From: a virus
IMG/VR virus record: IMGVR_UViG_3300044606_000094
Location: 1 to 30,506 of that record
Reading direction: 5' to 3' (one strand)
Length of the DNA stretch: 30,506 bases
Part shown: piece after piece, positions 1 through 30,506 of the stretch
Numbering within the stretch: the first letter of the stretch is position 1
Layout of the letters: the number at the start of each line of letters is the position of its first letter
Translations under genes and position numbers: made by a program
Notes under the pieces: generated by a model
The model's database searches: none
What the model was told of the DNA's origin: nothing
Seen by the model: only the letters and a program-made list of their open reading frames with translations

Positions 1-36
1 AATTGCCTATTTTTAGATTTGATGTAAACCTACCAT
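1..36. repeat. Terminal direct repeat, copy 1 (identical to 30471-30506); marks circular assembly or terminal redundancy
   Basis: Exact 36-nt identity between window start and window end, read directly. Confidence 0.9.
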
Positions 37-742
37 TACCATTGACATCTAATTTGTAAGCAGGGGATGTCGTCCCGATGCCGACATTGCCGTTCTGTAA
101 AAGAGCCATGTTTGGAGTATTACCATTTGTAGCGCTTAAAAATCCGAGTGCTCCACTATTACCCTCAAGCTGAATCGAGTATTTTTCTGTTCCCAATGCC
201 CCCTGCACCCCGCTTGTGTTTGTATTAAAGACAAGTGAGTTTCTTGCACTAGTTCCAAACATCCAAGCATCATTGCCATCCATCCTACCTGTAAGCACTA
301 AGTTATTCCTTCCATGAAAAGATGCGTTATTCGTAAAATAAAATCTCCCTGAACCATCAAAATTAGTGCTACCCATTACCTGTAATTGTCCTTGTGGCGT
401 TGTCGTCCCGATGCCAACGTTGCCGTTGTTTAAAACTACCATTGTTGAACCAGCCACTTTAAATAATGGAGCTGTTCCTGTTACTCCTGTCCCAGTTATA
501 TTAACAGATGAAGCATTTATATTATAAGCTGTCACATTTCCATTAACTCCATTCAATAAAATAGAAGGGGAATTGGCCAGAGTGCTTGTTGAAGGATAAA
601 TTTTTAATAACCCTGACAAATATCCTGTTCCATATGCTGTATAAGTTGACGCCTGCGGAGCTAACCAAAAAGGAACGCCAGCATAAATATTTATATTTAT
701 CAATGTCAATATCATCATCATTATTATTTTTTTCATTTTCAT
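1..742 (-). CDS. Tail fibre protein, 5' part (ATG at 740-742; gene runs off the window start and continues at 30470 down to 29773)
   Basis: Minus-strand frame from ATG 742 has no stop down to position 1 (checked codon by codon). RBS GGAGAA upstream. Translation has a signal/anchor-like N-terminus (MKMKKIIMMMILTLI) and repeated NGNVGIGTT(T/S)P motifs typical of fibre shafts. Confidence 0.7.
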   Translation of the reverse strand, partial: MKMKKIIMMMILTLININIYAGVPFWLAPQASTYTAYGTGYLSGLLKIYPSTSTLANSPSILLNGVNGNVTAYNINASSVNITGTGVTGTAPLFKVAGSTMVVLNNGNVGIGTTTPQGQLQVMGSTNFDGSGRFYFTNNASFHGRNNLVLTGRMDGNDAWMFGTSARNSLVFNTNTSGVQGALGTEKYSIQLEGNSGALGFLSATNGNTPNMALLQNGNVGIGTTSPAYKLDVNGNGRFTSNLKIGN

Positions 743-760
743 ATTATTTTCTCCTTATCA

Positions 761-1036
761 TTATGAAATAATTTCCCAGCTTGCTAATGTAACAAAACCA
801 TTACCTTCCGAGCCAGCATTAGCTATCCCTGTATAAAGTAAAAGAGCTCTTAAATCAGTAGGAATGGCAAGGAAAGGTATAGTAGGATTTGCTAATGCAG
901 TTGCTTTTATATTTGCCAATGTTCCTGTTTTAATTGCCTGACCACCAGAAATTAAATTAAATAAATAATCAAAATTTTCTTTTAGTTTTGTCCCATTAGG
1001 ATTTTGTCCGTTAGCAATTGTATGAGGAACTGCCAT
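761..1036 (-). CDS. Small tail/baseplate-associated protein (hypothetical)
   Basis: 91-aa ORF between the distal tail protein and the fibre gene; function from position only. Confidence 0.4.
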   Translation of the reverse strand: MAVPHTIANGQNPNGTKLKENFDYLFNLISGGQAIKTGTLANIKATALANPTIPFLAIPTDLRALLLYTGIANAGSEGNGFVTLASWEIIS

Positions 1037-1038
1037 AA

Positions 1039-3483
1039 TTATACCTCCACCAAATCTAAAGTAGTCATATAGTCATCAGGGGATAATGTAATACCCTCTA
1101 TTCTAAAATCTTTATCCCACATATTATATCTATTTTCTAAATCTTCATCATCATAATATTCAAGGTCAGGCTGACCATAAACTACATCAGTATCGCCCCA
1201 TTTCCATCTTCTTAAAACCAGTGGCTCATCAAAAAATGTTTTTACTTTATCACCCAATTCAAGATGAGGCAAAAACATTGATTCAACTTTACATCTTATT
1301 TTAGGTTCTTTCGTGTAATTCAAAATCGTAGGAGCAACAGCATAAGCCAGATTGACATTATCAGCAGGCAATAATGAGCTTGATGAAATTGAATATTGCC
1401 TATCTCCATATTTGTCAATTGAGTTAGGATGATCGTCCGATGATGCATCAGATACTTTTCTATATATTCCAAATTCAGCTACAACACGATTATATACTCT
1501 ATCTATTCCTAAATCTATACTTTTAACATCAACAATATTATTATCACTTCTCAATTCAATAACAGCAGGGACATTTGTAAAACGAGGTCTATAAATAAAA
1601 GTTTCATCAGCTTTAAAACCAAATTCATAAGCAGGCATCTCGGCTAATTTTTCTAATGCTTGTCTTGATGTCATACCAGTTAAATTAACTAAATCTATAA
1701 GAGTTGTAGAGGTGTAATATGTCAATTTAATTTCGTCAAACACAGGAGTTAAAGGATTTGACAATGATTCTAATGTAGCAGTTACTCTAAACTTCAAATA
1801 TCGTTTAACTGCTGAATTAATTAAGCCAGTTGCTCCAATAGCAACCCAACCAGCAGGATCATTGCCTGTAGAAAAATCTGAGCTATCAGAGCTATAAGTT
1901 TCAAATATTACATTAGCTCCATTTGCTGTATATATCGCATTAAAATCCCCATAGGCAGTTACATCAGAGCCACAATCTTTAACAGGGCTTTCCAAGACGC
2001 CTCTACCTACAGTAGTGCCATTTTCCCAGAAGTAAAAATCATCAAAATAAAATATACGAGTCTGATCTGACCAATAAGCAACATAAGGTATGAGATAAAA
2101 ACCATTAGTAGTATTATGTGTTGTATCAGTTGCAGTCCCTTTTAAAACTTCATTGATGTATAATTTAAAAACACCATTTTCATCCCTTGAAATTCTATAT
2201 ACAAGTTCTATAGAATGATAATATAAATAACTTGTATCAATTAATAAAGTATCTACTCCTGCTGTTCTTTTAAAAAGACGAACCACCACACCCATTGGAC
2301 TTGGATATATAATTATATAATATCCATCATTAGGTTCTTCATTAATACCTGTTTCATTCAATCCTATTATCCATATAGTTAAAGGCATAGCATTATTACT
2401 CCAAGCTTTAAAAATCCAATTACCAGTTGTTTTTTGTAAAGGTAAAAAAAGATTTGGATTATTATCTAAACCCAATGAATTAACTTTCAATATATTTTCA
2501 TTTACTTCCCAACCATCATATTTAACTGTCCATTCAGGATTTTCATCATAATTACCATCTCCAAAATCATCAATCAAACCAATCTTAAAACTACCAGGCG
2601 TTGTAATTGTGTCTATATTAGTTTTAGTGCAAGTATCCCAATCATCTTTGCTATTAAAATCCCAAGTATTTTCAATTGAACTGCTAAATATAGCTGGAGA
2701 TATATCATAATTAGTTATTCCATTCAATATCATTATTTGTTCTACAAGCCACTCTAAAGTCTTATCCTGATACCAATATCTGTAAGAGCAATATAATTTT
2801 TCACCTGCTGTTAATTCGCTTACAAGAGTAATTTTAAGAGGCAGACTTTTTTGATTCAAATCAGATATAGTATAATCTATCTGAGGCTTAATTTCAGTAG
2901 CAGTTTCTAATGTTGTCCCTCTTTTAATATTGATTATTATCCCTACTCCATTATTATCTGTTGTAAATTCTGCTCCTGAATCTTGACCTACCAATTCATC
3001 ATTTACAAGTGTTGATATAGTTTCAGCATTCTTGTTGCCAAATTTTGATATTCCACTTTGAATAACAATATTGCAAGTCTTATTAACTAAATCATAATTC
3101 AAGTCATCAGAGATATAACCAGTAAAACTTTTTAATAATTCAAAACTACCATCAGCAAGTTGTGCACCAAATTTGATAACAATCTTTGAATCAACAACCT
3201 GATAATTACCAGAGAAAAACCCTTTTTCATTTCCCTGCTTCCATTGATTTCTATCATTACGAAAAACAATAGAAGTATTATCAAGTGTCCAAACATTAAA
3301 ACCTTCAGCATCCATCTTCCATCTTATTTCAGACATTTCTTTTACTTCACTTGTTATATCAATAGCTGTATCATAAACGAACGATCCATTTATCCATAAT
3401 TTACGATATAATTCAACAACTTTTTTATAGACAGGATTTTTTCTTTCAAGTGATTTTTTTAATTCGTTAGAAATATCTTGCAT
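1039..3483 (-). CDS. Large distal tail protein (Tal-like tail-tip protein)
   Basis: 814-aa ORF immediately after the Dit-like gene and tape measure, which is the usual siphovirus order; no catalytic motif recognised. Confidence 0.45.
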   Translation of the reverse strand: MQDISNELKKSLERKNPVYKKVVELYRKLWINGSFVYDTAIDITSEVKEMSEIRWKMDAEGFNVWTLDNTSIVFRNDRNQWKQGNEKGFFSGNYQVVDSKIVIKFGAQLADGSFELLKSFTGYISDDLNYDLVNKTCNIVIQSGISKFGNKNAETISTLVNDELVGQDSGAEFTTDNNGVGIIINIKRGTTLETATEIKPQIDYTISDLNQKSLPLKITLVSELTAGEKLYCSYRYWYQDKTLEWLVEQIMILNGITNYDISPAIFSSSIENTWDFNSKDDWDTCTKTNIDTITTPGSFKIGLIDDFGDGNYDENPEWTVKYDGWEVNENILKVNSLGLDNNPNLFLPLQKTTGNWIFKAWSNNAMPLTIWIIGLNETGINEEPNDGYYIIIYPSPMGVVVRLFKRTAGVDTLLIDTSYLYYHSIELVYRISRDENGVFKLYINEVLKGTATDTTHNTTNGFYLIPYVAYWSDQTRIFYFDDFYFWENGTTVGRGVLESPVKDCGSDVTAYGDFNAIYTANGANVIFETYSSDSSDFSTGNDPAGWVAIGATGLINSAVKRYLKFRVTATLESLSNPLTPVFDEIKLTYYTSTTLIDLVNLTGMTSRQALEKLAEMPAYEFGFKADETFIYRPRFTNVPAVIELRSDNNIVDVKSIDLGIDRVYNRVVAEFGIYRKVSDASSDDHPNSIDKYGDRQYSISSSSLLPADNVNLAYAVAPTILNYTKEPKIRCKVESMFLPHLELGDKVKTFFDEPLVLRRWKWGDTDVVYGQPDLEYYDDEDLENRYNMWDKDFRIEGITLSPDDYMTTLDLVEV

Positions 3484-3485
3484 TA

Positions 3486-4247
3486 TTATTTTTCCTCTAA
3501 TGACAACGATAGATTAAATAATCTTTCTTTCCTATTAATATTAAAATTAGGAGCATTTACTATTTGAAACTCATAAATATCAGAAATATTAAAATCTTGA
3601 TAAAATATAACTATTATAAATTCATTCTGTTTCATATAAGGCAATAAAATATTTAGATTGTCCAATGATACATTTTCAATTGATAATTTACCTGATACTT
3701 TTGTCCATTCTTTCCAAGAGACTAATTTACCACCAGCCAATCTATAATCATTACCACGCATAGAATCATTTCTTGAAAAATCACTCAACCATTCAGGCTC
3801 TTCAAGAATTGATTTACAGATTTTTAATTCTCCGATTTGTTTTTCTTGATTAGCTATTTGCGTGGTTTTACAATTTAACCTAATTCTGCTGACAGGAATA
3901 GGAGGAGGTTGTGTAATTTCAATAATTGTGTATGCTTCGTTTTCAATTATCAATCCAGCCCCTGGGATATTAATCCAATCTGTGCCATTGTAATATTCAA
4001 AAGTAACAAATTTTAGATTATGATTTAAAATTATTATTCTATTAAAATCTCTGTTTATTTCCTCACCTTGCCAATTTTTGAAAGTGATATCTATATGCTC
4101 TATTATATTATCATTAGAACCTTCACTTACCCATTTAGTAGCCTGATTTTGGTCAAACAAATAATTTTTAGTAGCAGACCCAGATGTAGGTTCTATACTA
4201 CAATATTCATTTATATAATTTTCACTACATATTTTAATACCGTTCAT
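3486..4247 (-). CDS. Distal tail protein (Dit-like) or minor tail protein
   Basis: 253-aa ORF directly downstream of the tape-measure gene; assignment by position and size. Confidence 0.4.
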   Translation of the reverse strand: MNGIKICSENYINEYCSIEPTSGSATKNYLFDQNQATKWVSEGSNDNIIEHIDITFKNWQGEEINRDFNRIIILNHNLKFVTFEYYNGTDWINIPGAGLIIENEAYTIIEITQPPPIPVSRIRLNCKTTQIANQEKQIGELKICKSILEEPEWLSDFSRNDSMRGNDYRLAGGKLVSWKEWTKVSGKLSIENVSLDNLNILLPYMKQNEFIIVIFYQDFNISDIYEFQIVNAPNFNINRKERLFNLSLSLEEK

Positions 4248-6133
4248 ATAGTTGTATTACCTGCCTTTTTAAGTCCAACCTTATAATTTACCTTTGCTAA
4301 TTCAACAGCTGATAGAACGCCTGACCTTGTAGCCTTTGCAAGTTTATCAGCTATCACTGATATATCTGTTTCAGATGTCCCGCCTATTGTTATGTTTTGT
4401 GAAAGGGTTATGTTAGGAGCTCCTATTCCAGCACCTGCACCTGCAGGGATAAGTGAGGATGGCATAGGAACAGGATTATTCTTAATAGAATTAACCACAT
4501 CAGCAGGGATAACCTCCTCGCCTTTATGTAATAGATACGGTCCCGTTTCAGGTATATATCCACCTTCTTTACGAGTGCCTAACAAAAATTTCTCTGCCAT
4601 ACCACCAAACCCTAATCCAGTCAGAGCCTTAAATAATAACCATTTTGCTATCATCTGTGAAACCATAGAGATAAAAGAATTTAAAATGCTTTTAAAAATA
4701 CCACTTAATAATTTTTTAAAATTGTCAAACATATTTCCTGATGACTTTATAAATGTTTCTATTGCTGATGACATTCCAGATATTGTAGATGACCACATCG
4801 CATCCCACGCCTGTGCCCATCCCATACCTGATGATTTCATTCTATCAATAGATTGCAAGAATGACCCTGCCATAGTCGCATTATCACGAGCATATATTTC
4901 CTGAGCTCTAATCATAAGAGCTTCCTTTTGCTCTAATGTTTTCTCATCCCAAGAACCCTGCTCACCATATATAAATTGTAAATAACTTAATTCTGCCTCA
5001 CCTTTTGCCGATAGATACCATTCATCAACTTCTTTTAATTTTCTTTCTGCTTGTTTTTTTGCTTCTGCTAATTCCTCTTCATTTATTGTAGGTGCAGGTT
5101 TTGCTGCAGGTTTTTCAAGAGGTTTAGGTGCAGGTTTTGCTGCAGGTTTTGCAGCATTCTCTTTTGCTATTGCTTTTTCTAATTCTATTTTTGTATCAGT
5201 TAAATTTTTTAAAGTAGTAGAATAATCAAGCCACTGCTTATTTGATATAACATTTGATGTTTGTGCTTGTAAATCTATAATCTTTTGTAAATTTGCTCTA
5301 TATATTTTTATTTGCTCATTAGTAGCATCAAGTCTTATTTCATTCAAACTTTTACCAGCATTACTTGCTCTCTCTTCTGATTTTGTTATTTCTTCAAACC
5401 AGCCAGTTACAGATTCTAATTTTTCTAACCAAAAATCTATTACAGGTATTAATTCCTTTCCAATTCTTTCCTTTAAATCACTTATTCTATTTTCAAAAAC
5501 TTTTAATTTACCGCTTGTTGTTTCTGCTTCTGTTGTAGCGATATTAAATCCATCAGCCAAAAGTTTAGTAACAGCTGCAGCCTTCTCTGTTTCGTCTGTC
5601 ATAGAGCGGAGCTGAGGGATATATCGCTGAAGCATCGTATAATCACCTTGACCAGCAAGAGCGACCATTTTAATAGCACTATTCAAATCAACACCATATG
5701 CCTTTGAAAGTCCAATCGCTTGTTTTGTAGCTTCCCCTATCTTATCAGCAGATATGCCCATTGACAAACCTAACTGCATTACAGCAAGAGCATCCTCATC
5801 GCTTACAGTAGTTATCTTTTGGATTTCAGAAGCTAAATTTTGCAATTGATTAGAAAGCGAATCGCTATATATTCCTTGTGAACGAAGTTGCTGATTAAGA
5901 CGAGCAACAGCTTCCTCTGACTTTGCATATTCATTCCAGCAATCTTTTGCAAAGTCTATTGTTTTATATATTGCAGCACCGCCTGCGAATAAACCACCGA
6001 TTTTTGTGAATGTAGATTTTAAATTTGATGCTGAATCATCAGTTTGATTGATATGACTTTTTGCTTCTTCCAAACCTTTCGGGTCAAATAGAGTTCCAAG
6101 TCGTATGTAGAATTTAGCGAATTCTCCAGCCAT
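4244..6133 (-). CDS. Tail tape measure protein
   Basis: 629-aa, helix-rich, with a low-complexity AAKPAAKPAPKPLEKPAAKPAP stretch; lies between the chaperone pair and distal tail genes. Confidence 0.8.
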   Translation of the reverse strand: MAGEFAKFYIRLGTLFDPKGLEEAKSHINQTDDSASNLKSTFTKIGGLFAGGAAIYKTIDFAKDCWNEYAKSEEAVARLNQQLRSQGIYSDSLSNQLQNLASEIQKITTVSDEDALAVMQLGLSMGISADKIGEATKQAIGLSKAYGVDLNSAIKMVALAGQGDYTMLQRYIPQLRSMTDETEKAAAVTKLLADGFNIATTEAETTSGKLKVFENRISDLKERIGKELIPVIDFWLEKLESVTGWFEEITKSEERASNAGKSLNEIRLDATNEQIKIYRANLQKIIDLQAQTSNVISNKQWLDYSTTLKNLTDTKIELEKAIAKENAAKPAAKPAPKPLEKPAAKPAPTINEEELAEAKKQAERKLKEVDEWYLSAKGEAELSYLQFIYGEQGSWDEKTLEQKEALMIRAQEIYARDNATMAGSFLQSIDRMKSSGMGWAQAWDAMWSSTISGMSSAIETFIKSSGNMFDNFKKLLSGIFKSILNSFISMVSQMIAKWLLFKALTGLGFGGMAEKFLLGTRKEGGYIPETGPYLLHKGEEVIPADVVNSIKNNPVPMPSSLIPAGAGAGIGAPNITLSQNITIGGTSETDISVIADKLAKATRSGVLSAVELAKVNYKVGLKKAGNTTI

Positions 6134-6343
6134 TTATTTTTTCCTCTTTATTCCAATTGCCATAAGCTCGGCTGTCGTAGGAGTTGAGCCAGATTTATTG
6201 ATAATATTTTTATTATCTTTAACTCCAACTCCAACACCTATAATAGAACTTATAAAATCTGTCCAAAATTTATATTGACTTATATCAATATCAACAGCCT
6301 GCTCATAAGCAAGTGTAATCCATTCAGTAGAATGGTCAAGCAC
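6134..6343 (-). CDS. Tail assembly chaperone extension (T part of a likely G/GT -1 frameshift product)
   Basis: This frame is open upstream back to about 6470 and overlaps the 3' end of the G ORF in the -1 frame; conserved siphovirus arrangement upstream of tape measure. Confidence 0.45.
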   Translation of the reverse strand: MLDHSTEWITLAYEQAVDIDISQYKFWTDFISSIIGVGVGVKDNKNIINKSGSTPTTAELMAIGIKRKK

Positions 6344-6372
6344 TTCCTCAAAAGTATAGCCGAATGTGGATG

Positions 6373-6822
6373 CTATTTTTGAGACGACGGCAAAGAGAGC
6401 ATTCCTTTTATTTTCTCGGCTATCCCCTTTAGATTCTTTGTCGTCTGCTGAAAATTTGCGAATATTTTTTCAAAGTCATTTAATTCAGTAACAACTTTTA
6501 TAACTTCGCTAAAATCCTCCATTGAAATATTTGAAAAATCATCATCTGATTTTAATAATATTTTCAATAAGCCATCAGCATTTTCTGTTGCTATTCCTTC
6601 AAGCAAAGCAGGCAAATCATTTTTATCAATACTGTTATTAATTATATTTTGTCTTACAGATTCGTGTAAATTACCAATCAATCTTAAAAGTTTAATATTC
6701 TGTGCCAATGTCATTTTTGTTATCGTATATTTTTTATTATTGACTGTTATAATTTTTTCAACAGGAAGCAAAGTTTCTATTTCACTCATAAATATCTCCT
6801 TTTGTATTTTTAAAAAAAACAC
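6373..6822 (-). CDS. Tail assembly chaperone (G-like); true start probably ATG at 6789 (MSEIETLL) after RBS GGAGAT
   Basis: Position between major tail and tape measure genes; internal RBS plus ATG at 6789. Confidence 0.5.
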   Translation of the reverse strand: MFFLKIQKEIFMSEIETLLPVEKIITVNNKKYTITKMTLAQNIKLLRLIGNLHESVRQNIINNSIDKNDLPALLEGIATENADGLLKILLKSDDDFSNISMEDFSEVIKVVTELNDFEKIFANFQQTTKNLKGIAEKIKGMLSLPSSQK

Positions 6823-6866
6823 AATGAGGCAAAGTTTTACCTATGCCCCATTGTGTATAAGGATTA
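6821..6866 (-). terminator. Rho-independent terminator after the major tail protein gene
   Basis: 13-bp stem (ACACAATGAGGCA / TGCCCCATTGTGT, one mismatch) followed on the minus-strand transcript by a run of 8 U (plus-strand A8 at 6821-6828). Confidence 0.7.
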
Positions 6867-6871
6867 CTCTG

Positions 6872-7750
6872 TTATGTCGTTACATTAAACTGTTCAATTT
6901 TAGTAGCAGCTAATCTATTACCAGCAAGGTCTTTAAGACCTGTTGTAACTACTGCCTGAAATGTATTACTTGCTGTCCAATTATTTGTAGGAGTGAAGGT
7001 AACTTTTTTAGTCGTGGCATTATAAACTAATGTTCCAGCAACCAGAGCAGCAGATGCAGGTGTTGTTGTGTTTATGATAGAAAAAGTATCACCATATACT
7101 ATAGTAGATTGGTCTATCTGTCCAGCCTCTGTTATAGTCCATTCTACAACACCTTTTGTGTCTTTAGTAACAGTTCCACCATCAATAGGAGTAGAAAGAG
7201 CTACGCTTGGAGGTGTGGTGTCAACATCGGTATCAGTAAATGTTCCCATCTCTGCACCTGAAGCTTGAGCATTATCCCACAATACATCCATCTCCATCTC
7301 AACAATAGTTTTATCATCCTTCTTGTATGAGTGAGCACCACTACCTGAAATCACACATTTAGGAAAGTGATACATCCTTGTCCCACCAGCGGGTCCATCA
7401 ACATAAAAGAAAATTTCTCTGTAAAGCTCGCCATTAGAAGGTGCTCCTAATTTTAATACTCCATTTGACACGGCAGAGGTAGGCAATCCAAAAGCCAAAG
7501 CTATATTTGATAATGTAGCCTCAGCCAAATTAAATTTTAGTTTCCCAACTCGTCTAACTTCTTTTGCAGCAGTAGGTCCTGGGTCTTGGTCAGTGTCAAT
7601 ATGTTTTATTTCTCTTTCAAGAGAGAACTCAATGCCATCAGATGTCCTTCCAACATCTACAGCAGCATTAACCCCGCCTGCATAATCTCCTATCTTCACT
7701 TGAGACGCTGCACCGAGATTGAAACCAAATACTATATTTTGCGTTTGCAT
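6872..7750 (-). CDS. Major tail protein with C-terminal Ig-like domain
   Basis: 292-aa ORF in the expected position; Thr/Ser-rich beta-type C-terminus; strong terminator immediately downstream. Confidence 0.6.
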   Translation of the reverse strand: MQTQNIVFGFNLGAASQVKIGDYAGGVNAAVDVGRTSDGIEFSLEREIKHIDTDQDPGPTAAKEVRRVGKLKFNLAEATLSNIALAFGLPTSAVSNGVLKLGAPSNGELYREIFFYVDGPAGGTRMYHFPKCVISGSGAHSYKKDDKTIVEMEMDVLWDNAQASGAEMGTFTDTDVDTTPPSVALSTPIDGGTVTKDTKGVVEWTITEAGQIDQSTIVYGDTFSIINTTTPASAALVAGTLVYNATTKKVTFTPTNNWTASNTFQAVVTTGLKDLAGNRLAATKIEQFNVTT

Positions 7751-7752
7751 TT

Positions 7753-8154
7753 TTATCCTCCATTTTTCCTTTTATACTTTATATGAAATATACAACTATG
7801 TGAATACAATCTTGTATCATTCTCAAATGTATCCACTCCGCCAACCTTACGACTGTAATATATATAAAATTTATCTGATGTGATATTAATATTTTCCCAT
7901 ACATCTAACAACTCTGAAAGTCTATAAGCAATAGATACAGCATTATCATAAATTTCAGAATATGCTGTCAAGGTTATCATACTTTCTTCAAGCACAGAAT
8001 CATTAGAACCTTCTGAAACAAAGTATAATATATAAGGTGTTGTGTCTCCAGGGGGTGCTTGAATAGGGAATATTTTTTTATTACCAGCATTACCTTGCAA
8101 CAAAGTTTGAAGTTGTGAATCTGCTTCAAGCCATTTAATTAAATCTCGTATCAT
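7753..8154 (-). CDS. Tail terminator / neck protein (hypothetical)
   Basis: 133-aa ORF between the gp10-like gene and major tail gene; position only. Confidence 0.35.
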   Translation of the reverse strand: MIRDLIKWLEADSQLQTLLQGNAGNKKIFPIQAPPGDTTPYILYFVSEGSNDSVLEESMITLTAYSEIYDNAVSIAYRLSELLDVWENINITSDKFYIYYSRKVGGVDTFENDTRLYSHSCIFHIKYKRKNGG

Positions 8155-8618
8155 TTTATTTTTAATTTATCAATCCTTATTCCGATTTCTTTTTCCCATT
8201 TATCAATATGTCTTTTTATGACAGGCATAAGATAAGGACGAGGAGCCATCTTACTCGTTCCCAACTCAAGAGCTTTAGCATAAGTAACTTCAATCTTTGC
8301 CTTTCGTATTGCTCCAATATCAAGGAATAAATTATTTTTTCCTTCCTTTGAAAGTAAATAACCTATTGATGCACGAAGATTGCCAGTTTGGACAAAAGGT
8401 GGTTGATTAGGTTGGCTATGTATTCGTTGCTTACCACCTCTTGCTCCCTTTGATGAAAGTCTTCCACCTGTCTTCATAGAGTTCTTTATTTCAGATTCCA
8501 TCTCAGCACCTTCCTGCATCATAAAAAGACGAGAAGCATTATTAATATCATCACTAAGTTTTTTCAATGCTGAAATAACCTTATCAGCATCAACGATAGT
8601 TACTGACATTTTTATCAT
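8151..8618 (-). CDS. HK97 gp10-like head-tail joining protein
   Basis: Motifs PFVQTGNLRASIGY and MAPRPYLMPVIK resemble the HK97 gp10 family; position in the neck module. Confidence 0.55.
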   Translation of the reverse strand: MIKMSVTIVDADKVISALKKLSDDINNASRLFMMQEGAEMESEIKNSMKTGGRLSSKGARGGKQRIHSQPNQPPFVQTGNLRASIGYLLSKEGKNNLFLDIGAIRKAKIEVTYAKALELGTSKMAPRPYLMPVIKRHIDKWEKEIGIRIDKLKIK

Positions 8619-8620
8619 AA

Positions 8621-9163
8621 TTAAAACTCTATTCTTTTAAAAGGAGCAAGTCCATCTATAAAAGCCTGAGGATTATAAACAATATCAGAATGGTCAATCT
8701 TTGCATCTTTCATCCTTCCTTCAAGAAGCATTATAACCCATTCTATACATATTTCAGAGAGCCCTGCAGGGATTGTAGAATATCCAGCCTGATAAGTTAC
8801 TTTATACTCTCTATGTCTATCATCTACATAATCCCAGCCATTATCACTATACAAATATCCTTCATCATTATAAACTTTATAATAACTTGAATCAATTATT
8901 TCATCATTCAATTTTACAACAGGAGTGCCTATAACAGGATATTGTTTTAAAAAAAGATATTTGCCACGAGGCACATCATAAACTTCATCAGTATAAGTAG
9001 CTAACTTAAAATTACGATTACACAATGCTTCAATTCTACCGCTTATAATATTTATCAATGTCTGAATACGATCGTCATAAGTTGTGTCATCTTGATTTCG
9101 TCCCCAAACATATTTAACATCGGCTACTGTTGTTAAAGCATTATCCGAAGCGGTTACTGACAT
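8621..9163 (-). CDS. Head-tail connector / adaptor protein (gp6-like)
   Basis: N-terminus LTTVADVKYVWGRN...RIQTLINIISGRIEALCNR is typical of gp6-like connector proteins; RBS AGGAGA upstream. Confidence 0.5.
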   Translation of the reverse strand: MSVTASDNALTTVADVKYVWGRNQDDTTYDDRIQTLINIISGRIEALCNRNFKLATYTDEVYDVPRGKYLFLKQYPVIGTPVVKLNDEIIDSSYYKVYNDEGYLYSDNGWDYVDDRHREYKVTYQAGYSTIPAGLSEICIEWVIMLLEGRMKDAKIDHSDIVYNPQAFIDGLAPFKRIEF

Positions 9164-9246
9164 TATGTCTCCTATTATTCCGATCCTCGCCCTAATAAGT
9201 AAATATTAAAGCGAGGATGAGGGAATTGAATATGAATATTATTTAT

Positions 9247-9636
9247 TTATCTATAGTGAACATTAAACTGAACAACACTATCTGCATCTGATTTTCTAAA
9301 GCATACATCTGTCACAGATAGAGGAGTATTGTAGAGTGGAAAACTCAAGAATATACTTCTTGAACTTTCACCAGCTGGAATATATCCTCTCCATATCAAA
9401 CTAACTGTAGTCGTAGATGAGCAATTTTTATAAACGCTAACCGTCTGTGCAGTTGTCGTGCTAATATTGAATATAGATATTTGTTCAATAGCTATATTTC
9501 CAGATATATTAGCAGCCATTGTAGCTGCCTCATCAATCGGATAAGTAGAAGCTGCAACGGTATAATCAGTAGCAGAAGCGGATGCTAATGCACTGAAAAC
9601 TCCAAGACAAAATATAAGAGCTATAACCTTTTTCAT
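9247..9636 (-). CDS. Secreted protein with N-terminal signal peptide (possible moron or decoration protein)
   Basis: MKKVIALIFCLGVFSALASASA followed by a Thr/Ser-rich domain; a hairpin (about 9184-9218) follows the gene. Confidence 0.5.
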   Translation of the reverse strand: MKKVIALIFCLGVFSALASASATDYTVAASTYPIDEAATMAANISGNIAIEQISIFNISTTTAQTVSVYKNCSSTTTVSLIWRGYIPAGESSRSIFLSFPLYNTPLSVTDVCFRKSDADSVVQFNVHYR

Positions 9637-9828
9637 TTATTTACCTCCTAACTTTTTTTTTGAAACTTCAGGAGCTATTTTATTTGATTCTGATTTTACA
9701 TCAAGAATTTTTATAGCTCCTGATTTCTCTAAAACTTCTGCTGATTTTTTATCCATAGTTGTTTTAGAACCAGCGATATAACCAGCAAGTTTTATAACTT
9801 CAATCATGCATATTTCGTTTTCATTCAT
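9637..9828 (-). CDS. Hypothetical protein
   Basis: 63-aa ORF tightly packed between the capsid gene and the secreted-protein gene. Confidence 0.35.
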   Translation of the reverse strand: MNENEICMIEVIKLAGYIAGSKTTMDKKSAEVLEKSGAIKILDVKSESNKIAPEVSKKKLGGK

Positions 9829-9840
9829 TTTATTACCCTA

Positions 9841-11025
9841 TTATTTAACATCAAGGTAAGCAAATGCGGCAGGCATTGCTATTGTTATAGCTTCTGCTTG
9901 CACGAACCTAAGCCAAGTCTGGTCAGACATAAAGGCTGATACTTGACTTGTAGGGTCATAAGCATCCTGCGATACTTTAACCTGTAGCCCCTGTCTTGGA
10001 GAAATAAGTGCGTTCCTTCCAAAGTCTCCAAATAGGATAGGATATTTGCTATCTATAGCAGTTATCATATCAGAGATTTCATATCTATATCCATTTATAG
10101 TAGCGGGTGCTCCCTGAACAGGTGCGTTCCATAATGGCCTGCCTGTGTTATCTTTAAGCTTCATTATTACTTTAAGTGCATTCGTTGGAAGAACATATAT
10201 TGCATTCTGCCTATAGCCAGCAGCAATTGAAGTTTCAAGATTAACAAGGTCATCATATACCAGCGAAGCTCCAGCCATAGTATTAGCAACAACGCCTGTC
10301 TCATATCTTACACCCATAAAAGGATCTCCTGCTCCAGTATTGCCCATAAAGAGAACCCTGTCCTCTTCCTGTGCCATTGCCTCAGCGATTAGCTCAGCTA
10401 AAAATGTCTGTAAGTTTATAGCAGAATCTCTAAGCAACTCATCTGTGAGCATTAACACTGCAGCCATTACTTTCGCTTCCTGACTAACCTGTCCAAATGT
10501 TGGTTTAGTCACTGATTTAGATGAAGCTTCACTAACCCAAGATATGCTAACATTTGTAAGCTGTTTAGGGAATGTTCTTTTCCAAGTTGACATCGGGAAC
10601 AATCTTGCAATCCTTCTGCCTATACTTTCATTCTGCATTAATTTAAATACTTCGTTATTGAACTCAGTAGGAACAAGATAACCACCATTGGCAGGTGTTC
10701 CTTCACTCATCAATGTCTGATCCTTTTTCTGAACAGCTAAAATAAATTTAGCCATATCTCCGAAGTTCTTTCCATATTCAGAAGTCCAAGGTTCAGCTTT
10801 TGTATAGGCATACGGTTTATTTTTAAAGTTCTCAAACCTCTCCATAATGCCTTCTATGCTGTCAACTGGCAATGAAAAATTACTCTTCTGTGGAGTAAGT
10901 TTTTCAGCGAGTGCATTAGTTATTTTTTCAACTTCTGCACGAGTTATGAAATCTTGCTGTGATTCCATTTTCTTCCTCAACTCTGCAGATAAAGACTGCA
11001 GTTCCGCTATTAATGTCTCTGTCAT
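9841..11025 (-). CDS. Major capsid protein, HK97-like
   Basis: 394-aa; coiled-coil N-terminal delta-like region then GGYLVPTEF...RIARLFPM core; follows the prohead protease; RBS AGGAGG. Confidence 0.75.
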   Translation of the reverse strand: MTETLIAELQSLSAELRKKMESQQDFITRAEVEKITNALAEKLTPQKSNFSLPVDSIEGIMERFENFKNKPYAYTKAEPWTSEYGKNFGDMAKFILAVQKKDQTLMSEGTPANGGYLVPTEFNNEVFKLMQNESIGRRIARLFPMSTWKRTFPKQLTNVSISWVSEASSKSVTKPTFGQVSQEAKVMAAVLMLTDELLRDSAINLQTFLAELIAEAMAQEEDRVLFMGNTGAGDPFMGVRYETGVVANTMAGASLVYDDLVNLETSIAAGYRQNAIYVLPTNALKVIMKLKDNTGRPLWNAPVQGAPATINGYRYEISDMITAIDSKYPILFGDFGRNALISPRQGLQVKVSQDAYDPTSQVSAFMSDQTWLRFVQAEAITIAMPAAFAYLDVK

Positions 11026-11037
11026 TTTATATTCCTC

Positions 11038-11979
11038 CTATATCTTTTCTATTAACTCTTTTAAAGATTTTACATTCTCTTTAAATTTATCAATTTCTAT
11101 TGTTTCAGAAATATCATTCAAAACAGATTTAACAGATTCTAAATCATTTTCATCTTTTATATTTTTATTATTATCATTATTAAATTCAACATCAGCAAAG
11201 CCAAGTGCGTCAGGGTCAGCACCAACACCAACAGGTGAGATATGATATATCTTTGCATATGTCAGATGGTCAGGATGCTCTTTATCCTCATAAAACCACT
11301 GTCCAGCAATAGAAAATGCTTTTGCGTGTCCTTCTAAATAAACAGTGCGAGCATGTTTTATTTCAGGCAAATCTGAATTTGAGAAGACTGCTTTAACTCT
11401 AAGTCCTATCTCATCCTCTTCTATTTCTTTGAAACTTCCAGCTATATGCGATACTTCATTTCTATGATCCAGAAGCATAACAGGGTTCTTTTTAAACTCA
11501 GACAATTCATAAACATAATTGCGAAGGCTCGGAAACACAGTAGGAATATCGCCATATCTATCTGCTTTATTTTTTGTATTAGCATAACCTCGTATAACAA
11601 CCAAACCATTCTCTTCTGCTATTTTTAAATCAGATATATCAAAAGTTTTTACAAAAGGATTTTCTTTACTGCCTAAAATTTTTATTCCTTCTTTCATAAT
11701 AGCTCCATTAAATAATTTAGAATTTTTTAAAACCCATTCCCTTGCTTTTTCTATTGTCCATTTATCTTTATCAAATAAATATTTTTGAACCACCATTGAA
11801 CCTTCCTGACCTTCAGGTGGATTAATTAATTTACCGACAACTGCCTTTATTCCTTCCTGAGTAGATATATCAATTGTTCTAAATGAACTTTGTATAAATA
11901 ATTTTGGGTCTCTAATACGATAGTGTATATAGTCCCCTATGATTTCTGGCTCTGGCTTGTTATCTTTAGAATTATTCAT
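11038..11979 (-). CDS. Prohead protease (HK97-family-like), possibly with scaffold function
   Basis: VVIRGYANTKNKADRYGDI...LLDHRNEVSHIAG matches the prohead protease pattern; lies between portal and capsid genes. Confidence 0.6.
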   Translation of the reverse strand: MNNSKDNKPEPEIIGDYIHYRIRDPKLFIQSSFRTIDISTQEGIKAVVGKLINPPEGQEGSMVVQKYLFDKDKWTIEKAREWVLKNSKLFNGAIMKEGIKILGSKENPFVKTFDISDLKIAEENGLVVIRGYANTKNKADRYGDIPTVFPSLRNYVYELSEFKKNPVMLLDHRNEVSHIAGSFKEIEEDEIGLRVKAVFSNSDLPEIKHARTVYLEGHAKAFSIAGQWFYEDKEHPDHLTYAKIYHISPVGVGADPDALGFADVEFNNDNNKNIKDENDLESVKSVLNDISETIEIDKFKENVKSLKELIEKI

Positions 11980-11999
11980 AAATTTTTAACAAAGACAAT

Positions 12000-12028
12000 A
12001 TTATATAAAATTATTTAATTGTTGTCAA
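12000..12028 (-). promoter_or_regulatory. Sigma70-type promoter P1 (TTGACA, 17 bp, TATAAA) upstream of the prohead protease gene
   Basis: Minus-strand -35 TTGACA at 12023-12028 and -10 TATAAA at 12000-12005; short leader with no SD before ATG 11979. Confidence 0.55.
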
Positions 12029-14157
12029 GTATTTTTTTTCACAACAGGGAATATAGTGCATCTACAATTAATAGAATCACCGGGCAAACTCATATCCCCA
12101 GGGGCTTGTCCTGTCGCTCCAGTTGATAGAACAAAATCCTCATCAATAGGGATTGCTCCATGTATCCCATATCTATGTCCTGCCTCTGCATGTGCCTCAC
12201 GCGTAACCTCGTCATAAGCAGGCAACCATCCTTTGAGCTCAACCATTTCATTTTCTCTGTATGCTTCAATTGAGCCAGCATTCAAAGATGATATAACTTC
12301 AGTCTGTGCTATACGAAGCGTTCTATAATCCCGCTCCATATCAAAGACTTCAGCAACTCGTTTAGATATAACCTCTATACCTGAACCGAGAGCTATTTCT
12401 TCATCAATAACTTTCTGTAATTTTTTTCTTGTAGTGTTATTTATATTTTGAGCCCATTGAAAACATTTAAGTTTTATCCAGTCCTCTATCCTTGACTTTG
12501 ATTTTTCTTGCATAACAGGAGCATCTTTTTTAGTCCATTCTTTAAGCAATAAATTCTCTGAATCTCTGCCTTCATAAATTGATTTGCGTATATGAGGTGT
12601 CATAACTTTTTCAAGTTCTTCATCCATCTCTCTGTCTGATATACCAATATCCATTAGATTAGGTATTTGTCCTGTATATTTAGAAAGTGCTTTTAATATT
12701 TTATCTCTTTGATTATCAAAATACTTTCTAACATCTTTTTGCATCGGCTTACTTAAATTATTTGCTAATATAATAAAGCGATGATGTTTTGATTTGAGCA
12801 TAGCCCTTGATGGAGTGATATTTGCTTTATATCCTTCATCAAATTCTTTCATCATCTTTTCATAATTAAAGTTAACAGAATTAGAATTATTTCCTTCAGG
12901 CATTGAGCCAGAAGGATAAACAGACACAGGAATATAAGACACATCAGTAATGCCTTTTACTTTTGAGAAAGGCAAGTCATAGGCATCTATAAGCGTGTCC
13001 ATAGGTATGCCCATTTGCCAATATCTATTTATATAGTTAGATCGTTTTTCCTCATCAGCCCTTAAAGCCTTTATCTCTGATTCAACTATATCAAAATAAA
13101 TTTTGCCTGTTTTATCAAACAGAGGAACATAAAACTCATTTAATATCTGACATATCTTTTCAGCTTTTGGCAATATCGTAGATCGCCAATATATCTTTTC
13201 TTGCTCCTCTGAATTTGCATAATTTGCGTATTCAAATATCCCGACCATAGCAGGAGGAACGCCAAACACTGCACATATATCTTCCCTGCTCATTTTAGTT
13301 TGTAAAACGAAATCCATATCTTTTTGTGAAACGCCAAGCATTTCAACTTTTGCTCCTTTTTCAATGAATACAACGCCATGAGAATTTTTATTTCCTTTAT
13401 ATTGCTGATTCCAATTTTCACGCATACGATTGCGTTGCTGTTGTGAGAGAGGATTAGGTGCAACAATAGCAATATCAGGACGAGCAGAATTTTTAAGAAA
13501 ATTAAGATTCCATTTGCTACCTGCATTATGTGTTTCTACTCCAATGCGTGCTGCAGCAAGAGGTGCAAGTCCATAGTGATAATCAAGAGGATTAAAGTTT
13601 TTAAAATGTATTATTTCCTCTGGCTTAAATATTATAGATTTTCCATTAACCAAATACTCATAACCTTTTATAAATTCGTTTGGATTATCAGATTTCAAAA
13701 TCTTTACATATGAAGGAATCAAAGGCCAGATCATAGTTGGAATACCTTTTGAATTATTAACTTCTAATTTCCAGTAAGCATTCCCAGTAAGCTCAAGACC
13801 GCCCTGTGTCCATTCAAGTAAATCAGACATTGTCATCTGATTATTAACTTTGTAAAGCAAATCAAGAGCAGGATGCTCATATATAGTTTCATCTTTTTCA
13901 TTGTAGAGAGCGATAGGAACAGAACTTATATCTTGTATAATTCTATGAACACAATTAAAAACCCATATGCTATCAGCATAAGCCTTTAAATAAGAATCAT
14001 AAGAATTTTGAGAGGGAGAAGGCAATTCATCATCAAGCTCAAATAATTCTGAATAGGTAGGACTTAAAAAAGATTTTTCTTTTGATGTGAATATATTTTT
14101 AATATTTTTAGCACTTCTGATTATTTTTTCAAACATTTGAATATTATAGTAAAACAA
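12025..14157 (-). CDS. Portal protein fused to a C-terminal SPP1 gp7-like (Mu F-like) head morphogenesis domain; likely start ATG at 14136
   Basis: 710-aa ORF after TerL. C-terminus KGWLPAYDEVTREAHAEAGHRYG...INCRCT matches the gp7 / Mu F family signature. The listed start is TTG; the first ATG is at 14136. Confidence 0.65.
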   Translation of the reverse strand: MFYYNIQMFEKIIRSAKNIKNIFTSKEKSFLSPTYSELFELDDELPSPSQNSYDSYLKAYADSIWVFNCVHRIIQDISSVPIALYNEKDETIYEHPALDLLYKVNNQMTMSDLLEWTQGGLELTGNAYWKLEVNNSKGIPTMIWPLIPSYVKILKSDNPNEFIKGYEYLVNGKSIIFKPEEIIHFKNFNPLDYHYGLAPLAAARIGVETHNAGSKWNLNFLKNSARPDIAIVAPNPLSQQQRNRMRENWNQQYKGNKNSHGVVFIEKGAKVEMLGVSQKDMDFVLQTKMSREDICAVFGVPPAMVGIFEYANYANSEEQEKIYWRSTILPKAEKICQILNEFYVPLFDKTGKIYFDIVESEIKALRADEEKRSNYINRYWQMGIPMDTLIDAYDLPFSKVKGITDVSYIPVSVYPSGSMPEGNNSNSVNFNYEKMMKEFDEGYKANITPSRAMLKSKHHRFIILANNLSKPMQKDVRKYFDNQRDKILKALSKYTGQIPNLMDIGISDREMDEELEKVMTPHIRKSIYEGRDSENLLLKEWTKKDAPVMQEKSKSRIEDWIKLKCFQWAQNINNTTRKKLQKVIDEEIALGSGIEVISKRVAEVFDMERDYRTLRIAQTEVISSLNAGSIEAYRENEMVELKGWLPAYDEVTREAHAEAGHRYGIHGAIPIDEDFVLSTGATGQAPGDMSLPGDSINCRCTIFPVVKKNT

Positions 14158-14171
14158 AAATATTTTGTCAA
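14143..14171 (-). promoter_or_regulatory. Sigma70-type promoter P2 (TTGACA, 17 bp, TATAAT), probably giving a leaderless portal mRNA
   Basis: -35 at 14166-14171, -10 at 14143-14148, then 6 nt to ATG 14136 with no SD. Confidence 0.55.
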
Positions 14172-14196
14172 GAACTATTTTTTATTTTAGTTTGGA

Positions 14197-15663
14197 TTAG
14201 TTTATATAACTTGCTCCGCCATTCTCTGATGCTGAACAAGCAAGAGCACAAGACCAAAAAGCATCGCCGTGTCCTTCATGAGTTTCAGGAGCATGCAAAT
14301 CATTATCAACTGATAATATTTGATTTTTCTGACGAATATCAGGCAAAAGGATTATAGTCGGTTCTGGCTTTGCTCTCACTCTGCTTTCAAATAATGCAGC
14401 TATTTCGTTTTTACTTTTAGATGTAAAGACAACAGGCTCCATACATTCAGGCAAAGCTCCCTTTTCAAAATAGCTTTCAAATTCACTTCTTGAATTATCA
14501 TATTGTAAACAAGTGATAGGTATATTATTACAAAGCTCTGTAAGATATTCAATCTGTTCTGAATAGTCCCAACCATCCATCCATTTAGAAAATATTTGAA
14601 TAAGTTTATTTTTCTTACTCTTAAATAAAACTAAATGGCTCGGATGTCTTTTCTTACCAATATCAAAACCACCGTATATCTCTTCATCATCAGCTATCTC
14701 AAAAGTATCAGGGTCTATTTCTTTTAAATCATAATCAATAACATCATTTAATTCTGCGTGTGTGAAATAACCCTCCTCACCACGAACAGGCATACATAGA
14801 TACTCTTTATTAAAAGCCTTCTCGCTTGAGATGTCAGCCTTTATTCGTTCCAATTCTTCAAGAGGAAATTTTTCAGGCCACAATGATTTTTTTATTCCAT
14901 TCTCTACATAGATTGCTGGCTCTGTCTTACAATAGAACCCTGGCCTCTTTTTATTTTGATTAAACAAATCTGTAGGGTCTTGGCTCGTTCCCCAGCAGTG
15001 TAAAAAACCACCCTGTTTAGGCATTGACATAATCTCTTCCTCAAATATCCTTGAAATCTCTTTCATTTCTTCAAGATTAATTTTTCTTTGTGTAGCATCT
15101 TTTAAAATATCATCACATATCACACCGTCAGGGTGCATACCTCTCTTTGCTCCTCTAACTCCAAATGGGATGATGCGAAGTGTTATATCTGTCTTTGGCC
15201 ATCTACAATATATCACACTATCGGCAGGGCTTAACCATTCAATATTTTTTAGTTCAGTTATCTGAAGCATATAATCTTTTATTTTCCTTGTATGATAGAC
15301 TGCTAAATCTTGCTTGTAAGAAAAATATAATATTTCATATGATTTTACTTTTCTAAAAAAAAGCCAGATACAAAAGGCATGTAATACCTCTGATTTGCCA
15401 TGCAAGCGGGCTGATTCTTTTGAAGTGAAATTATAATGTTGTAATTCATCACACCATCTATAAATATGTTGTCCAGATAAGAAAACATCATTATTTTTTA
15501 TTATTGCTTCTGACCAGATATGATTATAGAAATATTTAAATTCAGTAGTGGCTATGTTTTTTACTAATTGATTCTTGTATCTTTTTAATCTCTTCAATCT
15601 CTCTATCAATTGATTTGTTGATTTCATTGATGTCATCAGATAAATCCTCATTTGATACATCAA
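14197..15663 (-). CDS. terL: Terminase large subunit
   Basis: 488-aa; N-terminal ATPase-like region (RLHGKSE, GVICDDIL) and C-terminal acidic nuclease-like region (HEGHGDAFWSCALA); sits between TerS and portal. Confidence 0.7.
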   Translation of the reverse strand: MMYQMRIYLMTSMKSTNQLIERLKRLKRYKNQLVKNIATTEFKYFYNHIWSEAIIKNNDVFLSGQHIYRWCDELQHYNFTSKESARLHGKSEVLHAFCIWLFFRKVKSYEILYFSYKQDLAVYHTRKIKDYMLQITELKNIEWLSPADSVIYCRWPKTDITLRIIPFGVRGAKRGMHPDGVICDDILKDATQRKINLEEMKEISRIFEEEIMSMPKQGGFLHCWGTSQDPTDLFNQNKKRPGFYCKTEPAIYVENGIKKSLWPEKFPLEELERIKADISSEKAFNKEYLCMPVRGEEGYFTHAELNDVIDYDLKEIDPDTFEIADDEEIYGGFDIGKKRHPSHLVLFKSKKNKLIQIFSKWMDGWDYSEQIEYLTELCNNIPITCLQYDNSRSEFESYFEKGALPECMEPVVFTSKSKNEIAALFESRVRAKPEPTIILLPDIRQKNQILSVDNDLHAPETHEGHGDAFWSCALACSASENGGASYIN

Positions 15664-15982
15664 GCTCGCCAGATAATTCTAACTTTTGTTTAATAGCAAA
15701 TTCATCTGGACGCTTGCGTTCTAAATATTTGAATGCTAACTCCGCATTACCTTCGTTAATTGCTTTATGTAAAGTATTCCTCGCATTTAATACGGGTTTC
15801 TCTAATAGCATTTCTTTCCGTTCGGATATTTTGGGATTTCTTTTTAAAAAATCGGATAATGCAGCCTTTGAAATACCTGCAAAATAAGCTGCTTCTGCAT
15901 CACTACACCCCAAAGCCCAAGCCGTCTCTAATTTCTGAATTGTAATTTTATAATCTTTTCCATCAAATTGTTTTCGACCCAT
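15542..15982 (-). CDS. terS: Terminase small subunit (HTH-containing)
   Basis: N-terminal LETAWALGCSDAEAAYFAGISKAAL HTH and acidic coiled-coil C-terminus; immediately upstream of TerL and overlapping its start. Confidence 0.55.
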   Translation of the reverse strand: MGRKQFDGKDYKITIQKLETAWALGCSDAEAAYFAGISKAALSDFLKRNPKISERKEMLLEKPVLNARNTLHKAINEGNAELAFKYLERKRPDEFAIKQKLELSGELDVSNEDLSDDINEINKSIDREIEEIKKIQESISKKHSHY

Positions 15983-15988
15983 AGCAAT

Positions 15989-16017
15989 AGTATAATCAAT
16001 TATTTATTGTTTGTCAA
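15989..16017 (-). promoter_or_regulatory. Sigma70-type promoter P3 (TTGACA, 17 bp, TATACT), probably giving a leaderless TerS mRNA
   Basis: -35 at 16012-16017, -10 at 15989-15994, 6 nt to ATG 15982, no SD. Confidence 0.55.
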
Positions 16018-16031
16018 GTTTTTTCTATAAA

Positions 16032-16298
16032 TTAATTTATTAGTGTGAAAACTATTTTTTCAAAAATACCAGTATAATTTGGATAGAGATTATCATAAAC
16101 CTCCTTCATTTCAGGAGGGATTAAAAATTGTGTCTTATCAATTATTTTTACTTTGGCGAAAGGTGGACGTGGTCCTACTGTTAAAGTAATAATTTCTCCT
16201 ATATTAGGATTTCTGTTACTTTTTTTACGAATAGTATAATTTTTTTCACCTGACAATATTGGTTTAACATATTTCTCTTTGAACCATAAAGATTTCAT
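16032..16298 (-). CDS. ASCH (PUA-like) domain protein
   Basis: 88-aa; KYVKPILSGEKNYTIRK resembles the ASCH core; strong RBS AGGAGG; start overlaps the stop of the upstream gene (ATGA). Confidence 0.55.
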   Translation of the reverse strand: MKSLWFKEKYVKPILSGEKNYTIRKKSNRNPNIGEIITLTVGPRPPFAKVKIIDKTQFLIPPEMKEVYDNLYPNYTGIFEKIVFTLIN

Positions 16299-17377
16299 TT
16301 TCTACCTCCTATATATCTAAATGAAGCCGTAAGTCTCCTAAAAGATGAAATTTTTTTATGCATAATATTATTAGGAGTACAATGTCCTAATCTCCTTAAT
16401 TGCCATTTAGGACTTCTTGAACGATGAAAAATCATAGCAGGATGAGATGTTGTAGATATAAAAATAAATCCTTTTTTAGTTAAATAATTACCTAACCATT
16501 CTGATAATATATTGCCTATTCCAAGCCCCTGATAATCTGGTAAAACTACTGTTCTATGTTCTCTTTTATACTTCATACTTGAAGAATGAGGAAAATGAAT
16601 ATAACTGGTAAAAGCAACTGGTTTATTTTCCCAATAAGCAACAAAACATTGTGCTTGATCCGCTATATCAGCACTTAAATAATGATTTCCTCTAAAAATT
16701 TTCCACATACTTCTATCTGTTTTATAGATTTTGAGTTTAATTTTGGGGCGTCCTTGAAGAGACCTCCAATTAAATTCATTTTTTGTAACATCATAAATCC
16801 AATCAGGTTGTAACCATTCAATAATATCATAATGACAAGATAATAAAACTATTTTTTTATCTGGAAAATTTTTACGAAAAACTTTTTGAAGACAATGAGA
16901 TACTGTTTTTGCAACATCTCTATCTATAACAGAAGTAAATTCATCTATTACTATATTCTTATATTCGCTTAATATAACTCGCACCAAATCTACCCTAAAT
17001 TTTTGTCCATTTGAAAGTGTATGCCAAGATTTAAGCCACGCTACTGGAGAACTTAAACCAATATTATTTAATACTTCTATAATTTTTTTTATTGGAATAT
17101 CTTTATTAAAATCATTTAAAAAAGAATCATCTTTTTTCCATTTAAATCCTGTTATCATTTTAAAATCTTTAAAAATCTCAGAAGCAATAACTGTTTTACC
17201 TGAACCTGAATTACCAACAATTAATCCTATATTCCATTTTTTATTTTCTAATGGCAATGAAACATCCCATTCGTGTTTTACTTCAGTCATATTAGGAATA
17301 TCAAATATTCCAATTACACTATCAACTCTATAACTCTTTTTCACTGGAGTGGTTCTTACAATGTGATAATTCGGCAT
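16295..17377 (-). CDS. ABC-type ATPase domain fused to a GNAT-like acyltransferase domain
   Basis: Walker A GNSGSGKT, ABC signature-like LSNGQKFRVDLVRVIL, Walker B IVIDEF, H-loop-like LLSCHYD; C-terminal VVLPDYQGLGIGNILSEWL resembles GNAT motif A. Confidence 0.55.
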   Translation of the reverse strand: MPNYHIVRTTPVKKSYRVDSVIGIFDIPNMTEVKHEWDVSLPLENKKWNIGLIVGNSGSGKTVIASEIFKDFKMITGFKWKKDDSFLNDFNKDIPIKKIIEVLNNIGLSSPVAWLKSWHTLSNGQKFRVDLVRVILSEYKNIVIDEFTSVIDRDVAKTVSHCLQKVFRKNFPDKKIVLLSCHYDIIEWLQPDWIYDVTKNEFNWRSLQGRPKIKLKIYKTDRSMWKIFRGNHYLSADIADQAQCFVAYWENKPVAFTSYIHFPHSSSMKYKREHRTVVLPDYQGLGIGNILSEWLGNYLTKKGFIFISTTSHPAMIFHRSRSPKWQLRRLGHCTPNNIMHKKISSFRRLTASFRYIGGRK

Positions 17378-17880
17378 TTTTTCCCCTTTTTTGTAAATTC
17401 TTCATATATTTCTCTTTGCTCATTTTCATCTTCACAAGTAATAACAACTTCAAAAATAGATATTAACTCTGGTATTTTAATATTTGGTGTATTAACATCT
17501 ATATCAAAGCCAACTTCTACAAGCATTTCTTTTGAAAATTTAGAATTAAGTATTTCCATATCCCAATCTCCGACATTCTTATTTGAACGAAGATTATACT
17601 CTTTCAATTCATTTTCAGTTAACTTTCTGCTTGGAACTCTGACATCAATATATTCATCACCTCTGCCTAAAGCCTGCATTATCTTTAATCTTTGATGACC
17701 TGCGATTATTGTATTGTCAGTATTGATTGCGGGTATTTCAGCAAGATTAAATTTTTCAAGACTTTTAGTCAACTGTTTTTCTTGCTCGGGTGTGATTTTG
17801 CGAGGATTATGTTGGTAAGGTATCAAATCTGATATCTTCCTTTTTTCTGTTTTCCAGAATAAACTTTTATTTTTTTTCAT
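17356..17880 (-). CDS. ParB-like nuclease domain protein
   Basis: LIPYQHNPRKITPEQ...IPAINTDNTIIAGHQRLKIMQALG matches the ParB N-terminal (sulfiredoxin-like) core; overlaps the start of the next gene by 22 nt. Confidence 0.7.
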   Translation of the reverse strand: MKKNKSLFWKTEKRKISDLIPYQHNPRKITPEQEKQLTKSLEKFNLAEIPAINTDNTIIAGHQRLKIMQALGRGDEYIDVRVPSRKLTENELKEYNLRSNKNVGDWDMEILNSKFSKEMLVEVGFDIDVNTPNIKIPELISIFEVVITCEDENEQREIYEEFTKKGKKCRIITL

Positions 17881-18095
17881 ATTAATTTTATCCTATCTTT
17901 TATTTTATCATTTTTTAATAGAGTTTCAAAAACATCATTTGTTATCATAAAAAACATTAAAGAAATATGCTTGCCATAATTTATCAAATAACATTCACGG
18001 CAAGGATAAACATATTTTTTATTTATAATCAATTCTGCCTTTTCATTATCTAATAAAAACTTCTCTATTTGTTCTATACCAGTTAAATTAATCAT
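17877..18095 (-). CDS. Hypothetical protein
   Basis: 72-aa ORF in a tight gene run. Confidence 0.35.
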   Translation of the reverse strand: MINLTGIEQIEKFLLDNEKAELIINKKYVYPCRECYLINYGKHISLMFFMITNDVFETLLKNDKIKDRIKLI

Positions 18096-18098
18096 ATA

Positions 18099-18374
18099 TT
18101 ACTTCTTTATACTTTTATACCAATCAAACAATTTTTTATTTAACTTGATGATATAGTAATGATTATTTTTACGAGGGTCTTCATAGTCTATCATACCTAT
18201 TTCCCTCATATTTCTCAAATACCTGCTAACAGATAGACATCCATCACCATTAGGTATTATATCCCTCTCAACCCCTTTTGTATGGATCATAAGCATATTA
18301 TTTTTACTCCTATGCTGGATGAGAAACTTAACTATACTTTTTTCTATCTCTGTTTTTTCTGTGAATGAAAACAT
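18099..18374 (-). CDS. Hypothetical protein (possible winged-helix DNA binder)
   Basis: 91-aa basic ORF with RBS AGGAGG. Confidence 0.35.
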   Translation of the reverse strand: MFSFTEKTEIEKSIVKFLIQHRSKNNMLMIHTKGVERDIIPNGDGCLSVSRYLRNMREIGMIDYEDPRKNNHYYIIKLNKKLFDWYKSIKK

Positions 18375-18375
18375 A

Positions 18376-18534
18376 TTAATCCTCCTTTTTATTTACAATC
18401 TTTTCATATATAGATTGTAATTTATTTAACCAAAAATTTATGACAGGAATTAATTCATTTCCAATTGCTTCTTTTAAATCACATAATTTATTATTAAAAT
18501 CTTCCAATTTACCGATTTCATTTTCTTTTTTCAT
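18376..18534 (-). CDS. Small ORF not in the track (about 52 aa, MKKENEIGKLEDFNNKLCDLKEAIGNELIPVINFWLNKLQSIYEKIVNKKED)
   Basis: RBS AAGGAGG then ATG at 18532-18534; fills the whole gap between flanking genes; shares a diverged segment of about 100 bp with the tape-measure gene (5427-5525). Confidence 0.4.
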   Translation of the reverse strand: MKKENEIGKLEDFNNKLCDLKEAIGNELIPVINFWLNKLQSIYEKIVNKKED

Positions 18535-18721
18535 TTTTCCTCCTTTTATAAGCAATTGTTTTATTATATACTAATGTGTAATATTCAGTTCCATCTGATT
18601 TACATCCTTTGCATTTAAAATTGCATTCAAGAATATTACCCTCAATTGTCATAGAATAAAACGATATTTTTCTACCACATACAGGACAAGTGCCATTTAT
18701 TTTTCCTATATATTCTTTCAT
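18518..18721 (-). CDS. Zinc-ribbon small protein
   Basis: 67-aa with CPVCG ... CNFKCKGC cysteine pairs. Confidence 0.45.
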   Translation of the reverse strand: MKEYIGKINGTCPVCGRKISFYSMTIEGNILECNFKCKGCKSDGTEYYTLVYNKTIAYKRRKNEKRK

Positions 18722-18761
18722 TATATTGTTTCTCCAGTGTTAATCAAACTTCTGCCACAAA

Positions 18762-19007
18762 TCAGTAATAAAGTGCTTTAGCAATTTCCTTTGCAATTTC
18801 TACTGCTTTTTTATAAACACTACTCCCTTCTCTTGCTTTATAATCTTTATAAGGAAATTCTGACCATGCAATATATTCATAATTATCATGCGGAAATAAT
18901 TTTACAATTTTTGCATTTTTATCAATGAATATTTCATATTTATGTCCATTAATTATAATATTTCTTTTTTCACCTGCTATTATCTTTCTTAATATTTCTT
19001 TTTTCAT
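18762..19007 (-). CDS. Hypothetical protein
   Basis: 81-aa ORF with RBS AGGAGG. Confidence 0.4.
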   Translation of the reverse strand: MKKEILRKIIAGEKRNIIINGHKYEIFIDKNAKIVKLFPHDNYEYIAWSEFPYKDYKAREGSSVYKKAVEIAKEIAKALYY

Positions 19008-19099
19008 CTTTCCTCCTTATTTTTTATCAACTAACAATTTAAACAAACAGATTATAACTATCATTCCTAAAAAAATATTTAAGTATATAATCATATATT

Positions 19100-19585
19100 T
19101 TACTTATTTATCCTTCTATCTTTACCTTCAATTTTTACAAGCTTACATATTCCTGCTATCCTGCTTGCTATTCTATCATCGTAAACCTTTGCCAATTCTG
19201 ATATAGATAAATTTGAGTTAATAATCAGTGCCTCTGGATTATATAGTGTTCTTTTATCAAGCACTTCATAAACGACAGAATATGAAAACTCGGTCAATTT
19301 CTCAACGCCTATATCATCAATAATCAAATGTCTTTGATTGACAATTTTATTTATATATTCATATTCATCAAGAGCTGTTTTACAAGCCCTGACATCTCTG
19401 ACTATGTCAGATACTTTTTTATATAAGAAATTTCCGAAATGCTTGCCGATGGCAATAGATGTGTATGTTTTACCTACGCCTATGCCACCATAGATATACA
19501 AACCAAATTTCGGATAACCAGAACATTGTGCAATTATTTTTTTAGGTATGTTTTTATAATCAGCATTATTTATCAAATTTAGCAT
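19100..19585 (-). CDS. DnaC/IstB-like AAA+ ATPase (replicative helicase loader)
   Basis: Walker A GGIGVGKT and Walker B LIIDDIG; directly downstream of the initiator gene. Confidence 0.7.
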   Translation of the reverse strand: MLNLINNADYKNIPKKIIAQCSGYPKFGLYIYGGIGVGKTYTSIAIGKHFGNFLYKKVSDIVRDVRACKTALDEYEYINKIVNQRHLIIDDIGVEKLTEFSYSVVYEVLDKRTLYNPEALIINSNLSISELAKVYDDRIASRIAGICKLVKIEGKDRRINK

Positions 19586-20546
19586 ATTTCTCCTCTATTT
19601 CTTTATCTGTCATTTTTATCATATTAGGCAATTTCTTTTTGCCATTGCCAAGATTTATATATCGCCCCTCTAAAACTTTTGGCATATTGGTAGGCCTGAT
19701 AAGCCATTCAAAATCAGCCCGCCACCCGTGATCGTTCTCACCAAGAAGAAAAGGCATATTTTTAACATCATTAAAATATTTCTCCCACCATTCAAGATTA
19801 TTCCTTTCCTCCTTGTTTTCGTTTATCCTTGCCTTAAGACAACTTTTTCGTTGCTTATTAAATATTTTACATTCGGATAGATAACTACCTAAAATATTAT
19901 TATAACTATTTTTAATGTCTTCCAATAACTTATCTATATCATTTAAATTTTGTGATTGTTGTTTTATTGGTTCTGTTGGTTCAGGTTGAGGTTGAGTTTC
20001 AATTTCATTTTTTATCTCTCCCTCTTTGGGGGGTAGGGGGGTATAATCTTTTATATTATTATCATTTATCTTATTATCCTTTATTAGATGGGTCATATTT
20101 GATACTTCTGAATGGTCATTTTTGATACTTCTGAAGGAACATTTTTGATACTTCTGAAGGTTCATATTTGTTAGTTCTGAATTATATTTTTGATAGTTTG
20201 TTTTTTCTGTTAAAATTATAAATCTTATTTTACCACCGCCATTTTTTATTATTGTTTTAGTTTCTATGAAACCATTTTCTTTTAATTCTTTCAGGGCTCT
20301 TTTAATTCTAATTTCATTGACATTGAACATCTTGCATAAATGTTCTGTGCTAAAATAGAATTTATCTGATTTATAACTTATAACAAAAGCCAATATTTTA
20401 AGTGCAGTTCCTGATAGGTCTTCCTGATATAGCCAATCAGGTATAACAAGAAATCTTAACTTAAATAAAGTTTCTTGGCTTTCTTTCAATAATTCTAACT
20501 CTTGCTTATTTATCTTTACCTCATTATTTATATTTTCGTTTTCCAT
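19566..20546 (-). CDS. Replication initiator / replisome organiser (N-terminal winged HTH, C-terminal conserved phage domain)
   Basis: N-terminal HTH-like LSGTALKILAFVISYKS...IRIKRALKELKENGFIE; C-terminal GWRADFEWLIRP...KVLEGRY; iterons embedded in the linker; partner loader gene follows. Confidence 0.6.
   Translation of the reverse strand: MENENINNEVKINKQELELLKESQETLFKLRFLVIPDWLYQEDLSGTALKILAFVISYKSDKFYFSTEHLCKMFNVNEIRIKRALKELKENGFIETKTIIKNGGGKIRFIILTEKTNYQKYNSELTNMNLQKYQKCSFRSIKNDHSEVSNMTHLIKDNKINDNNIKDYTPLPPKEGEIKNEIETQPQPEPTEPIKQQSQNLNDIDKLLEDIKNSYNNILGSYLSECKIFNKQRKSCLKARINENKEERNNLEWWEKYFNDVKNMPFLLGENDHGWRADFEWLIRPTNMPKVLEGRYINLGNGKKKLPNMIKMTDKEIEEKYAKFDK
20093..20200. repeat. Iteron array: about 4.5 tandem copies of a 23-bp unit (CATWTTTGATACTTCTGAA-like), putative replication origin
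   Basis: Tandem copies start at 20093, 20116, 20139, 20162 and 20185, flanked by an AT-rich stretch (20032-20092) and a G-tract GGGGGGTAGGGGGG (20018-20031); the 23-bp period is not a multiple of 3. Confidence 0.6.
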
Positions 20547-20558
20547 TTAGTCCTCCTA

Positions 20559-20798
20559 TTACTTAACTATATCATATGTTTTTTTAAATGTTTTTTCTTT
20601 ACAGATATATTTTTCACCATCAACACCAAACATTAAATAGTCACCTTTTTTACCACGCCTAACACCTTTCTTTGTTTTTACAATAAATCCTTCAGGAAAA
20701 TTAAGTTGTAAGGCATGTATTATCACAGGTTTTTTTCTGCATTTAACAATCCCTTCAAAATTTTCAAGTGTAATCTTATTTGCATTGAATGGTTTCAT
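20559..20798 (-). CDS. Hypothetical protein
   Basis: 79-aa ORF with RBS AGGAGG. Confidence 0.4.
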   Translation of the reverse strand: MKPFNANKITLENFEGIVKCRKKPVIIHALQLNFPEGFIVKTKKGVRRGKKGDYLMFGVDGEKYICKEKTFKKTYDIVK

Positions 20799-20815
20799 AT
20801 TTCCTCCTATTTATT

Positions 20816-21112
20816 TTATATTTCTATCTCAACTTTTCTTTCTTTATTCCACGCAGCATCCATATAAAGACACTTTATTTGATTAATTAGCTTATCTATA
20901 GCATCTTCATTATCCACAAAAAACTTTCCAGATGATGACATACCCTCCATTACTTTCAAATTATACACCAACTGATCAGACCTATTCTCATAACTACTTT
21001 TTATAAATATCTTAGATGTATAAGTTGTATCATTTTCAAGTACCTCAATTATTACCATTCTTTTTCCATTTTCATCGACTTTTTGTTTTACATCCAATAT
21101 TACTTTCATAAA
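20816..21112 (-). CDS. Hypothetical protein (start revised to ATG at 21112, MKVILDV...)
   Basis: RBS AGGAGG 5 nt before this ATG; the longer listed ORF (to 21223) would run through a promoter and a 5'UTR hairpin. Confidence 0.45.
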   Translation of the reverse strand, partial: FMKVILDVKQKVDENGKRMVIIEVLENDTTYTSKIFIKSSYENRSDQLVYNLKVMEGMSSSGKFFVDNEDAIDKLINQIKCLYMDAAWNKERKVEIEI

Positions 21113-21218
21113 TCCTCCTATAAACAAATTGGTGGAGGGAGGATGTAGATGCGAACGAGGACTACATCCCCCCTTAAATTCATTTATCTGTTTTATATGA
21201 TTGTGTTCGCATACTGAA

Positions 21219-21248
21219 ATCATACTAAATTATTTTTATAGTTGTCAA
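21219..21248 (-). promoter_or_regulatory. Sigma70-type promoter P4 (TTGACA, 18 bp, TATGAT)
   Basis: -35 at 21243-21248, -10 at 21219-21224; preceded by a hairpin (21257-21302) and followed by a GC-rich 5'UTR hairpin (21135-21172). Confidence 0.5.
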
Positions 21249-21256
21249 GTTGTAAG

Positions 21257-21302
21257 AGGCAGATGCTGTATGTGTTGCCTTCGGTAGGAAACATCTGCCC
21301 CT
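21257..21302 (-). terminator. Hairpin downstream of gene 21307-21582 (terminator-like, weak U tail)
   Basis: GGCAGATG / CATCTGCC 8-10 bp stem read from sequence, directly before promoter P4. Confidence 0.4.
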
Positions 21303-21306
21303 AAAA

Positions 21307-21582
21307 TTATTCTATATAACTTATTTTTTTATCACCGCCACATAGAGGACATATCCTATCTATATCGTCCTCTACTATTTCGCCATTCTCATCAAGAAAT
21401 GGCTTCATTAAATTATCATCAGGAACATATTCAATATCATAATTATTAATTTCACTTAATTTTTTATACAATTCATTTCCTGTCACATTTCCATATCCAT
21501 CACAAAGAGGACACTCTTCATTTACTTCATAGAATTGTGTCAAGCGATTACCTCTATCCCAAGTATCTGATTTTGTTTTCAT
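21307..21582 (-). CDS. Zinc-ribbon small protein (two CxxC pairs)
   Basis: CPLCDG ... CPLCGG motifs. Confidence 0.45.
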   Translation of the reverse strand: MKTKSDTWDRGNRLTQFYEVNEECPLCDGYGNVTGNELYKKLSEINNYDIEYVPDDNLMKPFLDENGEIVEDDIDRICPLCGGDKKISYIE

Positions 21583-21854
21583 TTGTCCTCCTCTTTTTTA
21601 TATGGAATATTATAAATTTTACAAAGTTTATGTAATTGTGTTTTTGTTAACTGAATATATTTCACATAATCAAAATCAAAATAATTAAAAAACCCAACTT
21701 TAGCATTTCCATTATCATTTAGTATAATGTCAAAATAACTATATTTTAGACCATAATATAGTTCTATAATATAATGTATTTCTTTTTTTAATTGTCCATC
21801 ATTTTTATTTGCTTTTAATTGCTCTATAATTTTATTTAAAGGAATTTCTGTCAT
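21579..21854 (-). CDS. Hypothetical protein
   Basis: 91-aa ORF with RBS AGAGGAGG. Confidence 0.4.
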   Translation of the reverse strand: MTEIPLNKIIEQLKANKNDGQLKKEIHYIIELYYGLKYSYFDIILNDNGNAKVGFFNYFDFDYVKYIQLTKTQLHKLCKIYNIPYKKEEDK

Positions 21855-21991
21855 TACTCCTCCTCTTTATATTTTCTCTTTATCTCTTTCGTTGTTGCAT
21901 ATCTTTTTTTATTATACTTATATAATCTTTTTTTTATTTTTTTATTGATTATTCTGTCAATATTCATTGCATTTATCTTCATAATTACTCC

Positions 21992-22174
21992 TCATTTAGG
22001 CAACCAGAATTTCCAGAATGGCCTGCTATAATGCTTGCAAGGTATCATAGCTATATTCATTGTCTCTTTCCTTGCTATATACATCTCAAGACACATTTTA
22101 AATGAAGAACAATCTTCGCATTGCCTTTGTTTTAATTTCTTTTCTTTACCATTTCCTATTTTTATTTTAAACAT
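21992..22174 (-). CDS. Cys-rich small protein
   Basis: 60-aa with CEDC ... C ... C. Confidence 0.35.
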   Translation of the reverse strand: MFKIKIGNGKEKKLKQRQCEDCSSFKMCLEMYIARKETMNIAMIPCKHYSRPFWKFWLPK

Positions 22175-22188
22175 TTTATCCTCCTTAA

Positions 22189-22818
22189 TTAAACTCTTGT
22201 TATTGTTTTTTTCTTGGCTATAACGCCCGGTAAAATTTCCCTTTCTTGTTTATAAGCTTTGGCCAATCCATTCAGGAAAGGCATATTAATCTCAACTGCA
22301 TTTATATCAGCCTTGCCATCAGCAATAGCTTTTATAAGTGTCATTTTGTCAACAATTTCGGCATACCAAGATATAGAAAAAGAGGCTGATCCTGTTGATT
22401 TCACTGTTTGAATTATCTGAGGGGCCTGAGTTATAGGCCTTCCTGTTTTTTCAGCCTTCTCTACAGACTTTTGGAACTTCTCATCGGCTTTCTTTTGTAA
22501 TGCCTCCCTGCGTGCGTTCTCGGCCGTAACAAAAGCCCCAATCTTTTGTCTTAATTCACTTTCAGCACTTTTAAGAGGATCAATCATTTCATCCCTCAAT
22601 CCTCTTATCTCATCGTAGGCTTCTTTTGCCTTTTTAACAGCAGGGTTTACCTTCTCCTCTATTTTTGTTCTCATTGATTTTATAGCAGAAAGGAATGATG
22701 TCGCCCTTTCTGTGTCCTTCTCTGACTTTATAATTATTGATTTTGCCTCAATAATTATATTCTTGCTTTCATTTGTTAGTTCATTTTTTATTTCACTTGT
22801 TATTATTTCGTTTTCCAT
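22189..22818 (-). CDS. Hypothetical helical protein associated with the recombination module
   Basis: 209-aa charged, coiled-coil-like ORF immediately downstream of the exonuclease gene. Confidence 0.4.
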   Translation of the reverse strand: MENEIITSEIKNELTNESKNIIIEAKSIIIKSEKDTERATSFLSAIKSMRTKIEEKVNPAVKKAKEAYDEIRGLRDEMIDPLKSAESELRQKIGAFVTAENARREALQKKADEKFQKSVEKAEKTGRPITQAPQIIQTVKSTGSASFSISWYAEIVDKMTLIKAIADGKADINAVEINMPFLNGLAKAYKQEREILPGVIAKKKTITRV

Positions 22819-22838
22819 TTTATTCCTCCTATTAGTTT

Positions 22839-23471
22839 TTATTCTATTTCTGACAATTCTTCTTTTTGCTTTCTATAACCGTTGTTTATTTTAATCGTAT
22901 GAGAAGCCAGCAAAGTTATAAATTCGTAAAAATCTCTTTTGCCTTCGTGCTTGACAAATAAGTATTCGTAAGGTGTAAGATATAACACATATCTTTCCTG
23001 CTCTCCACATTCGTGCCTAAAGAGATATTCATATGCGGCAGTTTGCCACTTATGCCATATCTCTTGTTTTAATATATTACAAGTTTTTAAATCAATTAAG
23101 GCAGGGATATTATTTACAAGAGCCAACTTGTCAGCTCTTCCTGCATATAAATATTTTGGACTATATCTCATAGTCTCATTTTGTAAAATTTTCACGGATG
23201 GGTTTTCTTTTAAAAATAAAATATATTGATTATAAAATGGTATCAAAACAGGGTCAAGCGATTCAACTTTAAGCCTGCCCTCATCGTGCCACTGACATGC
23301 CTGATGCACATATTCACCCCGCTTTGCTGCAACCTGCGATGAGAAATTATAAAGATTTAATTCTGCTTTGATGATTTCTGTGACGCTCGGTATGATTATA
23401 CCTTCAGGCGTCATATAAATATGCCCCTTCACTTCAAAACAGGGTTCGTAAATTCTTTTTTTTCTTTTCAT
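22839..23471 (-). CDS. PD-(D/E)XK family exonuclease (RecT partner)
   Basis: GRADKL ... IDLKT ... QTAAYEY fits the D...(D/E)xK...QxxxY nuclease pattern; adjacent to RecT. Confidence 0.6.
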   Translation of the reverse strand: MKRKKRIYEPCFEVKGHIYMTPEGIIIPSVTEIIKAELNLYNFSSQVAAKRGEYVHQACQWHDEGRLKVESLDPVLIPFYNQYILFLKENPSVKILQNETMRYSPKYLYAGRADKLALVNNIPALIDLKTCNILKQEIWHKWQTAAYEYLFRHECGEQERYVLYLTPYEYLFVKHEGKRDFYEFITLLASHTIKINNGYRKQKEELSEIE

Positions 23472-23490
23472 TATTTGCCTTCCCTTCTTT

Positions 23491-23526
23491 TAAAAGGGCA
23501 GACCCATTTAAGAGCCTGCCCCTTTT
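23491..23526 (-). terminator. Hairpin between RecT and the exonuclease gene (terminator- or attenuator-like)
   Basis: GC-rich stem GGGCAGAC / GCCTGCCC with flanking T and A runs on both strands. Confidence 0.4.
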
Positions 23527-23537
23527 AGTCTGTTATC

Positions 23538-24434
23538 TTATTCAGCAGGCTCAATATTAACCACATAATGATATTCGTTATCTTTATATAGTTCTGTTCT
23601 ATATGTTATCTTGCAAGGATAACCAACCGCTGATTCGCAATTACTGACTAATCCCTCATCCTTTACATTGACGAGGAAGAAGTCATCATTAATTTTAAGA
23701 GCCCTTGTTTTTTTACCTTGTTTTAAAGATAAAAACTCATCAGGCACTCCGATGATTTCCTTTAATTCATTTTCTTGTTCTGGTCTTTTTATTTCTTGTT
23801 TTTCTTTTTTATCTTCCTGCTTGTTTTCTTTTTCTTCATTTGTTTGAGGTGCTTTAATATCATCAGCATTGACATTGATTATTTTGCTTTTATCAATATC
23901 AACCATATTGTCTGGAAGTTCGTCAGCAGTGTAAGGCATACCTGAAAACTCGTCAGGAAAGGCCATCCTGAAACCCTGAGCGATGGCTACTTTTTTTAAC
24001 ATCGTTTTAGGCTTATTCATCCACATTGAATTTCCCTGATTATATTCAGAGAACTCTACCTCGTGGACAAGAGGCTTATCCCAATCCTTTCTATAGATAG
24101 TAACCACTGCAGTTAAGCCTTTATTTTTTATATCTCCATTTGTGGTTACTTCCCAACCAGCGAGCTTACCTGTCCTTTCAGCTCTTTTGAGATACACCTC
24201 ATATCCTGTTATGATTGACAACTTCCTTCCGTTCTTTGTTTCATAAGGTATACAATAGATTTCCCTTTTGAAAGGGTTTAATTGGAAGGCAACCGCAACC
24301 TCAACGAATTGCGTTATCTCATTGTCTTTAAGAGTATTAGATAAACCAAAACTCTTAAGATAAGAGATAACTTTTTCAGAAGTTATCATCTCAGTTTGTT
24401 TTTTTTCTGTCAATTCCCTATTTTCATTATTCAT
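23538..24434 (-). CDS. recT: RecT-like single-strand annealing protein
   Basis: QFVEVAVAFQLNPFKREIYCIPY...GYEVYLKRAERTG and MLKKVAIAQGFRMAFPDEF resemble the RecT family; paired with a nuclease gene. Confidence 0.6.
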   Translation of the reverse strand: MNNENRELTEKKQTEMITSEKVISYLKSFGLSNTLKDNEITQFVEVAVAFQLNPFKREIYCIPYETKNGRKLSIITGYEVYLKRAERTGKLAGWEVTTNGDIKNKGLTAVVTIYRKDWDKPLVHEVEFSEYNQGNSMWMNKPKTMLKKVAIAQGFRMAFPDEFSGMPYTADELPDNMVDIDKSKIINVNADDIKAPQTNEEKENKQEDKKEKQEIKRPEQENELKEIIGVPDEFLSLKQGKKTRALKINDDFFLVNVKDEGLVSNCESAVGYPCKITYRTELYKDNEYHYVVNIEPAE

Positions 24435-24444
24435 TCTTCCTCCT

Positions 24445-24762
24445 TTATTTTATTTTTTCTAATAATCCCAGTTCATAAGGGATTAACTTTATCTCATCAG
24501 TAGACAAGACTTTACCTTCAGGAAGTCTTGTAAGCACCCTGAAAACAAGAGCTTTATCCTCTGTTTCCATCTTTACCTGTAATCTATTCGTTGGGATTTT
24601 AATTTCCAATAAACAGCTCATAAATTCAGCAGTAGCCTGATGACCAACTGCTGAAGTAAACTCCCCCTTAAGGAGCTCTTTAGCCCCTTCAAGAGAAATT
24701 TTATTGAACTTATATTCACCCCAGTCTGTTAAAACTGGAGTATTAAGAACATACAACTTCAT
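24445..24762 (-). CDS. Hypothetical protein
   Basis: 105-aa ORF, start overlapping the HTH gene stop. Confidence 0.4.
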   Translation of the reverse strand: MKLYVLNTPVLTDWGEYKFNKISLEGAKELLKGEFTSAVGHQATAEFMSCLLEIKIPTNRLQVKMETEDKALVFRVLTRLPEGKVLSTDEIKLIPYELGLLEKIK

Positions 24763-24986
24763 TTTTCCTCCTGACTTTGTTTTACTTTTTGTAATGTCTT
24801 TATGGCCTTTTCTCTGTCATAAAAACAAACAGATCGCCCGTTTATGATTTTTATGTGACGGGGAATCTGCGAACCTTTCAGAATGTATATTATTTTTGCA
24901 TATGACATTTTGAAAAGTTTTGCCAATTCTCTATTTGTAATTTCCTTTTTATTTTTTATCTTTTCCATATTAACATATATTAACAT
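24759..24986 (-). CDS. HTH DNA-binding regulator (Cro/repressor-like); likely true start ATG at 24968 (MEKIKNKKEITNRELAKLF...)
   Basis: HTH ITNRELAKLFKMSYAKIIYIL; the listed ATG at 24986 lies inside the promoter spacer, while the ATG at 24968 is 8 nt past the -10 with no SD. Confidence 0.55.
   Translation of the reverse strand: MLIYVNMEKIKNKKEITNRELAKLFKMSYAKIIYILKGSQIPRHIKIINGRSVCFYDREKAIKTLQKVKQSQEEK
24970..24983. promoter_or_regulatory. Operator-like motif TTAACATATATTAA, copy 1 (overlaps the -10 and start of P5; part of a tandem ATTAACATAT x2)
   Basis: Identical 14-mer recurs at 25060-25073; near-palindromic TTAA-N6-TTAA. Confidence 0.5.
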
Positions 24987-25006
24987 ATTTTAATTTAGTT
25001 TGTCAA
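24977..25006 (-). promoter_or_regulatory. Sigma70-type promoter P5 (TTGACA, 18 bp, extended -10 TGnTAATAT), leaderless for the HTH gene
   Basis: -35 at 25001-25006, -10 at 24977-24982. Confidence 0.5.
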
Positions 25007-25034
25007 GTGCCTTTTGATACTTTATACCTTTTTA

Positions 25035-25090
25035 AAATAAAAATCGCACCAGCCACCTGTTAACATATATTAAAAATCAAATGGCTGGTA
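25035..25090 (-). terminator. Terminator after the small HTH gene (8-bp stem ACCAGCCA / TGGCTGGT, large loop, U-rich tail)
   Basis: Stem at 25048-25055 and 25082-25089; the loop contains the second operator copy; the minus transcript continues UUUUUAUUUU. Confidence 0.5.
25060..25073. promoter_or_regulatory. Operator-like motif TTAACATATATTAA, copy 2 (in the terminator loop)
   Basis: Exact 14-mer repeat, 90 bp from copy 1. Confidence 0.5.
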
Positions 25091-25101
25091 TGTTGTCATC
25101 A

Positions 25102-25260
25102 TTACTTTTTTTTAATTATATTTAACTTTCTTTTTGTTAGTCCAAGTTTTTTAGCCCAATAATGAATTACACGAGTGCTTACTCCTAACTTTTTAGCCAA
25201 CTCAACCTCACTTGTTGAGTTGAATAATTTAATGAACTCTTTGTCGCTTATCGTTTTCAT
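25102..25260 (-). CDS. Small HTH protein not in the track (52 aa, MKTISDKEFIKLFNSTSEVELAKKLGVSTRVIHYWAKKLGLTKRKLNIIKKK)
   Basis: RBS AGGAGG then ATG at 25258-25260; clear HTH (ELAKKLGVSTRVIHYW); terminator directly downstream. Confidence 0.55.
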   Translation of the reverse strand: MKTISDKEFIKLFNSTSEVELAKKLGVSTRVIHYWAKKLGLTKRKLNIIKKK

Positions 25261-25272
25261 TTGTCCTCCTGA

Positions 25273-25686
25273 TTATATCAATCCTTTGTTTTTAAAACTA
25301 TAATATTTAAAACACTTACCAATAATCAAATGGTCAATAATATTAATATCTATTATTTTACCTGATTTTACTAACTTTTGTGTTATAATTAAATCATCTT
25401 CCGATGGTTCTACATCGCCTGATGGATGATTGTGGCATATAAATATACCATATATACCCTTCATAATAGCAAACCTAAAAACTTCACGAGGGGATACTAT
25501 TGAACTGTTAATATTTCCTAATGAAACTAATTCAATATATTGTATCATTAGTTTTACGTTTACTCCTGCCACCCAAAAGTGTTCTTTATTTTTATCAATT
25601 ATGTTATCTTTATTTAAAATAGCATAAAATACTGATGCCAACTCATCCATCCCAATAATCTTTGTTTTTTTAGATTTTATAAGCAT
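25273..25686 (-). CDS. RadC-like JAB/MPN domain protein
   Basis: HNHPSGDVEPSEDD matches the JAB metalloprotease motif (HxHP...S..D) typical of RadC-like proteins. Confidence 0.75.
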   Translation of the reverse strand: MLIKSKKTKIIGMDELASVFYAILNKDNIIDKNKEHFWVAGVNVKLMIQYIELVSLGNINSSIVSPREVFRFAIMKGIYGIFICHNHPSGDVEPSEDDLIITQKLVKSGKIIDINIIDHLIIGKCFKYYSFKNKGLI

Positions 25687-26369
25687 ATATCCTCCTTTTT
25701 ATCCTCATCATCATCATATGAAAACTTTTTCATCTCCCATTCCTTATCCAGATAGACAATATCTATCTTTAGATTTTCGTCTATCTTTTGCAAAAATAAA
25801 TCATTGCCTGGCCTATCCACATATTCCAAAAGATGGAGGGCTGAATTACCCCTTTTGTATATTTTTTTGCTAAACAGGATTGGATAAATATCCATTGCAG
25901 GCAATTCAATATCTTCATTTAGCACGCCTGCCATAGAGATGTGGAGTTGGCCACCTCTACAAATTTGCATCGTTTTGCTATCCTTTAAATACTCAACCCA
26001 ATAATCCTTACATCCCGAACTACCAGTTTTAACCCTTACTCTGTAAGGGCTAACTCTTTTAAGGTGCATTTCCTTAAAAGAGATCTTTTCAGTATCTTCT
26101 ATTTTTCTTAAGAGAGTATAAAGCATACTCTCTTCAAGAAATTTACCTGCTATCCTCTGGATGGTTAACCTCCCAAAGTAATCTATATTAAAATAATAAC
26201 GCCCCCAATTTTTAAGGGCGTCATTATATTTTACAATGATATGCTTTACATATTTATCATTGTAATTAGAAGTTTCAACATTTTCATTTGTTTCATTTGT
26301 TTCAGAGGTTTCTATTACCTCTGTGTTTTCTGTATTTTCAGTGTTTTGTTTTTGATTTCTTACTATCAT
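25677..26369 (-). CDS. Hypothetical protein with acidic N-terminal repeat (TENTENTEVIETSETNETNENVETS)
   Basis: 230-aa ORF; short tandem DNA repeats at about 26275-26340 encode the acidic repeat; overlaps the RadC-like gene start. Confidence 0.45.
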   Translation of the reverse strand: MIVRNQKQNTENTENTEVIETSETNETNENVETSNYNDKYVKHIIVKYNDALKNWGRYYFNIDYFGRLTIQRIAGKFLEESMLYTLLRKIEDTEKISFKEMHLKRVSPYRVRVKTGSSGCKDYWVEYLKDSKTMQICRGGQLHISMAGVLNEDIELPAMDIYPILFSKKIYKRGNSALHLLEYVDRPGNDLFLQKIDENLKIDIVYLDKEWEMKKFSYDDDEDKKEDICL

Positions 26370-26462
26370 ATCATCCTCCTATTTAATTTGCTCTTGCTCG
26401 GACTTGCCACCGTGCTTGTGCATTACGCCCCGCCCCCATAAAGCGGGGTGGCTCTGCCCTCC

Positions 26463-26687
26463 TTATTTACTGCAAATTTCTTCATCACCATCAAAACCTA
26501 CGATTCTTATACAACTCGCAGGTAATTCCCAGCCACCTTTTACATATTTTCTCAAGTCTATCCCTGTTACATCCCACGCAGAACATTCAATCAGCCCATT
26601 CTCAAACATCTTTTTTAGCTTTCTCCTACTCCTTATTATTTCAACTCCGTCATTATTTATCAAGAACTTTCTCTGTATCTTCTTCAT
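26463..26687 (-). CDS. Hypothetical protein
   Basis: 74-aa ORF with RBS AAGAGGA; first gene after promoter P6. Confidence 0.4.
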   Translation of the reverse strand: MKKIQRKFLINNDGVEIIRSRRKLKKMFENGLIECSAWDVTGIDLRKYVKGGWELPASCIRIVGFDGDEEICSK

Positions 26688-26816
26688 ATCATCCTCTTTT
26701 TATCTCCGCCTGCCGTTTTTTTTAAAAATCGGTCAGGGCTTACGAGATTTTTTCTTTTCTTTTTGCCTTATCTTTTTTGCTTTGCTTTTAAGAGAACTCT
26801 TTTTCCTTATACTTAT

Positions 26817-26845
26817 ATTATAGCAGACTATTGTTATTTTGTCAA
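26817..26845 (-). promoter_or_regulatory. Sigma70-type promoter P6 (TTGACA, 17 bp, TATAAT)
   Basis: -35 at 26840-26845, -10 at 26817-26822; part of a 35-bp block nearly identical to the one at 27975-28009. Confidence 0.6.
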
Positions 26846-26987
26846 GTCTTTTTTTTTATATTTTGTTTTTTCGTATTGACTTAAATCAATATGACATTTA
26901 TCAATATAAATAAAATAAACCATTGACAAACAAATAAAAATTATTTCACTTTTTTACTTTATTATTTTTGATTTTTGATATGATTAA

Positions 26988-27347
26988 CTAACTAAAATAT
27001 TTTTCTATTTCAGAAATGGCTTCCTGTGCTCCATGACAGACTACTGCTTTATATCCGTTTTCATTTAATTTTTTCAGGAAGGCTTTTTGATTTTCAGATA
27101 CAACTCCACCATGAGTTTTTTTCATCTCAATAAAAAGACCGTGATATTTTTTTCTTGCTTCAAATATCATCAGATCAGGTGTGCCTGCAGTGTAGCCCAT
27201 TCTTTTCACACGAATAGCCTTCATCATAGATAATCTTTCGCCTGATGCTCCTGCAGTAGTGAACAAAATATCAGGTTTAAATTTGCGTAAATAATTGACT
27301 ACGATTATTTGATTTTGTTCTTCCTCGTATCTCATATAAATCACCAC
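26988..27347 (-). CDS. VRR-NUC domain nuclease
   Basis: GTPDLMIFEARKKYHGLFIEMKK ... ENQKAFLKKL matches the VRR-NUC PD-(D/E)XK core. Confidence 0.75.
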   Translation of the reverse strand: MVIYMRYEEEQNQIIVVNYLRKFKPDILFTTAGASGERLSMMKAIRVKRMGYTAGTPDLMIFEARKKYHGLFIEMKKTHGGVVSENQKAFLKKLNENGYKAVVCHGAQEAISEIEKYFS

Positions 27348-27622
27348 CCCAACCTATGTTTAATATAAATTATAACAGCCTGCAGTGTTAAAGTAATCCC
27401 TGATGATACTATCATAGATGTTTTAGTATTTTCTTTTTTAATTGCTCTAATCTCTTCTAATATTCCTACCTTACCATTTCCATAGACACATTTTTCTAAT
27501 GTTTTTATCCTATTCAAAGCACCAATGTTTTCATCTTTTAATAATATCACAATCTCATCCATCTTTTTACCTATATCCTCAACCTTTTTCTCTAATAGTT
27601 CAGTATTCATATTAATTTTCAT
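27341..27622 (-). CDS. Small protein with N-terminal coiled coil and C-terminal transmembrane segment (XhlA-like?)
   Basis: Helical N-terminal part and hydrophobic tail MIVSSGITLTLQAVIIYI. Confidence 0.3.
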   Translation of the reverse strand: MKINMNTELLEKKVEDIGKKMDEIVILLKDENIGALNRIKTLEKCVYGNGKVGILEEIRAIKKENTKTSMIVSSGITLTLQAVIIYIKHRLGW

Positions 27623-27794
27623 TAAACATCTTATTTAATATATCTATTACATCATCCAAATCCTCATATCTTCCACTTTCAGAATTAAAGTTATCATAAA
27701 GAATATATAAGTCATAATATTCTTTATCATCATAACTATTTTTTGTTTTGTAAAATCTCAACTCACGAATATTTTTTAATTTATCTTTACTCAT
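27612..27794 (-). CDS. Hypothetical acidic small protein
   Basis: 60-aa ORF with RBS AAGGAGA. Confidence 0.4.
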   Translation of the reverse strand: MSKDKLKNIRELRFYKTKNSYDDKEYYDLYILYDNFNSESGRYEDLDDVIDILNKMFNEN

Positions 27795-27979
27795 CTAACA
27801 TCTCCTTAATAAATCTGCCTTTATGCTTTATCCTATCCTTTTTACTCATAATAATATTTGTGGCAGGATTCACCTTCCAATATCTTCTAACTTTTATATT
27901 TGTCTTTATCTTTTTATTATTCATAAATTTATAGGCACAAGTATAAATTATATACTTATGCCTTTTCTTCTATATCTAT

Positions 27980-28008
27980 ATTATAGCAGATTACTATTTA
28001 TTTTCAAT
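27980..28008 (-). promoter_or_regulatory. Sigma70-type promoter P7 (TTGAAA, 16 bp, TATAAT)
   Basis: -35 at 28002-28007, -10 at 27980-27985; near-duplicate of the P6 block. Confidence 0.5.
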
Positions 28009-28248
28009 GTTAGTTTTATTTAGTTTATCATTTATAATCTGCTCAACCTTCGCAAAGAACTCATCATCTTTTGTTGACTTTGTGGCTTTAACAATAGCCC
28101 TTGCCAGCGTATATACACCTGCAAGTATGCCTGTTATGATAGCAACAGTCTGCGGTGGTATCATACCACTCAATGCCTGCCATAATACAATACCTATGCT
28201 TAACGCAGTTAACCAGAACTCACTCGTTTTTACTCCTGATTTTTCCAT
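27994..28248 (-). CDS. Holin (two transmembrane segments); start revised to ATG at 28248 (MEKSGVKTSEFW...)
   Basis: Hydrophobic helices FWLTALSIGIVLWQALSG and TVAIITGILAGVYTLARAIV followed by a charged C-terminus; RBS AAGGAGG 8 nt before the internal ATG. Confidence 0.55.
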   Translation of the reverse strand: MEKSGVKTSEFWLTALSIGIVLWQALSGMIPPQTVAIITGILAGVYTLARAIVKATKSTKDDEFFAKVEQIINDKLNKTNIENK

Positions 28249-28318
28249 ATTATTAACCTCCTTCTTAACTTTTAGAAATGTTCTAAATAAATTATATATT
28301 TGTTTTATACTCATAATA

Positions 28319-28867
28319 TCATCTCCTTTTAAATAAATCAATTTCAAATCGTGGGGCATTTCCTTTTAGCCACCCAACCTGAAACCATCTTTTAAATAGA
28401 TAAAATTCTAAGTAGTATCTATTGCCATTTGTGTATTCTCTCAATTCCCATCTATATCCTTTCTTATCTTTACATAATGTAGCAAAATCTTGCTTACCGC
28501 CCGATTTTATTATTTTTATAAATTTACCTAAATTATAAGCAGAATAATTATTCCAATTGACCATCGCATTGCGTATAGCGTTGAAATAATAACTTAATAT
28601 AAACTCATTATGCCATTTCCAAATCCAAGAGGGATAATAACCTTCCTTGTTAGCATACTCAACCCCATATGTCATAAGCTCGCTATCATTCAAAAAGAAA
28701 TATAATGGCTTAAATTTTGGCTCATATAAATATCCTTCCCATAATATCTTATTGTAGTTCCTTAATTTATGCCTAAATAAATAAGCAATAGGATATATGA
28801 GAGGAGCTAATATGTCCTTTATGAGAGAAAACAATATATACCCTATAAATATTAGTTTTTCTTTCAC
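28319..28867 (-). CDS. Membrane-anchored Trp/Tyr-rich protein of unknown function
   Basis: N-terminal transmembrane helix (LIFIGYILFSLIKDILAPLIYPIAYLF) then aromatic-rich domain; GTG start after RBS AGGAGAAG. Confidence 0.45.
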   Translation of the reverse strand: MKEKLIFIGYILFSLIKDILAPLIYPIAYLFRHKLRNYNKILWEGYLYEPKFKPLYFFLNDSELMTYGVEYANKEGYYPSWIWKWHNEFILSYYFNAIRNAMVNWNNYSAYNLGKFIKIIKSGGKQDFATLCKDKKGYRWELREYTNGNRYYLEFYLFKRWFQVGWLKGNAPRFEIDLFKRR

Positions 28868-29340
28868 GATACTTCTCCTAAATCAAATATCTCTGGCATC
28901 TCGCCAAACGCCCAATTTAGCCCCATCACAGCATTTTCCTTGCCTATATTACAAACTAATGGCACATAACAATTCCATTTACCTGTATAAACTTTTGACC
29001 TGCTGGGATAGATTACAGCGATATGACCATGCCCATCAATATTCTTTTGTGATGCTACAAATATTTTAGGCACATAAAAATCAGCATGTATATCAACCTT
29101 CGGATACTTTGCTTTTAACACATCATACATCTCATTTGCCATCATCATCCTACCAAGTTGTTTATTCCAAAAATCTGATTGTTTACCTAATTCATTAAGT
29201 ATCATATACACACCCACATTACAATATGTTATACTATTTGCTCCATTCATATCCTTTTTGAATAGGTTAGCGTCTGCCAAAGTCTTGTGGCATGCTAACA
29301 ATATTTTTTGTAGTTTTAAGTCGTTGTTTTCAATAGCCAT
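28864..29340 (-). CDS. Putative cell-wall hydrolase / endolysin candidate (papain-like Cys/His motifs?)
   Basis: Sits in the lysis cassette; ITYCNVGVYMI and GHGHIAVIY loosely resemble NlpC/P60 or CHAP Cys and His motifs; weak assignment. Confidence 0.3.
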   Translation of the reverse strand: MAIENNDLKLQKILLACHKTLADANLFKKDMNGANSITYCNVGVYMILNELGKQSDFWNKQLGRMMMANEMYDVLKAKYPKVDIHADFYVPKIFVASQKNIDGHGHIAVIYPSRSKVYTGKWNCYVPLVCNIGKENAVMGLNWAFGEMPEIFDLGEVS

Positions 29341-29772
29341 TTATTGTCTCTTCTCTAATGTTTCAATAATGTAATAAGACGTTCATTATCTATTATGTCG
29401 TATACTTCTTTGAATGAAAAAGTATGCCCAGTTGCCAAGAATAAACATATGTTTTTCTTATTATTATTTTTCTGCATTGATACCTCCTAATGTATTATTT
29501 CTCTTATTATCCTCATACTCATCTTCGTAAGAAATTCTATATCCATTAACACATTACTTCTTATGCTATGTCTTGCAGTATAAGCAAAAGGATAAAGCAA
29601 GGCGGATATTGTTCTTTTAATTGGCTCAATTACCAAAAATAAAATAATCATATATTATAACTCCTTTCGCCAATCAAATTTATACTTGCTTTTGTCTTTT
29701 TTGCTTTTAATAATTCTTATGTATGTTTTTATAGCGTCTTTTTTTCTTATTTTAATTTTCATAGTTTATTAG

Positions 29773-30506
29773 TTAAAATATTCTTGTAACCGCAAAATAG
29801 CTAAAAATTGGACGAAGCACTAAATTGCTTCCAACAGTATATTTAACAAAAGTTTCTATATAATCATTTACATTAAGACAAGCAGGAACTGCCACGCCAA
29901 AAGTAAGCCCGCCATGTGCGTTTGGCCCACTTGTACTCCCTTCTTGATATATGAGACCATTTATATTAAGTGCTAAAAACTTATCTGACACTGTGCCATC
30001 CCCACCCTTAAATAAATTAGCATTAACTGTAATTAAATAACACCCGTTTTGCGTAACAATATATTTATCGTTTGTTGTGTCATAATATCCATTTTTGTTA
30101 ATAATTATGTTATCCCAATCAACCTTATAATAAGTATTATCCGCTGGTAATGTTTGCTCCGAACTCCTTTTAGCAAAAAACACTGCTCCGTTATATGATA
30201 AAATTCCATTAGTAGTTATATTTACAATATACCCGTCGCTTGAATTACTATTACTATCAATAGTCAAAGCATACTGCTGGCTTGAATTGGCATTAATTGT
30301 TATACTTGAATTAAATACACTGTTATTCTGATATTTATTCTGCCCAGTCCAAGTTTGAGTAGCAGATAACACAGCATCACCGCCACCAGCAGGACTACCC
30401 CAAGATACAGTTCCTGAACCATTTGTTTTTAGGAATTGACCATTTGACCCATCAGCGGTTGGTAGTGTATAATTGCCTATTTTTAGATTTGATGTAAACC
30501 TACCAT
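29773..30506 (-). CDS. Tail fibre protein, 3' part with C-terminal C1q/TNF-like globular domain (in frame with 1-742 across the circular junction)
   Basis: Frame stays open from 30468 to the listed ORF at 30372 (checked). C-terminal sequence YKVDWDNIIINKNGYYD...KYIVTQNGCYLITVNA resembles a C1q-type jelly-roll head. The listed start at 30372 is a GTG inside the open frame. Confidence 0.65.
   Translation of the reverse strand, partial: GRFTSNLKIGNYTLPTADGSNGQFLKTNGSGTVSWGSPAGGGDAVLSATQTWTGQNKYQNNSVFNSSITINANSSQQYALTIDSNSNSSDGYIVNITTNGILSYNGAVFFAKRSSEQTLPADNTYYKVDWDNIIINKNGYYDTTNDKYIVTQNGCYLITVNANLFKGGDGTVSDKFLALNINGLIYQEGSTSGPNAHGGLTFGVAVPACLNVNDYIETFVKYTVGSNLVLRPIFSYFAVTRIF
30471..30506. repeat. 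Terminal direct repeat, copy 2 (identical to 1-36)
   Basis: Exact 36-nt identity with 1-36; repeat may extend beyond the window edge. Confidence 0.9.

Follow-up and report, generated by a model that had tools for sequence, protein, structure and literature searches.

Exact repeats at the two ends of a contig are an already known, routine signature of a complete metagenomic viral sequence. Terminal repeats (DTRs) of at least 20 bp have been described as the outcome of assembling circular or concatemer-replicating genomes, and in the CheckV survey the repeat lengths of the contigs that carry them were seen to cluster at the k values used by assemblers (PMC8116208). Of relevance to the gene found at the ends of the sequence studied here, C1q heads have already been described on the tail fibres of phage-tail-like injection systems (PMC12923769). 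The stretch of DNA that we analysed (hereafter the window, 30,506 nt in length) ends in an exact repeat that lies inside a tail-fibre gene with a C1q-like head, and the evidence gathered below supports the conclusion that it is a complete, circular-mapping genome of siphovirus type with a unique length of 30,470 bp, in which the fibre gene runs across the junction of the two ends.

Direct comparison of the two ends confirmed the claim of the initial annotation that positions 1-36 are exactly equal to positions 30471-30506 (AATTGCCTATTTTTAGATTTGATGTAAACCTACCAT), and the match is limited to these 36 bases, with the neighbouring bases differing. The 36-mer is of mixed composition and not of low complexity, and no third copy of it occurs on either strand of the window; a search permitting up to three mismatches recovered the two terminal copies only, with none found in 100 dinucleotide-preserving shuffles. 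In a genome-wide repeat scan the terminal pair constitutes a two-copy family (D7) with a spacing of 30470, accompanied by no further long repeat, the largest other repeat family in the window being of 52 nt at 79% identity. Since long internal direct repeats are missing, the window is not a concatemer of genome copies. Neither base composition nor strand skew changes across the two window ends. Removal of one copy of the repeat leaves 30,470 bp, in line with the unique genome of about 30470 bp that had been claimed.

Upon joining the sequence at the repeat and re-reading its genes, we observed that the minus-strand frame starting at ATG 742, which is open to base 1, continues unshifted into 30470 to 29773, giving a single fibre ORF of 1440 nt that comprises 479 codons and a TAA stop at 29773-29775. 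Codon 248 (TAT) straddles the join, its first base being position 1 of the window and its other two positions 30470-30469. In the ORF list of the linear window this gene appears as a GTG-started 199-aa ORF at 29773-30372, with no minus-strand ORF in 1-760. The initial annotation had read the frame from ATG 742 as being in frame, through the junction, with the ORF ending at 29773, and had taken the apparent gap at 1-760 and the GTG-started ORF to be one gene of about 480 codons; both claims are borne out on the joined sequence, the product being of 479 aa and its start being preceded by an AAGGAG ribosome-binding site (Table 1).

As proof of the join, this in-frame test is weaker than it appears, because the repeat sits in a conserved fibre motif at which a join of two different fibre genes would likewise stay in frame. 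The motif encoded by the repeat, NGRFTSNLKIGNY, is placed between a GNVGIGTTSP..YKLDVNG motif and a widespread YTLPTADG..GQFLKT..SW motif, and an exhaustive search with fibre residues 237-479 recovered 1028 representative proteins at E <= 0.001; among the matches listed for these residues most fall on the YTLPTADG motif, and many do so in 5-23 stretches. At the level of sequence comparison, the doubt thus raised is removed by a second contig, L001.

Table 1. Features of the window, with dN/dS and dS from the comparison with L001
Feature	Window position	Strand	dN/dS	dS	Remarks
Left repeat copy	1..36				minus-strand coding: fibre residues 236-247 and first base of codon 248, motif NGRFTSNLKIGNY
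Right repeat copy	30471..30506				redundant; its removal gives the 30,470-bp unique genome
Shine-Dalgarno AAGGAG	751..756	-			8 nt upstream of fibre ATG 742
Fibre, 5' part	1..742	-			codons 1-247 and first base of codon 248
Fibre, 3' part	29773..30470	-			remainder of codon 248 to stop; YTLPTADG..GQFLKT..SW motif just past the junction
Fibre anchor, aa 1-68	742-539	-	0.04	0.37	signal-peptide-like N-terminus; conserved
Exchangeable middle module, aa 69-217	538-92	-			flanked by two GNVGIGTTxP motifs
Fibre residues 218-335			0.11	0.57	
C1q/TNF-like (gC1q) head, aa 336-479	29776..30207	-	2.2	0.033	dN 0.074; presumed receptor-binding tip
91-aa gene	761..1036	-			directly upstream of fibre; in relatives kept between tail-tip gene and fibre
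814-aa tail-tip (Tal-like) gene	1039..3483	-			
Tape measure	4244-6133				then 253-aa distal-tail-like gene, 814-aa tail-tip gene, 91-aa gene, fibre
Spacer	29341..29772	-			432 bp between fibre stop and 158-aa gene; three tiny ORFs (35, 54, 40 aa)
158-aa gene	28864..29340	-	0.08	0.42	downstream of fibre; 94% identical in L001; homologues right after fibre in L002, L004, L005
182-aa gene			0.08	0.66	

L001 is a 3,368-bp metagenome contig from a separate assembly (JGI sample 3300025686), identical to L007 and about 90% identical to the window. Its positions 1-198 match window 737-540 at 92.4%, covering the N-terminal anchor of the fibre; positions 716-1503 match window 91 to 1 continued by 30470 to 29774 in one ungapped 788-nt HSP at 90.4%; and positions 1501-3368 match window 29358-27494 at 90.8%. 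A single L001 gene hence holds homologues of both window ends, sharing with the window fibre the anchor and the C-terminal 262 residues, with 86% identity to the joined fibre at the protein level over aa 215-479, and only the middle module (window 92-539) differs. The genes downstream of it in L001 (158 aa, 182 aa and beyond) match window 28864-29340, 28319-28867 and further on, at 89-98%. Based on this comparison, which we regard as the decisive piece of evidence, the two ends of the window are likely to be contiguous in nature. An exact 64-mer spanning the junction found no match in viral or metagenome contig collections, so that no second assembly of this very genome was recovered, and, because the middle module of L001 differs, the window's exact combination of fibre modules is without an independent sighting.

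Using the 814-aa tail-tip gene as the query, we obtained further syntenic relatives, of which three more distant ones (L002, L004 and L005) keep the order tail-tip gene, 91-aa gene, fibre and homologue of the 158-aa gene. The record IMGVR_UViG_3300002097_000066, of 30,027 bp and reconstructed from L032 and L002, extends from a ParB-like gene through the small terminase, large terminase and portal to the 814-aa tail-tip gene, which is followed contiguously by the 91-aa gene, a fibre of 463 aa, a gene of 108 aa and the homologue of the 158-aa gene; in L004 and L005 the homologues of the 91-aa and 158-aa genes lie about 2.6 kb apart. The related contigs are of 30,027, 30,050 and 31,711 bp; the one rebuilt in full is without a terminal repeat, and none of them is a proven complete reference.

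On the circular map the genome displays a full siphovirus-type gene complement, with all genes on the minus strand. Profile searches recovered the hallmark portal (3.7e-76), HK97-fold capsid (7.2e-50) and large terminase (1.2e-27), together with the small terminase, prohead protease, tape measure, RecT, exonuclease, O-like initiator and DnaC-like loader; the early and replication genes comprise a RecT-like annealing protein, exonucleases, the O-like initiator, the DnaC-like loader and a VRR-NUC nuclease, and genes for a ParB-like protein and an ATPase-GNAT fusion are also present. The gene order runs from the early and replication genes through the small and large terminase, a portal-MuF-like fusion, the protease, the HK97-fold capsid, the head-tail and tail genes and the tape measure to the distal tail protein, the tail tip, the 91-aa gene, the fibre and a putative lysis region, and on the circular map the fibre is followed by a holin-like protein and small genes. 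The full collinear gene set, along with the reading of L001 across the junction, upholds the earlier claim of a complete circular phage genome, provided that "circular" is understood as a statement on the map and not on the molecule. Profile searches found no integrase, excisionase or repressor among the window ORFs, and neither a tRNA nor a host-like flank is seen in the window.

Several other features of the genome were recorded in passing. Four tandem 23-nt iterons (approximately GAAKGNNCATWTTTGATACTTCT) lie at 20087-20201 inside the gene for the O-like initiator (19566-20546), an arrangement of the lambda type, in which the origin is situated inside the initiator gene. A 360-aa protein that combines an ABC-type P-loop ATPase with a GNAT acetyltransferase domain is encoded at 16295-17377 (minus strand), in the interval from the ParB-like gene to the terminase genes; it matches phrog_11143 (2e-97), a family without an assigned function. 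The portal gene (12025-14157, minus strand) is one ORF of 710 aa that couples an HK97-type portal (residues 66-384) with a Mu F / SPP1 gp7-like minor head protein domain at its C-terminus (residues 579-702); translation probably begins downstream of the TTG start that is listed for it. About 415 bp of the spacer downstream of the fibre (29359-29773) is absent from L001, in which the fibre and the 158-aa gene are 16 nt apart, and the spacer at 29341-29772 may be a small inserted gene cassette.

With regard to expression signals, a perfect sigma-70-type promoter, TTGACA-17-TATAAT with a TG before the TATAAT, is found at 26817-26845 (minus strand) within the intergenic region 26688-26987 that precedes the first early gene, and a 73%-similar copy of its surrounding 48 nt, also with TTGACA, occurs at 14141-14188, in between the genes for the large terminase and the portal. 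Of the 46 genes, 30 have a Shine-Dalgarno box upstream. Judged from these sequence signals, the promoters and Shine-Dalgarno boxes argue against a Bacteroidota host, despite the homologues of a fibre module in Pedobacter and Chitinophaga.

In light of these observations, we consider it highly probable that the repeat is an assembly overlap derived from a circular-mapping genome, the contig having been opened inside the tail-fibre gene; we read it in this way because the window passes every false-positive filter named in the CheckV paper (PMC8116208). Short reads of a genome with a circular map would have been assembled, and the contig would have been opened at an arbitrary or graph-determined point, in this case within the fibre gene. 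The circular map itself may come from a circular replicon, from a circularly permuted genome packaged by the headful, or from concatemeric or end-joined DNA; a circular map alone cannot tell permuted virion DNA from fixed ends situated elsewhere. We infer that the assembler, and not the virion DNA, is the source of the repeat, an origin that cannot be read from the repeat length because 36 is not among the usual final k values (55, 77, 99 and so on). The position of the break inside the fibre gene would in turn probably be due to strain-level variation of the fibre. That same variability could be marshalled for a false or chimeric circularisation, in which the ends would stem from two fibre genes of a larger genome or from two co-occurring strains, so that the joined gene would be an artefact or a chimera and the genome perhaps incomplete: the repeat lies inside a conserved fibre motif and adjoins a segment matching more than 1000 representative proteins, fibre modules are exchanged between close relatives (L001 having another middle module and L010 another shaft after residue 67), and the contigs of three independent assemblies end in or at the fibre gene. 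We nevertheless hold this to be improbable, given that a single L001 gene comprises both the anchor and the C-terminal part and is trailed by the genes found downstream in the window, that the relatives have one fibre locus between the homologues of the 91-aa and 158-aa genes, and that the gene order of the circularised sequence is canonical and complete, no gene being obviously absent; even a strain chimera would remain a circular, complete genome.

Two other origins would place the repeat in biology and not in the assembly. The 36 bp might be a true terminal redundancy of linear virion DNA, that is, a very short repeat in the style of T7, with the fibre gene split in the particle and restored on circularisation or concatemer formation. 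The location of all genes on one strand, as in T7-like layouts, agrees with this, as does a weak match of the large terminase to the NCBIfam T7-type terminase model (NF033889, E 4e-6), the score of which, however, is 25.8 bits against a cutoff of 150. Known exact terminal repeats of phages typically measure at least 100 bp and are located outside coding sequence, at the map's early end, whereas the repeat in the window falls within codons 236-248 of the fibre gene, a site that L001 reads straight through. From the one-strand layout, fixed ends, if there are any, would be expected just upstream of the small terminase gene (about 15983-16031) or in the intergenic stretch of 300 bp at 26688-26987, and not in a conserved coding motif of the fibre, and we accordingly deem a T7-style redundancy very unlikely. 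The probability that the repeats are the attL and attR cores of a prophage excised in silico is close to negligible: a short exact direct repeat around roughly 30 kb of phage genes does resemble att sites, but the searches of the ORFs detected no integrase, excisionase or repressor, there is neither a tRNA nor host DNA, and an attP within a coding motif of the tail fibre would disrupt the gene on integration. Moreover, alignment against bacterial genome contigs recovered no relatives of the Tal-like tail-tip protein, and for the portal only relatives at or below 36% identity, in MAGs of Elusimicrobiales, Armatimonadota and Chloroflexota. The assembly overlap of a circular-mapping genome is therefore the reading that we retain.

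We then examined the fibre itself. That the spanning gene is a tail fibre, as the initial annotation had named it, is sustained by several lines of evidence: matches to the tail fiber families phrog_9942 (9.6e-7) and phrog_18345 (5.4e-5), homologues whose source records call them "Phage tail fibers" or "tail fiber domain-containing protein", a position after the tape measure, distal-tail-like, tail-tip and 91-aa genes, that is, at the distal end of the tail module and in the same order in relatives, and an architecture of an anchor, swapped modules and a C1q-like head. As judged from its sequence, the 479-aa product would consist of four parts, namely an N-terminal anchor, an exchangeable shaft module, a conserved linker motif that contains the cut site, and the C1q-like head. 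The anchor is 92% identical to L001 at the DNA level and near-identical in L010, the fibre of which diverges completely afterwards. The pair of GNVGIGTTxP motifs around the middle module forms the DNA repeat family D4 (63-114 / 396-447), and the closest relatives of this module, at 55-72%, are proteins of Pedobacter, Chitinophaga and various MAGs. Residues 218-335 hold the linker motifs. With the C-terminal 183 aa a word-index homologue search gave no match, P0001 included, which reflects a limit of the word index, and an AlphaFold2 model of the homologue P0001 from a 31-sequence alignment had a mean pLDDT of 42 and was unusable.

The assemblies of close relatives break at this same gene: L001 starts 5 nt into it, L010 stops near residue 115 of a variant fibre, and the window junction falls there as well. 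The occurrence of breaks in or at the fibre in three independent assemblies suggests that microdiversity of the fibre fragments assembly graphs at this gene.

The fibre start, residues 1-21 (742-680, minus strand), reads MKMKKIIMMMILTLININIYA followed by GVPFW, with a K-rich n-region, a hydrophobic core of 14 residues and, ahead of a possible cleavage site, small residues; this start thereby resembles a Sec signal peptide, which would be unusual for a virion fibre. The signal-like start is kept in the relatives L002 (12698-14089) and L004 (11663-13391), and in L004 and L005 three consecutive small ORFs after an 81-aa gene all have signal-peptide-like starts.

At the opposite end of the protein, the head as a single sequence matches Pfam C1q at an E-value of 7e-4 and 20.3 bits against a gathering threshold of 23.7, and CTRP5/C1QL in the PDB at E-values of 0.004-0.008. 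A profile built from nine head copies detected C1q (9.1e-14), CTRP5 (3.2e-8) and C1QL2 (9.9e-8) in the PDB, with coverage of profile positions 9-126 of 143, as well as Bacillus BclA (5e-3). The divergence values of Table 1 come from a codon-by-codon comparison of the window with L001, in which fibre residues 317-479 (29776-30264, minus strand) differ from L001 1015-1503 by 25 non-synonymous and 3 synonymous changes, with the differences in the head clustered at residues 401-436 and 457-470. The dS of the head, 0.03, contrasts with 0.4-0.6 in the flanking genes. This pattern fits a head that would be a recently shared module under diversifying or relaxed selection. A diversity-generating retroelement acting on the head was also considered and rejected, there being no reverse transcriptase among the ORFs and no template repeat in this genome; a sensitive blastn of 29773-30130 against the genome returned only the self-match and no template repeat.

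A more far-reaching proposal can be assembled from these features, which we regard as rather doubtful: that the cut is non-random, with the fibre being a population hot spot that swaps modules at the GNVGIGTTSP..YKLDVNG and YTLPTADG..GQFLKT linkers; that the C1q-like head was recently transferred and is under positive selection in the absence of a retroelement; and that the signal peptide of Sec type is functional. If true, a functional Sec signal on the fibre would point to an unusual export or assembly route for a receptor-binding protein of the virion.

In practice, the window can be used as a complete genome (30,470 bp) of an uncultivated phage of siphovirus type. This requires that genes be called on the circularised sequence; otherwise, the fibre is missed or shown as a truncated 199-aa ORF with an apparent gap of 760 bp, and it is this receptor-binding fibre that is the gene most informative about host range. 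Conceptually nothing here is new, terminal repeats being a standard completeness criterion for metagenomic viruses.

Compared with the contigs with terminal repeats for which the completeness criterion of CheckV and IMG-VR was described (PMC8116208), the window is alike in having an exact end repeat of at least 20 bp that is neither low-complexity nor internal, in bearing viral hallmarks, and in that the removal of one copy restores an interrupted gene; it differs in that 36 is not a common assembler k value and in that the break lies in a strain-variable fibre gene, where two other assemblies of close relatives break as well. No close cultured relative of the phage emerged: neither cultured phages nor plasmids yielded a match to the window in megablast searches, tblastn of the large terminase against isolated phages gave a best match of 24%, to Sinorhizobium phages, and phmmer of the same protein against the PDB found no structural relative. 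The fibre resembles the mosaic fibres of siphoviruses in its conserved N-terminal 67-68 residues (92% at the DNA level, L001/L010), in the swapping of distal modules at linkers and in its location, with the tape-measure, distal-tail and tail-tip genes ahead of it and the putative lysis region behind it, and differs from them by its N-terminus resembling a Sec signal. With the fibres of eCIS (PMC12923769) it shares a C1q domain at the distal end, with the difference that the C1q-like domain of the window is predicted on a siphovirus-type phage fibre. Finally, relative to the gC1q heads of C1q, CTRP5, C1QL and Bacillus BclA, the C-terminal 144 residues of the fibre match nearly the full domain, with family-profile E-values of 9e-14 to 1e-6.

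Follow-up and report, generated by a model that had tools for sequence, protein, structure and literature searches.

Sigma-70-type promoters adjoining start codons in an uncultured tailed phage: predicted leaderless mRNAs for the small terminase and portal genes

In the phage genome analysed here, the genes for the small terminase subunit (TerS) and the portal protein both start 6 nt after the −10 hexamer of a promoter-like sequence, and a gene for a small, predicted DNA-binding protein starts 8 nt after another, in agreement with the distances of 6–8 nt claimed in an earlier note on this DNA. Leaderless expression from host sigma-70/sigma-A promoters is considered, with good confidence, to be the best explanation of this arrangement, because the 6-nt geometry recurs in relatives and the absence of a Shine–Dalgarno (SD) sequence tracks promoter adjacency.

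The window (the whole stretch of DNA analysed, 30.5 kb) is the complete circular genome, of about 30.47 kb, of an uncultured tailed phage; every gene lies on one strand, and the non-coding DNA amounts to 2020 nt (6.6% of the window) with a GC content of 28%. The phage family was recovered from groundwater, sediment and Antarctic-lake metagenomes and its genomes range from 28 to 63% GC. A megablast search of INPHARED with 19.5 kb of the genome gave no match, the TerL, capsid and portal proteins were only 22–29% identical to those of cultured phages, and an exact-sequence look-up of TerS returned no record. The scan of genome contigs for a host gave a sole match, a 24%-identical portal on a contig of an Ignavibacteria MAG, and the search with RadC gave one informative named match (54%), from a Thermodesulfobacteriota MAG. 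Three homologues only were found for the lysis-region protein. No tRNAs were found in the genome and no integrase among the ORFs scanned (the genome being complete); a MerR-like gene is present.

The promoter set

Promoters were scored by their match, out of 12, to TTGACA-N16–18-TATAAT. All seven minus-strand promoters proposed in the earlier note were found in place, with spacers of 16–18 bp and scores of 10–12; on the coding strand they rank as the best matches of the sigma-70 type. Three score 12/12 (26845–26817, 14171–14143 and 12028–12000), three score 11/12 (28007–27980, 21248–21219 and 16017–15989) and one scores 10/12 with a TG extension (25006–24977); TGn precedes the −10 hexamer in three of the seven. 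On the minus strand the 8-mer CTTGACAA has six copies, each at a promoter site; its one plus-strand copy is in coding DNA. It had been described as common to all seven promoters, which is correct for six of them; the 28007 site reads ATTGAAAA.

Over the whole window and both strands there were ten matches of at least 11/12 versus 2.24 ± 1.56 expected (300 dinucleotide shuffles, none of which reached ten), and three perfect matches versus 0.07 expected. The 2020 nt of non-coding DNA, read on the coding strand, held six matches of at least 11/12 versus 0.10 expected, so that the restriction of the motif to intergenic sites, proposed earlier as a check, holds on the coding strand. The remaining four matches of at least 11/12 lie in coding DNA (23257, 7971 and 6670 sense, 30444 antisense), at about the background rate.

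These counts bear on the possibility that the motifs are something other than promoters: coincidental matches in spacers rich in A and T, sites bound by a phage protein, or points at which modules were exchanged. The composition of the non-coding DNA is indeed AT-rich, and mosaic boundaries adjoin some of the sites; the gene after the 26845 promoter, for example, is replaced in the related locus L131. However, none of 2000 composition-matched shuffles equalled the count observed in the non-coding DNA, and perfect 12/12 matches are present at the same position in relatives of 50–63% GC, a composition at which matches by chance are much less frequent. Among relatives spanning GC 0.28–0.63 the hexamers and spacing of the TerS, portal and post-portal promoters are kept and the spacer sequence drifts, and conservation limited in this way is the signature of a promoter. 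The non-promoter reading is accordingly regarded as very improbable, and the seven sites are predicted from their sequence to be housekeeping sigma-70/sigma-A promoters.

Two further features of the spacers were considered and rejected. The motif AAATAATT, shared by the spacers of three promoters, was discarded as an operator since in this AT-rich genome chance alone should give about 11 occurrences of an 8-mer of this kind (an estimate from base composition). Spacer activation of the MerR type, considered given the MerR-like gene, was discarded since the spacers are already of the optimal 17–18 bp.

Start codons and promoter spacing

The TerS promoter (15989..16017, minus strand) consists of cTTGACAa, a 17-nt spacer, TATACT and the 6 nt ATTGCT before ATG 15982; it scores 11/12 and its geometry is kept in relatives. 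The gene (15542..15982, minus strand, 146 residues) matches PHROG 4102, terminase small subunit (E = 3e-14), has an SD score of +0.6 kcal/mol and is predicted to be leaderless. Of 43 non-redundant TerS upstream regions (GC 28–63%), 11 have a TATAAT box, matched at no fewer than five of the six positions and perfect in eight cases, that ends exactly 6 nt upstream of the start; an offset of 7 nt was seen in 1 of the 43, and every other offset from 0 to 30 nt in at most three. At least seven diverged lineages, with GC 0.28–0.63 and TerS identities of 43–99%, have the 6-nt geometry. The conserved GRKxFDGK is preceded by 0, 3 or 7 residues in the TerS relatives; since this N-terminal extension varies while the gap stays, the ATG follows the promoter rather than the protein core.

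The portal promoter (14143..14171, minus strand) scores 12/12 and consists of cTTGACAa, a 17-nt spacer, TATAAT and ATTCAA (6 nt) before ATG 14136. It precedes a portal and Mu F-like fusion gene of 703 residues (12025..14136, minus strand), the homologues of which carry PF04860 and PF04233; the SD score is +1.5 kcal/mol and the gene is predicted to be leaderless. A promoter of the form TTGACA(A)-16–17 nt-TAnnnT-6–9 nt-ATG was found in the window and in L019, L002, L017/22/23, L024, L018 and L007, a subclade, whereas relatives at 51–55% portal identity have a TAATG stop/start overlap with TerL instead.

The post-portal promoter (12000..12028, minus strand; cTTGACAa, 17-nt spacer, TATAAT; 12/12) contains the portal stop TGA within its −35 hexamer and is followed by 20 nt free of an SD up to ATG 11979 of a prohead protease (S78) fusion gene (11038..11979, minus strand, 313 residues; Pfam PF04586; SD score +1.5 kcal/mol). 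This prohead protease/scaffold gene is a fourth SD-less gene, which the earlier note had omitted. A promoter is present at the same position in L019, L002, L017, L007 and L018, and a search of the relatives' post-portal leaders against Rfam gave no family. With a transcription start 7 nt after the −10 hexamer, the protease mRNA is predicted to carry a short SD-less leader of about 13 nt and would not be strictly leaderless.

The small DNA-binding gene (24759..24968, minus strand, 69 residues) has no SD (+1.5 kcal/mol) and is predicted to be leaderless or to have a 1–3-nt leader. Its promoter (24977..25006, minus strand; 10/12 plus TG) consists of cTTGACAa, an 18-nt spacer, TGtTAATAT and the 8 nt ATGTTAAT before ATG 24968. 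The gene has two known relatives, with the layouts CTTGACAA-18-TAAAAT-8 nt-ATG (L131) and CTTGACAA-17-TAAAAT-10 nt-ATG (L130), and neither has an SD. The product had been called an HTH regulator. No HTH family was matched by sequence, and neither Pfam nor PHROG gave a match for the 69-residue protein, but an AF2 model (pLDDT 88) with beta-alpha-alpha-beta-beta-alpha topology gave weak Foldseek matches (E about 0.1), all of which were wHTH/MerR-Xis-like. On the basis of this model a winged-helix DNA-binding protein is predicted. The 14-mer TTAACATATATTAA is confined to two places: two overlapping copies lie across the −10 hexamer and the start codon (24970..24993), and a third exact copy lies 54 bp upstream of the −35 hexamer (25060..25073). 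Judged by their sequence, these copies are operator-like.

All of these distances depend on the start codons. If these were misassigned, translation would really begin farther downstream, at codons served by ribosome-binding sites of their own, and the leaders would be ordinary. In keeping with this, the JGI portal call is a 710-residue version (P0121) from TTG 14157, which falls inside the promoter spacer, and the ORF of the small DNA-binding gene has in-frame alternative starts at 24986, 24926 and 24908. For TerS, however, a single start is possible, the next in-frame start being 23 codons downstream; GRKxFDGK begins at residue 2, and residues 2–9 are invariant in relatives with synonymous changes in their codons. 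The invariant residues of the portal begin at K21, so the start must be upstream of it; the next start, 37 codons downstream, would cut off the invariant K21, S22 and P26, and in L002 and L017 the portal ORF opens only 9–12 nt before the sole available ATG. L131 has lost the upstream ATG 24986 of the small DNA-binding gene, a 65-residue homologue matches the 69-residue version, and the homologue P0163 backs the start at 24968. Misassignment is thus judged to be extremely unlikely.

Predicted leaderless expression and known systems

Anti-SD pairing was compared for 49 genes. The earlier statement that the three genes lack an SD and that most others have a strong one was borne out: the three score from +0.6 to +1.5 kcal/mol, and 34 of the 49 genes score −6 kcal/mol or lower. 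Together with the protease gene they are the worst of the 49; the only other gene that is equally SD-weak, starting at 8154, has an ATG that overlaps the upstream stop (ATGA). A −10 hexamer of at least 5/6 at a distance of 4–10 nt, combined with a 6/6 −35 hexamer, was found among the 49 starts at TerS and portal only. The capsid, tail and lysis genes are SD-led and lie inside operons. On the gene strand of all retrieved loci there were 53 distinct matches of at least 11/12; 21 of these have an ATG (ORF of at least 60 residues) 5–10 nt downstream, in 14 cases at exactly 6 nt, and just nine of the 53 have an ATG at 11–80 nt. The start codon is ATG in the window genes and in every relative among the loci listed with the tight geometry. 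In related phages the same genes are coupled to the upstream gene or are of the leaderless type, and are SD-led only rarely. Predicted 5′-end structure did not distinguish the three predicted leaderless mRNAs from other genes and was uninformative either way.

The leaderless reading of the three genes, as put forward in the earlier note, is supported by the intergenic motif, the correct starts and the geometry kept in relatives, and both of the computational refutation checks suggested in that note favour it. Host housekeeping sigma-70/sigma-A RNA polymerase would transcribe from the seven promoters, which would divide the genome into modules. The canonical transcription start is the seventh nucleotide after the −10 hexamer; it would be the A of the start codon for TerS and portal and would lie 1–3 nt before the ATG for the small DNA-binding gene. 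The mRNAs would then have AUG at or very near their 5′ end and no SD, and their translation would be of the leaderless type, with a 70S ribosome carrying initiator tRNA binding to the 5′-terminal AUG. TerS and portal have the start position, the lack of an SD and the AUG of leaderless genes, the start position being predicted by geometry only. The choice of transcription start shifts by ±1–2 nt among promoters and organisms, and a gap of 8–10 nt, as in the small DNA-binding gene and several portal relatives, may leave a leader of 1–3 nt, which is not strictly leaderless.

No terminators were found between the upstream genes and the TerS, portal and small DNA-binding promoters; on a read-through transcript these ATGs would thus be internal, with no SD ahead of them, and should be read poorly. 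Expression of the first gene past each such promoter would come chiefly from that promoter, at a level that is probably modest and would suit low-copy proteins (the regulator, TerS and the 12-mer portal), and each extra promoter would also lift transcript levels of the SD-led genes downstream, such as that of the capsid. What the analysis shows is the sequence features with their statistics and conservation; where transcription starts, that translation is leaderless and this dosage logic are what we infer. Among the points against leaderless expression are that the rest of the genome relies on strong SDs and that consensus promoters ahead of late genes do not account for the timing of late expression.

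The lack of terminators also suits a different account. It accepts the promoters as real but has most translation of TerS, portal and the small DNA-binding gene proceed on longer read-through RNA, by internal SD-independent initiation at AU-rich unstructured sites or by re-initiation past the upstream gene; the closeness of the ATG would then reflect no more than genome compaction. Promoterless relatives express the same genes by stop/start overlap, so that SD-less expression is ancestral to these genes, and the protease gene at 11979 is SD-less though 20 nt from its promoter. Compaction, however, predicts neither the fixed 6-nt gap seen in the TerS upstream regions nor an ATG that moves with the promoter as the N-terminal extension changes. 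The stop-to-ATG gaps, at 49–60 nt, are long for re-initiation, and the invariable ATG among the loci listed with this geometry is what leaderless initiation requires. Read-through translation is therefore considered unlikely and leaderless expression is preferred.

Leaderless expression could be taken further, though somewhat doubtfully, to a form of promoter-gated translation. Since no terminators part the modules, upstream transcription would run on through the TerS, portal and protease genes; their SD-less ATGs would be efficient only as the 5′ end of an RNA, and the initiation of packaging and procapsid formation would be switched by the firing of their own promoters (or by a changed capacity for leaderless translation) and not by the presence of RNA; the arrangement would reflect selection for such control across the family.

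Distant relatives share this promoter–start layout, yet it represents a known kind of gene organization. Lambda PRM-cI and similar phage regulators are leaderless, with the gene starting at or next to the transcription start and with operators overlapping the promoter. The gene for the small predicted DNA-binding protein resembles cI in its position by the predicted transcription start and may resemble it in the repeated operator-like sites over its promoter. It differs in that there is no divergent switch, integrase or sign of lysogeny, a single coding strand is used and the protein matches no repressor family.

To call leaderless expression unusual, as had been done, was an overstatement: leaderless phage genes, late ones included, are documented (PMC3594737, PMC4351075), and since they are already well known nothing is overturned here. 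In many bacteria, some Firmicutes included, a TANNNT box whose first T stands some 12 bp ahead of the start codon marks leaderless (‘TA-led’) genes (Zheng et al., 2011; PMC3160421). TerS and portal fit this description exactly (a 6-nt hexamer plus a 6-nt gap) and likewise have AUG and no SD; those genes, however, belong to host genomes, whereas here a phage with otherwise strongly SD-led genes and a full consensus −35 hexamer is concerned. For recognition of the leaderless AUG, PMC5312081 cites Brock et al. (2008). According to the review PMC3594737 (citing Sevostyanova et al.), most middle and late transcripts of Thermus phage phiYS40 are leaderless, and infection is reported there to raise IF2 and lower IF3. 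The phage phiYS40 shares with the present phage virion and packaging genes on mRNAs without leaders (predicted here), but its host phylum is rich in leaderless genes and most of its middle and late mRNAs are of this kind, whereas in the present genome the feature is limited to genes that come first after a promoter (TerS, portal) and the −35/−10 consensus is full. Cluster O mycobacteriophages have SigA-like promoters predicted to yield leaderless mRNAs (PMC4351075), one of them inside the structural gene region; they differ in having an actinobacterial host, in which leaderless genes are common, and in showing no sequence kinship, and their conservation of spacing is not known to extend over such a wide GC range.

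If the leaderless reading is correct, a widespread family of uncultured phages habitually begins its transcription units with a gene placed right at the point where transcription starts. SD-based gene callers would misplace such starts, as with the JGI portal TTG in the promoter spacer. The compact promoter-plus-start cassettes, which seem functional across very different hosts, would be of use in synthetic biology, and selection for low, promoter-dependent expression of TerS and portal would be suggested.

Promoters with longer predicted leaders

The replication-operon promoter (21219..21248, minus strand; cTTGACAa, 18-nt spacer, TATGAT; 11/12) heads a leadered operon. As a detail added to the earlier note, its gene starts at ATG 21109 with AGGAGG, past a structured 5′ leader of about 100 nt (21110..21212, minus strand; MFE −29.8 kcal/mol, z = −3.55 versus shuffles). 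The 26845 promoter (26817..26845, minus strand; cTTGACAa, 17-nt spacer, TGcTATAAT; 12/12 plus TG) leaves about 125 nt of leader before ATG 26687; the promoter is identical in L131, in front of the replaced gene. The extended −10 promoter (27980..28007, minus strand; aTTGAAAa, 16-nt spacer, TGcTATAAT; 11/12 plus TG) lies ahead of ATG 27794, with about 180 nt of leader between them. At the corresponding promoter of L131 the −35 hexamer is not kept and TGCTATAAT is; in the window this promoter overlaps the 3′ end of a holin-like ORF.

Genome and promoter sites

The ends of the window overlap exactly over 36 bp (1-36 = 30471-30506), so the stretch is a complete circular genome of ~30.47 kb (about 30,470 bp), the junction of which is crossed by a tail-fibre-like gene. 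The GC content is 32% and the minus strand carries all genes. Family scans of the ORFs placed VRR-NUC, RadC, a MerR-like HTH protein, an STIV_B116-like protein, RecT and a PD-(D/E)XK nuclease in the early region, followed by an HTH_36 replication protein, a DnaC/IstB-like ATPase, a ParB-like nuclease, an ABC/GNAT protein and an ASCH protein. Next come TerS (PHROG 4102, E 3e-14), TerL (PHROG 38), a portal-MuF fusion, an S78 protease fusion and an HK97-type capsid protein, with the tail and lysis genes last; the scans turned up no integrase. No DNA-level relatives were found among 50,697 deposited phage genomes, and the structural proteins are only 22-29% identical to those of cultured phages.

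A scan for TTGACA-N16-18-TATAAT (scored out of 12) ranked highest on the minus strand the same seven sites that the earlier note had proposed as sigma-70-type promoters (upper ends 28007, 26845, 25006, 21248, 16017, 14171 and 12028), and their sequences were confirmed directly. The whole window contains ten matches of at least 11/12, compared with 2.24 ± 1.56 in 300 dinucleotide shuffles, and three perfect matches, compared with 0.07 expected. Non-coding DNA makes up 2,020 nt (6.6%) of the window, and its coding strand holds six of the matches of at least 11/12 versus 0.10 expected (composition-matched shuffles, 0/2000); the other four fall inside genes, a frequency close to background. The comparison with coding regions proposed in the earlier note therefore does not refute the promoters. 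The motif said to be common to all seven sites holds for six: on the minus strand CTTGACAA occurs once at each of these, and its one further copy is on the plus strand in coding DNA. At the seventh site (28007) the sequence is ATTGAAAA, and this site relies on an extended -10, TGCTATAAT.

Translation starts behind the promoters

The 19 nt upstream of each of 49 starts were scored against the anti-Shine-Dalgarno (anti-SD) sequence. Pairing at -6 kcal/mol or better was found for 34 genes, mostly via AGGAGG or GGAGG, and was weaker than -4 for ten. The worst values (+0.6 to +1.5) belong to TerS (ATG 15982), the portal gene (ATG 14136), a gene for a 69-aa, putatively DNA-binding protein (ATG 24968) and the protease fusion (ATG 11979), which are the same four genes that lie directly behind a promoter. 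The absence of an SD from the first three had been pointed out previously and is borne out by these values, as are their short gaps between -10 and ATG (6, 6 and 8 nt, respectively); for the protease fusion the gap is 20 nt. Of the six further SD-poor genes, four overlap or abut their predecessor, with gaps between -11 and +3 nt, the usual layout for translational coupling; the last two, which start at 9828 and 29340, are preceded by weak SD-like sequences. Of the 49 starts, those of TerS and portal alone have both a -10 (at least 5/6) at a distance of 4-10 nt and a perfect -35. The three other promoters lead to SD-led genes, from which they are separated by leaders of roughly 100-180 nt; for the gene behind the 21248 promoter the start is ATG 21109 rather than the ATG within the -10.

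TerS has a single possible start, and in its relatives GRKxFDGK is invariant from residue 2, with synonymous codon changes. The earliest invariant portal residue is K21, which leaves two candidate starts, ATG 14136 and TTG 14157, the latter without an SD and within the promoter spacer; in the related contigs L002 and L017 the portal frame opens just 9-12 nt ahead of its sole ATG. The in-frame ATG 24986 of the 69-aa gene is lost in the close relative L131, and its only homologue (P0163, 65 aa, 51% identical) fits the shorter version. Two problems were noted in the public annotation: the JGI call for the portal gene of this very contig (P0121, 710 aa) starts at TTG 14157, and the label 'isocitrate dehydrogenase kinase/phosphatase' of a 158-aa lysis-region protein (28864-29340) is unsupported, Pfam and PHROG matches being absent.

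The -10 hexamer of a sigma-70 promoter occupies -12 to -7, and a 6-nt gap therefore places +1 at the A of the ATG. From this geometry we infer that the TerS and portal mRNAs are leaderless and that the mRNA of the 69-aa gene is either leaderless or has a leader of 1-3 nt. TANNNT with its first T ~12 bp upstream of the start is an accepted predictor of leaderless genes (PMC3160421), and a 5'-terminal AUG is recognised by ribosomes according to Brock et al. (2008), as cited in PMC5312081. Structure at the 5' ends was uninformative on the leaderless reading. There are no terminators ahead of the TerS, portal and 69-aa gene promoters, so read-through RNAs would hold these ATGs internally and without an SD. 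Speculatively, the first gene would then rely on its own promoter for expression, probably at a modest level, and every promoter would add transcript for the SD-led genes downstream.

Modelling gave the 69-aa protein a winged-helix fold (pLDDT 88). Structural matches to it are weak (E about 0.1), but all of them are to MarR/ArsR/PadR and MerR/Xis-like DNA-binding domains. The 14-mer TTAACATATATTAA is present in three copies, of which two are exact, at 24970-24993 and 25060-25073 and nowhere else in the window. These copies surround the promoter and start codon of the 69-aa gene and resemble operators, which fits a promoter that is regulated, perhaps autoregulated.

Conservation in metagenomic relatives

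Portal homologues, their contigs and TerS-based loci gave a set of 131 loci with a GC content of 0.28-0.69, among them the 96-99% relatives L019, L063 and L131. Among 43 non-redundant regions upstream of TerS, a TATAAT-like box (at least 5/6) ends exactly 6 nt before the start in 11 (eight with a perfect box), at 7 nt in one and at every other offset from 0 to 30 in at most three, the lineages in this count and in the family-wide count below being partly non-independent. The 6-nt cases represent ~7 lineages (window/L063, L115/L076, L071, the L002 group, L069/L072, L118 and L100); the gap is 7 nt in the L009 group. Two promoter lineages have a GC content of 62-63% here, a composition in which chance would hardly ever produce a 12/12 match. 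The number of residues preceding GRKxFDGK is 0, 3 or 7, yet the distance from the ATG to the -10 is unchanged, which argues that the constraint is on the position of the ATG relative to the promoter; this fixed distance is the strongest argument that the transcript would begin at the TerS ATG. In L002-type lineages the -35 CTTGACAAGTAG doubles as coding sequence for LDK-stop, the end of the upstream methylase gene. TerS lineages without the promoter show an ATGA or TGAATG overlap with the preceding gene, and one (L079) has GGAGG; the alternative state in the family, as judged from these junctions, is coupling, with an SD being rare.

The portal layout [TTGACA(A), 16-17 nt, TAnnnT, 6-9 nt, ATG] is present in the window and in several relatives, with a gap of 6 nt in the window and L019, 7-8 nt in L024, 8 nt in L017, L022 and L023, and 9 nt in L002 and L018 (in the latter counted to the second ATG); in L007 the same promoter and 9 nt are followed by an inserted 134-aa ORF. 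In L009, L015 and L027 (51-55% portal identity) the portal ATG overlaps the TerL stop (TAATG), and more distant relatives overlap as well; the portal promoter was therefore gained within a subclade, displacing coupling. The 69-aa gene is preceded, without an SD, by CTTGACAA-18-TAAAAT-8 nt in L131 and by CTTGACAA-17-TAAAAT-10 nt in L130, and the same layout was found at the methylase gene of L002 (TGcTATAAT + 6 nt) and the ParB-like gene of L009 (TATAAT + 6 nt). Across the window and all loci, 53 distinct matches of at least 11/12 were counted on the gene strand; the ATG of an ORF of at least 60 aa follows at 5-10 nt in 21 (exactly 6 nt in 14) and at 11-80 nt in only nine. The consensus promoters are intergenic, the SD is lost precisely at the promoter-adjacent genes and the gap is conserved across wide divergence.

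Lambda cI is a leaderless phage gene. Most middle and late mRNAs of Thermus phage phiYS40 are leaderless, with shifts in IF2/IF3 reported, according to PMC3594737; in Cluster O mycobacteriophages leaderless SigA-type promoters, one within the structural operon, were predicted from sequence (PMC4351075), and Zheng et al. found TA-led genes in 56 of 209 Firmicutes genomes (mean 4.2% of genes; PMC3160421). The feature is thus of a known kind; what is new is the instance, namely an uncultured phage family in which it concerns promoter-proximal genes, TerS above all, with a 6-nt gap retained over hosts of 28-63% GC.

RNA elements, mosaic junctions and host

The leader of the 21248 promoter (21110-21212, minus strand) contains a stable hairpin, GGGGGGAUGUAG...CUACAUCCUCCC (-29.8 kcal/mol, z = -3.55), the CCUCCCUCC arm of which could alternatively pair with the downstream AGGAGG; the leader may be a translational control element. 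Within the transcript of the 26845 promoter, between the genes 26463-26687 and 25677-26369, a full-model match to the Rfam type-P5 twister ribozyme (RF02684) lies at 26398-26458 (minus strand), scoring 33.3 bits against a gathering score of 37.6 (E 0.0018 for the whole window, 3.6e-05 locally) and retaining the conserved GCAGAG, UAAUGC, CAAG and CGGU..CAAGxCCG segments. The corresponding region of L131 holds different genes (ThiF and others). The strongest terminator-like hairpin of the genome (26193-26227, minus strand; a 16-bp stem and then a T-run) falls in the 230-aa ORF 25677-26369, ~140 nt past its start.

In L002 (region 12100-12250), L017 (3020-3166) and L007 (3956-4115), the promoter after the portal gene precedes a conserved RNA of ~115 nt with two hairpins, the end of which is an intrinsic terminator; ~20 nt further on, an 80-aa gene begins at an SD-less ATG. 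Compensatory changes affect nine of 35 predicted pairs in the three sequences compared, and Rfam gave no match for this RNA, which might be a small RNA or might control the head genes by attenuation or antitermination; the window has neither this RNA nor the 80-aa gene.

The early promoters at 26817-26845 and 27980-28007 have TCTGCTATAATATA and a purine-rich initial transcribed region in common, and a similar TGCTATAATAT is found in L002 (4735-4763). The 26845 promoter is identical in L131 although the gene behind it differs, which places a mosaic junction just past +1.

Leads to the host from the window itself are weak (a Desulfofustis phage capsid match at 28% identity and a Thermodesulfobacteriota RadC match). 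A TerS homologue with 51% identity (L087) lies on the 521-kb contig Ga0265297_10000042, possibly as part of a prophage within a host chromosome, and is the best lead toward naming a host of this phage family.

Follow-up and report, generated by a model that had tools for sequence, protein, structure and literature searches.

The replication region of an uncultivated phage carries a diverged copy of an internal segment of the phage's own tape measure protein (TMP) gene, and this copy lies within a 52-codon open reading frame (ORF). The locus raises the question of whether the small ORF is a gene with a role of its own, a scar left by recombination, or a frame that happens to run over a DNA or RNA element.

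Genome organization

The window, that is, the whole stretch of DNA that was analysed, consisted of 30,506 bp with 32% GC. Its first 36 bases were identical to its last 36 (1–36 / 30471–30506), so that it could be taken as a circularly closed, complete genome of 30,470 bp. All evident genes were carried on the minus strand. The gene of a RecT-like annealing protein, with exonuclease genes alongside, came first in transcription order and was followed by those of the replication initiator and the DnaC-like helicase loader, several small genes, the ParB-like nuclease and ATPase-GNAT fusion genes, and then the small and large terminase, portal-MuF fusion and major head protein genes. In the tail module, the TMP gene, which is the source of the copied segment, was located downstream of the tail tube and tail assembly chaperone genes, with the distal tail genes after it, and its product matched the PHROG TMP families phrog_991/339/24. 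The coordinates of these features are collected in Table 1.

Table 1. Positions of the genes, repeats and signals discussed in the text, numbered along the 30,506-bp window.
Feature	Position	Strand	Remark
Small ORF, 52 codons	18376-18534	-	ATG 18534-18532, TAA 18378-18376
Shine-Dalgarno AAGGAGG	18539-18545	-	4 nt upstream of small-ORF ATG
Repeat copy 1	5408-5516	-	in TMP gene, about aa 206-242; protein-level similarity aa 204-254
Repeat copy 2	18409-18517	-	TMP-derived core of small ORF, codons 6-42
TMP gene	4244-6133	-	629 aa
Tail assembly chaperone	6373-6822	-
Tail tube	6872-7750	-
Portal-MuF fusion	12025-14157	-	710 aa
ATPase-GNAT fusion	16295-17377	-	360 aa
ParB-like nuclease	17356-17880	-
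Gene following the small ORF	18099-18374		91 aa
Cassette gene, zinc-ribbon	18518-18721	-	67 aa
Cassette gene	18762-19007	-	81 aa
24-bp "RBS + MKKE start" junction	18522-18545	-	repeated at 18995-19018, 95.8% over 24 bp; the two flank the cassette
DnaC-like helicase loader	19100-19585	-
Replication initiator	19566-20546	-
RecT-like annealing protein	23538-24434	-
STIV B116-like protein	24445-24762	-
VRR-NUC nuclease	26988-27347	-
ORF across the circle junction	742 to 29773	-	479 aa
9-bp inverted repeat TTACAATCT-N10-AGATTGTAA	18393-18401 / 18412-18420		in last 15 codons of small ORF
Early-region inverted repeats	22729-22759, 26054-26082, 26103-26141, 26231-26265, 27696-27727		candidate operators or terminators

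Searches against GenBank phages did not return any match to the small-ORF region (megablast) or to the TMP (tblastn). The best link to a cultured phage was weak, the portal being only 28% identical to the portal of Geobacillus phage GBK2, and because no close cultured phage was found, no host could be assigned. Neither Rfam nor tRNA scanning of the window gave a match, and no integrase was found among the proteins scanned.

Several other genes of the window had unusual features. The ATPase-GNAT gene has the ParB-like nuclease gene on one side and, on the other, an 88-aa gene that is followed by that of the small terminase; it encoded a P-loop/ABC-like ATPase fused to a GNAT acetyltransferase and matched phrog_11143 (E=2e-97). 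The portal carried a fused MuF/head-morphogenesis domain, and two further genes could be annotated, one for an STIV B116-like protein (Pfam PF08960, E=1e-28) and one for a VRR-NUC nuclease. The 479-aa ORF, which spans the circle junction and is absent from the linear ORF listing, showed a signal/TM-like N-terminus (MKMKKIIMMMILTLININIYAG), a weak C1q-like C-terminal region and a duplicated internal motif, NGNVGIGTT[TS]P, with a 52-nt direct repeat (63–114 / 396–447, 79% identical); it probably encodes a tail fibre or receptor-binding protein.

An in-frame copy of a TMP gene segment

Self-BLASTN of the window aligned the two copies over 109 bp without gaps at 81.65% identity (E=3.6e-24, 107 bits), which was the best internal repeat of the window, the 36-bp terminal overlap aside. 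The best off-diagonal scores in 60 Markov-1 simulated windows were 37.5 ± 3.7 bits and did not exceed 51.8, so that the identity is better than would be expected by chance in sequence of this composition. The repeat had been placed by eye at 18427–18517 and 5427–5525 with roughly 80% identity in an earlier reading made from the letters alone (hereafter the sequence-only reading). Its identity value held, whereas its coordinates had to be corrected, as the block begins at 18409, 18 bp before the stated position, and the TMP copy extends only to 5516. The end strings that it described as shared, TAACCAAAAAT and AATTTACCG, both occur in either copy, and the peptide motif that it reported for the TMP, KELIPVIDFWLEKLES, was found at aa 226–241.

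The two copies shared their orientation and, on the minus strand, their reading frame. BLASTP comparison of the small ORF with the TMP revealed 27/51 identical residues (53%, E=4e-15) with one 3-residue gap. At the nucleotide level the copies were ~18% diverged, which is about three times the 5–7% seen between the TMP region of this phage and those of sampled relatives. The in-frame duplication of a TMP segment is thus real, and the orientation, frame and divergence agree with the ancient intragenomic duplication that had been offered as one of the possible origins.

Features of the small ORF and its product

The product of the small ORF (MKKENEIGKLEDFNNKLCDLKEAIGNELIPVINFWLNKLQSIYEKIVNKKED; peptide MKKENEIGKLEDF...NKKED) had a predicted mass of 6.1 kDa and was acidic (pI 5.4) and hydrophilic (GRAVY -0.64), unlike a membrane peptide. 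A single-sequence AlphaFold model consisted of one helix spanning residues 2–51 with a mean pLDDT of 90.8. Pfam and PHROG scans did not give any match for this product.

The start codon is preceded by AAGGAGG-N4, a ribosome-binding site (RBS) as strong as had been proposed and of the same class as those of evident genes. Only 38 of the 827 minus-strand ATGs had AGGAG or GGAGG 4–16 nt upstream, and most of these were the starts of evident genes. The stop codon was located 1 nt before the ATG of the next gene, and the last codons (KKED) contain the Shine-Dalgarno sequence of that gene. With a start codon preceded by a Shine-Dalgarno sequence, an open frame and no overlap conflict with its neighbours, the small ORF fills the space between the zinc-ribbon and 91-aa genes and fits the operon without a gap. 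The supposed intergenic gap is therefore occupied by the ORF itself, and the ORF had not gone uncalled, since the JGI annotation already lists the same 52-aa product as a hypothetical protein. The ORF was located in the replication module between the genes of the DnaC-like loader and the ParB-like protein, five genes upstream of the small terminase gene and 12.2 kb from the tail module. It is probably translated.

The TMP as the source of the copied segment

When 1.84 billion representative proteins were searched by phmmer with the 52-aa product, the product itself was returned, followed by TMP-type sequences, namely three of 500–600 aa (P0002, P0003 and P0008; E of 2e-6 to 3.5e-4) and one 188-aa sequence that is apparently a TMP fragment. 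The small ORF aligned to residues 187–243 of the full-length matches, P0002 being 62% identical, followed by P0003, P0008 and P0009. The other matches were repeat proteins and were judged spurious. In an alignment with further TMP homologues, the copied segment proved to be the motif that characterises this TMP family, GK[LIM]xxFxNxxxDLKE[KR]IGxELxPxxDFWLxKL. When IMG/VR was scanned at the DNA level with a degenerate pattern for DLKExIGxxLxP, 20 loci were found, all in open frames of 326–1007 aa and none in small ORFs. No other small homologue was present among the 1.84 billion proteins searched by phmmer, and word-index searches with the ORF alone or with a profile of the ORF and TMP segments recovered only the small ORF. 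Since the segment occupies the same place in distant TMPs and no other small homologue was found, the TMP can be regarded as the original and the small ORF as the derived copy, which by these comparisons is rare and lineage-restricted.

The AlphaFold model of TMP aa 1–300 predicted a helical core at aa 65–205 (pLDDT > 90) followed by a long helix at 206–258, in which the confidence drops along the length. The copied piece corresponds to this helix and is the C-terminal end of the most conserved region of the TMP. A PDB sequence search with the TMP and a Foldseek search with its N-terminal model gave no meaningful match. Farther along the TMP, at aa ~336–357, a low-complexity stretch rich in Pro, Ala and Lys (KPAAKPAPKPLEKPAAKPAP) was observed, which differs in sequence from its counterpart in the close relative L003 (3340–3410).

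When compared with the TMP family (PHROG 991/339/24-type; P0002, P0003 and P0008), the small ORF shares the GKLxxFxNxxxDLKExIGxELxPxxDFWLxKL motif and a similar predicted helix, and with the resident TMP it shares 53% amino-acid and 82% nucleotide identity. However, it is 52 aa long against 500–1000 aa, lies in the replication module rather than between the tail assembly chaperone and distal tail genes, and does not have the conserved core, the length-determining coiled coil or the C-terminal region, so that it cannot measure a tail. By sequence, it is homologous to TMPs over one helix only and is not itself a TMP, given its length, its gene position and the lack of any match to a TMP profile. 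A literature search for TMP-fragment paralogues or TMP-derived small-protein families found nothing specific, and the most fitting description of the ORF is that of a small accessory gene of a phage, derived from a structural gene by partial duplication. Most small phage genes are orphans of untraced origin; here the origin is readable as an in-frame fragment of a structural gene, which makes the locus a clean example of viral gene birth by partial duplication.

Relatives and mosaicism around the small ORF

A metagenome scan and cluster look-up recovered the small ORF as three alleles on 1, 3 and 4 contigs (JGI, ENA and Logan), in each case intact at 52 aa. Eight contigs from independent assemblies rule out an assembly artefact. 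The ORF was thus neither absent nor disrupted in the relatives, as it might have been if the sequence-only reading were wrong; nevertheless, this intactness has little statistical power, given how close the relatives are, with no more than 3 nt of difference in the ORF, and given that the ORF lies in a low-divergence patch of a mosaic region. Scans of IMG/VR with the flanking genes gave only the unrelated loci L001 and L002, and a contig scan did not find a prophage copy. The small-ORF family was confined to one rare, uncultivated lineage.

The window and its relatives L004 and L008 differ immediately upstream of the ORF. In the two relatives the DnaC-like gene is the immediate upstream neighbour of the small ORF, while the window has a 473-bp two-gene cassette inserted exactly at the RBS and start of the small ORF, the segment between the two flanking copies of the 24-bp direct repeat being 18546–18994. 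The small ORF has thus been kept in two upstream contexts, with and without the cassette. The 24-bp junction carrying the RBS and ATGAAAAAAGAAA occurs at three gene starts of the window, the third being at about 24420–24446. The cassette clearly illustrates how genes are gained or lost through recombination at conserved gene-start sequences. Mosaic junction ("boundary") sequences occur at phage gene starts, and the small ORF resembles such cases in starting with a reused 24-bp RBS/start, the nearest two copies of which flank a variable cassette. Such junctions would explain the shuffling beside the ORF and perhaps the gain of its start, but not its TMP-derived body.

Between the window and L004, its closest relative, 3/159 nt differed in the small ORF compared with 26/276 nt in the next gene. 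This low divergence was initially considered as nucleotide-level conservation; the idea was dropped since a sliding comparison placed the ORF in a ~450-bp low-divergence patch of a mosaic region. Over 15549–20559 the divergence from L004 was patchy, with 0–14 mismatches per 100 bp; the 91-aa gene was 9.4% diverged and the ATPase-GNAT gene 0.6%. Such patchiness indicates that mosaic recombination has taken place recently in this phage population.

Selection or decay

The overall dN/dS between the two copies was ~0.95, and all three allelic differences (N33D, Q40E and I42V; 3/3) were non-synonymous, the window allele altering a TMP-invariant Asp (D33N). Both results could be expected of a non-functional scar, in which TMP DNA was pasted in by illegitimate recombination behind a recycled RBS and start and has been decaying slowly, with a peptide that has no role. 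The same could be said of the 24-bp junction that provides the RBS and MKKE start, which is used at two other gene starts and is clearly involved in cassette shuffling, and of the presence of the gene in one lineage only. In addition, ~10 random substitutions leave a TMP-derived frame open in 39% of cases. If the ORF were such a decaying scar, it would be an ordinary by-product of phage mosaicism.

The distribution of the substitutions speaks against decay. The comparison was based on 20 columns conserved among six TMPs and 16 variable columns, 13 columns being TMP-invariant. The pN was 0.02–0.04 in conserved columns and 0.34–0.39 in variable columns (Fisher p about 4e-5), with a pS of ~0.31. 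Amino-acid differences from the TMP affected 1/20 conserved and 9/16 variable columns in the L004 allele (Fisher p=0.0017), and 2/20 and 11/16, respectively, in the window allele (p=0.0004), a column bias of which part must stem from constraint on the TMP branch. At least eight residues of the small ORF (D12, N14, K16, L17, C18, A23, N26 and Y43) were seen in no TMP and must therefore have arisen on its own branch. In the L004 allele, none of these eight fell in the 13 TMP-invariant columns (hypergeometric P about 0.016, hand calculation). Neutral simulation with 8–12 substitutions retained an open frame together with all 13 invariants in only 0.4–2.6% of trials.

Substitutions thus avoided the family-conserved residues far beyond the expectation of neutral decay, and it is on this avoidance that selection on the peptide can be argued. 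The ORF moreover ends exactly at the start of the next gene and was kept in both upstream contexts. Phage genome compaction tends to remove useless sequence, and 159 bp of it would be expected to be lost from a gene-packed 30-kb genome. The recombination scar, which the sequence-only reading had listed among its options, consequently appears rather unlikely, as the substitutions fit a selected peptide better than a neutral scar. On the sequence evidence, the small ORF is likely to be a selected, translated gene.

Possible role of the product

A lineage-specific gene that arose by in-frame partial duplication of the TMP gene, and whose product acts by mimicry as a free copy of the TMP helix, is the modestly favoured explanation of the locus. 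About 110–150 bp of the phage's own TMP gene, or that of a very close relative, would have been copied in frame into the replication/early module, where the segment would have gained a start codon with a strong RBS and a stop codon abutting the next gene. The product would be a free-standing, long amphipathic helix bearing the most conserved motif of the TMP family. A lone helix of 50 residues without its own fold would most likely work by mimicry, taking the site where the TMP helix docks; because it retains the family-invariant residues (all 13 in the L004 allele), it should fit the surface that the TMP helix contacts. This surface might belong to the conserved TMP core (aa 65–205) or, in the TMP trimer, to the equivalent helix; the tail assembly chaperone is another candidate partner, as is a host or competitor protein able to recognise the conserved TMP region. 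The gene order, with the ORF in the replication module, suggests that synthesis of the peptide probably precedes that of the tail proteins or is independent of it. A small protein mimicking part of the TMP had already been suggested in the sequence-only reading; the intact ORF and the selected-peptide pattern agree with the protein, and the mimicry is an inference.

A narrower and improbable role would be that of a decoy. A helix made ahead of the late structural genes may bind a host immune sensor or a prophage-encoded blocker that recognises TMPs and so mask it by the time the actual TMP is produced, or may act as a dominant-negative poison of tail assembly in co-infecting related phages. 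Bacterial immunity has recently been shown to target the conserved helical part of the TMP (Avs18, SNIPE and Tab), which makes a free copy a plausible decoy. TMP-directed defences do exist. [quoted passage not shown] The prophage protein Tab acts via the TMP to block tail assembly, and a phage-encoded anti-Tab protein counteracts it (PMC10884400). The small ORF similarly copies part of a conserved TMP region of the alpha-helical kind recognised by Avs18 and SNIPE, and is located in the replication module upstream of terS and not with the tail genes. Its variable columns have also changed fast, with a pN at least equal to pS, as an arms race might produce. With Tab and anti-Tab of Pseudomonas phage JBD26 (PMC10884400), the resemblance would be that of a phage-encoded system centred on the TMP, in which a small counter-protein neutralises a TMP-recognising protein.

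However, the case is purely circumstantial. Avs18 and SNIPE are host sensors of Proteobacteria for which no decoy has been described. The known TMP sensors use ~130 residues, as in the activation of Avs18, or other regions, while the copy here has 37–50 residues. Tab and anti-Tab have no sequence relation to the small ORF; Tab acts through the TMP C-terminus, and anti-Tab was not reported as TMP-derived (PMC10884400). No comparable decoy was described in the literature found. If the decoy reading were true, the ORF would encode the first protein of counter-defence or competition shown to have originated as a copied piece of the structural protein that is sensed.

The inverted repeat

The sequence-only reading had described a perfect inverted repeat at 18392–18420 as part of the feature. 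The repeat exists, but its start was one base off, and it does not belong to the feature. It was perfect only in the Q40 alleles and matched at 8/9 positions in L004, where codon 40 is GAA, and the TMP copy had no counterpart of it. The window had 24 counts of perfect 9-bp inverted repeats, at about 13 loci, compared with 5.7 ± 2.8 in simulations. The stem was AT-rich and without a T-run, and a search for terminator-like sites near the small ORF was negative. Its coding location, the 8/9 match in L004, the lack of a terminator and the many such loci led to its rejection as a functional element, and the inverted repeat is judged incidental.

That a DNA or RNA element (an operator, terminator, recombination site or regulatory RNA) resides on the inverted repeat or on the duplicated segment, with the ORF being incidental, is very improbable: a perfect 9-bp stem with a 10-nt loop and the excess of such repeats over Markov simulations (24 against 5.7 counts) would suit it, but the stem is imperfect in L004 and missing from the TMP copy, the region had no terminator-like site and the window no Rfam match, the copies lie in direct orientation on the coding strand so that pairing of their transcripts is impossible, 13 kb of essential genes would be lost if the copies recombined with each other, and conservation tracks codons and protein columns rather than the stem, which leaves the DNA/RNA-level reading largely refuted. 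Elsewhere in the window, perfect inverted repeats of 11–12 bp and one imperfect 17-nt repeat were clustered in the early region at 22.7–27.7 kb (Table 1).

What the first reader, a model, noticed from the sequence alone, without database searches (positions are those of the whole stretch)
20018..20200. Putative origin of replication inside the initiator gene: five 23-bp iterons, an AT-rich tract and a G6-TA-G6 element
Tandem 23-bp repeats (20093-20200), an adjacent AT-rich stretch and an unusual GGGGGGTAGGGGGG tract (20018-20031) all lie in the linker-coding part of the replication initiator gene. The 23-bp period is not a multiple of 3, so the repeat is a DNA-level feature. The layout parallels ori-lambda within gene O (established knowledge); the assignment here is inference.
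Basis: partly seen in the sequence, partly recalled or inferred. Interest (0 to 1): 0.6.

Follow-up and report, generated by a model that had tools for sequence, protein, structure and literature searches.

The report
Phage replication origin inside initiator gene
The repeats, AT-rich stretch and G6-TA-G6 tract are very probably this phage's replication origin, built like the one inside gene 18 of phage P22; that layout is ordinary, but the G/C tract turns out to be conserved base-for-base in initiator genes of many unrelated phages.

Summary
Window 20087-20201 carries four good 23-bp units plus a half unit (TRF score 129; best of 200 shuffles 82). Next comes a 45-bp tract of 11% GC (20042-20086). 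G6TAG6 lies at 20028-20041, not 20018-20031. All of it sits in the segment coding the predicted disordered linker (aa 121-200) of a minus-strand O-like initiator (19566-20546), followed by a DnaC/IstB-like loader.

The origin reading is supported by comparison, not by experiment.
- A 71%-identical relative (L002) has a different recognition helix and a different 23-bp repeat (GACTGGAAG...) at the same place. Its DNA from the AT tract onward is 95-100% identical.
- A third locus with L002's helix type carries the same 9-mer as an inverted pair.
- The region is collinear with the annotated P22 gene 18 origin: iterons, A-rich units, C5TTAC5.

Extra result: the C-tract (T-P-L-P-P) is conserved at nucleotide level. 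In 37 non-redundant contexts found with a codon-degenerate pattern (GC 0.38-0.71), third positions are almost invariant. Carriers span about 14 N-terminal and 16 C-terminal clusters. Most have phased tandem repeats ending about 52 nt upstream.

Verdict: a new member of a known kind of origin. The role of the C-tract is unknown.

The parts
19566..20546 (-). Replication initiator gene (326 aa), O-like: N-terminal winged helix, disordered linker, helical C-terminal domain
   Evidence: ORF. Pfam HTH_36 aa 43-94, E 9e-7. PHROG 345 'replication initiation O-like', E 1.3e-28, aa 39-302. BLASTP to HK544 O E 3e-15 and to P22 gp18 E 3e-12. AlphaFold domains.
20187..20444 (-). Coding region of the winged-helix DNA-binding domain (aa 35-120); predicted recognition helix aa 78-90 = 20277-20315
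   Evidence: AlphaFold pLDDT 63-88 with H-E-H-H-E-E topology. Foldseek hits to MarR/Lrs14-type winged helices, DnaD-N and plasmid RepA-N are weak, E about 1e-2. The helix sequence differs between window/L001 and L002/L003 in step with the repeats.
20087..20203 (-). Iteron array: four 23-bp units (cores 20163-20181, 20140-20158, 20117-20135, 20094-20112) plus a 5' half unit; core TTCAGAAGTATCAAAA(ATG); each core contains the small palindrome (C)TTCAGAA(G)
   Evidence: Core versus spacer substitutions against L001: 4/64 versus 9/28, Fisher p 0.002. Replaced by a different 23-bp repeat in L002.
20042..20086 (-). AT-rich, A-rich (coding strand) tract; three 15-nt units ATAAAnGATAATAAn; presumed DNA unwinding element
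   Evidence: 11% GC, tenth least stable 40-mer site of the window. TRF 20042-20084. Aligns with the ACAAAAGACAATAT units of P22 and HK544. In 42/42 unrelated carriers of the C-tract the 45 nt upstream are AT-enriched.
20028..20041 (-). C6-TA-C6 on the coding strand (G6TAG6 on +), read as (A)CC CCC CTA CCC CCC = T-P-L-P-P, aa 169-173; nucleotide-level conserved element at the 3' edge of the origin
   Evidence: Position. Five rare codons in a row, joint probability about 3e-7 from the window's own codon usage. Identical in L001 and L002. C5TTAC5 at the same place in P22 and HK544. Third positions invariant in 37 non-redundant contexts.
20016..20027 (-). Purine run AAAGAGGGAGAG following the C-tract; degenerate counterpart of the AAR-GGGGG(G) that follows the C-tract in most other carriers
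   Evidence: The hairpin with the C-tract is weak here, -2.8 kcal/mol.
19647..19946 (-). Coding region of the C-terminal helical domain (aa 201-300), homologous to the C-terminal domain of P22 gp18 / HK97-type O; presumed partner-recruiting domain
   Evidence: pLDDT 71-93. tblastn hits to 143 phage records, all on this part of the protein. BLASTP.
19100..19585 (-). DnaC/IstB-like AAA+ helicase loader gene, overlapping the initiator stop by 20 nt
   Evidence: Pfam IstB_IS21 E 4e-12. PHROG 50 'DnaC-like helicase loader' E 2e-31. Same gene pair in L001.

Best explanation
This is the phage's origin of theta-type replication, embedded in the linker-coding part of its own initiator gene. It is of the P22-gene-18 / HK97-O type, a relative of ori-lambda.

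Proposed mechanism:
1. Inferred from covariation: the winged-helix N-terminal domain of the 326-aa initiator binds the four to five 23-bp iterons. The core is TTCAGAAGTATCAAAA, spaced about two helical turns apart, each with an A5 tract.
2. Inferred by analogy with lambda O: the resulting nucleoprotein complex stresses the adjacent 45-bp, 11%-GC tract, which melts.
3. Inferred from homology and gene order: the C-terminal domain, homologous to that of P22 gp18 and HK97 O, recruits the phage DnaC-like loader encoded next door. With it comes the host replicative helicase, which is placed on the melted tract.
4. The C6-TA-C6 tract is a DNA-level (or RNA-level) element that closes the origin on the side away from the iterons. 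Its conservation is shown here. Its function is not shown. The most likely role is a sequence-defined boundary or landmark of the unwound region.

The amino acids coded by the repeats and the AT tract are passengers in a disordered linker.
For: Gene identity and partner.

The repeat is far beyond chance and occurs only here.

Linker location.

Covariation:
- Window versus L002 nucleotide identity is 61.8% in the N-domain and 45.7% in the iteron segment, but 95.6% in the AT tract, 100% in the C-tract, 97.5% in the rest of the linker and 95.2% in the C-domain.
- L002 has a different repeat of the same 23-bp period, GACTGGAAGAAAA.. x2.7, at the same place.
- L003, whose N-domain is of the L002 type (E 4e-37) but whose C-terminal part is unrelated, carries GACTGGAAG as an inverted pair at the same mid-gene place and nowhere else.

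Purifying selection on cores in all three reading frames: 4/64 core versus 9/28 spacer differences against L001, p 0.002.

Collinearity with a curated origin:
- The P22 rep_origin feature 32840-32984 consists of four iterons (spacing 20/24/23), then 2 x ACAAAAGACAATAT, then ACCCCCTTACCCCCTAAAGGGGG.
- HK544 O has the same layout.
- The TPLPP residues align in BLASTP, and the DNA aligns.

Family-wide architecture around the C-tract:
- 105 of 120 exact-motif occurrences lie in the TPLPP frame in the middle of genes.
- 9 of 10 representative carriers hit replication-initiator PHROGs.
- AT content is enriched upstream in 42/42 contexts. Tandem repeats end 25-100 nt upstream in 30/42, against 6/42 in a downstream control. 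Periods cluster at 10-12, 21-25 and 30-33. The median gap is 52 nt; the window's is about 50.

Nucleotide-level conservation of the C-tract.

From the literature:
- Lambda and Stx origins lie in the middle of O, with iterons plus an AT tract (PMC7466680).
- In-frame deletions in lambda's AT tract kill the origin while the O protein still complements (PMC6022878).
- P22 and phage L carry different repeats inside gene 18 (PMC8022706).
Against: There is no experimental evidence for binding, unwinding or origin firing in this phage or its relatives.

The AT tract is only the tenth least stable site of an AT-rich window.

The iterons lack the long hyphenated dyad symmetry of lambda's. No inverted repeat of 10 nt or more was found; only the short palindrome CTTCAGAAG is present.

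DnaA boxes are not enriched.

Only three close or intermediate relatives were available for the covariation argument.

The P22 origin annotation itself is 'by similarity to lambda'.

The role proposed for the C-tract is a guess. A simple GC clamp would not need an exact sequence. The hairpin with the downstream G run is weak or absent in the window.
Confidence: 0.82

Rival explanations
1. The repeats are neutral slippage products tolerated in a disordered linker, and the true origin lies elsewhere in the genome or outside the window.
For: The linker is predicted to be disordered and is not conserved as protein. The array evolves faster than its flanks: 86% versus 98.8% identity to L001. More distant relatives of the initiator (L005, L006) show no mid-gene repeats.
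Against: Cores are conserved while spacers vary. A different repeat of the same 23-bp period sits at the same place next to a different recognition helix. The same 9-mer recurs with the same helix type in L003. The layout is collinear with the P22 origin. The repeat / AT tract / C-tract architecture recurs in 42 unrelated contexts. No other comparable repeat exists in the window.
Confidence: 0.05
2. The repeats are binding sites of the initiator, or of another regulator, used only for regulation (autoregulation, copy control or exclusion) and not for initiation.
For: Iterons have such control roles in plasmids (established knowledge). Cloned lambda ori/iteron DNA inhibits lambdoid phage replication (abstract of PMC3349717, seen).
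Against: The array is directly followed by an AT-rich tract and the conserved C-tract at the same distance as in P22. No promoter signal above chance lies next to it. There is no second array in the window that could serve as the real origin.
Confidence: 0.05
3. The G6TAG6/C6TAC6 tract is simply the coding sequence of a conserved peptide (N-TPLPP-K/N-GG) that acts in the protein, for example as a hinge or docking motif, and has no DNA-level role.
For: 105 of 120 occurrences are in the TPLPP reading frame. The peptide aligns between the window protein and P22 gp18 / HK544 O.
Against: With a pattern degenerate at every third position, 37 non-redundant contexts (GC 0.38-0.71) still use ACC 37/37, CCC 36/37, YTA 32/37 and CCC 37/37. 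In the motif, CCC makes up 90-93% of Pro codons against 18-22% in the rest of the same ORFs, and YTA makes up 75-100% of Leu codons against 10-26%. In the window it is five rare codons in a row, p about 3e-7. C-domain homologues P0004-P0006 lack the peptide. A few occurrences lie in non-coding DNA next to repeats.
Confidence: 0.1
4. The C-tract is mainly a conserved 'linker' at which homologous recombination swaps origin-specific N-terminal modules and partner-specific C-terminal modules. Alternatively it acts in the mRNA, for example as a ribosome-pausing C/G hairpin that favours cis-action of the nascent initiator.
For: It lies at the junction of 14 N-part and 16 C-part clusters found in 23 combinations. 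In enterobacterial contigs the similarity between different origin types begins exactly at ATACCCCC, and the C6TAC6 and C5TTAC5 variants occur with either upstream type. The strand and frame are fixed relative to the gene.
Against: In the window/L002 pair the breakpoint is about 45-50 nt upstream, at the iteron / AT-tract border, not at the C-tract. Fourteen to 24 nt of identity is a poor substrate for homologous recombination (established knowledge). Conservation across GC 0.26-0.71 and many initiator families argues for a direct function. The hairpin is weak in the window. This reading is not exclusive of a role in the origin.
Confidence: 0.15

Closest known systems
Origin inside gene 18 of Salmonella phage P22 (GenBank rep_origin 32840-32984) and the equivalent region of HK97 / HK544 gene O
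   Same: Same order in the coding direction: winged-helix N-domain coding, then 4-5 direct repeats at about 20-24 bp spacing, then 37-50 bp of A-rich DNA made of 14-15-nt units (ACAAAAGACAATAT versus ATAAAnGATAATAAn), then C5-6-YTA-C5-6 read as TPLPP, then a homologous C-terminal domain. BLASTP gives E 3e-12 to gp18 and 3e-15 to HK544 O.
   Different: The iteron sequence and the N-terminal domain sequence are unrelated at BLAST level. P22 and HK97 pair the initiator with a DnaB-type helicase gene, whereas here the partner is a DnaC/IstB-like loader. The G5 run after the C-tract is degenerate here (GAGGGAGAG). The genome is 32% GC, and no DNA similarity to any GenBank phage was found.
ori-lambda inside gene O (lambda and Stx phages)
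   Same: The origin lies in the middle of the initiator gene. Four to six iterons are followed on the 3' side by an AT-rich tract of about 39-40 bp. N-terminal domain and iterons give specificity, and the C-terminal part recruits the helicase-loading partner (PMC7466680, PMC6022878).
   Different: Lambda has no C-tract after the AT tract. Its iterons are 18-bp hyphenated palindromes (PMC6022878). Its partner is lambda P, not an AAA+ DnaC-like protein.
Bacillus phage SPP1 oriL within gene 38 (G38P initiator, G39P loader, G40P helicase)
   Same: An initiator binds repeats that lie inside its own gene, next to an AT-rich region, with a loader gene following (established knowledge; see PMC5737612 and PMC6316719, listed).
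   Different: No sequence relationship was tested or seen. SPP1 encodes its own helicase and has a second G38P-binding site (oriR). No second copy of the iterons exists in this window.
Iteron-type plasmid origins (pPS10, R6K, RK2, F, P1)
   Same: Direct repeats of about 20 nt at about 22-bp spacing are bound by a winged-helix initiator, with an adjacent AT-rich unwinding element (established knowledge; review PMC4980987, listed).
   Different: Plasmid iterons normally lie outside the rep gene, and DnaA boxes are usual there. The initiator here gives no Rep_3-type Pfam hit, and DnaA boxes are not enriched.
Conserved sequence block 2 of vertebrate mitochondrial control regions
   Same: The string CCCCCCTACCCCCC is the same. 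The only literature hits for it were fish, bird and turtle mitochondrial control regions. Established knowledge: the CSB II G-run is involved in primer formation at the heavy-strand origin.
   Different: This is a look-alike recalled from the literature search, not a tested relationship. In mitochondria the functional transcript is G-rich, whereas here the mRNA is the C-rich strand. No antisense promoter above chance was found.

Membership tests
Lambdoid-type origin embedded in the initiator gene (lambda O / P22 gene 18 kind) | Array of three or more direct repeats at about two helical turns spacing, inside the initiator gene between the DNA-binding and C-terminal domains | tested here: met
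   Four units plus a half unit of 23 bp at 20087-20203, in the region coding aa 116-153.
Lambdoid-type origin embedded in the initiator gene (lambda O / P22 gene 18 kind) | AT-rich unwinding tract of about 40 bp directly 3' (in the coding direction) of the last repeat | tested here: met
   20042-20086, 11% GC, 2.4 sd less stable than the window mean, but only tenth among sites in the window.
Lambdoid-type origin embedded in the initiator gene (lambda O / P22 gene 18 kind) | Two-domain initiator with an O-like C-terminal domain, followed by a helicase or helicase-loader gene | tested here: met
   PHROG 345 E 1e-28. BLASTP to HK544 O 3e-15 and to P22 gp18 3e-12. DnaC-like gene 19100-19585.
Lambdoid-type origin embedded in the initiator gene (lambda O / P22 gene 18 kind) | Repeat sequence co-varies with the N-terminal domain (origin specificity) | tested here: met
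   Window/L001 versus L002/L003: recognition helix NEIRIKRALKELK goes with TTCAGAAGTATC, and SEKSIS..VN.LK goes with GACTGGAAG. Only two specificity types were available.
Lambdoid-type origin embedded in the initiator gene (lambda O / P22 gene 18 kind) | Each iteron is an 18-19-bp hyphenated inverted repeat (lambda proper) | tested here: not met
   No inverted repeat of 10 nt or more. Only the 9-nt palindrome CTTCAGAAG lies at the unit junction, read directly from the sequence. This feature defines lambda's own iterons, not the kind: phage L gene 18 carries six imprecise 11-bp direct repeats (PMC8022706).
Lambdoid-type origin embedded in the initiator gene (lambda O / P22 gene 18 kind) | Initiator binds the repeats, and the segment supports initiator-dependent replication | not testable with these tools
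   Needs EMSA or footprinting and a plasmid origin assay.
P22/HK97-type subgroup marked by the C-tract | C5-6-YTA-C5-6 in the T-P-L-P-P frame about 35-60 nt after the last repeat | tested here: met
   20028-20041, about 50 nt after the last core. The family median is 52 nt.
P22/HK97-type subgroup marked by the C-tract | AAR followed by a G5-6 run directly after the C-tract | tested here: not met
   The window has AAA GAG GGA GAG. The G run was imposed as GGNGG by the search pattern, and the free third position is G in 35/37 contexts. I treat this as a frequent but not defining feature.
Iteron plasmids (Rep_3 / RepA-type initiators) | Rep_3-type two-winged-helix initiator, iterons outside the gene, DnaA box(es) | tested here: not met
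   No Rep_3 Pfam hit. The iterons lie inside the gene. DnaA-box-like sites number 14 against 12.3 expected.

The most novel reading that the evidence does not exclude
The C5-6-YTA-C5-6 tract, usually followed by AAR-G5-6, is a sequence-specific core element of a very widespread class of phage origins embedded in initiator genes. It is conserved base-for-base from P22 to phages of 26-71% GC and across at least 14 unrelated N-terminal and 16 C-terminal initiator modules. Because the phage proteins around it differ, it would have to be read by something common to all hosts, such as the helicase, primase or RNA polymerase, or by a DNA/RNA structure of its own. Candidate structures are a C-run/G-run hairpin or a fold-back triplex. 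It could also work in a CSB-II-like way, setting a primer 3' end. In that reading it marks where unwinding stops or where the first primer or helicase is placed. I found no description of this element in the searchable literature.
Probability: 0.35. Interest if true: 0.75.

Novelty: new member of a known kind. Interest (0 to 1): 0.5.

Why it matters
For this phage, the result locates the replication origin and predicts the initiator's recognition sequence and recognition helix. That is useful for annotation and for building replicons for an uncultured, AT-rich host.

It finds in-gene origins in many otherwise unrelated phage initiator genes.

Its conservation at synonymous sites poses a concrete, testable question about origin mechanics. 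The question can be addressed in a tractable model (P22 or HK97) by synonymous recoding.

Tried and rejected
Searches that found little or nothing:
- blastn of 17000-23500 against GenBank phages: no match.
- Scans of IMG/VR with the protein, with the linker DNA and with the iteron pair: nothing.
- The single metagenome scan only re-found L002. The genome scan found nothing. The host therefore remains unknown and only three informative relatives were available.
- PDB sequence search: no hit.
- Rfam and tRNA scans: nothing in the window.
- Literature search for the motif strings returned only mitochondrial or unrelated papers. Two further searches for descriptions of P22-type origin elements found nothing beyond PMC8022706.

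Hypotheses considered and set aside:
- A stable hairpin or cruciform at the C-tract. The window folds at only -2.8 kcal/mol, and HK544's C5/G5 hairpin is no better than shuffles.
- DnaA-box involvement. There is one perfect box at 20910-20918, but the number of near-matches equals chance.
- An antisense promoter and terminator around the tract (+ strand 19866-19895 and 20021-20041). The counts are not above shuffles.
- A G-quadruplex. There are only two G runs, read directly from the sequence.
- A programmed frameshift at the C runs. Both alternative frames stop within 6-9 codons, but that is expected in AT-rich DNA and the tract is not a known slippery motif (read from the sequence; inference).
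Full report
1. What is in the sequence

The window is 30,506 bp at 31.9% GC. It is a tailed-phage genome segment with all long ORFs on the minus strand. In order these include a RecT-like protein, an exonuclease, the initiator, a DnaC-like loader, a ParB-like protein, then large terminase, portal, major head protein and tape measure.

The finding lies in ORF 19566-20546 (minus strand, 326 aa).
- TRF reports a 23-bp tandem repeat at 20093-20195: 4.5 copies, 81% matches, score 129. This is the top score in the window.
- Two hundred dinucleotide-preserving shuffles gave at most 82, with mean 50.8 and sd 8.4.
- On the coding strand the unit is TTCAGAAGTATCAAAAATG plus four variable bases. Two copies are perfect, one has 1 mismatch and one has 3. 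Chance expectation is 0.05, and no further copy exists in the window.
- A fifth unit on the 5' side keeps only TATCAAAAAT.

Immediately 3' in the coding direction lies a 45-nt tract of 11% GC (20042-20086). It is made of about three 15-nt units. It is 2.4 sd less stable than the window average, but only the tenth such site in this AT-rich DNA.

Then comes CCCCCCTACCCCCC (G6TAG6 on the + strand) at 20028-20041. These are the only G6 runs in the window.

2. The gene

The protein has three parts.
- An N-terminal HTH_36 winged helix covers aa 43-94 (E 9e-7).
- Over aa 39-302 it matches PHROG 345 'replication initiation O-like' (E 1.3e-28).
- Its C-terminal 100-130 residues match O/gp18-type proteins of 143 GenBank phages.

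Direct BLASTP gives E 3e-15 to HK544 O and 3e-12 to P22 gp18. The next gene (19100-19585) is a DnaC/IstB-like AAA+ loader (PHROG 50, E 2e-31).

An AlphaFold model built on a shallow alignment (mean pLDDT 60) shows three regions:
- a confident winged-helix domain, aa 35-120;
- a segment below pLDDT 50, aa 121-200;
- a confident helical domain, aa 201-300.

Foldseek places the N-domain among MarR/Lrs14-type winged helices. DnaD-N and a plasmid RepA-N are among the weak hits. The iterons, AT tract and C-tract code aa 116-173, which is the linker. Because 23 is not a multiple of 3, successive units are read in different frames. Units 1 and 4 share a frame and give SELTNMN and SEVSNMT (read directly from the sequence).

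3. Evidence that the repeats are initiator binding sites

The large protein database holds two close relatives: P0001 at 92% identity and P0002 at 71%. Their contigs are L001 and L002.

L001 has the same array, with four perfect 16-nt cores and different spacers. Between the window and L001 the cores differ at 4 of 64 positions and the spacers at 9 of 28 (Fisher p 0.002).

L002 is a mosaic. Its nucleotide identity to the window, segment by segment, is as follows:

| Segment | Identity to window |
|---|---|
| N-domain | 61.8% |
| Iteron segment | 45.7% |
| AT tract | 95.6% |
| C-tract | 100% |
| Rest of linker | 97.5% |
| C-domain | 95.2% |

At the place of the window's iterons, L002 has a different repeat of the same period: GACTGGAAGAAAA.., 2.7 copies of 23 bp.

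A third locus, L003, has an N-domain of the L002 type (E 4e-37; its predicted recognition helix reads SEKSIS..VN.LK, against NEIRIKRALKELK in the window). Its C-terminal part is unrelated. It carries GACTGGAAG as an inverted pair at the same mid-gene place, upstream of an AT-rich tract. That 9-mer occurs nowhere else in L002, L003 or L004, and is absent from the origin regions of L001 and the window; the window's only match, allowing one mismatch, is at 23910.

So the repeat sequence follows the recognition helix, not the rest of the gene. This is the pattern known for lambdoid O proteins and their iterons (PMC8022706).

4. Collinearity with a curated origin

In P22 (NC_002371) the record annotates rep_origin 32840-32984 inside gene 18. 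That stretch contains, in order:
- four repeats at spacings of 20, 24 and 23 nt (32836-32924);
- two units of ACAAAAGACAATAT;
- ACCCCCTTACCCCCTAAAGGGGG, so the annotated origin ends exactly at the G5 run.

HK544 O has the same layout. In both, the C-tract is read as T-P-L-P-P and aligns with TPLPP of the window protein. The AT tract and C-tract also align at DNA level.

Lambda's own origin has iterons and the related ACAAAAGACACTAT.. tract, but no C-tract. The window's origin is therefore of the P22/HK97 type. Its partner differs: a DnaC-like loader here, against a DnaB-type helicase gene in P22, HK97 and HK544.

5. The G6TAG6 tract is conserved as nucleotides

In the window the tract is ACC CCC CTA CCC CCC. 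Within the window's ORFs, CCC is 5.6% of Pro codons, ACC is 4.6% of Thr codons and CTA is 7.1% of Leu codons. The joint probability of those five codons is about 3e-7.

Exact-pattern scan.
- 105 of 120 occurrences are in the TPLPP frame, with at least 60 open codons on both sides. Typically there are 130-220 codons upstream and 95-160 downstream.
- Locus GC ranges from 0.26 to 0.69.
- The parts before and after the motif fall into 14 and 16 BLASTP clusters, in 23 combinations.
- Nine of ten representatives hit PHROGs annotated as replication initiation, primosomal, DnaD-like or O-like proteins. Pfam N-domains include DUF1376, Lin1244_N and HTH_36.

Codon-degenerate scan. To remove the bias of an exact pattern, I scanned with ACNCCNYTNCCNCCNAARGGNGG. 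Among 37 non-redundant in-frame contexts (GC 0.38-0.71), the third positions were as follows:

| Codon | Count |
|---|---|
| ACC | 37/37 |
| CCC (first Pro) | 36/37 |
| YTA | 32/37 |
| CCC (second Pro) | 37/37 |
| CCC (third Pro) | 29/37, with CCT in 6 |
| GGG | 35/37 |

The flanks show no comparable conservation.

Within the same ORFs, codon use inside and outside the motif differs sharply:

| Codon | In the motif | Rest of the same ORFs |
|---|---|---|
| Pro = CCC | 90-93% | 18-22% |
| Leu = YTA | 75-100% | 10-26% |
| Thr = ACC | 100% | 33-35% |

C-domain homologues that lack the tract (P0004-P0006) also lack TPLPP. L005 and L006 lack mid-gene repeats as well. A few occurrences of the tract lie in non-coding DNA next to short repeats. 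A peptide-only explanation is therefore unlikely.

6. A common architecture

I analysed 42 non-redundant carriers of the tract, excluding the window's relatives, P22 and HK544.
- The 45 nt upstream are richer in AT than the locus in 42 of 42 cases (mean +0.19).
- The 30 nt upstream are purine-rich on the coding strand (0.68).
- A tandem repeat of period 10 or more ends 25-100 nt upstream in 30 of 42. In an equally long downstream control the figure is 6 of 42.
- Periods cluster at 10-12 (20 cases), 21-25 (7) and 30-33 (3), close to multiples of a helical turn.
- The median gap to the tract is 52 nt (IQR 41-59).

The window fits this architecture, with a 23-bp period, a gap of about 50 nt and an 11% GC tract.

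7. Mechanism and what remains open

Steps inferred from homology and covariation:
- The N-domain binds the iterons.
- The complex melts the AT tract.
- The C-domain brings in the DnaC-like loader with the host helicase.

The lambda literature supports the logic. The origin lies in the middle of O (PMC7466680). In-frame deletions in lambda's AT tract destroy the origin while O protein still complements (PMC6022878).

The function of the C-tract is not established. Its position at the sharp AT-to-GC transition suggests a boundary or landmark of the unwound region. Its exact sequence suggests recognition by something common to many hosts, or a defined structure. A hairpin with the following G run is weak in the window.

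It also coincides with module junctions. In enterobacterial contigs the similarity between different origin types starts exactly at ATACCCCC, and the two variants of the tract occur with either upstream type. A role as a recombination linker, or an RNA-level role, is therefore not excluded.

The identical 14-mer is CSB-2 of vertebrate mitochondrial control regions. This is a lead, not a test.

8. Verdict

The origin is a new member of a known kind.

The nucleotide-level conservation of the C-tract across initiator families is the part I did not expect, and I found no description of it.

Noticed in passing
L048 6538-7148 (also L016, L060, L124): The same ATACCCCCCTACCCCC(C/T) tract occurs in apparently non-coding DNA of 26-30% GC contigs. 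In L048 it lies between divergent ORFs, downstream of GGTTGAAAGATA-like short repeats. This may be an intergenic origin using the same element.
   Followed up: partly
L003 981-999 and 1054-1097: The locus has a perfect inverted pair of L002's iteron core (CTTCCAGTC CG GACTGGAAG), followed by a 45-nt AT tract. Its C/G element is a variant: C7, 16 nt, C6, AAATGATT, G6. TRF finds no tandem repeat here, so a single palindromic site may suffice in this relative.
   Followed up: partly
L008 2605-2685: A distant C-domain relative (P0006, followed by a DnaB-like gene) has two 27-nt copies of CCAGAAGTCCGGA..CCTCTGG, each with inverted ends, spaced 54 nt apart in mid-gene. It has no C-tract.
   Followed up: no
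window 20087-20203 versus L001 634-736: The iteron array diverges faster than its surroundings: 86% identity against 98.8% in the N-domain. Almost all changes are in spacers, and the window's outer units are decaying while L001's four cores are perfect.
   Followed up: yes
window 20910-20918 (+): A single perfect DnaA box TTATCCACA lies about 0.7 kb upstream of the iterons, inside ORF 20816-21223. Near-matches in the window are at chance level.
   Followed up: partly
window 19866-19895 (+) and 20021-20041 (+): A promoter-like site (TTTACA-18-TAAAAT, 10/12) lies antisense within the initiator gene and points toward G6TAG6. A terminator-like hairpin plus T-run sits at the tract itself, and TATAAT directly follows the G run. 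The counts are not above shuffles.
   Followed up: partly
window 16295-17377 (-) and 17356-17880 (-): A 360-aa protein combines an ABC-type ATPase region with a GNAT acetyltransferase domain (PHROG 11143, E 2e-97). It overlaps a ParB-like nuclease-domain protein and lies between the replication and packaging modules.
   Followed up: no
window 5093-5156: A 12-bp tandem repeat (5.3 copies, TRF score 79) lies inside the tape-measure gene 4244-6133. The period is a multiple of 3, so it is probably a coding repeat.
   Followed up: no
L011-L130 (enterobacterial IMG/VR contigs): Two origin types occur: HK544-like iterons ATTAGCCAAGTCGGCTAA, and a 12-bp-period GAAGCCGCACA type. They share an almost identical C-module that begins exactly at the C-tract. 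The C6TAC6 and C5TTAC5 variants are found with either upstream type (for example L064/L075 and L093/L123), which indicates crossovers at or next to the tract.
   Followed up: partly
literature search: The only papers containing CCCCCCTACCCCCC describe CSB-2 of fish, bird and turtle mitochondrial control regions. The string is identical to the phage element, and any relationship is untested.
   Followed up: no

Follow-up and report, generated by a model that had tools for sequence, protein, structure and literature searches.

The window (the whole 30,506-nt stretch of viral DNA analysed here) carries all of its genes on the minus strand, and the leader site described below lies between a recombination module (RecT, exonuclease) and a replication module (initiator, DnaC-like loader). 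The features of the locus, in the direction of transcription, are as follows.

21307..21582, minus strand: zinc-ribbon gene of 91 aa, CxxC...CxxC (ORF with RBS)
21255..21302, minus strand: hairpin H1, 13 bp, AGGGGCAGAUGUU / AGCAUCUGCCUCU, two G.U pairs (MFE fold)
21219..21248, minus strand: promoter P4, -35 TTGACA, 18-nt spacer, -10 TATGAT (11/12 consensus matches)
21205..21212, minus strand: pseudoknot 5' strand AUGCGAAC (perfect complement of loop bases 21156-21149)
21175..21204, minus strand: A-rich linker of 30-31 nt, ACAAUCAUAUAAAACAGAUAAAUGAAUUUA (from sequence)
21136..21174, minus strand: hairpin H2, 12-13 bp, G+C-rich, with the 13-nt loop UCCUC-GUUCGCAU (MFE fold and comparison)
21120..21130, minus strand: AU-rich 3' flank AAUUUGUUUAU, ending 1 nt before the Shine-Dalgarno (SD) sequence
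21107..21119, minus strand: SD AGGAGG (21119-21114) and ATG (21109-21107) (ORF, RBS)
20087..20201, no strand assigned: five tandem 23-bp iterons inside the initiator gene (start-to-start spacing 23, 23, 23)
19566..20546, minus strand: replication initiator gene, O-like/DnaD-like (phrog_345, E 1e-28)

The two hairpins that the original prediction placed on either side of P4 are both present on the minus strand and both fold far beyond shuffled sequence: the MFE of H1 is -19.2 kcal/mol (shuffles -9.3 +/- 2.4; z -4.1) and that of H2 is -21.8 kcal/mol (shuffles -9.2 +/- 2.1; z -5.9), with 0/200 shuffles as good in either case. The claim that GC-rich structure stands out here also holds: in a 50-nt sliding MFE scan of the entire minus strand (mean -5.4, sd 3.5), H2 is tied 4th and H1 ranks about 12th. 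Each hairpin occurs once, with no further copies in the window, and a common repeat underlying both (GGGGnnGATGT) can be dismissed, as its 4 matches against 2.5 expected are not above chance.

H1 begins 5 nt past the stop codon of the zinc-ribbon gene, and its arms (5' arm 21302-21290, 3' arm 21267-21255) enclose a 21-nt loop containing a small CCU/AGG helix; the antisense strand folds more weakly (-16.2, z -2.0). H1 lies directly 3' of the zinc-ribbon stop codon in 12/12 related metagenome loci, counting those that cover the 3' end of this gene. Its stems are identical across five sequence variants, the 5' part of its loop is variable, and the block is conserved jointly with the last ~85 nt of the gene, whose 91-aa product has the homologues P0002 (93% identity) and P0003 (70%). 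Because the stems are invariant, H1 is without covariation support. No U-tract lies 3' of H1, where CUUACAAC is found instead. In type (a) relatives the SD of the next gene comes ~15 nt after H1 with no promoter between, and a strong terminator at H1 is disfavoured because it would silence that gene. H1 is most likely an RNA 3'-end or intercistronic stability element, or a weak attenuator, and most likely also a fixed boundary for module exchange.

P4 (TTGACA 21248-21243; TATGAT 21224-21219) is the best promoter match of the region, and its strong consensus agrees with the earlier placement of H2 in a 5'UTR downstream of it. The extended motif CTTGACAACTATAAAA is common to the D-type promoter of relatives (leader types are defined below), and the -35 element and spacer start recur in L003, L045, L005-8 and L002. 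Judged from the -10 box, transcription is predicted to start 7 nt past it, at A21212, which makes the leader ~103 nt long rather than ~95 nt as first estimated; the downstream gene, a 97-aa ORFan (20816-21109, minus strand), opens with the ATG at 21109, not at 21112; and the stem, said to lie ~20 nt before the RBS, is indeed near it, the SD being placed 17 nt past the stem. Similar sigma70-type promoters are found along the whole contig, structural genes included, and the consensus recurs ~7 times in the window; with such promoters contig-wide and the site between recombination and replication modules, nothing marks the early-middle boundary that had been supposed here.

H2 consists of the arms GGGGGGAUGUAG (21173-21162) and CUACAUCCUCCC (21148-21137), which form 12 bp with one G.U pair, and a 13th pair (A21174-U21136) is possible. 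The 12-bp stem was predicted correctly, but CTACATCCCCCC, originally given as its 3' arm, reproduces the 5' arm as read on the plus strand; the true 3' arm is CUACAUCCUCCC. The final 8 nt of the loop, GUUCGCAU (21156-21149), are the exact complement of AUGCGAAC at the predicted +1 (duplex -11.4 kcal/mol), and this pseudoknot 3' strand abuts the H2 3' arm directly. It is well supported that the leader is a structured RNA whose predicted 5'-terminal bases base-pair with the H2 loop. At its base, H2 may be lengthened by pairing of the flank AAUUUGUUUAU with AUAAAUGAAUU (21187-21177); the extended fold reaches -26.4 kcal/mol (z -5.0), and the flank pairing has a low information content. The A-rich linker has ACAGAUAAA in common with the D-type leader. 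The original prediction overlooked both the pairing of the 5' end with the H2 loop and the interval's place at a mosaic recombination junction.

Related loci carry this architecture in only three distinct leader sequences: W, that of the window; I, before the replication initiator; and D, before a DUF7831 gene. W is homologous to I. The identity of D to these two is 25-30%, about the random level, and D is counted as an independent instance and not as true covariation because its alignment is structure-imposed. In each of the three types, 6 nt separate the promoter (TTGACA-18-TATGAT, TTGACA-17-TAAGAT or TTGACA-17-TATAAT) from an AUG, the triplet with which all three leaders begin. In W, I and D alike, the pairing starts at the predicted +1 (taken from the -10 box, 7 nt after it) and ends at the last loop base, with complements of 8 nt in W, 12 nt in I and 10 nt in D. 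Among 200,000 shuffles per leader type, a complement of at least the observed length (at least 8 nt for W) arose anywhere in the leader in 105 cases for W, 0 for I and 21 for D, and the anchored complement never arose.

Between W and I, 45/45 cells are paired and five pairs have changed on both sides, whereas slid controls are 40-54% paired with no double changes; in the I-type homologue of H2, two G-C pairs have become A-U through changes on both sides and one G.U pair has become G-C, and identity is 72% at paired against 50% at unpaired positions. The pair-counting tool was used for W versus I only; as MAFFT did not put the three types in structural register, the three-way pair table is a manual, structure-anchored alignment. 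With D added to it, every stem and pseudoknot cell is paired, with pseudoknot pairs 4-10 and 11/14 stem pairs doubly changed; identity at unpaired positions amounts to 26-50% from type to type. In architecture the D-type hairpin matches H2, and the unpaired 5' part of the loop grows with the pseudoknot helix: W has 5 nt with an 8-bp helix, D has 8 nt with a 10-bp one. The I type has only 2 spare loop bases, and its complement also reaches into the 5' arm of the stem; because the 12-nt complement cannot fully form alongside the stem, this type suggests alternative rather than simultaneous structures. Stem and 5'-end:loop helix have been kept through compensatory change in the W, I and D versions, and H2 thereby passes the refutation check set with the original prediction, that of stem conservation in related genomes.

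Downstream of H1 the genomes are mosaic, with four different continuations after it, and in many relatives the zinc-ribbon gene precedes another gene and not a promoter. The unit of promoter plus leader is found before five downstream contexts. It precedes the 97-aa gene in the window and the DUF7831 gene in the D type; a 117-aa gene in L046 and L047, with the same start of the arrangement in L006 and L009; and a terminator plus the initiator in L001, L002, L004, L005, L007 and L010. In L003 and L045 the leader is identical to that of the window up to TAGGAGGA and then runs into the initiator. Promoter and leader move as one unit ahead of different genes, and we read the stretch from H1 through P4 to the leader as a composite expression cassette, portable and set at a mosaic recombination junction of a phage genome. 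Among 48 scanned loci, the architecture is seen in this small clade of uncultured phages alone. Distant initiator loci and other viral contigs (L011-L044, L049-L053 and 80 IMG/VR loci found via the 360-aa protein) are without it, and a search for it together with its promoter over 917 kb of further viral contigs gave no hit.

GenBank phages gave no DNA match to the window region or to the L002 region and only remote terminase matches (~24% identity). The 97-aa protein has no homologue besides itself; in IMG/VR the 97-aa, 91-aa and DUF7831 proteins are without relatives and the H2 patterns are absent; GTDB genomes hold neither the H2 pattern nor a DUF7831 relative; and an exact look-up of the 60-aa protein of the window returned no match. 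Rfam 15 at gathering thresholds gave no match over the entire window, and at permissive settings the best hits by E-value in 20900-21500 scored 9.8-19.5 bits where the cut-offs are 43-90; a search for tRNA and tmRNA genes was negative. The strand order of the leader (P1 5', P2 5', P1 3', P2 3') is that of an HDV-like ribozyme, but with 0 nt between the pseudoknot 3' strand and the 3' arm, and 2-8 nt before it, there is no room for P3, P4 or J4/2, and P3/L3, P1.1, P4, the catalytic C in J4/2 and an Rfam match are all lacking.

Our analysis suggests that the leader probably sequesters the mRNA 5' end and thereby guards against 5'-end-dependent decay, a function that we infer from its architecture. 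In the explanation that we tentatively prefer, although as a whole we put it slightly short of an even prospect, H1, promoter and 5'-end pseudoknot leader form a portable cassette that protects the transcript: P4, a strong sigma70/sigmaA-type promoter, would drive a structured leader; its first 8 nt would pair with the 3' part of the H2 apical loop to form a pseudoknot whose helix can stack directly on the H2 stem, leaving no 5' nucleotide unpaired; the triphosphate end would be shielded from RppH-type pyrophosphohydrolases and 5'-end-dependent RNases (RNase J1 or RNase E); and the replication-operon transcript would be stabilised irrespective of the gene downstream. In the window only, folded H2 might have the secondary effect of keeping its 3' arm (AUCCUCC) off the SD GGAGGAU. 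It is possible, if rather doubtful, that phages of this clade carry a portable "promoter plus RNA cap", a counterpart of the xrRNAs of eukaryotic viruses in which the pseudoknot shuts the triphosphate 5' end into the loop of a long hairpin, and behind which any gene resists decay by RppH and RNase J1 or RNase E; such a module would spread via recombination at the conserved promoter and SD sequences.

Among the 5'-terminal stem-loop stabilisers of mRNA are the ompA 5'UTR of E. coli and, in B. subtilis, the leaders of aprE and ermC; those known work through a simple hairpin, a bound ribosome or an SD-like site. Like them, the leader of the window is predicted to engage the very first nucleotides without a single-stranded 5' tail and, as proposed here, would act independently of the downstream gene; unlike them, it tucks its 5' end into an apical loop 30-40 nt away, forming a pseudoknot. 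It fits the need of RppH and 5'-end-dependent RNases for unpaired 5' nucleotides, of which B. subtilis RppH requires at least two (PMC3997798). A second parallel is offered by the xrRNAs of flaviviruses and plant viruses, viral folds whose loop-mediated pseudoknot surrounds or hides the 5' end and which in vitro act as mechanical obstacles to 5'-3' exonucleases, bacterial RNase J1 among them (PMC5760640). The leader of the window, however, is without the three-way junction, the ring-forming conserved nucleotides and an Rfam match, and starts at the predicted +1, whereas xrRNAs lie in 3'UTRs or internally and yield decay intermediates. Structured 5' leaders and promoter/stem-loop cassettes are already known; a leader that secures its first nucleotides in the apical loop of a distant hairpin was not found described in the literature searched, and nothing comparable came up there. 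If the 5' end is protected, the leader would represent a new, very compact phage means of stabilising early transcripts and a bacterial-virus counterpart of viral exonuclease-resistant RNAs, and would give synthetic biology a natural 5' stabiliser module that is portable. Two observations sit uneasily with the stabiliser reading: a simple 5'-terminal hairpin would suffice, which leaves the need for a pseudoknot unexplained, and the invariant 5'-AUG:CAU pairs are unaccounted for.

The leader could instead be a regulatory switch of the replication operon (riboregulator or attenuator) that alternates between H2 plus pseudoknot and another fold. That other fold would release the pyrimidine-rich 3' arm to cover the SD in W or, in I, to base-pair with the 5' arm of a downstream terminator; the trigger would be a protein, ligand or small RNA, or a ribosome that initiates at the AUG of the 5' terminus. 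We consider this unlikely, though it accounts for several features. AUCCUCC in the H2 3' arm (21144-21138) is exactly complementary to GGAGGAU at the SD (21118-21112), and their duplex of -11.6 kcal/mol forms only with the H2 5' arm blocked; in I-type relatives alone, a further hairpin, terminator-like (-26.3 kcal/mol) and trailed by U6AU3, immediately precedes the initiator SD, and its 5' arm can pair with the H2 3' arm (-12.0 kcal/mol); by the centroid fold of the I type, its 5' segment is also able to invade the stem's 5' arm; and AUG starts all three leader types. The logic, however, is opposite between types, intact H2 leaving the SD free (ON) in W and allowing the terminator to form (OFF) in I; the D type has neither SD nor terminator after its hairpin; the cassette serves unrelated genes, which speaks against gene-specific feedback; there are almost no conserved unpaired nucleotides, unlike in a ligand aptamer; and Rfam offers no match. 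A ligand-binding pseudoknot riboswitch (preQ1, SAM-II, fluoride) does not fit, given the low identity of unpaired positions and the mutually unrelated downstream genes, and a leaderless peptide from the 5' AUG fails as the main explanation, as the frames (10, 58/59/43 and 22 codons) are conserved in neither length nor sequence.

Precedents for such a switch are the IncB/IncI repZ pseudoknot and the T4 gene 32 pseudoknot operator. The repZ genes of IncB/IncI-alpha and the rep genes of pT181 and pIP501 are controlled at the initiator-mRNA leader through a stem-loop and long-range loop pairing. The I-type relatives resemble them in carrying a terminator immediately before the initiator SD, and the window differs from repZ in that its loop pairs with the 5' end and not with a site beside the RBS. 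Countertranscript attenuation of the pT181/pIP501 kind does not fit the window: the best antisense promoter on the strand opposite the leader has just 9/12 matches, a background frequency, and the window has no terminator 5' of the RBS. The pseudoknot operator of T4/RB69 gene 32 (PMC535899) is likewise a 5'-end pseudoknot in a phage leader with a replication function and an A/U-rich tract with UAAA/UUAAA-like motifs before the RBS; it is, however, a compact H-type pseudoknot of ~28 nt with the A/U tract 3' of it, whereas the A-rich tract of the window is a linker within the pseudoknot, and the element of the window precedes several unrelated genes without a known cognate binding protein.

We think it quite improbable that the locus holds merely two ordinary hairpins, H1 as a terminator or 3'-end stabiliser of the upstream operon and H2 as a generic 5'UTR hairpin or what a deletion left of a terminator, with a functionless match between loop and 5' end. 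By alignment the W leader does resemble an I leader from which ~66 nt, including most of the terminator hairpin, have been deleted; other terminator-like hairpins occur on the contig; and the G-rich/C-rich PeSL hairpins of T4-like phages terminate without obvious U-tracts (PMC2839356). Doubly anchored matches of 8, 12 and 10 nt in three versions, which essentially never arise in shuffles, argue against this, as does the silencing of the next gene that a strong H1 terminator would cause in type (a) relatives. As intrinsic terminators both hairpins are non-canonical: for all their G+C-rich stems, they have loops of 21 nt (H1) and 13 nt (H2) against ~3-8 nt, no U run follows H2 directly (UCCACCAA precedes any U run), and a terminator scan of 20500-22000 is empty. 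The attenuation originally suggested is not indicated in the window.

An element acting as DNA (an operator, cruciform, replication-origin element or recombination site bound by the initiator or the zinc-ribbon protein) appears very unlikely. The site does lie just upstream of replication genes and at a recombination junction of relatives, and one half of the repeat overlaps the start of transcription, where operators are often placed. But on the opposite strand each G.U pair of H1, H2 and the D stem turns into an A.C mismatch, and folding is better in the sense orientation; there is no gap between the loop complement and the 3' arm, a feature of helical stacking in RNA; the "half sites" are 45-55 bp apart; and the cassette also stands ahead of genes unrelated to replication. 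The lambda-style array of five iterons, whose copies are 67-100% identical to one another (family D1), is the likely replication origin, and H2 is rejected in that role since the iterons lie within the initiator gene.

Least probable, and barely credible in our judgement, is processive antitermination by the nascent leader or by a Q-like zinc-ribbon protein (compare HK022 put, EAR and lambda Q/PR'): the leader comes immediately after the promoter, and the order of zinc-ribbon gene, promoter, structured RNA and I-type terminator is one that we take to resemble Q-PR'-tR', but the sole annotation match of the 91-aa protein (phrog_127, "anti-termination protein Q-like", E 7e-4) is near threshold and covers only the CxxC zinc motif, Pfam returned nothing for it, its AlphaFold model (pLDDT 44.5) is of too low quality for a fold search, the window has no terminator past H2 to be overcome, Rfam shows no match to put or EAR, and the zinc-ribbon gene of relatives often stands before another gene instead of a promoter.

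Irrespective of function, the locus is a clean, non-T4-like example of hairpin/promoter/SD cassettes serving as joints for modular gene shuffling. A sigma70-like promoter and a G-tract/C-tract stem-loop lie between a stop codon and the next SD, as in the definition of PeSLs (PMC2839356). The differences are that the phage of the window is not T4-like (a contig of ~30-35 kb with lambda-style replication genes), that H1 is single-copy per genome whereas the PeSL family has ~50 repeats, that any terminator activity of H1 is unlikely to be strong, and that a leader pseudoknot downstream of the promoter is absent from the PeSL description. The likeness extends to the order of stop codon, G-rich/C-rich stem-loop with G.U pairs, sigma70-like promoter, SD and gene (Arbiol et al. 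2010, PMC2839356; Comeau et al. 2014, PMC4122927), and the interval of the window, too, is ORFan-associated and sits at indel/replacement breakpoints between close relatives.

The contig, a complete 30,506-bp JGI metagenome contig from an A+T-rich phage (27-39% G+C), carries essentially all of its genes on the minus strand, and the flagged interval, 21110-21306, separates an upstream recombination block from a downstream replication block:

23538-24434: RecT, recombination block
PD-(D/E)XK exonuclease, recombination block
21307-21582, minus strand: 91-aa CxxC...CxxC zinc-ribbon gene, last of the small ORFs in the recombination block
20816-21109, minus strand: 97-aa ORFan, replication block
79-aa PGDYG protein, replication block
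19566-20546, minus strand: O-like/DnaD-like initiator, replication block
DnaC-like loader, replication block

The 97-aa gene starts at 21109 rather than at 21112 as originally predicted. No GenBank phage is similar to the region at the DNA level, the region matches no Rfam family, a tRNA search found none in it, and no homologue of the 97-aa protein was found.

Both hairpins of the original prediction exist on the coding strand, and no shuffle was as stable as either. H1, after the zinc-ribbon gene, pairs 21302-21290 with 21267-21255 (13 bp including two G.U, 21-nt loop; −19.2 kcal/mol, z −4.1 vs. shuffles); H2, in the leader of the 97-aa gene, pairs 21173-21162 with 21148-21137 (12 bp including one G.U, 13-nt loop; −21.8 kcal/mol, z −5.9). 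The opposite strand folds more weakly (−16.2 for H1 and −20.4 kcal/mol for H2), as expected because G.U pairs turn into A.C mismatches. Ranked by stability against every 50-nt window of the minus strand, H2 is tied for fourth and H1 comes about twelfth. Between the two lies P4 (TTGACA-18-TATGAT, 11/12 matches), the best promoter of the region. Neither hairpin qualifies as an intrinsic terminator, since the loops are long and no U-tract adjoins either stem, and a terminator scan of the region returned no terminator-like site.

Elsewhere on the minus strand, six more strong intergenic σ70-type promoters (−35 starts at 28007, 26845, 25006, 16017, 14171, and 12028) include three perfect 12/12 matches, and some sit among packaging and structural genes. 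The likeness of the promoter at 12028 (CTTGACAACAATTAAATAATTTTATATAAT) to P4 extends beyond the hexamers, and the minus-strand promoters of the window give no sign of a separate late type. The contig's most stable local hairpins, also on this strand, lie at 23491-23540, 26191-26240, 6817-6866, and 9178-9227. At least two of them, the one after RecT and that at 26191-26240, resemble classic terminators, flanked by A and U; the RecT hairpin and H1 have the arm start GGGGCAG in common.

The zinc-ribbon protein has two clusters of homologues (93% and 70% identity) and the initiator a few additional ones; their contigs provided 14 related loci (L001-L010 and L045-L048), all metagenome assemblies, with one sample labelled activated sludge. 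H1 directly follows the zinc-ribbon stop codon, with identical stems, in 12/12 loci covering the 3′ end of the gene; small substitutions and indels are confined to the 5′ part of the loop. As H1 falls in a block conserved jointly with the final ~85 nt of that gene, this conservation fits a structural constraint without proving one. Immediately past H1, the genomes split into four continuations:

Continuations downstream of H1
(a) SD and a 149/154-aa gene, no promoter: L001, L002, L004, L007, L010, L048
(b) P4 promoter and H2 leader: the window, L003, L045
(c) near-identical promoter TTGACAACTATAAAATAATGTTATATAAT, a different structured leader, then a DUF7831 gene: L005, L006, L008
(d) promoter cut after TTGACAACTATA, then a pentapeptide-repeat gene: L009

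The leader of L003 and L045 is that of the window as far as TAGGAGGA, beyond which the initiator gene follows directly; the window therefore has an insertion, the 97-aa and 79-aa genes, at a repeated SD context, ATAGGAGGA. H1, the promoter, and the SD are thus joints of modular shuffling, a role already ascribed to PeSL cassettes in T4-like phages (PMC2839356, PMC4122927). This H1/promoter unit works the way PeSL cassettes do but is not a member of that family, being single-copy and from a phage that is not T4-like. H1 cannot be a strong terminator, since no promoter separates it from the next gene in type (a) relatives; most simply, it is a hairpin for 3′-end or intercistronic stability, or a weak attenuator, and also a fixed recombination boundary.

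The context ATAGGAGGA(n3-5)ATG recurs where the 97-aa gene, the 79-aa gene, and the initiator gene begin (21104-21121, 20793-20810, and ~20547-20563) and is the exact joint of the insertion in the window vs. L003/L045. Part of the H1 loop and 3′ arm, AAGGCAACACAUACAG (21267-21282), resembles AAGGCACAUACAG in the linker of the DUF7831-type leader (L005, ~2443-2456; 13 identical bases, 3-nt indel), and ACAGAUAAA is common to the linker of the window-type leader and the DUF7831-type leader; such likenesses may reflect common ancestry or recombination between elements.

Besides the window-type (W) leader and the DUF7831-type (D) leader, an initiator-type (I) leader follows a promoter of the initiator's own (TTGACA-17-TAAGAT) in L001, L002, L004-L007, and L010, with ~70% identity to the window leader when aligned. 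In its H2 homologue, GGAGGGAUAUAG-UCUUCGUUUGCCAU-CUAUAUCCCUCC, two G-C pairs have become A-U on both sides and the G.U has become G-C: H2 is conserved in relatives, its stem kept through compensatory changes. The I leader also has a second hairpin (−26.3 kcal/mol), then UUUUUUAUUU directly before the initiator SD; the W leader lacks this segment of ~66 nt.

All three leaders share a predicted second helix, their key feature: a pseudoknot formed by the 5′ end and the hairpin loop. In W, the last eight H2 loop bases, GUUCGCAU (21156-21149), adjoin the 3′ arm and exactly complement AUGCGAAC (21212-21205), whose first base is the predicted transcription start, 7 nt past the −10 hexamer. In I, loop bases UUCGUUUGCCAU complement AUGGCAAACGAA, likewise starting 7 nt after the −10 box, and the differences from W are compensatory (G to A with C to U; an inserted G with an inserted C). 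The D leader has the same design at 25-30% identity to W and I, essentially random level: TATAAT, 6 nt, AUGGAUGUAU, a 36-nt A-rich linker, and a 14-bp stem (GACUGGGCUAUGUU / AACAUAGUCCAGUC, one G.U pair), with the final 10 bases of its 18-nt loop, AUACAUCCAU, complementing the 5′ end. The complementarity in W and D ends at the loop boundary and is thus compatible with simultaneous formation of the stem; with zero nucleotides between the pseudoknot strand and the 3′ arm, the new helix can stack on the stem. The spare 5′ loop lengthens with the helix (from 5 nt with 8 bp to 8 nt with 10 bp), and the 5′-end:loop duplexes have energies of −11.4, −17.6, and −12.3 kcal/mol in W, I, and D.

Among 200,000 shuffles, a complement as long as the observed one or longer arose anywhere in the leader 105 (W), 0 (I), and 21 (D) times, and one anchored at both ends never arose in any type. 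Counting pairs in W vs. I gave 45/45 cells paired and five pairs changed on both sides; slid controls gave 40-54% paired and zero double changes. With D included by a manual, structure-anchored alignment, every cell still pairs, with both-sided changes in pseudoknot pairs 4-10 and in 11/14 stem pairs; the leader comparison covers three distinct sequences from a narrow clade. A scan for stems of 9 bp or more with an anchored loop complement of 7 nt or more returned these leaders and a few unrelated matches, and nothing else, from the 48 loci and the window; in 917 kb of other IMG/VR contigs it gave 24 promoter-less matches (29 in the reversed-sequence control) and none behind a promoter. The leader is thus very probably a hairpin with a 5′-end:loop helix, formed as RNA on the sense strand.

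Separately, the contig L013, from an unrelated phage whose initiator is distant, has on its minus strand (~2987-3040) a hairpin, UUUGCAAAC / GUUUGCAAA, with a loop complementing GAAUAGCAA 15 nt upstream. It adjoins tandem tctgtatctgaa repeats, has no promoter at the right position, and may be an origin-region structure.

What might such a leader do? In each of the three versions, pairing starts at the predicted first nucleotide; promoter and leader travel as a unit before unrelated genes (initiator, 97-aa ORFan, 117-aa gene, and DUF7831); and scarcely any unpaired nucleotide is conserved. These properties point towards a generic role linked to the 5′ end rather than a gene-specific switch. Structure at the 5′ terminus shields mRNAs from RNase J1 and RNase E. 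RppH of B. subtilis requires at least two unpaired 5′ nucleotides (PMC3997798), and a folded viral RNA with a sequestered 5′ end can halt RNase J1 mechanically (PMC5760640). From this combination we tentatively infer that the leader is a stabiliser that would sequester the 5′ end of the transcript and so prolong the life of the mRNA, a proposal that, structure and function taken together, we hold at somewhat short of even confidence. The leader has its concept in common with 5′ stabilisers, xrRNAs, the T4 gene 32 pseudoknot operator (PMC535899), and plasmid rep-leader pseudoknots, but has the full defining features of none of them; its strand order is that of an HDV-like P1/P2 pseudoknot, without P3, P4, or J4/2. 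We rate it among structured 5′ leaders and promoter-linked cassettes.

A regulatory switch, which is plausible though less likely, would draw on the H2 3′ arm, where AUCCUCC can mask the SD GGAGGAU if the 5′ arm is unavailable (−11.6 kcal/mol), on the terminator and possible antiterminator pairings of I, and on the AUG that begins all leaders. However, the logic is opposite between W and I, D has neither SD nor terminator, the 5′-AUG frames are not conserved, and no antisense promoter rises above background. Coincidental hairpins are distinctly improbable, being at odds with the shuffle, pair-counting, and scan statistics. We give little credence to a DNA-level role, given the strand asymmetry of folding and the five 23-bp iterons at 20087-20201, a likely origin elsewhere. 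Antitermination of Q or put type is the least credible reading: its sole basis is a weak match, confined to the zinc-motif region, of the zinc-ribbon protein to phrog_127 ("anti-termination protein Q-like", E 7e-4), the Pfam search with that protein was empty, and its AlphaFold model (pLDDT 44.5) is unusable.

The 5′-terminal AUG of I leaders opens a 58-, 59-, or 43-codon frame through the hairpins (L002 4140-4316; L001 11385-11564; L046 13-144), which in L002 stops 1 nt ahead of the initiator ATG; a real leaderless peptide is doubtful, as the C-termini vary among variants. AGGAGG precedes almost all other genes of these phages; no recognisable SD precedes DUF7831 behind the D leader (L005 2509-2520) or the 117-aa gene behind the I leader (L046 101-128; also L047), where the leader structure may substitute for the SD or the gene starts may be miscalled. 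The tandem iterons (consensus GAATGGTCATTTTTGATACTTCT, plus strand), within the initiator gene as in lambda, are probably the replication origin. The initiator itself is mosaic across the window, L001, L002, and L003: its C-terminal domain is conserved, and the L001 initiator has an unrelated N-terminal domain (32% overall identity), yet the same I-type leader as L002.

Follow-up and report, generated by a model that had tools for sequence, protein, structure and literature searches.

What controls transcription at the junction of two early phage operons, where an AT-rich 14-mer recurs over a promoter and within a terminator, between the genes of two small proteins with helix-turn-helix features? 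The window analysed here is an entire metagenomic contig of 30,506 nt. An exact 36-bp direct repeat is found at both of its ends (1-36 and 30471-30506), and the contig is thus a circular assembly of approximately 30,470 bp. Every credible gene of this circular genome lies on the minus strand. By annotation, the genome is that of a small siphovirus-like phage, which encodes a terminase, portal, protease, major head, adaptor, major tail and tape measure, as well as early-region VRR-NUC, RadC-like, RecT, exonucleases, O-like initiator, DnaC-like loader and ParB-like products. Searches of the complete circular genome found no integrase, CI-like repressor, S24 protein or divergent promoter.

The region under study is the 133-bp gap between the gene of HTH52, a 52-residue protein (25260-25102), and that of HTH69, a 69-residue protein, which ends at 24759. 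The gap is the junction of two co-directional early operons. The upstream operon includes a 74-aa gene, a 230-aa gene, a RadC-like gene and, in the last position, the HTH52 gene. The downstream operon begins with the HTH69 gene, followed by B116-like, RecT, exonuclease and replication genes. In minus-strand order, the gap features the HTH52 TAA stop codon, a hairpin (25090-25047), GCGAUUUUUAUUUU, a TTGACA hexamer, an 18-nt spacer, the sequence TGtTAATAT, 8 nt and the ATG at 24968 (Table 1).

Table 1 Features of the gap and of the two genes flanking it, in minus-strand order.
Feature	Position	Strand	Sequence or composition	Remarks
HTH52 gene	25102-25260	minus	52 aa	last gene of the upstream early operon; strong Shine-Dalgarno (AGGAGG)
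Predicted terminator hairpin	25047-25090	minus	13-bp lower stem, 4-nt bulge, apical AU-rich mini-hairpin
Site A	25060-25073	minus	TTAATATATGTTAA	exact match; tip of the terminator hairpin
U-tract	25034-25043	minus	UUUUUAUUUU	begins 3 nt after the stem
Predicted -35	25006-25001	minus	TTGACA	invariant in all relatives, also present in L006
Site B	24980-24993	minus	TTAAAATATGTTAA	extends over the promoter spacer into the first bases of the -10
Predicted extended -10	24985-24977	minus	TGtTAATAT	10/12 consensus matches, TG present; TAATAT at 24982-24977
Site C	24970-24983	minus	TTAATATATGTTAA	covers the -10 and the expected transcription start
HTH69 gene	24759-24968	minus	69 aa	first gene of the recombination/replication operon; no Shine-Dalgarno

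The repeated motif

The 14-mer TTAACATATATTAA is found on the plus strand at both positions reported in the first-pass annotation (24970-24983 and 25060-25073), and all the coordinates given there are correct. An additional copy with one mismatch (TTAACATATTTTAA) is present on the same strand at 24980-24993. Read on the minus strand, the 14-mer is TTAATATATGTTAA, with exact matches at 25073-25060 (site A) and 24983-24970 (site C), and the one-mismatch copy is site B. The sequence ATTAACATAT occurs twice in tandem at 24969-24988, and TRF describes the region 24967-24993 as 2.7 copies of a 10-bp period with 94% matches. Sites B and C are 10 bp out of step and share one TTAA, the last of site B, so that the repeats read TTAACA-N4-TTAACA-N4-TTAA on the plus strand. 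The 14-mer is a palindrome at 12 of its 14 positions (TTAA-n-ATAT-n-TTAA) and is also a direct-repeat unit with a conserved asymmetric G. Site A lies 80 and 90 bp from sites B and C in the window and 79 and 89 bp from them in the four relatives that carry it; at 10.5 bp per turn, none of these distances corresponds to an integral number of turns.

Judged on the window by itself, the repeat is statistically weak (p about 0.13-0.19): among windows simulated with a Markov model, 13-19% contain an exact 14-mer pair within 200 bp, and 16% contain a 9-mer triple within 110 bp. The degenerate form TTAANATATNTTAA is found at three places only in the 30.5-kb window, corresponding to sites A, B and C, all within 124 bp. 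The motif is AT-rich and of low complexity, and a 21-base version of it has more than 120 unrelated exact matches in metagenomes. A scan of three public collections with TTAAAATATNTTANNATATGTTAA returned more than 150 matches, just one of which, contig L081, encodes an HTH69 homologue, making the motif unusable as a specific probe. Since the repeat is unremarkable in the window, the case for more than chance rests on its intergenic and promoter-overlapping position and on its conservation in relatives. None of the other promoter-like regions of the window carries the motif. Two further candidate sites were discarded: a fourth ATATGTTAA (16264-16272) is a lone copy within a coding region, and a fourth TTAA-N6-TTAA (25112-25125) is not conserved in relatives.

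Promoter and start codon

Judged by its hexamers, the segment 25006-24977 is predicted to be a near-consensus extended -10 promoter. Its anatomy bears out the first-pass annotation, in which the repeats had been placed over the -10 and the start point, with all elements on one strand. The spacer is 18 nt long in the window and in L004, and 17 nt long in L002, L003, L005 and L081. Sites B and C each contain TGTTAATAT. Antisense promoters built on TTAACA on the plus strand have no usable -10 and were rejected.

The ATG at 24968 is located 8 nt after the -10, and the mRNA would consequently be expected to begin 0-3 nt before the ATG. No Shine-Dalgarno sequence precedes either in-frame ATG of HTH69; most neighbouring genes feature AGGAGG 6-9 nt before the ATG. 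The HTH69 mRNA is predicted to be leaderless or nearly so, a reading that is well supported. The absence of a Shine-Dalgarno sequence, the 8-nt interval between -10 and ATG and the same geometry in a distant homologue (L006) are in keeping with the leaderless gene of the first-pass annotation, the 5' end of the transcript being deduced from promoter geometry. The N-terminus of the L006 homologue aligns with a start at 24968. The start chosen by gene callers in the window, ATG 24986, is unlikely: its location within the promoter, between -35 and -10, would leave it off the transcript of this promoter. In other relatives, callers begin HTH69 at the upstream in-frame ATG inside the promoter spacer, and in the Logan contig L004 the HTH69 homologue was left uncalled.

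Conservation of the region

Relatives of this genome are scarce. Little or nothing was found in INPHARED phages (by blastn), in IMG/VR (using the B116-like protein, RadC, RecT, a DNA word and an HTH69 alignment) or in GTDB genomes (using RecT). HTH69 itself is represented by two clusters among 5.8 billion and by three matches in a 1.8-billion representative library, among which P0124 alone is a plausible homologue. Altogether, about seven family members were found among the billions of sequences searched, and six of them are approximately 90% identical. L001 turned out to be an unrelated B116-like locus, and the more distant RecT phages L007, L008, L162 and L163 have different upstream architectures and are uninformative.

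Four relatives (L002, L003, L005 and L081; approximately 90% identical) have the same HTH52-hairpin-promoter-HTH69 layout as the window. When these four sequences and the window were compared, 1 of 38 motif columns was found to vary; among the remaining intergenic columns, 13 of 87 do so (one-sided Fisher p 0.036). The sole varying motif column is the degenerate fifth position of site C, where a substitution occurs in L002 only. The variable intergenic columns include the terminator stem, bulge and U-tract. Site A is invariant in all five sequences, which bear the HTH52/terminator module, and site B is invariant in six sequences and aligned with L006 28-41.

The B116-like gene found between HTH69 and RecT in the window (24445-24762, minus strand; STIV B116-like, Pfam PF08960, E 1e-28) is missing from all close relatives (L002-L005 and L081), in which HTH69 directly overlaps RecT. 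The gene is thus a recent insertion in the window genome.

Two further homologues separate the elements of the region. L004, a 34.7-kb contig, shares with the window the -35, the spacer, both sites B and C and the HTH69 gene. Its upstream sequence is unrelated to that of the window, and features no HTH52 gene (12.9 kb examined), no hairpin and no site A. The homology breaks approximately 5 nt upstream of the -35 hexamer (region L004 5760-6004), placing the point of mosaic exchange exactly at the upstream edge of the promoter. L004 keeps sites B and C and HTH69 without the upstream module; HTH69 and sites B and C thus form one unit of inheritance, the HTH52/terminator module and site A another.

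The L006 homologue is far more divergent (51-54% protein identity, 61% coding DNA identity, GC content 46% versus 30%), and 44 nt of sequence are available upstream of its ATG. In L006, TTAAAATATATTACGATATGTTAA aligns at 22 of 25 bases with sites B and C of the window (shuffle p about 0.001). The L006 promoter reads TTGACA-17-TAAAAT-10-ATG and has no Shine-Dalgarno sequence. Its -35 and -10 are located one 10-bp unit further upstream than those of the window, the position of the window's -10 reads TACGAT, and the start ATG falls inside the second repeat unit, so that the repeats overlap the -10, the start point and the ATG. Since the hexamers have shifted and the repeats are kept, the repeats are conserved independently of the promoter hexamers, still over the core promoter. 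A putative regulator gene right behind a promoter with tandem repeats at the -10 is a layout common to the window, L004 and L006. The earlier suggestion of operator-like repeats tied to a DNA-binding protein fits these data, as sites B and C travel with HTH69 across the L004 junction and are recognisable in L006.

These comparisons bear on whether the region has a dedicated operator at all. The copies could simply have arisen from the way in which promoters and terminators are built in AT-rich DNA: sites B and C would be a duplicated extended -10 (TGTTAATAT twice), site A the self-complementary AU-rich tip of a hairpin, and the identity of the 14-mers the result of chance or of a small local duplication. 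The simulated frequencies and the unrelated metagenomic matches of the motif are in keeping with such an origin, as is the exact coincidence of the motif with the apical mini-hairpin. Given the two copies of TGTTAATAT in sites B and C, promoter rather than operator function could account for some of their conservation. However, conservation does not track the hexamers in L006, site A is invariant next to a stem, bulge and U-tract that vary, and the degenerate motif has only three matches in 30.5 kb, all of them clustered in the same short interval. We therefore consider this explanation unlikely.

Terminator and site A

As in intrinsic terminators, a stable GC-containing hairpin followed by a U-tract is found downstream of the HTH52 stop codon, the hairpin beginning 11 nt after the TAA. 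RNA folding yields -20.4 to -20.8 kcal/mol, with z values of -3.2 to -5.5. The terminator carrying a second copy of the 14-mer, as described in the first-pass annotation, is thus present. The 14-mer of site A is exactly the apical mini-hairpin UUAAU-AUAU-GUUAA. The hairpin was missed by a simple terminator scan because of the 8-nt loop limit of the scan, and an Rfam search at the region itself returned no RNA family.

The hairpin is kept in L002, L003, L005 and L081, but a C-U mismatch is present in the stem of all four (z -1.4 to -2.3). In L002 and L003, the U-tract is degraded to UCUUUUAUAUC. No informative compensatory changes occur in the hairpin across relatives. By this comparison, the terminator looks less constrained than the motif, as stem, bulge and U-tract vary and site A does not.

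A promoter-like match (TGGACT-18-TATAAT; 25115-25144, minus strand) is located in the 3' end of the HTH52 gene and would start a transcript just before the terminator hairpin. Its -35 is poor, and poorer in relatives, and the match is probably due to chance.

Site A is conserved where present yet dispensable, being missing from L004, and would be at most an auxiliary element. It might have two functions: as RNA, it would cap the terminator of the upstream operon, and as DNA, it would bind HTH69 and control read-through, by roadblock or assisted termination; alternatively, the RNA of the hairpin would titrate the protein. If so, a single 14-mer would couple the termination of one operon to the autoregulation of the next. 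Such a double role seems rather improbable to us.

The HTH69 protein and known regulatory systems

No relevant Pfam match to HTH69 was obtained even at E values up to 10, and a sequence search of the PDB returned nothing. The sole profile match is phrog_10045 (E 0.007). As HTH69 has no Pfam family, its putative DNA-binding role is deduced from the predicted fold. The AF2 model (pLDDT 86.7) consists of a strand, two helices, a beta-hairpin wing and a 17-residue C-terminal helix. This strand-helix-turn-helix-beta-hairpin wing topology superposes on solved small winged-helix members of the MerR superfamily. The model matches structures of MerR-type winged helices in complex with DNA, among them Xis and BldC, which bind direct repeats, and the small proteins TnrA and GlnR, which bind palindromes. 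Classical MerR activators (SoxR, BmrR and TipA) and architectural proteins (pSK1 Par and RacA) are also among the top matches. HTH69 has neither a long coiled-coil dimerisation helix nor an effector domain. By its modelled structure, HTH69 is a MerR/Xis/BldC-type winged helix outside all curated sequence families. Between the two HTH69 clades, i.e., the window group and L006, neither the recognition helix (MS-AKIIY-LKG) nor the wing (NGRSVC-Y) shows any change.

The region had initially been interpreted as a repressor/Cro-type circuit. As in the lambda Cro/CI system, the first gene of an early operon encodes a small, predicted DNA-binding protein, and multiple related sites lie over the promoter of that operon. 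Leaderless translation of a phage regulator is also known from lambda, in which cI is translated from the PRM transcript. In contrast to lambda, the genes all share one strand, and a partner repressor, a divergent promoter pair and a tripartite operator serving two promoters are absent. HTH69 has the modelled fold of a MerR-type winged helix rather than Cro/HTH_3, and no lysogeny module is seen in the genome annotation. Divergent genes, a shared operator and a Cro-type fold are thus missing, and the region is not a CI/Cro switch.

By analogy, the HTH69 region is best likened to the autoregulation of gp1 at promoter P2 of GIL01, a betatectivirus of Bacillus thuringiensis that is maintained as a linear plasmid prophage with involvement of LexA (PMC11511902). 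GIL01 gp1, a 58-aa winged helix-turn-helix protein, acts as a repressor of P2, its own strong promoter, by way of a tandem direct repeat located just downstream of the -10 (PMC11511902). The operator, GGGACAAA-c-GGGACAAA, nucleates a filament of about seven subunits spanning 65 bp (PMC11511902). In both phages, a very small winged-helix protein (58 and 69 aa) is the first gene product behind a strong promoter, and tandem direct repeats recurring every 9-10 bp are found at or just after the -10. Both proteins are MerR/BldC-like winged helices without a coiled coil, HTH69 according to its model. The two proteins have no detectable sequence similarity. Moreover, the HTH69 repeats are AT-rich and have an extra copy in a terminator, and repression by gp1 is experimental whereas HTH69 is known from sequence and model.

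Other candidates for comparison resemble the region less closely. BldC of Streptomyces binds AT-rich direct repeats head-to-tail (PMC5859096), and Gp36 of D29 is another such phage regulator (PMC12266134). Cooperative head-to-tail binding of phased AT-rich direct repeats is shared by BldC and the Xis/Apl-type factors (lambda Xis, Pukovnik Xis, 186 Apl and D29 Gp36), and Apl and D29 Gp36 act as phage transcription repressors. HTH69 differs from BldC and Xis in having the additional 17-residue C-terminal helix, and matches no Pfam model of these families. Unlike the Xis/Apl systems, no integrase was found in the window genome, and each site is also a 12/14 palindrome. In classical MerR proteins, the coiled coil is long and an effector domain is present, and the promoters that they activate have spacers of 19-20 bp; none of these features is found here. 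TnrA and GlnR need glutamine synthetase, and the region shows no such feature.

Proposed autoregulation and alternatives

We favour, at about an even chance, negative autoregulation, in which HTH69 would repress its own operon through predicted binding to sites B and C over its own promoter. This reading draws on sequence conservation, the structural model and the GIL01 analogy. Host sigma-70 RNA polymerase arriving from the upstream operon would be stopped, at least partly, by the terminator at 25090-25034. The promoter at 25006-24977 would restart transcription approximately 0-3 nt from the ATG at 24968, and HTH69 would be the first product, translated from a leaderless or nearly leaderless mRNA. 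The protein would then bind the 10-bp-phased units TTAAnATATG of sites B and C, which together reach from the spacer across the -10 to the start point. Binding would occlude RNA polymerase, resulting in negative autoregulation or shut-off of the operon. Site A, 80-90 bp upstream, could add cooperativity or roadblock read-through as an auxiliary site that the module would not require. Binding as a symmetric dimer on the near-palindrome, as for TnrA and GlnR, and head-to-tail on direct repeats, as for BldC and Xis, are equally possible.

Other proteins and other modes of action may be considered. HTH52, the last product of the immediate-early operon, might bind the motif and switch the next operon on or off in a temporal cascade. 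The protein has a MerR-type signature (MerR_1 in Pfam with 22.8 bits, a marginal pass of the 21.6 cut-off; MerR E 1e-5; not HTH_3), and its gene is directly upstream of site A, with which it is always co-inherited. However, L004 keeps sites B and C and HTH69 in spite of the fact that no HTH52 homologue was found by tblastn or in the gene table within the 12.9 kb examined of the 34.7-kb contig. L006 also keeps sites B and C, its upstream gene being outside the available sequence. In addition, the AF2 model of HTH52 is a generic bundle of four helices without a wing (pLDDT 79), for which a structure search found no significant fold match. Control by HTH52 is therefore very unlikely. The first-pass annotation had two helix-turn-helix proteins flanking the switch; HTH69, a predicted winged helix co-inherited with sites B and C, remains a candidate for such a role, and, as L004 indicates, nothing ties HTH52 to the motif.

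HTH69 might also bind the repeats and act as an activator or as a remodelling protein, either distorting the 18-nt spacer in the manner of MerR or bending DNA in the manner of Xis and RacA for recombination or replication. The SoxR, BmrR, TipA, pSK1 Par and RacA matches and the location of site B in a spacer that is 18 nt long in the window and L004 are consistent with such roles, with which a near-consensus promoter is also compatible. Still, a promoter with TTGACA and an extended -10 is already close to consensus, four relatives have the optimal 17-nt spacer, and the sites reach over the -10 and the start point instead of being centred in the spacer. Coupled with the lack of a long coiled coil and an effector domain in HTH69, and of an integrase that an excisionase would serve, this leaves activation or remodelling only a slim chance.

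Recognition by a host factor, such as an OmpR/PhoP-type response regulator or a nucleoid protein, would tie the promoter to host physiology and is suggested by the resemblance of the 10-bp-phased TTAACA repeats to OmpR/PhoP-type direct-repeat boxes, by the phased TTAA tracts, which could attract a nucleoid protein, and by the binding of response regulators to direct repeats (also discussed in PMC5859096), but is highly improbable, since the motif is kept in L006, whose GC content suggests a different host, the phage-encoded recognition helix and wing are conserved, and no other promoter-like region of the window has the motif.

Repression by HTH69 of its own operon, if confirmed, would add an orphan family to the growing set of tiny MerR/Xis/BldC-like winged-helix regulators of phage transcription. 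The promoter, operator and regulator would then form a compact and portable cassette working without a ribosome-binding site, which could serve as a self-limiting expression module. The finding does not change the understanding of phage regulation, and the region is a fairly ordinary phage control region.

Other features of the genome

A perfect sigma-70 consensus promoter (TTGACA-17-TATAAT with TG; 26817-26845, minus strand) is located in a 300-bp gap, approximately 130 nt upstream of the 74-aa gene, and probably serves as the immediate-early promoter. Its surroundings show no repeated motif, and the upstream early promoter region (26688-26987) contains no shared or repeated motif that could serve HTH52.

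A candidate type-P5 twister self-cleaving ribozyme (Rfam RF02684) was identified at 26398-26458 on the minus strand, where a GC-rich gap separates the 74-aa from the 230-aa early gene. The full model is matched, with 33.3 bits versus a gathering score of 37.6 (E 2e-4 in a 3.5-kb search). By MFE folding alone, the candidate is not significant (z -0.8).

Tandem repeats are also found within genes. The tape-measure gene (6133-4244) contains 5.3 copies of a 12-bp repeat (TGCAGGTTTTGC; 5093-5156). A 23-bp repeat in 4.5 copies (TCATTTTTGATACTTCTGAAGGA; 20093-20195) and an adjoining 15-bp AT-rich repeat (20042-20084) both lie within the O-like replication initiator gene (20546-19566). By analogy, the latter two are reminiscent of an origin of the lambda type, in which the iterons lie within the initiator gene itself.

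Follow-up and report, generated by a model that had tools for sequence, protein, structure and literature searches.

The gene that runs across the ends of the viral contig IMGVR_UViG_3300044606_000094 probably encodes the distal tail fibre of a small siphovirus-like phage, a protein for host recognition, and is best read as a mosaic of exchangeable modules. It illustrates how such a fibre is constructed and diversified in an uncultured phage, here through the joining of a predicted MAT-type beta-helix shaft, hitherto solved in Bdellovibrio only, to a C1q-like tip. The window (i.e., the whole 30,506-nt stretch analyzed here) begins and ends with the same 36 nt, bases 1-36 being identical to bases 30471-30506, so that the circle comprises 30470 bp. 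The contig is a circular or circularly assembled, siphovirus-like phage genome of ~30.47 kb. The fibre gene is a single minus-strand ORF of 479 aa with its ATG at position 742, running 742..1 and then 30470..29773. Because the ORF wraps the junction, the coordinates given in the first-pass annotation (29773-30470) span only the C-terminal 232 codons and the stop codon, whereas bases 1-742 encode the two NGNVGIGTT motifs and the hydrophobic N-terminus. Coordinates of the gene's modules and neighbouring features are given in Table 1.

Table 1. Positions in the window of the fibre modules and associated features.
Feature	Position	Strand	Basis or remark
91-aa ORF directly upstream of the fibre gene	761..1036	-	conserved together with the fibre N-terminus
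Shine-Dalgarno sequence AAGGAG	751..756	-	8 nt upstream of the fibre ATG
Residues 1-21, signal-peptide-like: MKMKK, hydrophobic IIMMMILTLININIY, then A-G	680..742	-	sequence and hydrophobicity
Residues 22-66, conserved N-terminal module	545..679	-	common to P0001 and L009 only
Residues 67-115, NASSVNITGTGV...PLFKVAGSTMVVLNNGNVGIGTT module	398..544	-	common to 45 of 120 homologues
Residues 116-214, predicted beta-helix domain, Bdellovibrio MAT-fibre type	101..397	-	sequence and model
Residues 215-227, second motif	62..100	-	near-invariant columns in homologue alignment
Residues 228-248 (first base of codon 248), first part of neck	1..61	-	up to contig junction
Residues 248-277, remaining neck	30382..30470	-	common to 21 of 120 homologues
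Residues 278-340, stalk GDAVLSATQTWTG...QQYALTIDSNSNSSDGYIVNITTNG	30193..30381	-	conserved junction where heads are exchanged
Residues 341-479, C1q/TNF-like jelly-roll head, putative receptor-binding tip	29776..30192	-	sequence and fold
Fibre stop codon	29773..29775	-	ORF reading
Terminal duplicate of bases 1-36	30471..30506	none	marks circular or circularly assembled contig

PHROG matches in the genome comprised a terminase, portal, HK97-type capsid protein, head-tail adaptor, Neck1/tail completion protein, tail terminator, major tail protein, tail assembly chaperone and tape measure protein, and a prohead protease was identified by a match to Pfam Peptidase_S78. The fibre gene comes last in the tail module, after the genes for the tape measure and baseplate proteins: the tape measure gene is followed by ORFs of 253, 814 and 91 aa, the fibre gene and then a weak holin match. 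Its product is similar to two annotated tail-fibre families, phrog_9942 (E = 9.6e-7) and phrog_18345 (E = 5.4e-5). Tail fibres of Pelagibacter phages were its sole matches in the GenBank phage collection (tblastn; 31% identity, E = 6e-5), and a scan of IMG/VR returned one weak relative only. A comparable setting was seen in another 30-kb phage contig, where a protein sharing the stalk (P0013) sits after a tape-measure-sized gene and a gene for a 1030-aa tail protein. The gene position and the PHROG matches, taken with the head swapping and the excess of nonsynonymous head changes described below, support the earlier reading of the product as a putative receptor-binding tail fibre.

The hydrophobic N-terminus noted in the first-pass annotation was confirmed. 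MKMKK precedes a 15-aa hydrophobic stretch with a Kyte-Doolittle mean of 2.09, just one other among the 45 ORFs of the window has a more hydrophobic N-terminus, and the full-length AlphaFold model placed a helix at residues 3-15. Residues 22-66 had low pLDDT as a monomer and are presumptively the attachment point to the virion. Over alignable residues 3-66, which take in part of the signal-like stretch, dN/dS relative to L001, the one close relative, was 0.04. Against the related phage L009, identity was 87-96% for the fibre N-terminus, the 91-aa protein (90%) and the major tail and tape measure proteins, but just 45-50% for the 253-aa and 814-aa tail proteins. The 91-aa protein had no match in Pfam, PHROG or PDB sequence searches, but its conservation together with the fibre N-terminus makes it a candidate for an adaptor or partner role. 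A cleavable Sec signal peptide, which the fibre N-terminus resembles, is unexpected on a protein that is put onto virions in the cytoplasm. The Sec-like leader is the remaining oddity of this tail fibre and counts against a virion location; it alone raises a new question, and a literature search for signal-peptide-bearing tail fibres found nothing relevant.

Both NGNVGIGTT motifs previously claimed are present, LNNGNVGIGTTTP at residues 104-116 (bases 395-433) and LQNGNVGIGTTSP at residues 215-227, although the second has Q where N had been written. Only 5e-7 additional exact copies of NGNVGIGTT would be expected from composition. The module at residues 67-115 holds the first motif except its last residue and, as judged by sequence and model, the middle of the protein between the two motifs is a single MAT-type beta-helix domain. 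A phmmer search matched 8ond (Bd2133) with E = 1.2e-4 and with the motifs aligned. Residues ~100-245 were modelled confidently (means of ten-residue pLDDT blocks, 72-97), and a Foldseek search with the shaft returned MAT fibre structures only (E = 9e-6 to 1e-3), with TM scores of 0.63-0.70 to the beta-helix of Bd3182. The domain was also 55-72% identical to proteins of Pedobacter, Chitinophaga and Parcubacteria. On this monomer evidence, it has the MAT-fibre arrangement of a beta-helix bounded by GN(V/L)GIGT motifs. MAT fibres are bacterial cell-surface proteins of ~1000 aa, whereas this protein has 479 aa and is phage-encoded.

The C-terminal 139 residues belong, by profile similarity and predicted fold, to the C1q/TNF jelly-roll superfamily. 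The V.WDNII-type pattern from which such a head had been proposed is present as KVDWDNIIINKNGYYDTTNDKYIVTQNGCYLITVNA at residues 363-398. Pfam C1q (PF00386) was the top Pfam match, with 20.3 bits (E = 7e-4) for the whole protein and 22.4 bits (E = 1.6e-4) for the head alone; neither reached the gathering threshold of 23.7 bits, and the alignment covered the N-terminal half of the model only (positions 2-56 of 127). An exhaustive HMMER search of 1.84 billion representative proteins found 96 relatives of the head at E <= 1e-3, the best remote one at 6e-16. In an alignment of 63 domains (the head and 62 relatives), Pfam C1q was matched individually by 43 at E <= 0.01 and BclA_C (PF18573) by 15. 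The profile of this family matched solved structures of C1QL2 (E = 2.8e-15), collagen X (8e-13) and the C1q C chain (3e-9), as well as two phage structures, ORF58 of Staphylococcus phage phi812 (4e-9) and the cyanophage A4 tail fibre (1e-3). When the head by itself was used in a word-indexed homologue search, nothing was returned, not even the 85%-identical homologue P0001, so that the empty result is due to the index and not to a real absence.

A head-specific AlphaFold2 model gave an all-beta fold with pLDDT >90 and the ten canonical C1q strands (H being split in two, minor bridges ignored). This model was used because the head was poor in the full-length model, whose alignment held no head relatives; because the alignment behind it was made of C1q-like relatives, it does not confirm the sequence assignment independently. 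Foldseek searches with the head found C1QL3 and C1QL1 at E = 4.6e-9 (target-normalised TM 0.80-0.83, rmsd 2.2-2.4 Å, probability 1.00). The best solved matches comprised C1QL1/2/3, C1QTNF5, cerebellin, the collagen X NC1 domain, the TNF-family protein EDA and phage fibre or spike tips, namely the phi812 spike knob (9eul), cyanophage A-1(L) (8ke9) and A4 (9k09). Among the viral models in BFVD, 622 had the same fold at E <= 1e-3. The two checks proposed in the first-pass annotation, a search for C1q/TNF-like profile similarity and a structure prediction, thus yielded that similarity and a jelly-roll, in support of the proposed head.

Between the shaft and the head lie the neck and the stalk. Neck residues 248-277 were modelled with low confidence and include TLPTADGSNGQFLKTNGSGTVSWGSP (residues 249-274), a segment that had been described as GxxGxxG-rich; the segment exists, but the richness was overstated, since it contains a single GxxG (255-260). 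The stalk is found in P0011 with a different C1q-like head and in P0013, P0015, P0019 and P0023 with heads that have no profile match. Sequence comparison thus indicates that the stalk is common to proteins with unrelated heads, i.e., that heads are swapped. In comparison with L001, dS was 0.5-0.6 and dN/dS 0.14-0.15 in the neck and stalk, against a dS of 0.035 and a dN/dS of 2.1 in the head, and synonymous divergence collapsed from about codon 315 onwards, within the stalk. The codons that differ between positions 355 and 479 comprised 21 nonsynonymous and 1 synonymous (Fisher test against codons 215-314, p = 6e-7), and third codon positions took 2 of the 24 nucleotide changes in this range. 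This ratio fits a diversifying receptor-binding tip, with the signal coming from two sequences only and dN/dS >1 by itself being nominally significant (p = 0.02). Substitutions in the head did not significantly avoid beta-strands (9 of 81 strand residues vs. 12 of 58 non-strand residues, p = 0.15).

On this basis, we infer the following mechanism. Three chains would form the fibre, and residues 22-66 would dock it to the baseplate, possibly via the co-conserved 91-aa protein. The trimeric head would bind a molecule on the host surface, most probably a glycan, like C1q/TNF-like lectins and phage tips; GlcNAc is bound by MAT fibres with TNF/C1q-like tips (PMC10769870). Binding may occur through the C-D, E-F and G-H loops, at the stalk-distal end of the head, the variable clusters having been placed on these distal loops from the canonical C1q strand order and not from coordinates. 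Specificity could then shift in two ways, through whole-head swaps at the SDGY junction and through point substitutions in the same three loops. Phage C1q domains have been reported to be highly variable, and pelagiphage proteins carrying them have been proposed as receptor-binding proteins (PMC3909814).

A different division of labour on the virion is a possible, though doubtful, reading. The fibre would be an accessory adhesin for reversible first contact, and specificity would come mainly from the 253-aa and 814-aa baseplate proteins, which are far more diverged than their neighbours in L009 and may set host range at least equally; the 253-aa protein also has a weak match to the F5/8 type C family (discoidin, sugar-binding; E = 0.0024). 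The fibre head itself, however, is exchanged and substituted in the manner of a specificity determinant, and for the 253-aa and 814-aa proteins PDB sequence searches gave nothing useful and Pfam and PHROG no match that assigns a function. The accessory-adhesin and specificity roles are not mutually exclusive. That the protein is no part of the virion but a Sec-exported surface fibre, serving as an adhesin, decoy or superinfection-exclusion factor on the envelope of infected cells or lysogens, is unlikely. It would explain the signal-peptide-like n-, h- and c-regions of the N-terminus, and the plan of leader, GNVGIGT-bounded beta-helix and TNF/C1q-like tip recurs in surface-displayed MAT fibres. 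Many relatives from metagenome contigs also start with signal- or lipoprotein-like leaders. Accessory (moron) genes are also frequent at the ends of tail modules. In addition, the protein's only two cysteines, C391 and C445, are both in the head, occur together in P0001 and P0136, and stand at the starts or ends of strands adjacent in the canonical C1q topology, which hints at a disulfide made outside the cytoplasm. We likewise consider it improbable that the fibre is exported with cleavage of its leader, folds and forms the C391-C445 disulfide outside, and either joins tail tips only after lysis or coats the envelope of the infected cell; were export true, the protein would be a phage-borne counterpart of the predators' surface MAT fibres, with modules shared with the host's own surface fibres. 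Against export stand the tail-fibre position of the gene in a co-directional structural operon, with a strong ribosome-binding site of its own, the PHROG tail-fibre matches, and head swapping and diversifying substitutions typical of receptor-binding proteins. Furthermore, the very strong purifying selection on residues 3-66 and their co-conservation with the 91-aa protein fit a docking module.

Two other readings concern the head and the shaft. The 22 of 24 differences at codon positions 1 and 2 in codons 355-479 recall the AAY codons of targets of diversity-generating retroelements (DGRs), but there is next to no likelihood that the head is a DGR variable region: the genome has no second copy of the head DNA (longest similarity, 35 nt at 74% identity, E = 0.03) and no reverse transcriptase among its larger ORFs, adenine occurs in either sequence at only 15 of 23 differing sites, and the fold is C1q-like, unlike the usual C-type-lectin DGR target. 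With no template repeat found in the genome and no reverse transcriptase among the larger ORFs, this reading was rejected for this genome. It is very improbable, too, that the protein is a phage-carried, BclA-like collagenous surface filament of the kind found on the Bacillus exosporium, even though BclA_C matches recur in the head family, which also includes Bacillus "exosporium leader peptide" proteins. The query protein has no BclA_C match, its shaft is predicted to be a MAT-type beta-helix, and collagen-like G-x-y repeats are absent from the fibre protein, the longest G-x-x runs being of three triplets (residues 178-186 and 194-202), both within the beta-helix domain. The collagen reading was accordingly rejected as contradicted by the sequence, and the BclA likeness suggested by the first-pass annotation holds only at the level of the head superfamily.

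Read as a distal tail fibre, the protein resembles other phage C1q fibres and spikes in having a C-terminal C1q/TNF jelly-roll tip and in the position of its gene at the end of the tail module. The solved tips (the CBD of the A-1(L) short tail fibre, A4, and the phi812 central spike knob) share its predicted fold at E = 9e-9 to 1e-7, and those of phi812 and A4 also match the head-family profile by sequence, but identity to them is only 14-18%; the predicted pelagiphage C1q proteins are further kin (Mizuno et al., 2014; PMC3909814). It differs from other phage C1q fibres in its MAT-type shaft between NGNVGIGTT motifs and in its Sec-like N-terminus. The MAT fibres of Bdellovibrio bacteriovorus, the sole solved structures matching the shaft, have a similar plan, with a leader, a GN(V/L)GIGT-bounded beta-helix and an interchangeable, sometimes TNF/C1q-like tip; Bd2439 and Bd2734 combine a beta-helix with such a tip, and Bd2133 and Bd3182 contain beta-helix domains (Caulton et al., 2024; PMC10769870). 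Both kinds of fibre have varied, mosaic tips, but MAT proteins are chromosomal and displayed on a predatory bacterium, whereas the phage fibre comes from a tail-module gene and contains just one beta-helix domain; in sequence, the tips are not close. To metazoan gC1q domains (C1QL1-3, C1QTNF5, cerebellin, adiponectin, collagen X NC1), the head aligned over ~141 columns with a target-normalised TM of 0.75-0.83 and an rmsd of 2.2-3.4 Å, and it shares with them the signature ..F(D)..I.N.(N)G.YD...G.F....G.Y.F as well as homology at the profile level; it is set apart by 18-20% identity, a score below the Pfam gathering threshold, the lack of a collagen stalk and its viral setting. BclA and other bacterial C1q-like proteins belong to the same head superfamily, but the phage fibre has neither collagen-like repeats nor an exosporium leader.

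C1q-like phage tips are already abundant, and this fibre leaves the known picture unchanged. Its value lies in the recombination junction visible in the stalk and in a substitution pattern in the tip loops that suggests diversifying selection, and its module boundaries are precise enough for swaps of receptor-binding domains. It also helps to annotate many "hypothetical" fibre proteins that bear NGNVGIGTT. The first-pass annotation had suggested that the fibre might point to host range; the head alone, however, does not reveal the host. Weak pointers suggest Elusimicrobiales: a 5.7-kb contig placed in that order by binning encodes a capsid protein with 49% identity to that of the phage, and one relative of a fibre module comes from an Elusimicrobiales MAG. 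Frequent Shine-Dalgarno motifs may indicate a host outside the Bacteroidota, and AGGAG-type motifs lie upstream of 26 of the 45 ORFs in the window. The beta-helix domain is yet 55-63% identical to proteins of Pedobacter, Chitinophaga and Chitinophagaceae.

The window's first 36 bases recur as its last 36, which makes it a contig of 30470 bp that is circular or was assembled as a circle. Because the fibre ORF crosses the contig junction, the span 29773-30470 assigned to it in the first-pass annotation covers no more than the C-terminal 232 codons; positions 1-742 encode the N-terminus and the two NGNVGIGTT motifs. All of the motifs quoted in that annotation (a hydrophobic N-terminus, the NGNVGIGTT copies, TLPTADGSNGQFLKTNGSGTVSWGSP and KVDWDNIIINKNGYYDTTNDKYIVTQNGCYLITVNA) were found in the protein. 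The N-terminus consists of MKMKK followed by a 15-residue hydrophobic stretch, and just one other ORF (45 ORFs compared) begins with a more hydrophobic one. By chance, a second exact NGNVGIGTT has an expected count of 5e-7. Scanning the fibre sequence showed the label "GxxGxxG-rich" to be an overstatement, and no collagen-like sequence was found anywhere in the 479-aa protein.

Features of the fibre and of other ORFs discussed, with the number of the best 120 full-length homologues sharing each fibre piece and codon-by-codon divergence between the window and its sole close relative, contig L001
Feature	Position	Strand	Homologues (of 120)	dS	dN/dS	Remark
Fibre ORF	ATG at 742 to base 1, resuming at 30470; stop codon 29773-29775	-				479 aa, read across junction
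AAGGAG	8 nt upstream of fibre ATG	-				ribosome-binding site
N-terminal module	residues 1-66		1	0.38	0.04	shared with P0001 only
First repeat module	residues 67-115		45			
LNNGNVGIGTTTP	residues 104-116					first NGNVGIGTT-type motif
Middle domain	residues 116-228		97			
LQNGNVGIGTTSP	residues 215-227					second NGNVGIGTT-type motif
Neck	residues 229-277		21	0.62	0.15	
TLPTADGSNGQFLKTNGSGTVSWGSP	residues 249-274					
Stalk	residues 278-340		7	0.52	0.14	
Head	residues 341-479		1	0.035	2.1	shared with P0001 only
KVDWDNIIINKNGYYDTTNDKYIVTQNGCYLITVNA	residues 363-398					in head
158-aa ORF	28864-29340	-		0.43	0.07	downstream of fibre
182-aa ORF	28319-28867	-		0.68	0.08	downstream of fibre
Weak holin match	27994-28359	-				121-aa ORF
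Segment missing from L001	29341-29772					about 430 bp
54-aa ORF	29487-29651	-				in the segment missing from L001
253- and 814-aa ORFs	1039-4247	-				tail proteins
129-aa ORF	9247-9636	-				head/connector block
360-aa ORF	16295-17377	-				beside terminase region

The top Pfam match of the fibre was C1q, which scored 20.3 bits with the full-length protein and 22.4 bits with just the head, both short of the family cut-off of 23.7 bits; used alone against the PDB, the fibre retrieved C1QTNF5 and C1QL2/3 at E of about 0.01 only. An exhaustive HMMER search of 1.84 billion representative proteins yielded 96 head relatives at E ≤ 1e-3 (best remote match, 6e-16). When the head was aligned with 62 relatives, individual members matched Pfam C1q (43/63), BclA_C (15/63) and TNF (3/63), and the profile of this family matched solved gC1q domains of C1QL2 (2.8e-15), collagen X (8e-13), C1QTNF5 (6.5e-10) and the C1q C chain (3e-9), as well as the phage structures phi812 ORF58 (4e-9) and cyanophage A4 tail fibre (1e-3). 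The structure of residues 278-479 was predicted using AlphaFold2 with the head-family alignment as input, and the predicted head contains the ten canonical C1q strands, with H split in two, at pLDDT 86-98. Foldseek superposed this model on C1QL1/2/3 (E 4.6e-9; target-normalised TM 0.77-0.83; rmsd 2.2-3.5 Å), and other matches included C1QTNF5, cerebellin, caprin-2, collagen X, C1q and the TNF-family EDA, together with the phi812 central-spike knob and the fibre tips of cyanophages A-1(L) and A4. A further 622 models in a viral structure library matched at E ≤ 1e-3, many of them named [quoted passage not shown] or tail fibre. Both the profile similarity and the predicted jelly-roll fold thus support the C1q/TNF-like head proposed from sequence, the two lines of evidence not being fully independent because C1q-like relatives were in the alignment given to the model. 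C1q-like tips are documented in the literature on phage and eCIS fibres, have been solved on phage fibres (8ke9, 9k09, 9eul) whose fold the head is predicted to share, and are already carried by hundreds of viral structure models.

When the fibre was cut into pieces and each was searched against the best 120 full-length homologues, every piece had a separate set of relatives. The middle domain was 55-72% identical to its best matches, led by two unnamed metagenomic proteins (68-72%) and followed by proteins of Pedobacter, Chitinophaga, Chitinophagaceae and Parcubacteria (56-64%). A full-length AlphaFold model contained a helix at residues 3-15, a low-confidence region at 16-60 and a confident domain at ~100-245; its only solved structural matches were the beta-helix domains of Bdellovibrio mosaic adhesive trimer (MAT) fibres (Bd2133, Bd3182, Bd1334 and Bd2439), with target-normalised TM of 0.63-0.70 against Bd3182. 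The best solved sequence match of the shaft was Bd2133 (8ond; E 1.2e-4), in which the GN(V/L)GIGT motifs align. The two NGNVGIGTT motifs thus bound one predicted MAT-type beta-helix domain. MAT-type shafts with TNF/C1q-like tips are already documented in Bdellovibrio, and the phage fibre has, by prediction, the same combination. P0001, the nearest relative (encoded by L001), keeps the N-terminus, neck, stalk and head, whereas its residues ~67-240 form an unrelated Gly/Asn-rich repeat region (…NTFIGNYAGHSNTTGNRNTANGEAALYSNTTG…) in place of the beta-helix at fibre residues 67-228. The two fibres, near-identical otherwise, thus differ by a swap of their middle module. The fibre is notable mainly for its compact mosaic plan with clear module boundaries, the substitution pattern of its head and its Sec-like leader.

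Large proteins of up to 1328 aa that share the "NASSINITGTGV…VVLNNGNVGIGTT" module were observed in six metagenome contigs (L010, L013, L015, L022, L026 and L027). Their leaders end in cysteine (e.g., MKKIFLASFVFIIFFSLFGYC↓DNN) and are possibly lipoprotein signals; the proteins may be cell-surface fibres of bacteria living in the same habitats, trading modules with the phage fibre.

Different heads follow the stalk (GDAVLSATQTWTG...QQYAL.ID.N.N.SDGY) in different proteins. The fibre's own type follows it in the window and P0001; P0011 has a different C1q-like head (70.6 bits against the head-family profile), and the sequences after the stalk in P0013, P0015, P0019 and P0023 had no match to that profile. 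Between the window and L001, synonymous differences nearly vanish from about codon 315 on. Of the differing codons at positions 355-479, 21 were nonsynonymous and one was synonymous (p=6e-7 by Fisher test relative to codons 215-314); for these two sequences, the neutral probability of ≤1 synonymous among 24 changes is 0.02, and only 2 of the 24 nucleotide changes lie at third codon positions (p=0.005). Taken together, these data argue that the two lineages recently shared the head cassette, its breakpoint falling in the stalk and its other end at the stop codon, and that almost all changes it has gained since are amino-acid-altering. A diversity-generating retroelement was rejected as the cause of the spared third positions, as there is no template repeat in the genome and no reverse transcriptase among its larger ORFs. 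The head changes cluster at residues 401-408, 426-436, 457-460 and 469-470. From the predicted strand order and canonical C1q topology, rather than measured coordinates, the first three clusters would be the C-D, E-F and G-H loops, presumably at the end of the domain opposite the N- and C-termini.

Every gene of the window is on the minus strand. PHROG and Pfam matches identified the large terminase, portal, prohead protease, HK97-type major capsid protein and head-tail adaptor and, on the tail side, a Neck1/tail completion protein, tail terminator, major tail protein, tail assembly chaperone and tape measure protein. Unrecognised ORFs of 253, 814 and 91 aa come next, and then the fibre; from this order, the fibre is the final gene of a siphovirus-type tail module. 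P0013 is encoded at the equivalent position in another 30-kb phage contig. That the fibre is instead exported, and not a classical virion component, appears unlikely. The N-terminus has the look of a Sec signal peptide, with an MKMKK n-region, a hydrophobic core of 10-15 residues and possible cleavage at IYA↓G; leaders of signal or lipoprotein type also open many of the metagenome-contig relatives, and Bdellovibrio displays its MAT fibres on the cell surface. The protein has no cysteines other than C391 and C445; both fall at the same end of their strands, which neighbour each other in canonical C1q topology, and they occur together in P0001 and in the unrelated family member P0136, which hints at a disulfide. 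As a disulfide normally forms outside the cytoplasm, the leader and cysteine pair speak for this improbable alternative.

As a virion tail fibre, the protein would be a homotrimer docked through residues 22-66. The N-terminal module is under strong purifying selection, and in the related phage L009 it is ~90% conserved along with the upstream 91-aa protein; the major tail protein, tape measure protein, 91-aa protein and fibre N-terminus of the two phages are 87-96% identical. By analogy with the GlcNAc-binding TNF-like tip of Bdellovibrio Bd2439 (PMC10769870) and with the C1q receptor-binding proteins proposed for pelagiphages (PMC3909814), the trimeric head would bind a ligand on the host surface, probably a glycan. 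For the 253- and 814-aa tail proteins, identity to the L009 counterparts (6484-9662) drops to 45-50%, and the 253-aa protein matched F5/8 type C weakly (E 0.0024). Both may serve in host recognition, in an additional or the primary role, and their strong divergence suggests that the fibre may not be the sole or main determinant of host range.

The head by itself does not single out a host. Weak sequence pointers include Elusimicrobiales: the capsid protein shares 49% identity with one encoded on a 5.7-kb contig assigned to this order by binning, and one fibre-module relative is from an Elusimicrobiales MAG. AGGAG-type ribosome-binding sites precede 26 of the 45 ORFs, and their frequency would argue against a Bacteroidota host, even though the beta-helix domain is 55-63% identical to Pedobacter, Chitinophaga and Chitinophagaceae proteins.

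On the 3′ side of the fibre are the 158-aa ORF, the membrane-like 182-aa ORF and the 121-aa ORF. The 158-aa product is 94% identical in L001, where its gene begins 16 nt past the fibre stop, and had no family match; its position adjoining the weak holin match suggests, by inference, a candidate endolysin of unrecognised type. No family match was obtained for the 182-aa protein, whose N-terminus is hydrophobic. Homologues 36-38% identical to it lie directly 3′ of the fibre gene in L002 (12054-12560), L003, L005 and L008, phage contigs that are otherwise different yet keep this pairing; candidate roles for the protein are assembly factor, lysis protein or membrane protein. The 54-aa and 182-aa ORFs have similar N-termini (34% identity across 32 aa, E 2e-6), and the shorter is probably a remnant of a second copy of the longer. 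Elsewhere, the 129-aa ORF, which had no Pfam or PHROG match, begins with a textbook Sec signal peptide (MKKVIALIFCLGVFSALASA↓SA, KD 2.74) and is the second signal-peptide-like protein of the structural module. The 360-aa ORF fuses a P-loop/ABC-like ATPase region to a C-terminal GNAT acetyltransferase domain, an unusual combination beside the terminase region.
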